From: Paragordius varius
Taxonomy: Eukaryota; Animalia; Nematomorpha
Assembly: GCA_964247055.1 (NCBI GenBank)
Contig: OZ176053.1
Span: 4,402,001-4,466,000, forward strand
Direction of reading: 5' to 3'
Length of the DNA stretch: 64,000 bases
Positions 1-64,000 of the stretch are shown here, piece by piece. The translations under genes and the position numbers were made by a program. The notes below the pieces were generated by a model that searched no databases, was not told the origin of the DNA, and saw nothing but the letters and a program-made list of their open reading frames with translations. Position 1 is the stretch's first letter; every line of letters starts with the position of its first letter.

Positions 1-305
1 TCTTTATATTTAAACTAGGTTTCACGCAATAGTACCTTTAAGATTGACCAAATTGCACCACTTTTACACACAATAAAATAATAAAACCATAAATTAAAAA
101 AAATTTGATAAAATATCTCAAAACGCTCATCAGCTACATAACGGTGGCTGAACTATGGGCCCGCACTGGAAAGTTTTGCTGGGAAACCAGTGATAAAAAA
201 ACTTTCATTAACGTTATGTTTATTAATTTGGAGGGAGTGGGTTTTTTGTTTTTTCTGGGTGTCCCTATTTCGAATAACAAGGCCACTGTTACTTTTAGGC
301 AATCG

Positions 306-332
306 TATATATATATATATATATATATATAT
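306..332. repeat. (TA)n microsatellite
   Basis: Direct TA run. Similar runs occur at ~16167-16224, ~24776-24797, ~29090-29115 and ~60275-60296. Confidence 0.95.
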
Positions 333-427
333 GTTAATATTTAAGATGGTGTGTTTACCAGTCTTACCAATAGTATCGAAAACGATTAAGCAGTGCGCAA
401 CAATCAAATCTATTATTATATTGTTTT

Positions 428-1750
428 ATGGATAAAAAAAGCTCTAAACAAACATTAATTAATACATTAAATCACATAGATAATCTTCAAGTTTTGATAA
501 GGTTATTTTTAAACGACAACGATTTGATAGAACCGTTTGATAAAGACAAAGATGATGCGAGAAAAAGAATGATTTTTGATTCCAACAAAAGAGTAAAAAA
601 AGATTTGGATCCGGCTTTGAAAAGATTTTGCAATCGCTTTGATGGGATTTTTGCTGATCTTCTATTTATTAAACATCATATTCAAAAACTATACAATGAA
701 AAAGTGGGTTTTGATCACCATGCTAAACTGATACCAAAAATTGAACAATCTATCAATCTCATGAATACACTTGTATCCGATACTAATCAAATTAAAGAAA
801 ATGTGGAATTATTACGACAGTCTCATACCCCGAATTTTGGTAATGCAAAAGACGTATCTCTCCTTAATTCGGTTATAGAATCTGTTAATGCAAAAGCCAG
901 TTTACCGTATAAAATTAGTAACAACAATGCTATAACCGCTATGAATCATCTTCCTATAGAAAGCTCTGTGGTTTATAATCCATCAACACCTAATCTTAAT
1001 TATTATCCTAATAACGTTGTTCAACCAAATAATTATACAGAAATGCCATGTCATCCGGGGGTTTATTTGGATCCTAACACGATAAATCCCCAGAATAAAA
1101 GCTTCTGCAGTTTAGGGTGCACTAATAATAGTCTGCCGACAAATGAGAATTGTCAGAGCCCAGGACATCCACTGTTAAACATGCAAAATAAAGATATTTT
1201 TAATCATTCTGTGGATACGTCAGCCAATTGTCATATGATTCAAAACATACCCCTACAACAATATAAGGTAGAAGGAAACAAAAGGGATTTAATTTCACCG
1301 TTTAACCAATCATCTCTATGTGCGTCTAGCTGCCTACAAAATGTAAATACTTTCCAATGTTCTAATGAACCAAACATCGGACAACCCCCTTTATCCAGGA
1401 TGCCAAATTATGTCGGGGATAATGCTTCGAGTCCACAAAATTTCCAATATGCTCAAATTCCTACTAATCCGACCATGTATTTGGGTGAACCTAATATAAA
1501 CAGACCATATCAAGGGAATCTAGCGATTCAATCTAATAAAATTAACCAAGACAATAAATATTTTAACTGTTTTAGCCCTAGTAATCTGTATACTTGCATA
1601 AATCCTATCCCTACAACGCTTTATCCGGCTGCTAATGATAATAATAATATTAGTACCTGTCAGACCCGATATGAAGATTCGAAAAATCAAAACAATGTGT
1701 CTAATAGTAATCACCCTTTTACTAATACATTTAGCTCAAACAATTTGTGA
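428..1750 (+). CDS. Intronless 440-aa ORF: N-terminal helical domain, possibly Mediator subunit 29 (MED29/intersex)-like, followed by a ~300-aa Asn/Gln/Pro/Ser-rich low-complexity tail
   Basis: A 1323-nt stop-free ORF in very AT-rich DNA is unlikely by chance. The segment LKRFCNRFDGIFADLLFIKHHIQ loosely recalls the MED29 core (RFDKCLEEFYALCDQLELCL). The family call is tentative and from memory. Confidence 0.7.
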   Translation: MDKKSSKQTLINTLNHIDNLQVLIRLFLNDNDLIEPFDKDKDDARKRMIFDSNKRVKKDLDPALKRFCNRFDGIFADLLFIKHHIQKLYNEKVGFDHHAKLIPKIEQSINLMNTLVSDTNQIKENVELLRQSHTPNFGNAKDVSLLNSVIESVNAKASLPYKISNNNAITAMNHLPIESSVVYNPSTPNLNYYPNNVVQPNNYTEMPCHPGVYLDPNTINPQNKSFCSLGCTNNSLPTNENCQSPGHPLLNMQNKDIFNHSVDTSANCHMIQNIPLQQYKVEGNKRDLISPFNQSSLCASSCLQNVNTFQCSNEPNIGQPPLSRMPNYVGDNASSPQNFQYAQIPTNPTMYLGEPNINRPYQGNLAIQSNKINQDNKYFNCFSPSNLYTCINPIPTTLYPAANDNNNISTCQTRYEDSKNQNNVSNSNHPFTNTFSSNNL

Positions 1751-2499
1751 ATATTGTGTGTTTAACATTGCAGATTATCAATATATAATGCTTATTTAAG
1801 AAAAAATTGGAATAAATTTCTAAATTATTAATGTTGTTGTTATATCTATTGATCGATTTTTACTATTTTATAGATTATTTCCCACGAAAGTTTAGCTGTT
1901 TGTAATTTGGTGTCTTTTAAATTGTCGATCTAAGGTGTTTTGCACCGGCTCTGTAATATACCTGTCACCAGCTGGCATCTATATTACTTAGCAATTATTG
2001 TTTAAATATATTTTAAGGCAGGCAGCGGACAAGGATGTGTCGGGTTTGTTTATTTTTAGGTTTTTTAGCTTCCCAATTATTTGCTGCTTCTCCAAAACTA
2101 TTTCATAAGAATTTCGCCTTCCTTCTGTAATGAGCGATCTGTGGCTAAAGTATGCTTAAAACAATAATCAATCTGATTAAGTTGATTTTAGTAGCGAATA
2201 TAATGTGGGGTGTTATTGGCCATATTGATGAGACTACCGAGCTAAATGTATTTGCAAACTACGGCTATATTATGATACAAAAATGATAGGATATTTCTGC
2301 CTTATGCAATTTTTTCTATAATAAATTAGTGGTTAATATTGGATAGGGATAGCAGGGGCATAGGGCTCAGTTGTGGCGCCCGCATATATCCTTTAGGGCG
2401 CCCCAGATTTGGTGCTGGTGCCGAATTTTAAGGATATTGAAAAAAAATCCTGATTTGGAGATTCTTTATTTGTAGCAAAATATATTATTTATTAAAAAT

Positions 2500-3000
2500 A
2501 TTGTACATCGGTTTCTACACATATTGCCTATCTTTCATGTAATGTACGAATGTCATGCCAGAAAAACTAATCGGAAAAAACCATTCGTCAGGCCATTTTC
2601 CAAAGTCTTCGAAATTATTAAAGTGGGGCTATGCGAGTGCCCTATTGATGCGAAGTTGTATTCGCATGATGGCGCCAGATCAGGAGAGTTGCGCGGATGC
2701 GATGAATCTCATCGAAGAATTTTAAGGTCCTTCACTGGTTTTGCTGTGAGACGGATCATTGATGTAACTAAAACGCTTTGATATGTCTTTCGGTCCTTTT
2801 TTGATTAATTTATGTATGGCGATAGCGTTGTGTAATCAGTTTCCCCGGCTTTCAGTTTTTATAATACACACTACCGCTCTAGTCTCATCAGACACAAGGC
2901 ATGGTATTCTTGCCGAAGCTTTTTATCTTTGGACAGGCTTGGGAGGAAGAAAGCGAAGAAATGGGATATTATATAACATATTGCCTTTTATATCTATATT
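2500..3000 (-). mobile_element. Decayed mariner (Mos1-like) transposase fragment
   Basis: Minus-strand translation gives HPRNSPDLAPS (mariner YSPDLAPSD motif) and frameshifted remnants of LCVWWD..GVVYY..LKPGET. There are many stops and frameshifts. Confidence 0.8.
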
Positions 3001-4272
3001 AATGATTTCACCAAATAACAACCTTCGGAATGAAATAAGTACGGTTTACTCTGATTTATCACCATTAATGCCACTATGAGTCAAAGAATAAGTAATAATT
3101 TTATTCTTATTCATCAGAGGAATAAAAAAAATATAGTAGCGGTTTATTATATTAGAAGAGAAATTGGTTTATAAATTTAGCATAAAAACTGCGGTTAGGC
3201 GCTAAATAATTAAAATATTATAAAACTCTAAAGAGTAATTAGAGATAATTAGAAATATGTATTTTTATATAAATTTCATCTCCTAATCGGAATTATTTTT
3301 TACCTATGCTATAACTTTACCACATTTATTGCGTCAAATATCAAATTTAAGTAATAAAATTTGATTTCATGATATAATATGTTAAAGATCTAATATATTT
3401 AGGTGCATCAGAGTGCGTGTGCTTTTTTTAATATTTGGTGGAAATTGTTTTAAGGATACGTTTGCATCTTATTTTAATGTCATACTTAAAAATTATTATC
3501 CATATAAAATTTTTGGTCAGGTATAAATCGCCATAATTTCAATAATATCATAGAATTAATGATTAAAACATTTATTTTATACGTATATACTGTTCTAAGA
3601 TAATTAAAAAATTATCCATCAACAATTAAATATTGGCCATTTATTTGTGTTATATATTTATCATAAAAAATAACAGTATTTTCGGAGACAATAATCAATA
3701 TGTATAATGGTAAAAAAGAGAGGGAGAGGAGTTGGGTTAATTATAAAAGTTAGTAGTAATAAATACCAATTATACATAAATATTTCTTAATAATAAGTTT
3801 AAAATGGATGAGCGTTATAAATATATTTTCATTACTATACGTTATTTTATTCTAAGTATTTGTGTTTAATATTTAATCAAAATTATATTCATATATATAT
3901 TTTATGTACGTAGCTCTAAAAATTTAACATGTTAGTAAATTTTAATAAGTTATGCAAAAAAATCTTATCCAATTTTTGAATATTGTCGCAGTGCAGCACA
4001 CATGTATAAAAATCTTTCCAATATTATTCTTATTTGATTATTATTACGAATTTATAAAATATTAGGAATGAAGAAGAGTAAATGGAGATTAATTATAAAG
4101 ATAAATGAATGCTATGTGGTAGAGTTGGCATATGAACCTGATTTTATAAAAGCAAATAACTTAAATTTACTTATTTTTCGTTTTAATGTTTAATGTTTTA
4201 TATATAATAAAATATGTTATCCAATGATTTTTGCGTTTTCGTAAGAGTCTCTAATTCTCATATCCTTCTAAG

Positions 4273-7200
4273 TTATGGCGTTAAACATTCGATGGAACTT
4301 TTTTTCATTGTGCAATAATAGAGATAGCGCAGGAAAAATAAAAGGGACAGTAAAAAGGCAGCTAAAGAAATATTATGTTTTAGTTATGTTGGGAGGTAAA
4401 AAATATATTTGGTTATGATTTATAAAAAAAAACTTACAGACGTATATAACAATCATCAATGGTTTCCTCTGGTAATGCGTTGTAAACTATAAATAAAAAT
4501 TTTATTGTATAAACCGTTCGAAAATAATATAATATATTAATTATTTTAAAATAAAATTTATTAACTATAAAACAAATACAAAATTAATATAACAATTATA
4601 CCAAAACAGCTAGGGCCGCTGCCAAGGCTATGATTGTAAATACCAAAAATAAAATTGATTTTTTGCGGGCAAAATTGGATCCAACAGATGAACTAAAAAT
4701 TATGTAACGGAAATCATATATTAACGTTAAATAAGCTAAACAATGAAATAATGAATAAAAAAATAGAAAACGATGGGTAAAACTCTTCGATATTATGGAT
4801 CGTAGACTAGTGTTGTACTAGTAATAACGTTATTTAATATATTTATACAAAAAATAATAGTCTTGTATGTCATTATTTCCAAAATTGTTTAAATGTGTGT
4901 TTAACAATAAGTAATTCATATATAGATACATTTTTCTGCAATGTGGACATCGGGCCAGAGTATTGCTTGCCAAATTGAACTAGATGATATAAAATAAGTT
5001 AAGTTGGTAAAAAAGACATATCAAACAATGTATAATATTCCCTTCTTTCCTAAATATAATGGATATGGTCATTATTCTGTGGCAGAATCAGACCCATATT
5101 ATAAAAAAAAGTTTTCCAAGTACTCTATAGATTTTATGCTAAAATGCTCCTTTTTTCTCCAAAATTCTAATTTACCTCTAAAAAGGATAATGTTTAAATC
5201 TGCTTTTATGCGCCATCTTTTTCATTTTGCATTGGATAACAAACCACTTTAATACAAATTATATGGACTATAAATATTCACCGAAAAGTGTTTTTTTCCA
5301 ATTATTATAATTAATGCTTGTAACTTTTTAATATATTATTTTGCATTGAATAAAAACAAATAACCAACCTATTTGATAGCAAAGTTTCTACATTGATTAA
5401 TTTGAAAATTTTTCAGTTATCACCGTCCTTTTCTTCGGGGGCACACTACCATTTAATGATCTGTTAGAGAAAATGGTATGCTGACACCCACATTAAAACT
5501 ACAATATTTTACAATTTTTGACCCCATTTTTAATATTTCTACCCTATTATATATGTAAATACCGCTAAACAACAAATTAAGATACTCATCCCTCGTTTTG
5601 ATCATATATTTGCCTAATCGTCTTCAAATTCAAAAATGATATAAAATATGCAGAGTGAGGATTCAACATTGAAATATTTATTTTGGGTTTTTTATTTATA
5701 TAGCTTAATTTTAGAGCTGTGCATTGATCAAAAAAGTGCTTGGTTTATTTAGCCGTAAATCGTTTTAATATTCAATTAAATAAGTTGATTTATACTAAAT
5801 TTTGAATTTATAAATTTTGACGAGTTGGCATGTAGGGTTGGCAACTATCAATTAGTCGTAAAGACGTTGAGGTATTGAAAATCTGAAAACATAGTTTCAG
5901 ACTCAAATATCACTCCAAACCTTGTCTCATATTATGATTTATAAGGGTTTGTTGTAAATAAAAGGTAGAGCTTTTTAAAGGAATTTGGATTTAATGTAAA
6001 AAAATTTATATCACATATGATCTAAAAGGATATGTAAAAACAAATAAATAAATGTATTCTCTAAAACCACTGAATAATAAAATTATAGTTCTCTCAAAAT
6101 TTAGAGTATACATGGAATAAAAATTTCATTTGGTCAATATTTTGCACTATTATTTTCAAAATCACATAGTATGTGTAATATATTGTTGAGTTTTTGACCG
6201 GTCAAAATATAATAAAGAGCCTGACCGCTTATAAATGCCGTCATTCGTGGTCATGAACAGTAATTATTACCATAAATATATAAACATTTCAATATATATA
6301 ATTGCTAAAAATTTAAATATCAAAAAGCACAAATTTTATAATTATACCATTATTTTATATTTAAATTATTAATATTATGGTTATTTTCTAAGCATTAGCC
6401 GGCAAACACAATCACCCTATGTGCAAATTCTAATATTATATAAATATATGGGAGAATTTTTATTAACCCATTATTTCTATGTTTATCCCCATTAGTTTAT
6501 AAAATATTATTTTAATAAGTAACTTTATAGGAATGAATAAAGTAGAGCTTTCTTTTGAAAATATAATAATAAATTACTAAAAATGTTTCGCCACAATGAA
6601 CACATTCAACCCGTACACTGTCAGGCGGCAAAGGAAGTGATGAAACAACTTTTGGCGTTTCTACTTGCAGGTTCAATATCCGTTTGCTAAAACAATTTAA
6701 ATAAAATAACAGTAAAAATACAATAATCCAAAATTTAGAAAATAGTATTTATAATTGAAAGAAACTGACCCAAATTAGGGTGTAAGAAAAAATATTATAT
6801 TTAATAATTTTGCCTTTGATAATAATAATAATAATGCTACTAATGCTATCTGCCATTATTATAAGAATCTATTCTTACCCATACTATCTAATTTAAAACT
6901 AAGTGTATAGATAAAGAATAAAATATTTAATGGGAGTAACCAATTTGCTCTTGGACAAGCTATCCGTGGGGCAGATTCTTTACAAATCAATAAACAGTTA
7001 CAAGGACATCTCACATACTTTTTTTGCAATGGTGCTGGCTTCAATGGCTAGCAATATAAAGATTAAAAATACCGTAGCTTCGTTACATATCTCACATTTA
7101 ACCACATGCTGATTTTCTTTACCCGTTATATCTATCATATTATCACAAACACGACATTGAATTATTCGTGATCCATCTGCTAATGCATTTATAAAAGGCC

Positions 7201-7359
7201 GGGGCTCTTCGATTTTTCCAACGCATTGTATACTAGTGGCTGTGTCATCTTAGTTTAACAGAATAAAATACTTTTTACGGTTGCAGTTTTATTATTATTG
7301 GAATCAATTGAATTTTGAGGTGCTAATAAAGGCTGTTTTTCTGAATCATTTTGGGCCAT
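4273..7359 (-). CDS. TMEM55: Type I PtdIns(4,5)P2 4-phosphatase (TMEM55/PIP4P1/2), 252 aa, 8 exons: 7359-7272, 7248-7073, 7047-6941, 6686-6578, 4979-4930, 4692-4602, 4486-4438, 4361-4273
   Basis: The spliced product reads [12 protein letters not shown]...[30 protein letters not shown]|[36 protein letters not shown]...CVHCGETFL|[21 protein letters not shown] plus two TM helices. The CX5R motif (CKESAPR) and an ExxPLL dileucine motif are present. All exon phases are consistent and all introns are GT-AG; introns 1 and 2 are 23 and 25 nt. Confidence 0.95.
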
Positions 7360-7442
7360 TGTGAAAATCCTTTTATGAAATACAGATGTTATATTGGTAT
7401 TTTAAAAAATCGCATTAATAACATAACCCTTTATTACATTAA

Positions 7443-7994
7443 CACTTCGATTTGAATTAGGGTATTTAAATACCTCAGACAAAATTTAAGTTAGGATTTT
7501 TGAAAAACTACTGAAGAAAACGGTCCCAATTAAAATTTATGCTTGTATCCTAAATAAAATTATATAAATATGCCAAAATAAAATAAAATTATGTTTTGAT
7601 AAAAAAGTTCCATGTAAACTACTTCTACGCCATTTTTATTTTACAAATTCTTTGCAAGACATCGTCTTTTTAATTTTAAGGGTGAAATTAAAGCTAATTT
7701 CTTATTTAAATTTAATCTTACATTGATAGAAATAGAAAAAGCGGTTTATTTTGTAATGTTTTTTAATTTTAACATTGCACAGATGTCACGTTGACTAAAT
7801 TTTTACCTTTAGGTTTTGGCTTAAAATAAGTAATATCAAGTATTTATGAAATTTTTTTTTTATATATTTCGGTTGATTTTGCCATGGTTTCGATTCCTTC
7901 CATATTTTTTAAAGGATTTAATTTTAAACAGGCCTGGGGTATCCAACTGCCCATTTAAATCAATGAACGAAAATGAATGTGTTGTATCCAAGTG
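7443..7994 (+). mobile_element. Non-autonomous DNA transposon (~550 bp) with CACTT...AAGTG termini beside TTAA/TAA; family A copy 1
   Basis: A homologous inverted copy lies at 59185-59754 and a partial copy at ~59815-60097. Termini CAC/GTG next to TTAA suggest a Chapaev3-like or piggyBac-like element; the superfamily is unresolved. Confidence 0.7.
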
Positions 7995-8949
7995 TTTAAT
8001 CATCATTTTTACACTAAAAAACAAAAAATATTTTTGCGACCTTAAGAGTTATAAATAATAATCTTGTATAGATTATATCATATAATGCGACCAGATATTT
8101 AGGCATTTAGGGAGCAATAAATGTCCTTTACACGAAATCAATATTGATGACAATGTATGCAATATAATTTTGTATTGAAATCAATTTACTACAAAAAAGA
8201 ATTTAATAATACTAATAAAACACACAACCTGAAATATTAGTTATTGGACTTAAACGGAATAAGATTAATCAAATCTAAAAATATAAGAGTTACATTTCAA
8301 TCCTTCAGAATTTTAAAGATTTGCTTTAAAGTTTTGTTGATTTTTTGCATATACAATAATTTATATTTAAAATAAATTTAAGACGTACGAATTTTAATCA
8401 AAATTCTGAAGCGATAGGAATGGTTATTTATTTAGTTATACAGATAAGGTGTTTTATAATATTATTAGGCATTTATATACCGTTTATCAGGGCTCAAACT
8501 ATGAAGTACGCATAGTAAAAGTGGAGTTTTTTTAAATATTTTGATATCAAAGCATATATTTAAAATTTTTATTGCACAACGGCATTTTCGTGTTTATTTT
8601 TAAGAGAATTAGCACATTTATTTTACCAAAAAAAGTATTCAAAAAATGGCGCAAATTTTCCATTTTCTGATATGAATCAGATACTATAAAAGTTATAATA
8701 ACTTCTTAAATCACTCGTAAGGGCCAATATCAAAAGCATCATGATAATCCTGATACATTCTCCTTCAGAATATAATATATTTCATCCGAATATTCTGTGA
8801 ACACTGTAATAAAAAATGTTCTGGTAGAAGCACATGGTGATTAGCTTCCACCCGTTAGAATTTTATGGTGTACAGAGAATTTAAATGTCGTATTTTAATG
8901 TAAGAGAGTGTTGGCTCTATAAACTGCGAAAATCTAAATTACGGCGGTT

Positions 8950-9500
8950 ATTACCCAACTCCCATTCAACTGCCATTGACGTTAGCGTTACATATACCCT
9001 ATAGAAGACATGTACGAATGGATAAGACTAAAAAACTCAATAAATGGGTATCCACTCAATAATCACAACTCACTTGTATACTCTTACTAGTGGCGAAAGA
9101 AAATCATTTTTGCTATGGTAGAAAGAAAAAGTTGGTTTAGTTAGAAAATTCAAAGCGCGAAAAAGCGTGACTGTGTTGGCAAACGGGTCCATTGCACCAG
9201 GACCAAATAGCTTTGGCATCCTGATGAATTTTTCGTTATATGATGCTCACAGCAAAAACAGTACACTACTTACGCATTCGTAACATTCGCACAACATATT
9301 CGCCTAAACCTGGGGTCATCTGATTATTAGAACTTCCCATCAATAGGGCACACGCTCGTAGTGCAGCACTTCAATAATTTTAATTTTTTTCGAAAAGGAC
9401 TCAGTGAATGGTTTGCACATATCGGTTTTCCGACATGGCATTCATTTATTATCTGATAGACGGGTGAAATATGCAGACATTGGAAAATTTTAATAAAACA
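8950..9500 (+). mobile_element. Decayed mariner (Mos1-like) transposase fragment
   Basis: Plus-strand pieces include KKLNKWVSTQ (WVPHEL motif), TYSP...SDY and SIGHTLVVQHFNNF..RKGLSEWFA, matching the Mos1-type C-terminus (SMGHALAEQRFDSYESVKKWLDEWFA). The reading is frameshifted. Confidence 0.75.
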
Positions 9501-10322
9501 AATGATTCATTTCTATTTATAATTATGTATTTATTTACCTAACAACTGGTTAAAACTTCAAAGACCTGCTACAGGGAATAATTCAAAACCGCACATTAAA
9601 GGAATAGATATGGAATATCCCTTTTTGGATAATGTAGCTATAGTTTCGGATAGTTCTTTCTAAAACAGTATTGTTAACCCTTTTTTTTATATCTCAAGGT
9701 TGATGAGGAGCTAAATAAAGTATATGAAGCAGTCACCCTCGGCATTTTATAAAAAATTAAAATTTGAAAAAATTTCCACCATTTTTAGAACAGGACTAGA
9801 CGAACAAATTCGAAAAATGGTATTTCGGCTCATTATAAATAAAAAAATTCCCATTTCTTATTCGAATGAGCTAATATATTTTCCTGATAATTGCTTCAAA
9901 ATAAATATTTGTGCAAAATATTCAGAGCGATGAGGATGAATTAAGCCGATACATCAATTTCGGTCACCCTCTACATATTCATAAAAACTAAAATATCCCT
10001 CACTATATAAGAATAGGCCGCTTTTCCCCAATATTTGCTTAATAATGAATATTTGTTAATAATCTAATTTAAATGGGGTGCTAAACACAAGGGTTATGTC
10101 AAAAAATTGGCTCAGTTACATTTGGCGAAATGGTAAAAATAAAACTATTAGACTTTTGGACTGGAGGACCGCATGTTTTTCGGATAAGTGCTATAAACTC
10201 ATAATTTTTGGGATTTGTATTATTTAAACTATTTACACGGGTAGGGGCAAAACTTAGTCGCTAATACAAAAATAAGGCTCTGTTACCGTCAGTGCCTTAT
10301 AAAGAAATTTTAAGGTTAAATA

Positions 10323-10545
10323 CAGAGGTGTCCAACACAAATGGTTTCGCAGGCCGCCTTTTCGGATTAAAAAATCAACAGGCTGCGCGCACAATATATT
10401 GGCATTAAAAAAATTTATTTTAATCAAAAGAATTTAAAACTACTATTTTTTCTGCTAGTTCATCGTCAAAGACTTATTCAGAAAATTTGTATTTTAAATT
10501 TCTCGCGGGCCACAGAAATATTTCGGAGCGTGTTAAACACCCCAG
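10323..10545. mobile_element. Small hAT (Buster/Charlie-like) non-autonomous element
   Basis: It begins CAGAGGTGTCCAAC and ends GTGTTAAACACCCCAG (degenerate TIR), with GC-rich subterminal motifs. The flanking 8-mers do not match each other. Confidence 0.5.
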
Positions 10546-12446
10546 TTTTAAGATTAAAATATAGGTGATCGAATCCAATTTAAGCAAAGCTAATAAAATT
10601 ATTAATTTTTGTTGATTTTGCGGTCATAATGTAATCAAAATTATTTTATTTATTAACTTTACTTTTAACTATATATATTATACTCTAGTTTTTTAACGAT
10701 TATTCGAAAATTCCAAAAATACGGCAAAAAGTTTGAAATGAGAATTCTTTTACAATATAAATTTTTACAAAATATATTTTGCATAATCGGCTTTATCGAC
10801 ATTAATTCATATTTTTAAATTTGGTTTAATATCAAAGATACTTTTATAGCTATTTAAATTAATCGCTCTCGGGTAGAAAATTACCATAAAAGGTGTATGA
10901 TTAAAAATTAAATTTATTTATATTATTATGTTATAGTACAATTACAATTTAACATAAAATCCAATAAGAATGCATTATTTGAAATTTTCACTATCATAGA
11001 TAATTTTAATTATAGTAGTTTAATTATTTTTTTCATATTATATACTTATTGTCCAACAGTAGCTTATCCAATGAATATAATTGATAGATTGGTTCATATT
11101 AAAAATAAATCATATTTAATACTTGATGACCTTTTGGAGTAGTTTTATACCCCAGAGCATTTTGAGATATGATTATCTATAAAAGTATTCACGGTATTAG
11201 GCCGAATTTAAAAATATGCTTTCTTTAGTTTTTAGGCGCATAATACGAAAAAAATTTTTTTAAGAATTAAAAAACAATCCTTATTTCAAACTTTTTCCCC
11301 GTTTTTTCTATAAATTTTTTAAATCGCTATTACAATAGGAAAATAAATGTATATTATGGTTTAAAAATGTATTCATTAACTTTAATAAGTTTTCAGGTTT
11401 GCCAGGATAAACTTGATATTTATTTATTTTAAAATCAGCTAATTAGTTAAATCGTGTTTTCGAGCTAAATTTAGACTCTAGAAGTCACAAACTGTAAAAA
11501 TATTAGCTTTTTATGTCATATAAAGGCGAACAATGTTTGATAATTAAAATTTAAGTAAAATAACTTTCAAAATGAGAAAAAAACTGTACACTACTCAACA
11601 TATTGGATTTTGACACAAACAGGTGGTCAGGCTTTTTATTGGCATACCTGGTATTTTAATTAGACTGAGAGAAATGTCGAAGCAAGGATTTATCAGATCT
11701 TAAAATATTCAATTTATGACAATAATCCAATCATCAAACCTTTTTTGGAGAATTTTCTCGTGATATTTTTCTTTTTGTGCAATTGTGCAATGACCTGAAG
11801 ACTTTTATTAAATTTAAAACATAACATTTATTAAAAATTGAAATTTTTAGATTAGATACGTTTTAAGCATTAAAGATTTTTATTGATTTATATGTTATAA
11901 TGGATCTAATTGAAAAAAAATAATTTTTATGCATTTTTATGTCCACCATTGAAAGTTAGGAAAATATCTGAAATTAATATCTCTTTTTTATACAATTCCA
12001 TAATTAAAAAACACGATATGTAAAAATAAAAAAAATATATAAATTCACCATTCTTGTCATATTTAATATATAAAACTTTGCTTATGTAGCCCCATGTTGT
12101 TCTTAATTTTTCTTAAGAACATCTTTTATAAATAGTGAAACTAGAGGCCGAAATAGTGTGCCAGACAAATATTATCTGTCCTTTTATTTTATACATTTAT
12201 AAAAAATGAAAGTTAAGCCGATAGATGAGGTATTTATAATTTTCCTTGCCTAATTAATTTTCTGGGAATGTATGCGACCGTTGGTGTCATTTTAAAATTA
12301 AAATTTGGAAAAATAGGATTTTTTTAATAACCGCTTCCTCGAAATATTAGAATAATGCATATTTTAGTAATAATAATTTATTTAAAATGATTTATAATTC
12401 AGTTTTAGTATTTTGTTTAATAAAATATATTTAAATGTGTCAAATA

Positions 12447-15400
12447 TTATTCACTAGATTTCCGCATTATGACCCGTCCATCTGTATCAACTAGGGAAGC
12501 CCTTGAATCAAAAATGTTTTTAAGGTTAGTTTTACGCGGTTCTGAATATAATATAAATTGATGGGCCAATACATTTGAATCAAATGCCGTAAAATTAATC
12601 GGACTCCTAAAGGCATTCAAAAGTGCAGCCTTGTGTCTGGATAGCGATGGAACTATACCCTTATCATCATCGTATTCATCGGAAGACACGTAACTCCCAT
12701 CCGCGGCACCATGGGAAAAGGGAGATGAATATCCAATTAATAAATTATTTCGGGCCACTTTTAACGCTTTTTTACCCTTTAATTTTGGGTTTTTCTTTAT
12801 GTGGGAACAATACAGATGGGGAGGATCATGATCAATTTTTTGTTCAGTTAAACACTTGGGTTTTTCTTCTGATTCTTCTTTAGCATTAATTTTACGTGGT
12901 GACAACTTTCTTATTTTTGACATAATTGAACTTGAGACCCGGGAAAGGTTTAAATGATCATTATTGAAGGAATGGTTATCATTTTTTATAAGATTGCGAT
13001 TGAGATCCTCAGATGGCAAAACTTGACCTATTCTAAACATAAATTATATTTATGTTGATATTAATATCTGTTAATATTAGGAATCATGCAATACATAAAA
13101 ACAGATTAGTACATGTAACGGTTTAACAGCCAAAAACTTGGAAAATTCATTTTAGCTTATAATAAAATTACACGCATTTTATGGGCTAAACCATTAATTC
13201 TTTACATTAAAAGTACATGATGTTACTAACACTTAAGACTACTTAGATATTACAACACGAATACTCTGCATGCGAAATTTTGTCGTAACATTAGTACAAT
13301 GCAACCTAAGGTCGTATCTGTAATCACAATCGTTGGTAAAGAAAGTTGAAAATTTGGCGATAATATGTCTTTAGATTCATTCAATTTGTTTCTCCCATGC
13401 GCATTTAGTATTTGATAATATTTAACACTTTCAAAATGATGATTGTACGCTGTTACAAATGAATATTTTGGTCGTTTTTTTGGTTGTGTTGAACTTCTAC
13501 GAAATGAGTAAAGCTTCAACGGACGTTTAAAGCTTGATACTTTTAGCTTATTTGAGAGACGTGATAATACGTTGGAATTTTTTCTTATTCTGGTAAAAGT
13601 AATTCATATGTTCGATAATATCTGATTCTGGCTCATAAAAGATAACGTTCCAGCTTATTATCGAGGTGTTAATTTTTAACGGCACATTATTTTTAAGTAA
13701 ACGTAGCAAAAGTAAAAATTTTCAATGAAAAAAAAATAATAAATTTTTTATAGCTATTATTTAAAAACACTTGTATCTCGTAAAATAAAATATGTAATAT
13801 TTACTCGTCCAATGATTCTTGTATGTCGGGTAAGATGTGTTTTTGTATCATCCCTTCAATATCTAAATTATCGTTTGTTGTACAATCGCTGTTTTCCTTT
13901 TGATGTGATAAATGAGCCATGTTTTTGGAACTAAAAACTGTGGGTGTTGAACCTCGTCTCCAAAGTTGCCCTAATGCATGGGATAAGGAAGGATCGGAAA
14001 CTTTCATCTTTTCAGATGATTTTTCATGTGCCATTCCTTGTAGGGGTGTCGATGCTCTTCGATTAACATTAGTATCTTCATATCCTAGTTTGGTTATTTT
14101 AAGATTGCTTACTACAGGTGAGCTTGGTTTGTGATTTAAATCAATGGGTACCATAAATGTGTGGCCATTAAGGATCTGATTTGAGTCCTGTAAATGATGG
14201 CTAATATAGTTGTCTAGAGAAGAAATATCTTCATTACTACTGGAATTTTTGCTTGTATGAGAAGGTGATGATTTTTTGATCCATTTCACTGTATGTATGT
14301 TTTGTTAAGCATAAAATAAATTAATTACATCCATAGTATATATATAAATCGTAATTTTTCGAAAGCTAAGCCTGTGCTATTTGCATAGTATAAATTTTTT
14401 TAAAATATTTTAAAGCAGTCATTTCATTCAAATAACAAATATAGTAGAATAACTTTTCTTTTTCAAAAACCAATCATTGCAAAACACACAACGGTACTCG
14501 GTTTTCCATTTTCTTTGATAGAGCATAATGCAGCCCAATAAAATCAATACAATAATTACGACGAAGATACCCATCCAAAAAGGTTCTTGCAAAAACTTCT
14601 CTGCCGGCGAAAAATTTTCAAATGGAAATTTTAGAGAGCAATCGCTACCTAGAAAATAAATTAAGATTTTATATAAAAATAAAATACTATTTTTATATAA
14701 TAAGTCTATGCGTTATTTTTTTGCAAAACTCAATTAAAATACCCTGATTTATAAAAAAATAAATGATAAATTGAAAAAAATCTAATTTTACTCAAATGCG
14801 CAAACTTCGTATATATGGTATACAGTTCTATCCTTATGATAACAAAGGTTTATTATTCAAAAGATCATTTATAAAATTCAACATAAAACAAACACATGAA
14901 AAATAATGCAAACATTTAACCTGCATAATTGAAGTAGCATTGGCAAAATTTGGTGGAATTAGCAGGTTGGATGAGACAAATACCTTGATTGTTGCAAAAT
15001 TGGGATTCACATACCTCATATTCGCATCGCGGGCCGCCGTGAAAATCGTCACATACGCAAGTTTTTGTGTGATTAAAAAATTTACAGTCTCCCAAATTAC
15101 AATCGTATCCATCACATTCATGTATAAGACAAAATGGGCCTGAATTGACATAAATTTTAACAAATTTTTTTTAATTCACCCTTAAACAATTCAAATTCAC
15201 CTTCGAAGAATTCAAATTCACCTTTGAACAATTCTAATTCTCCCTCGAAGAATTCAAATTTATCCTTCAAATAAAATATTATTTTTTAAGTTTAATAATT
15301 ACCTATAATTTTATATATTTTTTAATAAAGAAAAATTTTATAAATTAAAATAATACTGACAAAATAATAAACTATGCCAAAAAGATGCATTTCATATTAA

Positions 15401-16187
15401 TAATGAGTGATATTTGTTCGAAAACACATAATTTATTTTTAGGGTGAATTTGAATTATTCAAGGGTGAATTTGAATTGTTCGAGAGAAAATTTGAATTGT
15501 TCAAGGGAGAATTTGAACTGTAAATAGAACAATTAAAAAAATGGTAAAAGTTTAAGAAATAATTTTTTCGATTATATAACTCTATAAAAATAGCTGAATC
15601 AGGTATAAAACAGTTTGAAGTGGGTAATAAAATTGTAAATATAAAATGTACAAAAAACCTTTATAAGGTTCCAAGCAATTGCATGTGTTACCGGAGAAAG
15701 TTGAATTATGTGCGCAATATTTATTCAGAGGTAAACTTTTTAGTGCATTTATATTTACTTCATTGGCCTTTGTTTCGAATTTGGGATCTAGGAATTTAAT
15801 AAAATTGAAATATCTAATAAAATGTAAATAGTCCTAAATTTACATTGTAAGTTATATATATAAATTTACAATTCATAATCACCTTTGAACGATTCCAATT
15901 CACCGTCGAACATTCAAAATTTACCCTAAAAATAAATTATGTGTTTTCGGGCTAAAAAACTCATTAATATGACATATATCTTTATCGCATAGTTTATTAT
16001 TTTTTCAGTATAATTTAATACACAAAATTTCATTTCAAAAAAATTAAATATAAGTAATATTTAATTTTAAAAGAAACATAATTTATTTTAGGGGATTTGA
16101 ATTGTTCAAAGGTGATTTTGAATTGTTCAAGGGTGAATATGAATTGTTCAAGAGTGAATTTGAGTGTATATAATATATATATATATA

Positions 16188-16219
<32 letters not shown>

Positions 16220-19200
16220 TATATAGGCTTGTTTGTTTAGTAGGTAGGGCGCCGGACTCTTACCAGGGGCGTACCGATGGGGGGGCAAGGGGGTGCATCA
16301 TGCCCCGGGCGCCGTTATTTAGGGGCGCCTAAATGATTTTTTTAAATTAAATTTAAATTATGCAAAAATAATAACAACTTTCAAGTAAAATTCTTCAGCA
16401 ACATAGGTAATCTGTAAAATAATATCAAAATTATATAAATGAGATCAAGATCAAGCAAAAAACAACTTTCATTATTCCCTTCAACATTTGCAAACTTATT
16501 TTTTCGCTTTAAAAACGTTTCTTTCTCACGCCCATATTGTTAATTCTTTTATTGCCTTTAATTAAATTATTTTAACTTGTCGCTCTGTTGTACACTTGCT
16601 GGCTTAAGTAAACTTACTCAATTTCGTTTAGCTTACAAGTCAACTGCGACTTTTTTATCACCCCACCCCTTATCTCTTTATAATTTATGATTGCATTTCC
16701 ATTTTATACAAATACCCAATTTCATTTATTTAAATACCCAAGATCATTCCGTCTCTAAGGTAGGTTTTATTATTAACATAGCCTTGTTTTTTTTATAATT
16801 ACATTTATTTTCATCATATATCTATGTCTAAACTCAGCGGTTACGCAAATAGGAAACGAAAAATCAAGGAAGAGAATAAAACAAATAAAATGCGAATGCG
16901 TATGAAATCTTATTTAACGAAAATATCTGACCCTAACATTGAAAAAGTGTATGCGACACAAACATAACGGTAATAACTTAAATACACCTGAAACCCTAGT
17001 TATTGATCTAATAAATAGATATAAAACTACAAATATATCATTGTAATTCCAAGCGCTATACCTACAGAGTTTAATGATGTCGCCTTTTTGTAATAATAAT
17101 GTCCCTCCCGTAATATTTAATAAGCTTCACACAATAATGATTCTTCGTGGATCAAGTATATCAAAATAAATGCCATCTCTTTGAAATCATCGTTAAATGC
17201 CTCAATCTTGGTTTTTTCGACGTGTAAAAAAAGGATTTGAAGTTGAGAAGTCTTGGCTTTTATATTTACCAAAGAACAGATCTGAGTATTGTTATGGATG
17301 CCTACTTTTTGATCGATCTTATTATATGAAATATTGGCCTGCATAAAATATCTAATCAACCAAAATCTCCCTGAGGTCGTGTTGCAAGTTTAATGTATCT
17401 AGATCACTCAGCACCAAATCCTGGAAATCTCTATCTTTACTAAAATTGCTCATTTTGACCCAATAATGGGAGAAAACATGAGAAATATTGAATTTTTTAA
17501 CGCTTTATCCTATGTTTTATTCAAAAATTATACATCTTTTAGCTTCAAGAGTTAAAGCTAAATTGATCAATGACATAAGCAAAGTAAATATTTTGAACTA
17601 ATATTTGATTCAACGCCAGATATAGGGCACCGAGAACAAACTCAAGTTGCCAAATAGGTGTTAATTGATTATGAGAAAAAGAAAGTTGTCATAAAGGAAT
17701 CCTTTATGGGTTTTTTTCCAGTTATTCAACAAAGTTGCATTGTCGATTGAAAATGTAATTTTAGAAAATTTAAATATGGATAATATTCAGTTATCAAATT
17801 GTAGATCTCCAATGCTATGATAATTCAGCTGTGGTGTCGGGTCACATTTCAGGCGTTTAACAAAGAATTACGGAAATAAAAGAGCAATATTTGTCAATTG
17901 TGACAATCATTCCTTAAATTTAGTAGGAGTCACGGTAGCAAAAAGATGTTATTGTTGTAACGTGTTTGGGACTAATTAATCCATCTTTTTTATTCAACTA
18001 TTAGATGAGACCTATTAAAAAATAAACTAAAAAACTATTAAGCGTGAGTCTGAAAGCCCGATAGAGTGCTAGAATTCAAGCACTTAATGCCATTGAGGGA
18101 AGAGATGATTTAATAGGCTCTTAAAAGAATTAAGTAAAAATATTTCAAATTCTAGTATAACAAGAAGTGAGGCATCCATTTTACTTCAATGTGTTTTAAA
18201 TTTTAATTTTTATCATTTTTCTGGCATCAAATATTTATAATCGATAGGGTTCAACATAGATTGCAAGATCTTAAAATTAATTTTAATAAAGCATTTAAGG
18301 GCGATATTTTTTTACTAAATTGTTTTATTGATTTTCAAAAAGAGAAGGGGGGAGGGGGCGCCATAAGTGTTTTATGCCCCGGGCGCCGCAAATGCTCGGT
18401 ACGCCACTGACTCTTACACAGCGTGCCAGGGTTTGAACCCTGAAACTACGCATTATTTCCATCATCTCACTGTCAGCCCTGCGCAGGCGAGTGTTAAAGC
18501 CTTCACATGTCCGGATGCATTTAAGTCCTTACCCTTTGATATAAAAATGGAAAAAGGTGACTCTAAACTGTATATTTTTGTTTTATATTTGTATGCATGT
18601 TAAATAATTAACGATATCAGAATTCGATGTAACATTTAAAATGGTGTGCAGTCTATTGGGTTTCAAATAAAAAAAACTTTGTATTAAAATTTAATTTATT
18701 CTTGCCTGATATCGAATCCCACGAGATTGTAAAAGATGCTAAATCATTGGTTGATTTTGAATTAGTTATGATTGTGATAATTAGGACATGAAGCCACGAT
18801 GTTGCCATTACTAAGGGTTCCTTCCACATTAAAATTTGACTTTGGTTTTTAGTATTATTTTCCCTTGTTTGATTATGAAAATCGTTAACAGATATTGGGC
18901 AAAAAGTTTTTTTCAGTAAAGGTACTTTAAACGGATCCTGAATTTGAATGTAGTTTTCACACAATAATGTATCTTTATTGTATAAATAAAAAGGTTTAAT
19001 ATATATTATATAATTTTTAAATTTCAACCTTATATATAGTGCAACATAAAAATAATAGTTTAATTAAGAATATAATTTTTTATTTATTTATAACATTCCC
19101 TAAAATGCCAAACTGTCCCACTCATTTTTTAAGCAAAATCTTTACTTAGAAATATTTCAAAGATTTGAAAAGTATATTTTTAAGCCATATTCCCATCTTA

Positions 19201-22200
19201 TTGTTTATTTGTGCCATTTTTCAAATGACTGACCCGGCTAAATTACAAAATGTCTGGCTCAAAGCTAATTTACTGTGCCCATGGTTTTTCTATAAGGGAA
19301 AATTCAGCCCATATATATCAAGATTTTTGCTTCTATCAATACATTGTTAAATTTATTTGCAATATAATTAACAACAATTATGTCGGCTATTAAATATTGA
19401 TGGTCATTTATTTTGCGCTCAATTATATATAGAGTAATTTTGGTAATATGTTAGTTCCACTATTATATTACAGTATAAGTAAGTATAAAAAGATATTAAT
19501 TATTGCCAAACAGTAAATACAACAAAGGGCTGTATTATTGGCTTATAGTTATTTTTTTGACATTTTACTATTATTAGCCAACAATACTGTCCTTTGTTGT
19601 ATTTTCTATTTGGCAATAATTAATAACTTTATAGCGTTGTATACTTACACTGCTGGATTAGGATAAAAATTACTTTTTTAAAAATAGTGATCTTTACCAT
19701 ACATATGTTAGTAATATAAAGATAAACCAACATTTTTGATTATAGTCCAAAGCCTAAAATACGTCTTATCAAAAAAATATCTGCTTCAAAATATGCAATT
19801 CCTAAAATATGTCATTTTACATGGTTTTTGCCTCCTTATTATTTGTAAATAAAATATTTGCGAATATATAACCGATTTATTACCATTTACACCCACAAAA
19901 ATTTGATTGGAAACTAGGGATAAAACAACGTTGCCTATTTCTTCACTCATAAATGTTAGTTGCCATGTTACGTTGGGTGGAAAATTATGCGGATAATTAA
20001 TTGAGTTAATATTAGTTTGTTCAGAGTCTTGGGTAATCTTGATCGTTTCTTCCAATCGTAAGTTATCAACTGTAGAAAAAAAGTAATCCATAAAGCCTTA
20101 AAGCAATGAAAAAGGTGTCGATTCTGCAATCGCACTATAATTGATACATAGTTAGTTATAAGGTTATTTAACACTTTAAGATTGGATCCTTGAACGCAAT
20201 ACCGTGACTGTGAAAGCTTAGAAAAATCAACAGGCAATTTTTTTAACATATGTTTACTACGCCATATAAACGGAAACAAAAAAATAGTATGGAATTCTTA
20301 ATTATCATAAAGAATGTAAATTTTATCAATTTGACTGGTTGTGACCGTTAATATTCAAATTCTATAATCAGACCGGTTATATGATTTGACCGTTCATGAA
20401 CCAACCTTACTTATGTATAATCACTTTGATTTTTGTATAAGTAAATAAATTTTTCCAAACTGCATGAATAAAAAATTGTCTAATATTAGTGTGTTGCATT
20501 ATCAGAGAATAAAAATGTTAAATAACCTGAAAAAAAACTAAAATTTATTTTATAGAAACAAACCAATATGGACCTAATTTGTTAAATTACACACAGAAAT
20601 AAATACAGAAAATAACCATTAGCCAATGATACTTTCCTTTGTTGTTTATACTATTTGGCAATAATTAATAAAGGCATTTGTAAATATATTATATATTTTT
20701 GATATATACCTGCTTTATATGAAAAGTTGTAAAAATTAATCATTGGGCTAATATTAGGTTGTTTAACATGGTAAACCATTAAAGCCTCATTCTCGGACAC
20801 GAAATTAAGATTATTATTTAATGTAATCATATCCATAGGACAAAGCATGGTGGAACGATTTTTATATTTATTGGTAGGAGAAAAATCTTCAATAACAATA
20901 TATTCCTGGAAACAAGTATTATCACCCGCGTTCGACATATTAACATCAGTAGAAAAGATAATGTTAAGCAGTGTTAACAAGATTCTTTTTTGCGGATTAT
21001 TTAAAGATATTTGTGTCATACAGGTTAATTGTGGTACCTTTTTTTCAAGTTCATTATTAGAAAAATATCCCTCTTGTGCTTGTATCATGGAATTCTTGTA
21101 CGCTTCAAATTTGTTCCCAAGCCTTCTTTTTGAATTGTTATGTAGTGTCGTAAGATTTATGTTTTGGTGACAACTTTTTAAGTCTAATACCCTCCAACCA
21201 AAAACAAATTGAGGAGGAAATGTATTAACATATCGATTAAAAATTATTCCAACAGTAACTTTTGAATCGGTTATGATGCGAGCTGTATTTTCTATGGCTA
21301 CAATCGTCTGAATATTTGGACTTAAATTTAGCCGGATATTATTATGTCGATCTATTTCATAAGAGGTCGCATTATTTGAATCAACATAAATTGCTTTTGA
21401 AACGCTTACATTTTTCAAAACAAGGTTATTTGAAAGAGCTCCACAAAATCTTAATTCCCACAGAGTTTCAGGGATGCGTAGGCCTATCGTAATTATTTTA
21501 AAAGTAAATCATATACAAATGGATATAATAATTGGTAAATCAATAGGAATTTTTCCCAATAAAATAAATATTTTACTTAAATATCCATATAAACAGTCTG
21601 GATGGTAGGGAAATTCTAATTTTGATAATTTAAATTCGATATAATAGGACCCATTTGTCAAATCTACTTCCACAAAATATTTATCAGCTTTTCCCATCTT
21701 TGTGATAGATTTTTCGGAATACTTTGCTGTGAGACGATTTTCTGATACTGTCAAATTATTTGCGAATTGTCTGTTTCTTACTAATAAAATAAATAAGCTC
21801 TATATGTTGTCGAAGGTAAATATTTTTTGAGTCCAAATAAAATTGTTATAATATATGGCTTCTTATATAAATAAATTATTTACTAACAAAGAGTCGAATC
21901 CTTATTGAAATATTTTACAAAAATCATTTAACCCCATCATTTCCGTTGATGATTAATGTTGAGGTAGTTCTCTACCCTGCGTTCTTCTAGCGTCTAAATT
22001 GTGACAACTCTTAAAACGTTTGAAAAAATCCATAAATATTAAATATTTCTGGTATATTATAATTTAAAAGCTTTATAAATAAAAATCTATTTGCCTGTTG
22101 TATTCGCGATTTCAAAAATTATAAAGAAAAAAATGGCGGAGAAACAGTTTGAGATGAGGATTTTTTACATTTGCGTTATTTAATAATTTTTTTGTATTAT

Positions 22201-25200
22201 GTGCCTAATAGGCTAAAGAAAGCATAATTTTTATTGCCCCTATACTTTTAAAATTTTTTTAAGATAATTAATTTGTAAATGACTCTTTGGTATTAAATTA
22301 CTCCCAAAGGTAATGAGGTGTTTCCATAAAAACTCATTAAAATTATTTGTATATTCAAAAAGGTGAAGAGCAGATTATTATTAAAATAAAAGAATATTTT
22401 TTATATTTTTATTCTATAAAATAAGTGTGTTTTGCAAGCGCTAGCGATAATAAATAAAACTAGTTATTTGTCCTCGATGGAAGTTATAAATTTTTAAAAA
22501 TTTATTAATGACTTACTTCAATTATAAAGCATGATATAAAAATTAGACTTATTCTTTTAATACCCCGAATAAAATTATCCAATTTTTATGCACTTTGACA
22601 CTTCATCTTTAAATTTCGATTACTACTGGAAACGTTCCTGGCAAAATCATAATAAGCCTTGTTTAAAAGGGTAAAAAATAATATAAATACCTTCTGGTTC
22701 TTTATCAATCCAAGCCTTTATCATTATTTTTGGTACCTGGGAAACTTTATGATTATAATAATGAATGTTAATTTGTGATGTAAAATGTTCTTCTAATTTG
22801 TTACGTGGTGACGTTAAGGTGTATTGCAACAATTTTTCACTTAGCTTCCAATCTCCACATAACATTTTGGTTTTAAGATATTCACCCATAAGCGATTTTG
22901 TATCCGCAATACTTTGATAAAAATTTTCATGATTGATGGCCAGGCTATTCCCATCACGATGTAATATTTGCAAATACTCCATCAGACACCTAATGCATAT
23001 AAGATCAACAAGATAATGACTCTATAAATTTTTTCCTTGTAAAAATATTGTAGCGCGGATTAGCTCATTAAAATGTTAAATTATTAAAAAAATTGTTTTT
23101 TGAGAATCCTATTTTATGTCAACTGTTTGCATATAATTTTCAATTCCAATCCTTTATATGAAGATAAAAAAATAGGGTTTGGATTATCAAATTTTGTTCC
23201 ATTTCCGTTATACTGCGCAACAAGTAATAAATAAATTTTTGAAGGTAATTCGAAATGCCATATTATATCTTTCACATTCTACAACAACAAAAAAACGGTT
23301 GTTTAATTTAGTAAAATGTCATAAGCTGTGTAAAAGGCAAATTTGACAAAAATTTATTATGAATTTAGAAATATCATGATACTTTTAAACAAATATATGA
23401 TAGTATTTTACGGTTTAAGAAACAAACAAAAAAAACGAAAACCCATGACTTTTTGTGATATTTAGATCCATTATACGAATATGCATCACGGAATAGGGTT
23501 CAAGGCTTTTTATGATAATGGAACAGTTTGTCCAAAACGCATCGTTTTTGTCGCCAAATACATCCTTACTCACATTCACAATCACTTTTGGGAATTTATA
23601 CGAAAGATTGTAAGTATTACACGTTTCAGAAAAGGATCCTATGCATAAAATTTATATTTTATGATATATTCTTCAAAATTTATATAGAAAAATTAAATAA
23701 TTTATCTTTAGTTAATATTTCATAATATGAAGTAAAAAGCGTTACTCTATCAATCTTATTGTTAATTGTGAAAACCTTTTTTACCGTAAAATATAATCGT
23801 ACTAATCACAACATTCGAATTAGAATCTTTTAAAAATTTAAGGAATTGAATTTAACAAACTGGGGAAAATATTTGATATATATTCCTTTATTTATTAAAA
23901 GAATATTCAGAAGAATTTAATATTAACTGTCGCGGTTTTGTGAGACAACAATACATAATGCATTTCTCAAGCTTGAAGCGTTCGAAAAAATCTCTGAAAT
24001 CAATCCATCTGTTTTAATAGTATCTCTGCAACCTTAAAAATATTATTATTGTTACCCAAATGCGTTATATCGGGTGCTATTATCCAAAAATCTGTTTCAT
24101 TGGTAATATTTCTATTATGCAAAAAAGTATACGGTAATCAATGTAAGGTATAATGTCAAATAAATGACAATTTCTGGACGAATTAAAATTCTTGGGGCTT
24201 GGATAAAAAATTCAAATAAACAGGGGCCCTAATCATATTTTATTTAATTGTTAAAAAGATTTTGTACAAAAACACAGAAATAATGACGTTTTTTTACTTT
24301 ATTAGATTAACAATTTAAAGATTAATTTGATTTGCTGCTCTTTAAAATAATTATTTCTAAATTTAATTGAACATAAAGATTTTAGAGTTCGGAGCCGTAA
24401 CCACAAAAATTAGTAGACCTCATACGTTTTGTATTGATATTAAGTAATAATCGGTAGCTCAAAACAAAACCTAACATGATTAAACCAACCAACTTTAAAA
24501 CCGTTTTTTATGTTGATTCCGATTTTGTCATCATTATTCCAAACAAAATAAAACTGATTTCATAATTTATTTAACACATTCAGAAATAGCCACCGTAAAT
24601 ATTGCAAAAATTATGGGTGTACTTAATATATAATAAGATGAAAATAAAAGTATCGAATAATTTTGTCTACTGTTAATATTCAACATGTATGTATAAATAT
24701 TTAGATTGGGATTCAGGTAAAACATTAAACGAGAGTTACATACTGATTAATCACACAACTTTTAGATACTCATATTTATATATATATATATATATATTTA
24801 GGCTGCTAATAGCCATTCGAAAGAGTTTGCGCTACGTGTTATATTATGAAGAGGGATGGGGGGGGGGGGGGGAGGGGAGGGTTAGGGCTTAATCGAGAAT
24901 TATAATTTGGCCAATAATAATATAAATGTGGTAAAAATTAAATGGTTTACCTAATACCGGATTGAATTATGTTGCAAACTTTTGTTTCATTAAATGGGAT
25001 CATATGAATAGTTTTAAATGTTGTTTGACATTCCCCTAAAGCATTTTCTAATGTAACCGGCGGCCGAATAATACAGGCCGTTAGAGATTCATTTATTGTA
25101 ATACACTCATGATTCAAATTTTTCAAACTTACTAATCGTAGGAGAACCGCATATGTGTTAAGAATAAAAAATAGTACAATTACTAAATCCCAATTTTTTA

Positions 25201-25207
25201 CCATCAT
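12447..25207 (-). CDS. Large type I membrane protein (~1400 aa): signal peptide, C-type-lectin-like domain, several CUB-like domains, 2 EGF repeats, TM helix, ~450-aa Ser/Arg-rich cytoplasmic tail. Exons: 25207-24951, 24111-24056, 24032-23928, 23638-23450, 23278-23214, 23021-22691, 21780-21577, 21483-20710, 20096-19884, 18972-18706, 18562-18533, 15139-14921, 14648-14454, 14288-13805, 13589-~13305, ~13030-12447
   Basis: Exon phases chain consistently from the signal peptide (MMVKNWDLVIVLFFILNTYA) to the tail. CUB motifs include SINYPHNFPPN, CENYIQIQD, DCLYGYLSLRI and RFCG. The EGF exon (CNLGDC..CVCDDFHGGPRC..CESQFCNNQGICL..CQCYFNYAGSDC) is phase 1-1. The TM segment is FWMGIFVVIIVLILLGCIMLY. 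The last splice junction is uncertain. Confidence 0.8.
15172..15520 (-). mobile_element. Fold-back MITE with 21-bp subterminal tandem repeats (family B copy 1, inverted relative to copies 2 and 3)
   Basis: The left end has repeats of ~TTCACCCTCGAACAATTCAAA and the right end has their reverse complement (GGGTGAATTTGAATTGTTCAA), ending GAACTG|TA. The interior is shared with copies 2 and 3. Confidence 0.8.
15869..16166 (+). mobile_element. Fold-back MITE family B copy 2 (TA-flanked, Tc1/mariner-like ends)
   Basis: TA|CAATTCA...TGAGTG|TA, with 21-bp repeats at both ends in inverted orientation. Confidence 0.8.
16264..18409 (+). mobile_element. hAT DNA transposon (2146 bp) with a decayed ZMYM1-like transposase, inserted in an intron of the receptor gene
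   Basis: TIRs CAGGGGCGTACCGA / TCGGTACGCCACTG match at 13 of 14 positions. There is a perfect 8-bp TSD, ACTCTTAC (16256-16263 and 18410-18417). Internal transposase remnants TPDIGHREQ, CYDNSAVVSGHISG and IFVNCDNHSLNLVG carry many stops and frameshifts. Confidence 0.95.
19471..19652. mobile_element. Palindromic MITE (~180 bp)
   Basis: CAGTATAAGT...TATTAATTATTGCCAAA pairs with TTTGGCAATAATTAATA...ACTTACACTG. A partial copy lies at ~20615-20675. Confidence 0.65.
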
Positions 25208-27080
25208 AGTTTTTTATATATTGATAGCCGGTAAAATATTTGATAAAACAGAGTTAAAAAATAGATTAGCTTTCATAGTTGTTATTTTAAAATAATGTAG
25301 CGACACTGTATATAAGTGATAAAACAATATTACTATATATATACTATTTTTTAAAATAAAAACTTAATCTGCATTATTATTTTGTTAAATATATTGCATG
25401 TAATCTATAAAATAGCTTTAGGCTTATTTACCATAGATTTACTATGTTTACAATGGTTTCAACTCTCGACATTGCGAAAAAATTGTTTCGAAACTTTGGC
25501 CATTTTGTCAATCTTAACGTGTGCCAATTTTAAAATTTAATTTTGCGGTCATAAAACGCTTATAAAAACCGATTATATTTTATTATTGATTCAATTTTGA
25601 TTCGACAAATATTTGATTTTTTAGATTTGGTTAATAACCAAGTTATGGAGAACATTTGAGGTAATTACCTGTAAAATATTATTATATAATTTATTATAAT
25701 CTATATTTTTAGTAGATAAAATTATTTTTTTCATACCATATTTATTCTTACAATTAACAATGTTATTTACGATAATGTGCATTAAACTTCCGAAACTTTA
25801 CCTTTTTCCTTATATCCACAATAGTTAAAGTGGATATACTTAATTTACATAACACAAAACCTTGAGACTTCAAAAAAATATTCAATTATTGCATTTACAA
25901 TGAATAAAAATCATTAAAAATGTTTTTTTATTTATTTAGAATTATATTATTATGGTGTTTATCCAAACTTGTACCTTTCGGAAGATCATTTTTTCGAATG
26001 TATTAAATACAAAAAATCTTAGTCAACTGCTATATATTCGACAAATTAATGCAATATCCAAAAACAATTATCAGTATTTATACTATGAGTTAAATTATAG
26101 AGCAAAACGGTACAAAATATTTTCGTTAGGTCATTCTATAAATAGATATTATCAAAAGAGCTTTAAATTTGAAAATATGTATTATAAAATATATTAAAAT
26201 CTTGGTGATTTTAATTTGTTAAATTTTCTTACATTAAAAAGTTTATTAAAAATTTACATGCGGATCCAGGAAAATCTCCATAAAAAATTTTAATTGCCAA
26301 AAAACTTTGGAGGGCTAAGAAATATGTAAAAAAAAATTACCTCATATCTACTCTAAATCTCTGAAAGAATAAAAAGACACAAATATAATTTACGCCATTA
26401 ACGCGGAACTCCAGTCCCTGTAAACCTAAATTATTTAAAAATATGAGATATTTAACGATAAATCGCACCTTTTAAAAAATCAAAATGATTGGAACTATCT
26501 TACAATTTTATAATATGTTGGAAATATATAAAATTTAACGTGGTTGTTGTAGTAAATAACTGATAGTGTTTAGCACATTATTTTATTATATGGCGTCTCC
26601 CATTATTTTTAGATTTTTGAAGCCCATTAGTTTGAAAAGAATATATTTATTAATGATTAAATATATGCATCAAAGCCAACAATACTAAAACTTAACCTTT
26701 TTGGGCAGGGCCATGTAAAATTTAAATATCGTAAAAATATTTTTAGCATTGGTCCAAATTTAAAAATCTGCTTTCTTTCGCCATATAGACGCATGGAACA
26801 ATTTTTTAAAAAATGAAAAGTTGTAAAATATCCTCATCTCAATCGCCGCCATTTTTTTATTTATTATTTTTAAATAGTAAATACGACAAGCGAATGGATG
26901 TATATTATTGTTAATAATATAAAAGCATTCAATACAATTTACCAGCAAACTATTGATATTTTTATTTATAATTTTTAATTTAATACATTATTTAACATTA
27001 ACAAAAACAACTTTCAAAACAGTAGTCTGCTGGAGAAAACTACCCAGAAATTTCATCGCGTACAATAAAATTAAAATATA

Positions 27081-27939
27081 CAGTCATGTAGACTTTATAT
27101 TGTTAAAGATTTACTTTTTTTTCGTTAATTGGGTATTAATATTTGGTAAAGAATATAAAAACAAGAGCAATATGGTATTACCATCATATTCTTTAAAAGT
27201 AAAAAATGAAGGGGAAGGGCGTCGGAAAGCTTTAGTAAAAAAATCAAAATACACTAACTACTAACCCTCCACTTAAATTTGATGGATATTTTGTAATGTT
27301 AAATTTTGAGAATATTATAGCAATTTATGTTAACATTTGAAATATTGTTGTTACGTATTTAGATGCGGAATTTTGTGGGTTTTATCTTTAATACTTTGAC
27401 TAAATTTAAAAACCGCAATTTTTACCTAAATGTCAATACATAAAAATTGACAATGAATAACATAAAAACAAAAACAATCCATAATCTACTTAAATTTTAA
27501 CAAATATATAACCTGTATTTTAATTACTAATAACAACTATATAAAATAATACCAATATCGATTAATACAGGTATTTATCATGTTGAAAAATAGTAATTAT
27601 TGAATTTAATTATGAATCATAAATAATAAAATACCCATTTTACTATTTATTTATTAAAGATAAAAACCCACAAAATTCCGCATCTAAATACGTAATAACA
27701 ATATTTCAAATGTTAACATAAATTGCTATAATATTCTCAAAATTTAACATTACAAAATATCCATCAAATTTAAGTGAAGGGTTAGTAGTAGTGTATTTTC
27801 ATTTTTTTACTAAAGATTTTCGACGCCCTTCCCCTTCATTTTTTACTTTATTGCTCTTGTTTTTATATTCTTTACCAAATATTAACACCCAATTAACGAA
27901 AAAAAGTAAATCTTTAACAATATAAAGTCTACATGAATG
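27081..27939. mobile_element. TA-flanked Tc1/mariner-type MITE, 859 bp, with ~300-bp near-perfect terminal inverted arms (family C)
   Basis: TA|CAGTCATGTAGAC...GTCTACATGAATG|TA. The arms at ~27081-27392 and ~27652-27939 are reverse complements apart from a few substitutions and one short indel. Confidence 0.9.
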
Positions 27940-29181
27940 TAATGAAGTGTTAATCACAATTCAATAAAAGAGATGATAATTATGTAAAAAGATAAAAACA
28001 AATTTGTTATTAATGTTTATCATTAGGGCTATGTAAATGAGCCGTCTATTCAAGTAATAGACGACCTTAAATGATCCACATATTTTCTTACCATTTTTTG
28101 AGTTATAAGATTTTAAACTTTTGGCCACATGATATTTTCCCTAACACCAAAATTATTGGCTTAAAGCTAATTCATATCGCCCTTAATTATTTTGACAATT
28201 TAAGTTGCGGGTTAACTATTATTTAATTTCATAAAGTGCGAAAATCAGATAAACATCTTTTCATATTAAAAAACATTGTATACCTTAATACAATAATTTA
28301 AAATATTGTTATATTGGATAAAAATCAAATCCATGGGGTAAGAAAAATATAGGTCAGATATTCTATATCTGTATTATATATAACTATGATATTTTTAAAA
28401 AACATAGTATTCAAAGATGATCATTCTAATTCCGAATGATTTACTTTTTTATATTTTTTGTCACATATTGTGTAAATGAAAAAATTTTCATAATGTGTCA
28501 TGTTGATAAATTTTAACCATTTTTGTTTTGCTGACATTTCGTTATTTTCATGTAAATTTTATGTAAAACTGCCTGCTACATCCTTTCAATAGATTGATTT
28601 AATCTTGAGAGGCATAAAGACCATCTACCATTTGTTGCACGTGTCCATACATATTTAAAATAAATCAAATTTATTTTTTGCTAAAAATGTGTTTGGAAGC
28701 CTTTCCTGCCGTAGAGCACTATAGTGTTAAAACCTTCTATCTCTCCAAAAAAATTTTGTGGTGACAGTTAATGAATTAAATTATTTCATTTAACATAAAT
28801 CTCCATATTATTATTATTATTAAATATAAAATTCGTTTATTTTTTTTACATTAACAAAAAATGAAAATCAATAAATTAACAGATAAAAGCTTTTCGATAT
28901 AACTTTTGAATTCGCAAAGTTCAATAACCAATATTCAATTAAATTAATAAAAAAAATTATATATATGCCAGACATAGAAACCGATAATCAAAAATTACAA
29001 GTTTTTTTGGATATATATAAATTAGACTGTTACCAACAAAACTGAGTTTTAATTTTTCATAATTTATTTTTGGTAAATTAATATAGAAGTATATATATAT
29101 ATATATATATATATACAAAAATAATTTATGCAAGAGTAGCATATAAATGTTAAATAAAAAATGGTCCGATCAGAATGGATT

Positions 29182-31974
29182 TTAAGAGGTCAGTTTCTCT
29201 TTTTCCTTCAATCTTTCTTCCATATCCAAAAGTTCTATTCTGCTTTGTTTTTCATCAGCAATCAACTTTTTCGATTCTTCAGCTATCTTTTCAAGGTTAT
29301 CGAGTATTTCCTTATTCTTAGTATCATTCCCAAGGCTAATTGTGGCCTATAATAATATGTATGTATATACTTGGGTTAAAAAATAAAAATGGTAATATAT
29401 GATATAAAAACTGTTTCCTACACTAGAAATATAATGGGATTTAAATTCAAATGTATGATAGGCATTGTTTAATAAAAAGTATATTAACAATTAAAATTTA
29501 TCATAAAAGACAGGCTTAACATATCGAAACATTGAAATCGCAATTTAATTTAGAATATTGGTAAAGTATCACATATTTAAAAATGAGTTTATATATATTT
29601 TCACATAAGCTAATAATTTCAATACAATGCATAAATAATACTGAAACCAAAAATAGATATTGGAAAACCCCATATCTAAGTTATTTTCCAAACTAAAAAA
29701 CGGTAAATTTGTTAAAAAAATCCAAACGATAGGGTTACTTTATACAACATTTTTTCGAGTTGTTTCAACTTATCCTTTAATAAAGCTATGTCAGTTTGGT
29801 AGCCCTGTCTATCGAAATTTCGGCGGCGTTCAAGATTTTGATACTTTTGTTCCAAAGCTTTATTTTTTTGAATTAGGGCCTCATTCCTTTCCTAAAGATA
29901 ATATGTGGAAAAAGAAATGATAAAAAAATGACCGTTTACATTGTTTAAAATTAAAAATAATTGGAATTAATTGAGTCAGACTATAAACTATTTGGTAATT
30001 TATATTCGGTTAAAAGAATGTTATGATTCGGTTTAAATGTCGGTGAGATTAAATAAATTTTCGATTAATTAAGCTATTATAATTGTTATATAATTTAAAA
30101 ATCATTGTGGGACAAAATTAACCCCATGATAGCAGAATGATATAATAAAGTAAGATGGTAAACATGGTCACTGCACAAATAATCAACTTTAAGTATACAA
30201 CTTATTTTTTATAATTGCAATTTGAAGTATATGCCAGCAAAGCTCTATAAATGACTTAATTACATTTTAAATATCTAACGTTAAATAATCGGTCAATAAA
30301 ATAAATTATAAACAAACTGTTGCATTAATTTAATGCATTTCCTACAATTATGAAAATTAATATATTTTTTAGTGGTATTCATAAATCTGTCAATTATATG
30401 ATTGTAGTTTATAAAAAAATAATTTTTATATTTGCTATAACATTACCGTATAAATACTGCGTTCAGCTTCAAACTTTTCAGACAACAATTCATATTCGTT
30501 TTCAAGTTCCAAAATCTCTTGTTTGTAATGCAAAACTCCGTCCTGGGCTAATTTTAATTTCTTTTCCAATGTTTTATTCTGGATTGCAAAAGAACACAAT
30601 TAAAAAGCAAATTAATATGGAGATGAAAGATTTAAAGTTTATATAAACTATTTAGGTGTAATAAGATTCAATTACTTATACAAATTAATTTATACCAATA
30701 TAACGTTAAAGTTTATATATATTATAATAACCATATTATTGTTATTTCTATACTCATATGAAAAAATTAAAAAACAAATCTTTAAAAAAATATATGGCAA
30801 TAAAATTTTTATTAAACATTAATCTTTTCATTAGCAAAATATCTCACATTTTTGTGGACAGTTGAAGCAACATCGTTATTTGATCCGGTACTTGTTGAAG
30901 GGATCGATATCCCAAGCCTCTGCAACAGCTGTAAAGAGTTTGGGTCTTCAGAATCTTTATAGTAATTATATTATTTGTTTTAAAACTTTTATTATATTCA
31001 TCATTTTTTATATGGTCATCATTGGGTTCATTTGAAGCAAAACGCAAATGTTTTAGTTGAGATCTTAACTCTTGAATTTGAGTTTGCAAAGCCGTTTCCT
31101 TTACCTGATAAATTTCTTGATTTTTGTAATACATACATTTAAGTTCGGCATAATCTTTAGCCGTTTGACATAGTAATTCTTGGGTCGATGATAATCTGTC
31201 AGTTGGAAAGAGTTATTATTTAAAAAATTTATAAAAAGAGTTAAATATGAATTATTTGCAATATATAATTAAGTCCATAATATAAAACAATATTAAAACC
31301 CGTTTAACATTGAATTGAATTCACAAAATATTGAAAATTAATTACCTTTTTACCATATTTTTCTGCTGTGAATCTTCTTTGGGAATTGCTGCTTGTTCGA
31401 AAAACTCTTTTTGCTTTAACATTATTTTTTCTAAATTGTTTGTGATAAATCGCCTCTGATCCTGAATTTGTAAGTTGAGAGCTTTGATTTGAAGGGTTTG
31501 ATCGGACAGACTATTTTTATACAATTAATACTTTTGAGCTTGGGTCGTATTAGAAATATATCCGCTAGAGTTTGTTTTGGAGTTCTAGGATTAAAAAATT
31601 ATATTACTTCATCAAATAATACTATTTCAAGCTCTTTTATTCTTTGTTTAAAGCTAATATTTTTTATCTGAAAAAATTAAAATCTTTTACCCGTAATTGA
31701 TCGTTCTCAGAAGTAAGCCTTAAAACATTTTCCTTTTCTTTTAAAATGCATATATCAACATTATTTATCAACGCTTGTAATCTTAGGATTTCGTCATTTT
31801 TTTCTTTCAATTGCTTCCAATAATCAATCTTAAAATTTAATTAAAATCTACTTGACAAATACTTTGTTTCTGTATGTCATCAATCTTTTTTCCAAGTTTT
31901 GCGTAATCTTTTTCAATTTCGTGAGATTTGCCTTTATAAAATTCAAGTAAATTTTGAATTGGCTGGGAAGCCAT
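29182..31974 (-). CDS. CCDC77: Coiled-coil domain-containing protein 77-like, ~339 aa. Exons: 31974-31852, 31828-31691, 31667-31608, 31584-31532, 31510-31346, 31195-30987, 30954-30848, 29346-29182
   Basis: The spliced product NLLEFYKGK...CQ|IDYWKQLKEKNDEILRLQALINNVDICILKEKENVLRLTSENDQLR|IK...TLQIKALNLQI...TQELLCQTAKDY matches CCDC77 motifs recalled from memory (ELLEYYQKK, EREHVLRLYSENDRLRI, QVEALQAQL, TQELLYESTKDF). It needs introns of 23, 23, 23, 21, 150, 32 and 1501 nt. The last two junctions are less certain. Confidence 0.85.
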
Positions 31975-32413
31975 GTATCATCTGGAACGGGTTTTAATGT
32001 TTGGTTACCCCAGTCGCATGTTTTCAGTTTGATATGACTGAACAAAGTAATATTAAAATTGATTAATTTTAGAATCCTATTTGACGTTACCTTGTTACAC
32101 AACATTAATCGGTATTGGTGGCATATTTGTTTATAAGAATAAATTCAAAGTAAACTATTTTTTATGATAGATTAATAATATAAATTCTCCTCAAAAACTT
32201 GGCTTTCATGCATTGGCCTATGCTACGTTAATAAACTTTACTCTGTTTTCGTTTGTAATTTCTTCCGTTTCCTTATGTTTTGATATAAAATCAGTAATTT
32301 ATTTGTTAATTTTTAGTTGAACGATCTTCAACACCATGTTCGTAATCTAAAAGCATCTTTTAATCCCAATATGTCGTTAACAAAAATGGATAGTCCATAA
32401 ATATTCACATATC
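31975..32413. promoter_or_regulatory. Putative bidirectional promoter region between divergent CCDC77 and ADAT2
   Basis: The start codons are head-to-head and 439 nt apart. This is inferred from gene arrangement only. Confidence 0.5.
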
Positions 32414-42926
<10,513 letters not shown>

Positions 42927-43428
42927 TTCATTTTGTGTTTTTTTAATAAATTTATATCTGTATAGAAAAATTTAATTTTTTAAATGCCCCTAATTCGTGT
43001 TATATTTCTATGGTTTATAACCTTTTTTTTCCATAATTATTTTTTAATTCGTAAATTTGGATATCAATGAATAAAGGCCTTTACTTTCAAATACCTTAAA
43101 TATATTTTTATCATTATCATAAAAATTAATATTTAAGTTTATTTAATAATCACATTTGCACTTAATTCTACATAAGGATGGCCAAAGAAGTCTATCATTT
43201 ACTTTGTGGTAAAAAGGATATTATTTTAGCGCCACACTCATATAATATTTAAGATTTTAAATATTCTTTCAATTTAAACTCGTTTACCAAATTATGTAAA
43301 ATATTTATTACAATTTTTCACGACATATAATATGATATAATACAATATATGGTATAAAAAATGTGTGGTAGTTTTTGATTAAGGATTAGATTAGAAGAAT
43401 TCTTTCCTAGCAACCAACCAACCAGGCT

Positions 43429-46400
43429 TTAATTAAATATGTGATCCATTGCTTTTGAAATGTCCCAAGAGGATGCTGAAAGAGCTAAGCGAGCTTGATC
43501 CTAAAAAAAATAAATTATAAAATAACATTTAAATTGTAGATGATAATGGTTTAAAGGAAATTAATTTATAATTATTAAACGAGTTTTTATTTATATCGCA
43601 AAATTAAAATTTTTAATCTGGAACGAAACTCTTTATAAAAAACTGAAATTATACGAACAAAATTTAAAATATAAAGACAAATATTTTTTTCTAAAAATCA
43701 TACTTTTTAAATCTTGATTTATTTTAATCTAACTCATTGTTTTGAATGGCAAAGTGTGAAATAGATATTTAATACTAACGCAATCAATTCTATATTTTAC
43801 AATTGTAAGGAGCTTATATGGGAGCCATTTAGGTTTTAAAAAGTATGGTTGTCTTTTAGATAATATTTGTCTTTATTCACCTTTTGTCCATATAATTTAA
43901 ATTTTTACTGTATATATATATAAATGGTTAAATATGATGTTGACATTCTTAACCAAACAAATAGTAATACCCTAATACTGTATTATTTACCGATTTCTAT
44001 TATTATAAATTTGATAGAATCTCTAACACACTATTTTAACTAGCATATTATACAGCTTTTAGAATTTACAGAAGCTAACATTCATTAAAAATATATGTGT
44101 TCAATATTAAAAAATGATGTGCAGCAGATCAAAACATAGAAGAAATTTTAACGCGATGCCGATATTATTAATATATAAAATTTTCATATCATTTTCTTCC
44201 AATGATTTACTTTAAAAGAAAAGTAATTCAAACCTCATCTATCCCCATATCCTTTAACCTTTGCACGTATTCCACGAATTCGGGGTGTTCATCGTTTGGC
44301 GCTATAAAGGGTTACAATTAAAAAGAAGTGAAGACAAAAATTATTGACAATATAGGCATCCAAAAAAATGTAACATATTTAAAAATTAATTTTTTAAAGA
44401 TAAAAATACCAAAAAATACATTTATGAAAAGTTAAAAACTAATAAAACAGGGTACTTACAGTAAAATAAAATTATCAAACGTTAATTAAATATTAAAAGA
44501 TTTTTAAAAAATAGTTATTTTTTAACCATTTTTTTTATTGTAAAATGATTGCAATCTTAAAATGCATAATTGAGATGGTTACCGCTTTTATCTATTTTTT
44601 TTGGTAATATGTCATGAATCAAGGCGTATCTTTGAATAAAAGATATTTATCTTTATATTTTTACATTTTATCCGTATAATTCCAATTTTTTTCCATATAT
44701 ATATATATAGAAGGATTGATTAACTTTTCATAGATATTTGAGAGGTATTGATAAAAAAATTTTGCAAACAAACCCTACCATGAGCATATATGTGGGCCCA
44801 ATGTTTAGCTGTGAGTCGAAACATTTCAGGGTCATTTTTGTATTGCTTAGCTACTACGGCATCCTGAGGGTCATCGGGTTCTGGGGATGAGAGTAAAGCT
44901 TGAATAGAAAGTAATACGACGCGTAAATTCATTGCTGCGGCCCTTTAGTAAAAATCGTAATTTCATTTTGGGGTTTTGATCAAAATTACCGATAAAGTTA
45001 AAAAGTTTTAAGAATTCACCAAGCTTCATAACTTAACTCGTGCGACCATAAATATAAAAATTGGACATAAAAAATGGTCCCACACAAATAATAATTTTTG
45101 AATGCTTTAATTCTTAGTATTAAAATTAATACAATGTCAACCTTATCTATTATGGTTGATTTCGATTTTATGCATATAGAATGTTTAGATTTCGGAAAAA
45201 TACCAATATTTTATTTTATTCACTGACATTGTTTATTTTGCTACGGTAAAATGTTATCTAAATTAATCATAAACTAAACCGAAACCAAACTTTAGGCATA
45301 AAAAAGTCTTTGCAAGAGAAGTGATCCGGTCTGAAACTGTTTTCTAAAGAATATTATCCTAATATTTTAATTAATTGTATAATTACTAAAATGTAGGATA
45401 AATACATATCATATAAAAAGTATTAAAATGTATAATAATTTTTATAACTATGCGATCCTGGAATCTTAAAAGCCGATATTTTTTATTTCTTAATGATATG
45501 TTTTTACATAGATAAAATTAGACCCGCCGAATGTCTGAAACAGTGGTATTTAAACCGCTATTCACAGGCCTGCGGTCCTAAAATTTATTTTTTATTAATT
45601 ACTAAAATTTTATTTAGATAATATATTTTTTTAAATTATTTTTACACCTGCACATCTTGTTAAACATCATATCGCTATAAAAAAATGAGTCCAATTTAGA
45701 CACTATATTTGATGAAACTCAAAGAGTATATTTTTCTAATGCCAAATATGCTTAAATTTACTGTTAAGAAGCATAGAAATCGCTTAGATGCCCATAGTGA
45801 CGACTTATTAAAATAACATTTGCCTGTAATGATGCCAAACCAGATATGCTAAAAATGTTGGTTAATAACCAAAATATTTTTATATTTAAACAGCAGAAGA
45901 GACATAGTTGCGAGTTTTATGCGAGACACAAAAAACCTCGGCGGACTGATCTAGAGTATAAATGAAACGAACGGCGCTGCAATTTATGGCAGCAATATGA
46001 GGCAAAAAAATATTTTATTTGGCCTCTCCATTTTTTGGGGTATACCACTGCTTTAAATCTAAAAAAAGTCAAACATCTAATAATTTTAAACAATGCCAAC
46101 GGAAAACAGAATAAGCCAACTCAACAGCGCAATCTTTGCCGAAAAGATTTACTATATATTTTAGTCAAGAACTTTGCCCATAAAAAATTACCTAAAGTAA
46201 AATATTTTTTCCATAAAAAAATACAACTCCTATCAAAAAGTACGAATAAAATACAATGATCATAAAATAAAAAATGAAGTAAGTTAGAGGTTTACATTTA
46301 ATAATTTACTGCTAAAGAAATGCTTAATAATTTGTCAGCAAATAAATAAATTTATATACCATTGGTCTTTAAGAATGTCTAAACATATTGCACCGGTAAC

Positions 46401-46708
46401 AGAACTTATATTGGGATGCCATATTTTTGATATAAATTTTATCTAAAATTTACATAAATCATCCAAACTTTTGGTGGTTGAAATGGATAAGAATCAGGTA
46501 TTTTGACATCTAAAAGAAAGGTTGCTCCTTCATATGGGGTATCAGGAGGCCCTGCTATTTGTCCTAACAAATCTAAATAGTTGTCATTTACCAACTCAAT
46601 ATGTATTCTATCATTTAAGGTCTAAATTTTAACGAGTAACTAAACCTGTTCGGCTTTTACAACTTCTTTAAACTCTCTTTTGATCCGTGTAACAGCTATA
46701 TTATCCAT
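43429..46708 (-). CDS. UBE2K: Ubiquitin-conjugating enzyme E2 K (E2-25K), 200 aa. Exons: 46708-46646, 46621-46469, 46442-46360, 44942-44779, 44301-44234, 43500-43429
   Basis: [16 protein letters not shown]...[12 protein letters not shown]...YPFQPPK|[28 protein letters not shown]|[34 protein letters not shown] plus a C-terminal UBA domain. The total is 603 nt. Introns 1 and 2 are 24 and 26 nt. Confidence 0.97.
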
Positions 46709-46749
46709 CCAACTTATGTTTTTATGTTTTTTGGAGTGACATTGTGCTT

Positions 46750-47050
46750 ATGGAAAACACTTTCAGCTGTACAACGCCTTCTGGAAAATGTTTCAAGGGC
46801 CAAATTTTATCCTATAACGACAAATATAACTATATAATTCTAAGTATATTAAATAAATTATATTTAGAAACAAACACCAATAAAAAAAATTGCGACTTAC
46901 ATGTAATAAATTTGAATGACTGTCAATTTGACAACACTCAATTACAAAATCAAGCCGAATTACCTGTTCCCGATGTTTTAAAAGCAATATATATATTTTT
47001 ATCTATAGATTGAACAAAATTACAAATCTCACAAAAAATTTACCACTTAA
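46750..47050 (+). CDS. LSM12: LSM12-like Lsm-domain protein (short model). Exons: 46750-46843, 46868-46983, 47009-47050
   Basis: FSCTTPSGKCFKGQILSYNDKYNYIILK|TNTNKKNCDLHVINL resembles the LSM12 N-terminus ([36 protein letters not shown]). The model uses a 24-nt GT-AG and a 25-nt GC-AG intron. The 3' end is uncertain and no AD domain was found. Confidence 0.6.
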
Positions 47051-47767
47051 TTACGATAAACTAGATTGTCAGAAATACTTTGAATAAATATTAGAAAATA
47101 AAATTGCATTGATTGATATTTTAATAGCTAATGAATTCTTCCATATCATTTTATGGTTTTCCCAAAGCAATTAGAATTTTCTTATTTCTAATATTTTAAT
47201 TTATATTGACCAATTTATGTTAAGCTGTATTTTTTTTTGCTGCTAAATTTGCATATTATATTTTTGTGCAGCAAATTTTTTTGCCAATGTTCAACAATAT
47301 ATCAATTAGACTCACCAATATATTTTTTCTGGTCACCTAGTTTATGTAGGTCATTCATGCCGACATGGGAGAATCGCATTCCAGGAGAAAAAAAACCGGT
47401 AAAGTTTTAAAGACCCAAAAACTTCAGTTAACCTCTACTTATTGTAAATAGCTCAGTATTTATCCTTTTTTGTTTTATCATGGCCCTTTTAATGGATCGA
47501 TTTTTTCTTAGATAGTTTTTTAAAACAATCAGCTCAGTTTATTTAAAAATTTTGAATTTTCACTGGCGATTGCTCTTAAATGGTTTACGAATCAGTTTTA
47601 CCAAAAATCCCACATATTATAAAAATCAGCATCTTTAGGCCGACTATCTGACGCGTCTTCAGATTTCAATAAAATACCCAAGCTACTAAGGCGCTTCTTA
47701 TGCTGCCTCCAAATAAACAGCAGGCTTTCATGTGCGCTGCACAAAATAATACCACTTTTATAGACAT

Positions 47768-48831
47768 ATGCTCCGAACAGTTTTTATGTCATCATCATTA
47801 AAACAGATAGATATCGGTGGAACACATGCTAAATTTAATAAAATTTTAACCAATTATTCCAACAAATATTTTAATAATCTAATATATTTTGGCGGGGATG
47901 TTCAAGTAATTATTCGATTAATATATAGTATTACCAAAATGTTATGGAGTTACACAGGGATAATAAAAGATATGTCAATTGGAGCTACGAAAACGTTTAT
48001 AAAATATTAGAAACAAAATTTCCTAATCACAATATATTTTTAATTGTACCCACCATATTTTACCTTAATACATTTGCATCATTTATTAATTTTGTTCCGT
48101 GCGATAAATTTGGAATTCCATTAGTAGACAAACAGATTATAACTTTGGAAAATTGTGGTATTCTCCACTTGATTGACCTTTTAAAGAATTATTTATGCGT
48201 TAATAATGCCATCTTTTCTGATAATTATTGGAAAATTATAGGGTTTAGTAAAGGATGTATGGTACTTAACCGTTTCTTAATTGAAATATCTGCGCTAAGA
48301 AATATAAATAACTTTTTTCCCCTCATTCCCATTTATCAATTAGATTTGTCAGACGAAAAAGCATACGATATAACATCATTTATAAATAATTTAACGGATT
48401 TATTTTGGTTAGATGGAGGACATTCAGGCACTGGGAAAAATACTTGGCCAACTGACTCAACAGTTATTCAAAATTATATTTCAAATATATTTTACAATCG
48501 ATATTTATTATTATGTTCTAATCCAAATAACAATAATTTTGAATTAAATCCTTTCAATGTTCATGTTCACGTAACACCTTATCAAATAAAATGTCCAAAT
48601 CGACCCTGGATAGGAAAGGAGGAACATAAATTCCATCAATATATGAAAAAGGCTCTAAATACGGCCCAGGATATATGTAAAAAGGAAAATTCATCATATT
48701 TCTTACCATTCAATATTGATGTTAATAAACTTATAAGCAGTATAAATTTTTATCGTAAAATACATTTTGAGGATGAAAATGCGCCCTTATCTGTTGAAAA
48801 ACATTTTAAAGTGCTTGAAATATTTAAATGA
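47768..48831 (+). CDS. C2orf69: Mitochondrial protein C2orf69 (UPF0565) homolog, 346 aa. Exons: 47768-47905, 47929-48831
   Basis: IYFGGDVQ|YYQNVMELHRDNKRYVNWSYENV...FP...NFV, IIGFSKGCMVLN, WLDGGHSG and HVHVTPYQ..CPNRPWIGKEE are present. A 23-nt intron joins the two ORFs in frame. Confidence 0.93.
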
Positions 48832-51384
48832 CTGTGTATAATTTAATAAATAGTATAAAGTAGATGTTTATGATGGGATTATTATAAAACTAATAAAATA
48901 ACTTACATAGCTAGTTTTCGTTTAATTTAGTTTGCCATACGTTTTCTTTTGTGGGAATACTTAGCTCTCAATCTTGTTATGTATAATTTATATTGTCCTA
49001 TTATTGAATTTATTTAACCTGTGCGTCACAAAAATCATTATTGATACTTTTTATGTCCTCCATATATCACTTTAAAATGCTATCAACTTTATTGTCCAAA
49101 TTTTTCTGCAGCAATCCATTTTAAGAATTACTTTTAATACGTACCCTTAATTTTTCCACATTACTCTGTTTATAGTACCTTACACACAACTTTTAAAACA
49201 TTAATTTATTTTTTTTTCTTAAGGTAGGAAGTCTGGTATAAATGACTTCGTGGGCCGCATTTACAGCCCGAAAACATCCCGCGCCATCTTTTTTAAACAA
49301 GCATGTTGTCTATTTGTACACTAATTAACCACTAACAAAACATACTTTCTATAGCTGGAAACTGGAATGTAAAAGTCTTACACTACCTTTTCACTCGTGA
49401 CATATTGGGGTAGGTAGTATCCTAGAGCTCAATCTTGTAAATAAACTACTGTTTTGAGAGTTATTTTAGTTATATAATTATCAAACATTTTATCATATAC
49501 TAGATAAAAAGGCTCATTTTTTAAAGTTTTGTGACTTATAGAGTCTAAAATTGGGCTAGCTTCAAAAGGCGATTAGAACAGCTGATATTTACATCAATTT
49601 ATAACAGGTATTTCTAGTAAAATGTAACCTGAAAACTTCTTTAAGTTAATTCACATTTTTTAACCATAAACATTTATTTGCTTGTTTTAAAAAATTAAAA
49701 AAATGGCGGTGAAAACGTTTAAGGATTTTAATGCAATCATATTTTTAAAAGTCTATACAAAACGCCTAAAAGGCTAAGAAAACATATTTGTAAATTTGGC
49801 TCAATAACCCAAATATTTTATAGAAGAGAATTTTTAGCCCGCACGGGGGAAAGTTGCGAAGTGGCTCGTGGTATAAAAAAGCCTTTTTTGAATGTAAGAT
49901 ATGAGAATTTTTTTGAGGTGGGCGTGCATATAGCTTATTGGGGACAGCTGTTTTTTTTCTTGACCCTGTCAATCGTTGCACAATAAAATATTTAATTTTA
50001 AAATATAAACGATTTTGAAATAAGTACTTTGATAAAAGCACCAAAAGGCGATAAAAATTTTAAATATTAGATATATACACCAGATAAACTTGAGATAAAA
50101 TTATTAAATGATAAATAAAAAATATGGATTGAAATATAAAAAACAAAGATGAACCCTTTATTTTAAAAATTTAATATTAGCAAATCAATGACATATTAAA
50201 AATTTTATCATTTTAGCAGGCCACATTTCAAAATGCGAGGCGCGCTTGAGCTAAATAATCGAATAACCACATAGAAAACATATTCGAACAAGCATTATAA
50301 ATTCTTTATTGGGTTTGGTTATTACCTTAGATAAACAAAATATAACATATGTCGTTGATTTTGGTAAAAATTATACATTTCTTTTATTTTGAAAAATTGA
50401 ATATGAAACCTATATACGTGGAACCCTTTCTAATATTTTTTAAAGATAAAACTATTTGAAGACCCAAATATATCATTTCCAATATATTCGAATGTGTAAA
50501 TCGGGTATGTTTATGCATACTTATATACCCCTAATCTCTAAAATTTTGCTTTGTTGAGCATTGAAAAAAATATAAATTATTGTTTTTCATTATGACACTT
50601 TATTTTTTGATTTTTTAACGGCAGTGGTGTTATTTGTCCTAGAGCTTAGAACTAAACCCAGTAACGAGAGCTATTATAAGCCATTTGTTTTAATTGGCTT
50701 AAAGTGAATATGATTTACATATATGCTCTCGTGGGATATTTTTCGGTTTTAGTTATTTGAAATTATGGAAAAAATGCAGCGTTCAATTAATATGAAACTA
50801 AATGAGATGTTTGATACTAGCAACTAAATTAAATATCTTTCAACTACCCTTCTATTTGAAGGTGCTAGTAATGTTGGCATCATAGAATTATATAATAAAC
50901 TTCTATAATTAAAGCTCTTTTATACCGTTTCCATTATGACTCAGGCCTCAGAATAATTTTGCTATAAATTAAATATAAATACCATTTTTCTGAAAAACTG
51001 TTTTTGATATCAAATTTTAGCATATATTTTCACGCAATCTCGGCATATTGGTGTTTATTTTAAGAGAACTAGCCCATTTTAGATGAACGAAAAATTGGCC
51101 TATTCGGACCCTTAAAAATATTTTTTTCAAATTAAGTTGCTTATTATACGGTGCGCAGCAAAAATTAAAGCTTTATGAATCATATGTCATTCGATTACTA
51201 ATAGATTTAGGAAAATGAATATAGATATGATATATGCGCTTACTAGAAATAAAGTTATTTCAATTATACTGTTAGCCATAATCAAAAAATCGCATTTTTC
51301 TCGCTTATTATGTCAATAAAATTATATACAATAGATGAAAACGTGTCAACTAATTTTTTTTAAATATATTATCAAAGATAATAC

Positions 51385-52035
51385 GTTATTTCCGGATGGT
51401 TTACAAGAATATATGCTAAAAATGGCACTTGGTGTCATATTCCAATTAACTAAACTTCTTATTTTAATTTTTATATATTAATTCTATATATAGAGTTTAA
51501 ACAATTTATCATCTTAAGCTTATAGATAATTTCCACCAAAGCGGAAGCTGCATATAATTTTTACAAAACATTCAATATATATTATAAATACTTTATCGAT
51601 AAAATTCGATGCAGAAATAAGATTTATCATCTCAGATTAATAATTTTGGAATTTTTTTTACCCGTAAATATTAATTATATATTTTTCGTTCCATTTTGGC
51701 TATTATTATCGGCTTTAGGGCAAATCTCACCAAATCAAAAAATTAAATGGATCGATCTTTTTTTCTTCAAATTGCATGGAAAAGGTAGTCATAATAGATA
51801 TATTGAATGTTTGTAAAAATTGCAGCAGCTTCCGCTTTAAAAACCAGAAAATTATCTTTTTATATAAGCTTAAATTTTTCTAAGGCGATATATTTGGTAA
51901 ATTCTACAGTGTTAATATATGTTTGTTTTAATAAAAATTAAAATATTTAATTGCATAGTAACAAGTTTACTTGATTCAAATATGACGCCAAGTGCGATTT
52001 CTTAGCTTATATTCTTGCAAGCCTTTCTAGGACCC
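51385..52035. repeat. Old, diverged inverted-repeat pair (~51385-51600 and ~51785-52035), likely a fold-back element relic
   Basis: Shared blocks CAAGAATAT..GCTAA..GCACTTGG.GTCATAT and AAAGCGGAAGCTGC..ACATTCAATATAT occur in opposite orientation. Confidence 0.6.
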
Positions 52036-53690
52036 TCCAAAAAATGCACAATCTTTATTGATATTATTTTGCATTAAGAGTTTATTCTTATGCTATATTT
52101 AAACAAAGTTGACACCTTTTCATCTAATTTTAATTTTATTTGGCCTAATGTACGATGAAAATACTATTTAATTTTGGCTACCATATTAATTTTCATTACT
52201 CTGAAACGTTTAGCTATCGAATGATATATGGTTTATTAACTTTTACCTTATGATCGCCACTTTTGCCGCACAGTGTTATATGTAGCTTATATATTTTAGC
52301 TATATTTTTTGGAATAGAGCATTGAGCTTTCACCGATTTTTTTTAAAATGTGCGTAACGCCATTTTTCGACATAAAGTAGTCAACACAAAAGTGTGAATA
52401 TTTTACACTCCGATACAAAACCGCATTTCCCTCCGATTTAAATTGGACCCGGCCTGTTTAAATTCAAATCTTAATGGAACAAATTAAGACCATTGCAAAA
52501 GCTTGCATTAATACGACATTGATTCACCTAATTTTAGAAATATAGATTTTAATAAAACTTCATATTACTTAATTTATGAGACCTCAAGGTAAGAATTTAG
52601 TCATGACATATGTGCAATAGCTAAAAATAAGAATGGTGCAATATAAACCCTTCTGTTTGTATCAATATTAGATATATTTTATATATGATATTAGTAATTA
52701 TGGCTTTAAAATCAAATAAACACCATATTTTGCAAAAATTTTGTGAAATAAGAGAAAAGTAGTTGATTATGGAACATTTTCAAAACTAACTTTTATTTAA
52801 ATGTGGCTTATAATATAATTTTTATTAAGATTGTTTTTTTTCAGTAGTTTTTTTAAAATATTTGCTTGTATAATTTAGGGTTACTGAATATCAATTTTAA
52901 TCAAAGTTACAAATCACTCTTAAGAGCCAAAACCAAAAGTCCATGATAATCCTTATGCATTTTCCCATCAGAATATATTATAATCAGGAATTTTTTACAC
53001 CTCTCCCGATTTTGGAGGCGGTGTAATATTGCATTTATTTATCGTGCGAGGGGGCTAAATATCTACTTTCCGTGCCCACATCTAAATATCAATTCTACAA
53101 AAATAATATTTTGATTTTTAAATTATATTTTTGATATATTGTGCGCTAATTATATTATCATTGAGCAATTGCCACAAAAAATAACTGTCCTATATCATTC
53201 GTGAGCATAAAGAGCATCATGGAATTAACGTTTCTTTGGGATATATTTATGTAACCAAATAGTCTGCAGTGCTCTAGTTGCCTTTATAAGATCAAAAATT
53301 ACTACAAACAGAAAATAATCTTTAAAACCAAGAAATAAATACTGATATATTTTTCTTTCATATTATATATTTGAGGATATTTTCATCCCAATTTTATCAG
53401 TTGCATTTTAAAATAATAGATTGATTAGTCTTATTAAGATTACATTATGGATACAAATGGGTCAATAATAAATATTTAAATTTAAACATGGCTTTAAATT
53501 TAAATATCCGGGTATAGATTATTTTTAATATTTTTATCAACAAACATGCTAACTAATAAAAATAATGTCAGAACTCAATTATGTTAGAAAACATATGAAA
53601 AACATATATGTATTTTATCATATTGTAACATTGTAGACGGTGTTTTCAAGGTACTTTTCGACCAATTCATAACTTTAATAATTTGACATA

Positions 53691-56600
53691 ATGTCTAGTG
53701 GCCCAAGAATTGACAAAGATTATATTCGTACACAAAGTGGCATACTGAAAGTTGCTCAAATAGTATATTTTATTTTCTCCTATATATATCATTTTTAAAG
53801 AATAAAATATATTTATAACTGTATTAAATATTTTTTAGATCGTAAGCTTACTTGGATTTATTTGTTCAGCATCGAGTTGGCGATCATATTATGCAGCGGC
53901 TGGGTGGTTTGAATTCGTTTCTTTTACTGCCTTTATTATAACCCTAATTCTTCTCATTTTTTATGTACTGCGTATAATAGCCATGGGTAGACCATTATCT
54001 AATCTCCCTTGGTATATGATAGTAAGTTTTTTCCATATTTTTACAACAATTTTTTAGATTAAATAGTTAAAGCACTTCATTACCACTTTGCTAAAAAATG
54101 TTTGTTGATTTAATCGATTTTTATTAAATAATACTTTATAGTTACTAGGAATTAATAATGTTTTTTTCCCAATATATCATTTGTTATTTATTAAAAATTC
54201 AATTAATTAAAAATTGTGTACAAAAGTAAGCACCGGACTATTTATCAATTAACCGCCCATAAGTATTAATTAACATCAGTGTTTTATGAAAAAAAACATA
54301 GCTAATTGTCTCACTTTATTTTTGGTGTATTATTTATTTATAAAAATAATTTCTTGTGGCGGAACATTATGATATATTAAAATAACCACGCCCTATTATT
54401 TTTCATACCATATATTTAACATTGTGATGACAAATTTATTTGTCATGCTTAAAATTAATACTATAACGGGTGTATTTTATTTCATTTAATTGTTGCTAAA
54501 ATAATGTGTTTTATCCTTTTAGGAATTTATGTATTGTGCAATTTGGGCATTCTTCTTTCTCATCGCCTCTCTCGTTTTAGCCTTAAAGCTTGGGCGAGCT
54601 CGGGCTCTGGCCGCCGCCGCGGTAAGAAAATTATTTTATCTTATTAAAGGGTATTGTTGAATTTTTTATATTTTAATATCTTTAATCAAACAATTTCTCA
54701 TCCGTTTTAGTCTCATTTTGTGGAAACTTAATTTATTCTTAATAAAATATTTTTTTACAAAATATTACGTTAGGACTGTTTTTTTTTCATTTTCCATAAG
54801 GTAAACTTGTGCGCATTATTTTCCTAGCAAAAAGTTTTCTTCTATTTTACCCAATGATGGAGCTAATTTATAATTTTAAGACATAATTTTTCGTGAATTA
54901 ATTCGTCCGATCTCATATTTTAAAAAAGAGGTGGTATATAATTTTAAATTTGTAACGAAGAGTAAATTAGTTATAGTTATGTAATCATAAACTGTTAGAA
55001 AAAATTTTTTAAAGTGTGGGTATGAAAATAGATGTGTTTTGCTTTTTCTTCCATAAAATATAATAAATGTTAATTTCAAATACAGTCATGTATCCTTTAT
55101 TTTATAGAAAAACTATTTTCTTTCGTTAAATGGGTATAAATTTTTGGCGAATGAAAAAAACAAGAGCTCTATGGTATTAACAATATCATATTCATCAAAA
55201 TATAATAATTACCATAGATCTCTTGTTTTTTCCGTTCTCTACCAAATATAATACTCATTTAACGAAAAAAATTGATAGTATAAAGGATAGATGACTGTAA
55301 ATTAGCAAAATTATGTGGATTTACTGTATCAAAAAAATAAAATTGTTTTTACTTCAACATTTCTTAAGTTTTAGCGAATTTTGTAAACACAAACTAAAAG
55401 CTAACAAAATGTAATGTGCTTTTAATTACATTTTTTTCGATGGTCATTTTTCAATGTCATAATTTATTATGTATATTCAATACGTAAGTAATGTATGCTA
55501 TTTCTAAAATATATATATTTGCTACCATACAATAATTACTTCCTATATGCGTTCATTAATGTATAGATGTTTTTATAAAGCTGTTAATATTATTAAATAA
55601 AATATAAAAATTACAACTTTATAATCTAAATATATTTTTTGTATTTAGCTATTATATATATATAGTAGTATAAGATTCTACAAAGCAAAGCGGTTGCTTA
55701 CATATAGTTCTATTATATTTTTCTTTATTAATTATATTGTACTTTTTAAATAATATCTTATTTCTGAATTAGTTTATTTTACTATTACAAGGTTTTACAC
55801 TCAAAATTGTTTTATGGCTGAATCTATGTTGATAAAAATAGTATATAATTTTGTCCCAATATATATTTTTACTCTTCAATCTTAAACGTTAATTCATTAC
55901 CAATTATAGAAAATATTTTAGTATTTTATAATACCTTAATTTTCAAAATGATTTGAGTTTTTTAGGTTGTTGTTATAGAAATACATTATTATTTTACGTG
56001 TTTAGCGACTTTATAAAGGGCACGAAATGTGCCATATTGTTTTATATATTTATACAAATATGCCAAAAATATCAATAATACACCCTATTTGGCGTTAATA
56101 ACAATAATATGTGTTATATAACGATTAAAAAAGTATCGCCATATAAATGCTATGTTAATATCATATAAGTATAAAATAAAATTACTAATTATTTACAATT
56201 TATTAATCAATTATACCTATAAATAATAGATTAGAAAGTAAATATAATACTTGTTCAGTTTTTTTTCGCAAAATCGGGTTGATCCATATTTTTAATATTA
56301 TAACTTATAAAAAAATAAAATTTGTTCCATCTTTTCATAAAATCCGTTTATACGCACCATTAACGATTCGAATTTATCCTTAAAAAATTTAAATTCACCC
56401 TCGAACAATTCAAATTCAACCTTAAACAATTCAAATTTACCCTAAAAATAAATTGTGTTTTCGGGCTAATATAACTCATCATTAATATGATATAAATTTT
56501 TACCAGATAATTTATTATTTTTTCAGCATTAAATTAATTTTAAACAGAATATTATATATTAAAATATTAAAAATTAAAGGTAATTTTTATTTATTTTAGA

Positions 56601-57363
56601 GTGAATTTGAATTGTTGAGGGTAATTGAATTGTTGAGGGAATTTGAATTGTCCAAGGGTGAATTTAAAATAATCAAGGGTAATTTAAACTGTAAATGGAA
56701 TAATATGATTCGATACGGATCATTGTATAAATAAAACATAAAAATTTAACATATGCCATAATTTCCGAAACTGTATAGACTTATAATAGCCATAATAATT
56801 TTTAATAGCCTTTTTTAGTAGAAAATTATTTTAAGCCATATTTCAAAAAATAGCAGTTAGCCTTTTATCTATATGATATCAAATAAATCGCTTTTTTATC
56901 ATGCAATATAAGTGTCAGTATATTCCGTTTAACGAAAAATTATAATTAAGCATAACTTTGCATATTGTCAATAAGCATATTTGTATTTTAAAAAATTTAA
57001 TATCAATCAACTTCCCCGTGATGTTGGATGGATCACTTTTAGTGAAAAACAAAAAAAAGGTTTTTTTTCACATGGGCATAGAAGAAAAACTTTGTATTCA
57101 ACTATATCCATTGCATTTGAAAATAAGCAAACTTTAATTTCAAAGTACAAATTAGAAGTACGTTTCAAAATAAACATTTTTATAATTCCTGATTATAATG
57201 TAAAATATCTTGGATATAGTTTTTTGGATTCCTTGCTATGGTTTTGTACGCTTATGATGCTTTCCTTAAACTTCGACTTTGGAAATCTGGGGAAGTTCCC
57301 GCCGCAATCAGTAATGCACGATCAGGGCCCACTACAACCTCTTCTGTTACATTACCACCTTAA
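53691..57363 (+). CDS. MARVEL-domain four-TM protein (CMTM/plasmolipin-like), 165 aa. Exons: 53691-53762, 53839-54021, 54523-54621, 57220-57363
   Basis: DYIRTQSGILKVAQI|IVSLLGFIC..GWFEFVSFTAFIITLILLIFY..LPWYMI|EFMYCAIWAFFFLIASLVL..ALAAAA|FFGFLAMVLYAYDAFLK. All junctions are phase 0 GT-AG. Confidence 0.88.
55083..55297. mobile_element. Short 215-bp member of MITE family C
   Basis: TA|CAGTCATGTATCC...GGATAGATGACTG|TA. The terminal ~100 bp resemble the 27081-27939 element and the whole is almost a hairpin. Confidence 0.85.
56385..56691 (+). mobile_element. Fold-back MITE family B copy 3
   Basis: It has the same 21-bp repeats and interior (TGTGTTTTCGGGCTAA) as 15869-16166. Confidence 0.8.
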
Positions 57364-58108
57364 ATAATTTTTATTTTACATTTTCAATTGAACCTTTTTT
57401 TGATTTCTTTCATTATTTAAACTATTAATTAAAAATCTATTTGTTATTTAAAATCCACTTTATCACCTTTAATGTGACATGGAGTTAAGTGCAACCAACC
57501 ATTCTCTGCGGCCTTATCATATCTCAACAATGCATGAATCAAACTTTAATGCAATTTAGTTATTATTGTAAAAAATGTGTGTATAACGATTCCGTCCAAT
57601 ATATTAACCATTTCCAACTATGTTAGGGTTATTTGTAAATGAACACCATATTCAAAAAATTAATTACATTATATATGTATTTTTTTATGTGATTATTTAT
57701 CATTTGATTTATTTAAATAATTATCAAATAGTTATTTTTTAAGTTAACAAAGATATCCGGTTCTTAGTTTTGTGAATATAGTCCATATTAATGTTACATA
57801 TCCAAACTAATATTATATTGTATGAAAGTTTAAATCATGGAAAATTATTTTTAATACTAATATATTTACTATATATATTTAATTGATATTGTAATCACTT
57901 TTTCAAATATAATTATTATCTATATACACGTCATATATTTTTCATCCTAATAAATTTTATTGATATTTATTTGATTTTTTCTCAGAACAAATTCATTAAA
58001 TTAACTGATATATTTGTTTGTGATCGATATGCTATCAGATTGGCTTTTATATGGAAAAGACGGTCAATTTAACTTTACACAGTGTCCACCAAATAATTTA
58101 CTTATATA

Positions 58109-58280
58109 CAGTAGCGTAGGAGTAAAAGATTGTTAGTGCAAAATAGAATAAAAAAATGTTTTTTTTTGAAAAAACAATCCTAGTTGTAAGTACACATACG
58201 TATAATATCCCCTTGTTTTGTTAAAAAAACAATTTTTTATACTATTATGGACTAATATTGTTTTACTCCATACGCTACTG
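58109..58280. mobile_element. TA-flanked Tc1/mariner-type MITE, 172 bp
   Basis: TA|CAGTAGCGTAGGAGTAAAA...TTTTACTCCATACGCTACTG|TA. Confidence 0.85.
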
Positions 58281-59184
58281 TATACATATTGATAGGAAAA
58301 TGTATTAGGATTATCATGGTGCTTTTGGTTTTGCCCTTACGACTGTTATAAATAGTAAGTTTTTAAAACTTTTGTGGTAAGTGCTCCATATAGAAAATGA
58401 CGAAATTTGCGCACATTTTTTACATATTTTTGGTGAAAGATAAATGCTTAATTCCATATAACATCACTAACATATATGAAAAAATCCCTATAAAAAGCAA
58501 AACAATTTTTCAAAAGAATATTAATTTCAAATGTGGCTTCTATAAGTTCCAAATTTTTTCACTTTTCTAAATGGTCAGTTCTTTTAAAATAAACACAATG
58601 CCGAGATCGGGCCGGTAAAAATTTTAATATAGGCTGAATTTTGATATAAAAAAATTTTTTTTCTATATAATTCTTTGATGCTAAATATTTCTCTTGTCAA
58701 CAGATTTTTAATATAAATTAAGTTTTCAGAAATATGAAAGTAAACTGAACCTTTAAATTAAAATTTTGAAGCGATAGAAATTTAAGCATTTAATTATATA
58801 TAGAACGTGTTTTAAAAAATCCAATACTGTTTTTATTCCGTTTCCCTAAAAATTAAATTTTTATAATAAGTATTAATTTTTAGAAATATATTTTATATCA
58901 AAATTTAGCATTATTTAAATTTTTTATCGCGCAATAGCTTTTTTGCGTTTACTTTAAAAACATTAGCCAATTTTAAAAGAGCGAAAATACTTGGGACTTT
59001 CGGAGTTTACATTAAATTTACGTTTTTTGAAAATATTTGTTTTGCTATTTATATGGATTTTTTGCTATATTTTAGTGATATTTTTTGGAATAAAGCATTT
59101 ATCTTTCATTAAAAAAAATTACTAACATTCGGATACAACACATTCATTTAAGTCCTTCGATTCAAATTCCCCAGGCTTGTTTAA

Positions 59185-60097
59185 CACTTGGATACACATT
59201 CATTTTAGTCCTTCGATTCAAATTGGATAGTTAACTACCCCAGGCCTGTTTAAAATTTTACTCTTTAAAAATATAGAAGAAATCGAAACCATGGCAAAAT
59301 TTTGCACTTATATAACATTAATAAACCGATATATAAAAAATTTATTTAAACATTCTTGATAATACTTAATTTAAATTAAGCTAAAACCAAAAGATAAAAA
59401 TAACGTGACATGTGTGCAATGGTAAAATCGAAAAATAATACAAAATAAACCGCTGTTTCTAATTCTATCAATGTTAGATGTTATTTAAATATATAATGCT
59501 TTAATTTTACCTTTAAAATTCAGTAAAGACAATTTTTTCAAAAAATATGTTAAATAAAAATGGCCTCGAAGTAGTTTGACATGGAACTTTTTTTCTAAAA
59601 CAAAATTTTATTTAATTATTTTGACATATTTATATAATTTTTATTAGGATAGAAGCATAAATTTAATTTGGGACCGTTTCCTTCAGTAGTTTTTTAAAAA
59701 TCCTAACTCAAATTTGGTCGGGGGTATTTAGATACCCCAATTTAAATCGAAGTGCTAAAATTAATACTTTAATCAACATGAAATGTGTACATTGGCTTAA
59801 TTAAAAAATAATAAAAAAACGACTTATTCTATTTCTATCAATGTTAGATGTTATTTAATTAAATTTTAACTTTAATTTTACCTTTAAAATTAATGACGAC
59901 GATATTTTGCAAATAAATAAAAATGGCGTCGAGGTAGTTTGACATGGAACTTTTTTTAAATGCAATTTAATGTTTTGGCTTATTTATATAATTTTTATTA
60001 GGATAGATGCATAAATTTAAATTGGGACCTTTTCCTTCAGCAGTTATTAACTTTATTTAATCTGAGGTATTTAGATACCATGATTTGAAGCGAAGTG
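59185..60097 (-). mobile_element. Family A element copy 2 (59185-59754) plus a tandem partial copy (~59815-60097)
   Basis: Reverse complement of 7443-7994, with termini TTAA|CACTT and GAAGTG|TTAA. Confidence 0.75.
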
Positions 60098-61572
60098 TTA
60101 AACAAAAGGGTGCAAATATTGCCATGATAGGGAGCGTTTACAAAAGTGTAAATAAGTTAAATTATATGACTCGTAAGAGCCAAAAAACCAAAAGCATCAT
60201 AATAATCCTGATAAATTTCCATATATAATATTTCATCAGGTTATTTATTGTACACATAATTTAAGACGTAGTATATTATATATATATATATATATAACTA
60301 TCATAGTATTAAATCGATTTTTGTGTATAAAGCATAGCCGACAAAATATAATTCCGTAGGCACTCTCAGATGGCATAATTTTAATAATAGATCAAACTTA
60401 AGGCATTGGGAATATCATTGATGAAAAGGATTCAATTTTATTAGATAAAGCAGAAGACCGTTTACTATTAATACAATTAATTTAGCTATTCATCGAGAGA
60501 TAGATGGCTTTACTTATATTGTTATCTATTAAGGGTTTTCGGCAAAACAAATTTCCAAGTTTTCCTATTAGAACTAACAATGCAGTATTTGGGGAGGTTT
60601 TGTTAAATATCGAAAAATAATTCAAATTGTTAGGCCAATTTTGAATATTTTTAAAACCTTTTACGCATGCCCAACAATAGTATTAAAAAATTATAGAAGT
60701 TTTAAATTTTTTTATCTCAAATCTTTCACCTTCCTTTATAATTTTTGAAATTGATAAGTGATAAATAAGTGTATAATATGGCTAAAATTTTATTAATGCT
60801 TAATTACATTTTATTAGGTAATTTTAAATATCTCTTGATTTGGATATGGTTTCCTTTTTAGGAGGTATCTGAATTTGAGATAGAAGTTAGAAAACTATGG
60901 TAACTTTTTTATAAAATGCAGACAGGGTTTGATAATAATGGTAACCAAAACAACCTTTATATTTGTAGTAAAAGTTTAAACTCTGGGTATGAATTAATTG
61001 TAGTCTTCCATAAAATTAAATAGTATGAAGTGTGAAAATTACAGTTATTTATTTAAGAATAGTGATAATTGCAGTATATAATAAATTTATTTAAGATGAT
61101 CATATTTTTTTCGACGAATATAATTTTAGAAATCTATATAGTATAAAATCACCAATTTGATAGATTTTTATAGGAAAACGACGGTGAATATATTCTAGAC
61201 AGCGTGTGCCGAATTTTGGTCAATTTAGTTTTTGATTCTAAAATTTATGATACTTCGCACTCATAATTGAAAAAAAATTTGGGCTTAACGTTGCATGTTT
61301 TATATTTTTCATAGAAATTTTTGTTTGCATTTTGAAATATTTTTTTGAATAATCCACAAAAGCCATAGATGTTTCATATAAAAGAGGCTATAAAAGCCCT
61401 CAACTTGAAGTTTAAAGGACATTTTTTGTATAAAGAAAAAAAAACAAGTAGTAATTAAGTAATAAGTTGCAAAGAATCTTAATATTATTATTTTTACTGC
61501 AAGTAATCGGGAGATATTCTCCCTATTTATTTTAAATAATAAAATCATATTGTACCTATTTTTGTGTGGCTC

Positions 61573-64000
61573 ATGCTTTCTACAAGAAATTTGAAATTTT
61601 TGCATTATGCTAATAAAACCTTATTTAAATATTTAACAATATCTGTTGATATTAAAGAGGAAAATAACAAAGATAAAAAATTAGGCCAATTAAAAATGGA
61701 ATTTGAAATGTTAAAATATGAAATGATTGCGCAACGAACTTTATCTCAAAAGAAATTTAGTGATGACGCTTCAGAGATTTCTTTCATCAAAATTCCGGAA
61801 GAAGTGGAAGATAAAGATTGGGAATATCTTCTTACTTTGCCTGGGAAGGCTCAAAGAATAAAATATTACCGGTATTATCGATATTTTGTTTTATTAAACC
61901 ATTTTTTATTATAATTATTTATTATTTTCGGATCGACGGGATAAGAAAATTAAATTAAAAGCCCTTATTATGATAATTTAATGTATATATATGTATATAT
62001 TATGGTATTTAAAGATCAATATCTGTTTTAAAACCATTTTAGATGTTTATGTCAAATTTAAATGTCTTTTAGTTTTATTTTCTTACTTTTTGATTATATT
62101 TGATATAGTTTTTATATTTTATCACAATGCTTTTTCAATCGGTAAATACTCACTATTCAAATTTTTTCCTGTGGTGTTTACATATCGCATTAACGGACCA
62201 CCGACATATGTAAAATATGGTTAGATATCATTTTTGATACTTTATTTTACCCCCTTTTATGTTTTGTTAAAAAACTTTTCTAATATATATTTTAGATAGG
62301 TTTCTAATTTCTTTTTTATTTATAAATTACGTTAGATATATGTATATAAATATTCCCGAATTTTCGTCCATTTTGATTTAATTTGGCATTGACACATTTG
62401 AAAACTTTGTTTAACTGCGAGGTAAAGTATCCACAGGTGGTGTGATTAAGAATTGCATATAACACTTCTGGAAAAATTTCCATTTGTGAAAATTTAGTTT
62501 GTTCAACAGATACATTAATCTTTGTGTTAGCACCAAATCTACAATATGGATCAGAAATATCGGCACGGAAAAACACGCCCAACACTAAATTTCTGCAATC
62601 AGAACGTAGACTTTTGAATAAAATCTTATATTTGCATGACCCCAAGAACTATTATTACACAACGAACCATGACCTTCACACAATGCTACAAATAACATCA
62701 ATAGTCTATGTTATTTTAATAAGTTGTTAAGATATACGCACATACCTTGTAGACAACCCCATCCAATATTTTACAATGTTACAAAATTAAGTCTACACTG
62801 CAAGAAATACTAGTGCAACCCATAAAACTTTTGCAAACATTTTAAAAATGATCTAGCACAACACAATTTTAACATAGATTAGATAATAGAAAGTTATGCA
62901 TAAAACAATTAAAAGATACATTTCTTTTATGATTATCTCCTCAATGAATATTTTTTGGAAATTGTCCGCAACTAATATCCTCTGAGAAGCGCGTTTATAA
63001 TTTAGGGCTCATCAATGTCCTTTAATTTATTTCTTTTTTTTTCGATAAGGATTTTTTTTAATTTTATATTGAGATTCCACTTGTTAACAGAAATAATTTT
63101 GATATTTGTCTGACAATCTTATAAATATTTTTCATCCAAATCACACCAAATATACCCTGCTTTGTAGTAACTATTCTTATCCCGCATTAATCCAATTTTT
63201 TAACTGTAAGGCGAAAACCTGCCAACTGTTTTTAAGATTAACTAAAACAACGCGATTTACCAATAATTTAAAATATTTGATCATTCTATTTGATAGCCTT
63301 ATCCTCTCTAATATCTATAGGTGTATTTCAAGTTTGCCGTAAATTACCGATTAATTACTCTTAAAATATACTTCGAAAAATACATGAATATTTTGTATAA
63401 ATACCGTAAATTAATATCCCAATACCTTAAATTTTTTGAATAGCTTAATATAACGATTGGGATTTTGTTTTTTAACTATGGCCATATAGATAGATATTAG
63501 ATAGCCAGTACCACGGTTAAAACAACACTTTCTATCTACAATATCGATTCTTCAATTTTGTCTGAATATAATTTTTTGAATATCATATTTTGATAAATAT
63601 TTGTCTTATCATTAAAATAAAATTGGAATGAAACGCTAATAAGAAAGGCCAAAAAGAATCTTATTTTCGCCTGATCCTATGTCAATAAATTATATATTTA
63701 ATGAATTTTTACGGATCTTCTTCTGACAAAAATTAACACCAATATTTTTCATCTTTTGCATAAACATTCTAATAATCTAATATTATCTTGTTAATAATTA
63801 TTTTGGTAATGTTATGTTCATAAAATTTATTTGCCGTTAAAGTCAATATAAATTTTACAGTATAAACTTAAGTCGTTTTAAAAGTATTACCCTCAAAAAA
63901 ATTAATATTATGTGTTTTGATTTAAATAGCTATAAAAGATATTTATACCCCCTTTTTCTTTTCTCGTTGTTCAGGTATCTTTTCAAAAATGAAATGGCAA
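61573..64000 (+). CDS. TRMT10C: Mitochondrial RNase P protein 1 / tRNA methyltransferase 10C, 5' partial. Exons: 61573-61871, 63975->64000
   Basis: It has a presequence-like N-terminus and the segment IKIPEEVEDKDWEYLLTLPGKAQRIKYYR|YLFKNEMA, typical of the MRPP1 N-terminal region. The junction is phase-2 GT-AG. The gene runs off the window. Confidence 0.8.

Follow-up and report, generated by a model that had tools for sequence, protein, structure and literature searches.

Probable introns of 21–26 nt at the starts of genes, beside long introns, in a stretch of a horsehair worm genome

Introns are about 25 nt long in Paramecium, and tiny introns are also found in nucleomorphs and microsporidia; to our knowledge, ciliates, nucleomorphs and microsporidia are unicellular and essentially all of their introns are tiny. 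Stentor introns measure 15–16 nt (PMC13644364), and the retention of tiny ciliate introns usually leads to a premature stop (PMC5014332). Closer to the case described here are two groups of animals, the dicyemids, with a median intron of 27 bp in Dicyema sp. (PMC6543705), and the myxobolids, with median introns of 22–27 bp in Henneguya, Thelohanellus and Myxobolus (PMC13644364). Both groups have reduced splice signals of the form 'GTa ... AG', and a 2026 study reports that the myxozoans it examined have kept the canonical U2/U2AF machinery; the main text of that study, a survey of 51 animal genomes, does not mention Nematomorpha (PMC13644364). In neodermatan flatworms (Gyrodactylus salaris and tapeworms), intron lengths are bimodal, with short introns predominating among those at ordinal positions 1 and 2 of a gene (PMC4040987).

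We analysed a 64,000-nt stretch of the genome of the horsehair worm Paragordius varius (the window), in which a preliminary description had reported 13 introns of 21–26 nt. All 13 segments lie at the coordinates and on the strands given there, are 21–26 nt long and run from GT to AG, with the sole exception of the second LSM12-like segment, which runs from GC to AG (Table 1). Inside the terminal dinucleotides their A/T content is 80–100%, whereas GC makes up 30% of the exons and 27% of the window as a whole. GT..AG strings of 21–26 nt number 1,216 in the window (both strands), or about one per 105 nt of strand, and the motif by itself means nothing as evidence of an intron. Moreover, in simulated windows four or fewer freely chosen GT..AG strings gave ATG-started frames of 100–150 codons by chance, and the restoration of a frame is by itself weak evidence in DNA as AT-rich as this. 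Because such strings are abundant and chance frames open in simulated windows, homology is needed as proof. The earlier claim that conserved reading frames require all 13 introns was too strong, because 4 of the 13 remain candidates (two LSM12-like segments, the 'receptor' and the 'transposase'); introns are strongly supported for two segments in UBE2K, two in TMEM55, four in CCDC77 and one in C2orf69, as judged from Pfam profiles, human UBE2K and the orthologue in the horsehair worm Gordionus. A blind dynamic-programming scan picked exactly the claimed introns of CCDC77, TMEM55 and UBE2K.

Table 1 Genes, introns and candidate introns in the window
Feature	Coordinates	Strand	Details
TMEM55 (PIP4P-like) gene, 3′ end unmapped	4599–7359	-	introns 23, 25, 254, 1598, 237 nt
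TMEM55 intron 1	7249–7271	-	23 nt, phase 1, 88 nt from ATG
TMEM55 intron 2	7048–7072	-	25 nt, phase 0, 264 nt from ATG
'Receptor' candidate intron	24033–24055	-	23 nt, ends correct
CCDC77 gene	29185–31974	-	introns 23, 23, 23, 21, 150, 313 or 460, 555, 392 nt
CCDC77 intron 1	31829–31851	-	23 nt, phase 0, CDS position 123; Gordionus 42 nt, CDS position 123
CCDC77 intron 2	31668–31690	-	23 nt, phase 0, CDS position 261; Gordionus 43 nt, CDS position 261
CCDC77 intron 3	31585–31607	-	23 nt, CDS position 321; Gordionus counterpart 41 nt, CDS position 327
CCDC77 intron 4	31511–31531	-	21 nt, phase 2, CDS position 374; Gordionus counterpart 44 nt
'Transposase' candidate intron	40442–40463	-	22 nt, in decayed pseudogene
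UBE2K gene	43432–46708	-	6 exons; introns 24, 26, 1417, 477 (or 468), 733 nt; junctions solved against conserved peptides
UBE2K intron 1	46622–46645	-	24 nt, GTTTAG...TTTAG, phase 0, 63 nt from ATG
UBE2K intron 2	46443–46468	-	26 nt, phase 0, 216 nt from ATG
LSM12-like candidate intron	46844–46867	+	24 nt, in frame, without stop
LSM12-like candidate intron, GC–AG	46984–47008	+	25 nt; GT–AG alternative 46975–47008 (34 nt), same frame
C2orf69 intron	47906–47928	+	23 nt, phase 0, 120 nt from ATG; exons 47786–47905 and 47929–48831

In UBE2K, exon 1 (46646–46708) corresponds to residues 1–21 of human UBE2K and exon 2 to residues 22–72, and the junctions are seamless at 21|22 and 72|73. The UQ_con profile reaches position 63 at the end of exon 2, continues from position 64 at the start of exon 3 and resumes at positions 92/93–139 in exon 4. 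Two in-frame stops lie inside intron 1. In TMEM55, the Tmemb_55A profile crosses intron 2 at 90|91 (the end of exon 2 and the start of exon 3), and exon 4 carries profile positions 127–161 directly past a split Cys codon. TMEM55 intron 1 links the sole ATG-bearing exon (7272–7359) to exon 2, which itself has no start codon, and if retained leads to a stop at codon 35; its support is weaker because the N-terminus lies outside the coverage of the Pfam profile.

For CCDC77, the best solution of the blind search on the minus strand consisted of exactly the four claimed introns, and spliced residues 1–107 align with residues 1–107 of Gordionus CCDC77 without a gap. Intron 2 is further placed by a gap-free alignment against two homologues, and the gap-free block ends at the junction of intron 3. 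Intron 4 lies in a variable stretch; together with intron 3 it is needed to bring the conserved LQIKAL..QRRFIT block into frame, and its retention gives a stop two codons later. Each of the eight CCDC77 introns has a counterpart in Gordionus, where the series is 42, 43, 41, 44, 880, 219, 876 and 760 nt. In C2orf69, the intron site (GGDVQ|) and the phase are common to Gordionus, where the intron is 232 nt long, and to the limpet Patella vulgata, where it is 598 nt long.

Taken together, these alignments strongly support the reading of nine segments as real introns, which, if correct, would make this the third animal lineage with introns of fewer than 30 bases. An opposite reading is that the segments are not introns at all, being either chance GT...AG strings that happen to bridge frameshifts in decaying genes or errors of assembly or sequencing. 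The frequency of GT..AG strings, and the ease with which a free choice among them opens frames of 100–150 codons, lend themselves to this reading, which is a fair one for the transposase pseudogene and may also apply to the 'receptor' and the LSM12-like segments. As an account of the segments in general it is nevertheless highly improbable: the secure junctions agree with independent profiles and orthologues, residue-exact after removal in six (both in UBE2K, TMEM55 intron 2, CCDC77 introns 1 and 2, and C2orf69), the four in CCDC77 and the one in C2orf69 match annotated intron positions in other species, the DNA of two individuals agrees, and the genes that hold the nine secure introns are otherwise intact as far as their stop codons. 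TMEM55 intron 1 and CCDC77 introns 3 and 4 are supported mainly by frame and start codon.

The other four segments are treated as candidates. The first LSM12-like segment is not demanded by the frame, because it is itself in frame and free of stops. For the second, the GT–AG alternative is as valid as the GC–AG form, the exon past the segment reaches a stop within 13 codons, and a search farther downstream revealed no AD domain. The LSM12_LSM match of this gene, at 22 bits, is under the family cut-off, and homologue retrieval for it gave none. Both pieces flanking the 'receptor' segment, as well as a nearby 110-aa ORF, are without a match to any family. The 'transposase' is a pseudogene whose frame is broken by stops at conserved positions and by another frameshift shortly after the segment; repairing the frame by removal of the segment therefore proves nothing.

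Five segments (two in UBE2K, one in C2orf69 and the two LSM12-like ones) are spanned by DNA contigs of two individuals without any indel. UBE2K intron 1 is unaltered in DNA contigs X2 and X4, contigs of DNA samples S1 and S2 span UBE2K intron 2 without differences, and the C2orf69 intron contains one SNP. Given this agreement of contigs from two individuals, the five are not assembly errors. Among the four DNA runs no contig lacking a segment was found, which argues against the idea that the segments are cut out of somatic DNA, as short sequences are in ciliates, and not out of RNA. Such elimination would suit segments so short and AT-rich; in addition, adult horsehair worms are largely gonad, and whole-worm DNA could be mostly germline. 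However, the segments end in GT...AG and not in TA...TA, and at the corresponding sites the annotations of Gordionus and Patella show ordinary introns of 41–598 nt, so that we regard DNA elimination as extremely improbable. Runs of RNA type that bear the same species label agree with UBE2K exon 1 only, at 88% identity, and then diverge; because of this identity and divergence, they represent another organism. In metagenome contigs, neither spliced nor unspliced junctions of the tiny introns were found.

Nineteen introns were modelled in the four genes, nine of 21–26 nt, ten of 150–1,598 nt and none of 27–149 nt, the class limits thus being drawn from 19 introns with nine secure tiny ones in four genes. 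Each of the four genes begins with its tiny introns, one to four in number and at most 374 nt from the ATG, which is taken here as the measure of distance from the promoter, and no later intron is tiny. This confinement to the 5′ end, missed by the preliminary description, is the main regularity in the data. Measured along the coding sequence the two classes overlap slightly, with tiny introns at positions up to 374 and the first long introns at 299, 371 and 539. The description of a discrete GT–AG class of 21–26 nt (mode 23) in a non-compact animal genome is supported, in a window that is gene-sparse and carries transposon remnants. Within the window, the median intron of the four modelled genes does not fall below 30 nt, 9 of 19 being tiny.

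Two length classes with the short one concentrated at the first ordinal positions (here in four of four genes) recall the Neodermata, but the modes there are about 32–36 bp and about 58–73 bp, whereas here the short class spans 21–26 nt with a mode of 23 and the range of 27–149 nt is empty. With dicyemids and myxobolids the worm shares a parasitic way of life, GT–AG introns of less than 30 nt at conserved ancestral positions, signals of approximately 'GTa' and 'AG', and a handful of A residues ahead of the 3′ end. In those groups, however, tiny introns form the bulk, whereas in the worm they are limited to the first one to four of a gene and stand beside introns of 150–1,598 nt, and the host is an ecdysozoan whose DNA, in this stretch, is gene-sparse with transposon remnants. 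Ciliates, nucleomorphs and microsporidia resemble the worm in having lengths near the physical minimum and in that retention usually leads to a premature stop, but they are unicellular with nearly all introns tiny, in contrast to an animal with two classes.

The preliminary description had inferred a spliceosome remodelled for introns of defined length, and genome-wide miniaturisation by such a length-measuring spliceosome, as in dicyemids and myxobolid myxozoans, would account for the narrow range of 21–26 nt with its mode of 23 and for the reduced splice signals, which are like the 'GTa ... AG' signals of dicyemids and myxobolids (PMC13644364). We consider it unlikely, given that about half of the introns of these genes measure 150–1,598 nt and have similar ends and that the tiny ones are limited to gene starts. 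Moreover, tiny introns do not imply remodelling, because myxobolids keep canonical U2 and U2AF machinery despite introns of 22–27 bp (PMC13644364). A remodelled spliceosome is not needed to explain the findings; the window itself holds no genes for spliceosome components.

The splice signals are minimal in both classes, the long introns of the same genes having similar ends (GTA/GTT...AG). The earlier statement that there is no branch-point consensus is roughly right, except for a weak enrichment of TAA 5–14 nt before the 3′ end (in 8 of 9 introns, compared with 53% of background strings; p=0.03). GTA is weakly enriched in the tiny introns, and their pyrimidine content is not distinctive.

On this sequence evidence, the segments are very probably ordinary U2-type GT–AG spliceosomal introns of ancestral origin, shrunk to 21–26 nt and forming one of two classes separated by position. 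With their mode of 23 nt, such U2-type introns would lie close to the lower limit of workable length, and their recognition would depend on minimal signals, namely a 5′ GTA or GTT and a 3′ (T/A/C)AG, to which an A in the TAA-like motif some 5–14 nt before the 3′ end may contribute. Unspliced transcripts are presumably discarded, because 10 of the 11 segments in the five named genes would, if retained, lead to a premature stop. That the tiny introns keep to the 5′ end hints at either a local deletion bias or a connection with co-transcriptional splicing near the promoter or the cap.

The tiny introns would be ancestral and not new insertions, because where the loci are readable the same positions hold introns of 40–44 or 232 nt in Gordionus, a distant nematomorph, and one of 598 nt in a mollusc. 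Gordionus sp. m RMFG-2023 is the nearest sequenced relative, with 64% repeats reported, and gives the best protein match for both CCDC77 and C2orf69 (for the latter E 8e-61, the next being 2.5e-34); the GC content of 27% in the window compares with 26.9% reported for Gordionus. Taken by themselves, these data point to a nematomorph, most likely from another genus than Gordionus. A ciliate origin of the window is excluded by these best matches and by the animal intron positions held in common; no rRNA or mitochondrial marker was found within the window. The two worms are alike in intron positions, in AT-rich composition and in having the first three or four introns short with later ones of 219–880 nt in Gordionus, but the short class measures 40–44 nt there and 21–26 nt here, and the C2orf69 intron 232 against 23 nt. 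The 5′ class of short introns in Gordionus is read here from public loci, and no report of it was found in the literature searched. In Gordionus RNase PH, the first introns are 41, 40 and 40 nt long.

All 13 of the GT/GC–AG segments that the preliminary description listed as micro-introns are present with their positions and strands correct, and they have lengths of 21–26 nt and GT–AG ends (GC–AG for 46984–47008). Excluding the terminal dinucleotides, they are 80–100% A/T, compared with 30% GC in the flanking exons, in a window that is gene-sparse, has 27% GC throughout and gave no match in whole-window tRNA and Rfam scans. GT–AG strings of 21–26 nt number 1,216 in the window (one every ~105 nt of strand), and the motif by itself carries no weight. 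Moreover, in 30 simulated windows of matched dinucleotide content, ATG-started frames of 89–173 codons arose from the free choice of up to four such strings. Because frame restoration is weak alone in this simulation, we rejected it as proof of introns and took homology across the junctions as evidence instead. Homology, frame and start codon together uphold the earlier statement that conserved reading frames require these introns for nine segments (two in UBE2K, two in TMEM55, four in CCDC77 and one in C2orf69), for which the core observation is real; the requirement is not established for the two LSM12-like segments, the 'receptor' and the 'transposase'. Retention of the segments would produce a premature stop in 10 of 11 cases across the five named genes, the exception being the first LSM12-like segment.

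Positions of the gene features, tiny introns and other frames in the window (intron lengths in order from the start codon)
Feature	Position	Strand	Remark
UBE2K exon 1	46646-46708	-	aligned with human UBE2K residues 1-21
UBE2K exon 2	46469-46621	-	aligned with human UBE2K residues 22-72
UBE2K introns	tiny: 46622-46645, 46443-46468	-	gene model: 24, 26, 1417, 477 (or 468), 733 nt
TMEM55 introns	tiny: 7249-7271, 7048-7072	-	gene model: 23, 25, 254, 1598, 237 nt
CCDC77 introns	tiny: 31829-31851, 31668-31690, 31585-31607, 31511-31531	-	gene model: 23, 23, 23, 21, 150, 313 or 460, 555, 392 nt
C2orf69 exons	47786-47905, 47929-48831	+	23-nt segment between
C2orf69 intron	47906-47928	+	gene model: 23 nt
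LSM12-like candidates	46844-46867, 46984-47008	+	24, 25 nt
'Receptor' candidate	24033-24055		23 nt
'Transposase' candidate	40442-40463		22 nt
Decayed transposon-type gene	39400-41300	-	
172-codon frame	16909-17453	-	
440-aa open frame	428-1750	+	

The junctions in the conserved genes can be placed precisely. The two tiny UBE2K introns are exact to the residue, because the exons align with human UBE2K and the UQ_con profile is contiguous across the junction, with position 63 at the end of exon 2 and position 64 at the start of exon 3. In TMEM55, the Tmemb_55A profile passes from position 90 at the end of exon 2 to position 91 at the start of exon 3, and the 23-nt first intron, which lies outside the protein segment covered by the profile, connects the sole ATG-bearing exon with exon 2. 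For CCDC77, a blind dynamic-programming scan from every ATG in the window returned the four claimed introns exactly, as a 180-codon frame that was the top minus-strand solution. The spliced residues 1–107 align without gaps with residues 1–107 of P0122, the CCDC77 protein of the nematomorph Gordionus sp. m RMFG-2023 (hereafter Gordionus).

Across these four genes, intron lengths fall into two groups: nine of 19 introns measure 21–26 nt, ten measure 150–1,598 nt and none lies between. The tiny introns are always the first introns of the gene, 63–374 nt from the ATG. Bare GTA/GTT...AG ends are common to both classes, and the tiny class shows weak enrichment of GTA and of TAA 5–14 nt before the 3′ end (p ~0.03 each, n = 9 introns). 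The best interpretation is that this horsehair worm has two intron classes that depend on position in the gene, the shorter of which has shrunk to 21–26 nt; the remodelled spliceosome that had been proposed is not required.

We compared these genes with those of relatives. The best match of the C2orf69 open reading frame (295 aa) is a Gordionus protein (E 8e-61, 39% identity; next match 2.5e-34), and an exhaustive search with a CCDC77 exon gave P0122, encoded on the same Gordionus chromosome, as the best match. Protein identity to Gordionus, whose genome has 26.9% GC, 64% repeats and a BUSCO score of 71.6% according to its preprint, is 39–44%. These matches make a horsehair worm other than Gordionus the most likely source of the window. 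We rejected an origin from a ciliate or another protist, given the Gordionus best matches and intron positions common to animals. Mapping P0122 on its locus gave introns of 42, 43, 41, 44, 880, 219, 876 and 760 nt; introns 1 and 2 lie at coding positions 123 and 261 in both genomes, and the remaining introns correspond. The first introns of the neighbouring Gordionus RNase PH gene measure 41, 40 and 40 nt. The C2orf69 intron occurs after GGDVQ in phase 0 in three species, with 23 nt here, 232 nt in Gordionus and 598 nt in the limpet Patella vulgata. Because longer introns occupy orthologous positions in relatives, we interpret the tiny introns as shrunken ancestral introns.

Two further database entries bear on these loci. 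The annotated 323-aa Gordionus C2orf69 isoform P0001 (L001:10001-13048) begins at an internal Met just past the conserved intron site and is without the first coding exons present in a 366-aa isoform. P0136, a full-length CCDC77 homologue of 474 aa on a metagenome-sample scaffold (L003:1001-2425), may be transcript-derived or come from an intron-poor eukaryote; as it is encoded intronless on such a scaffold, we rejected it as a reference for intron positions.

An assembly artefact could also produce short frame-breaking segments. The five segments at 46443-47928 are spanned without indel by DNA contigs of three sequencing runs (X2, X3 and X4) from two samples, and the C2orf69 intron carries one internal SNP in these contigs and no indel. 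An artefact of assembly is thereby excluded for these five. We take these runs to be DNA because their contigs lie flat over genes and spacers alike. RNA-type runs under the same species label (X11–X13) contained none of this genome's 31-letter words, and at 80% likeness their match was limited to 49 nt in UBE2K exon 1 (88% identity), beyond which they diverged. The 30 flanking letters after that match are in frame and stop-free (EVAKSEESLKDS, translated), a read-on that fits spliced mRNA of a relative and is not evidence for this species. Neither spliced nor unspliced junction patterns occurred in JGI metagenome contigs. We infer that the nine segments in the conserved genes would be spliced, because their junctions are exact and the orthologous Gordionus introns belong to gene models with RNA-seq support.

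In the comparison with window positions 45000-49000, an abundant UBE2K-like contig in X11–X13 diverges beyond exon 1, and the divergence of these runs suggests that one name covers a cryptic or misidentified species. Over the same interval, run X5, labelled as a different organism ('organism B'), holds this genome at 3–8x word depth, with several SNPs common to sample S2 and most contigs continuing into unrelated sequence; the run may derive from an infected host or from mixed material. An exact look-up of the window's open reading frames in the protein collection returned nothing, so this genome is apparently unannotated there.

According to a survey of September 2026 (PMC13644364), introns below 30 bp are restricted among animals to two lineages, the myxobolid myxozoans (medians 22–27 bp) and the dicyemids. 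Among the 51 animal genomes of that survey, the main text of which does not mention Nematomorpha, only Dicyema resembles the myxobolids, in which the signals are reduced to 'GTa' and 'AG' and the canonical U2/U2AF machinery is kept. In dicyemids the median intron is 27 bp (PMC6543705) and the mean 38 bp. Intron lengths are bimodal in Gyrodactylus and tapeworms, where the short mode, ~32 bp, is found at ordinal positions 1–2 (PMC4040987). Our literature searches found no report of short introns in horsehair worms, and the Gordionus preprint never uses the word 'intron'. In contrast to myxobolids and dicyemids, tiny and kilobase introns coexist here within the same genes, the tiny ones are confined to gene starts, and the stretch is gene-sparse with transposon remnants. 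The P. varius genome would be the third animal lineage with introns below 30 bp, an ecdysozoan and different in kind, and it would separate intron miniaturisation from genome compaction. With the same introns at ~42 nt in Gordionus and ~23 nt here, a natural comparison is available in which minimum length and the effect of position become askable. Genes of this structure will be broken by annotation pipelines and by read mappers run at default minimum intron lengths, a point that matters for gene-loss estimates in nematomorphs.

A broader and rather doubtful proposal is that horsehair worms possess a 'micro-intron zone' close to the promoter, where all introns in the first few hundred bases of a gene have been driven to a lineage-specific minimum (~42 nt in Gordionus, ~23 nt in this genus). 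The two minima would then imply that the tolerance of the splicing machinery close to the cap has changed recently. As common gene finders reject such short introns, the models of many genes in genomes of this kind would be wrong and, if so, the large-scale loss of universal animal genes that has been reported for Nematomorpha could partly be an annotation artefact.

Among the four weaker candidates, the first LSM12-like segment is in frame and stop-free; the second (GC–AG) could be replaced by a GT–AG segment of 34 nt without a change of phase, and the exon after it reaches a stop after 13 codons. A search of the downstream sequence found no AD domain, and a homologue search with this gene returned none. 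The 'receptor' has no family match in Pfam or the protein atlas. In the 'transposase', conserved positions are hit by in-frame stops, and there is a further frameshift; the region holds a decayed copy of a transposon-type gene that is widespread in animals, with terminal parts on both sides.

Additional blind-scan candidates from ATG 17453 (three segments), 331, 20249, 26813 and 62698 were dropped because they look like chance. From ATG 17453, removal of GT–AG segments of 22, 26 and 23 nt leaves a 172-codon frame, of a kind expected ~0.03 times per simulated window; its peptide is without recognisable relatives, and its segments have a lower A/T content than the secure introns. Pfam gave no match for the 440-aa open frame, which carries a long Asn/Gln/Pro-rich tail, and the protein collection lacks an identical sequence. 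A GT–AG segment of 25 nt at 349-373 could give this frame an upstream ATG, but may be a chance string. Finally, the start codons of UBE2K (46708, minus strand) and the LSM12-like gene (46750, plus strand) lie head to head, 41 nt apart, and their spacer resembles a very compact bidirectional promoter, with candidate tiny introns at similar distances on either side (63 and 216 nt in UBE2K, 94 and 210 nt in the LSM12-like gene).
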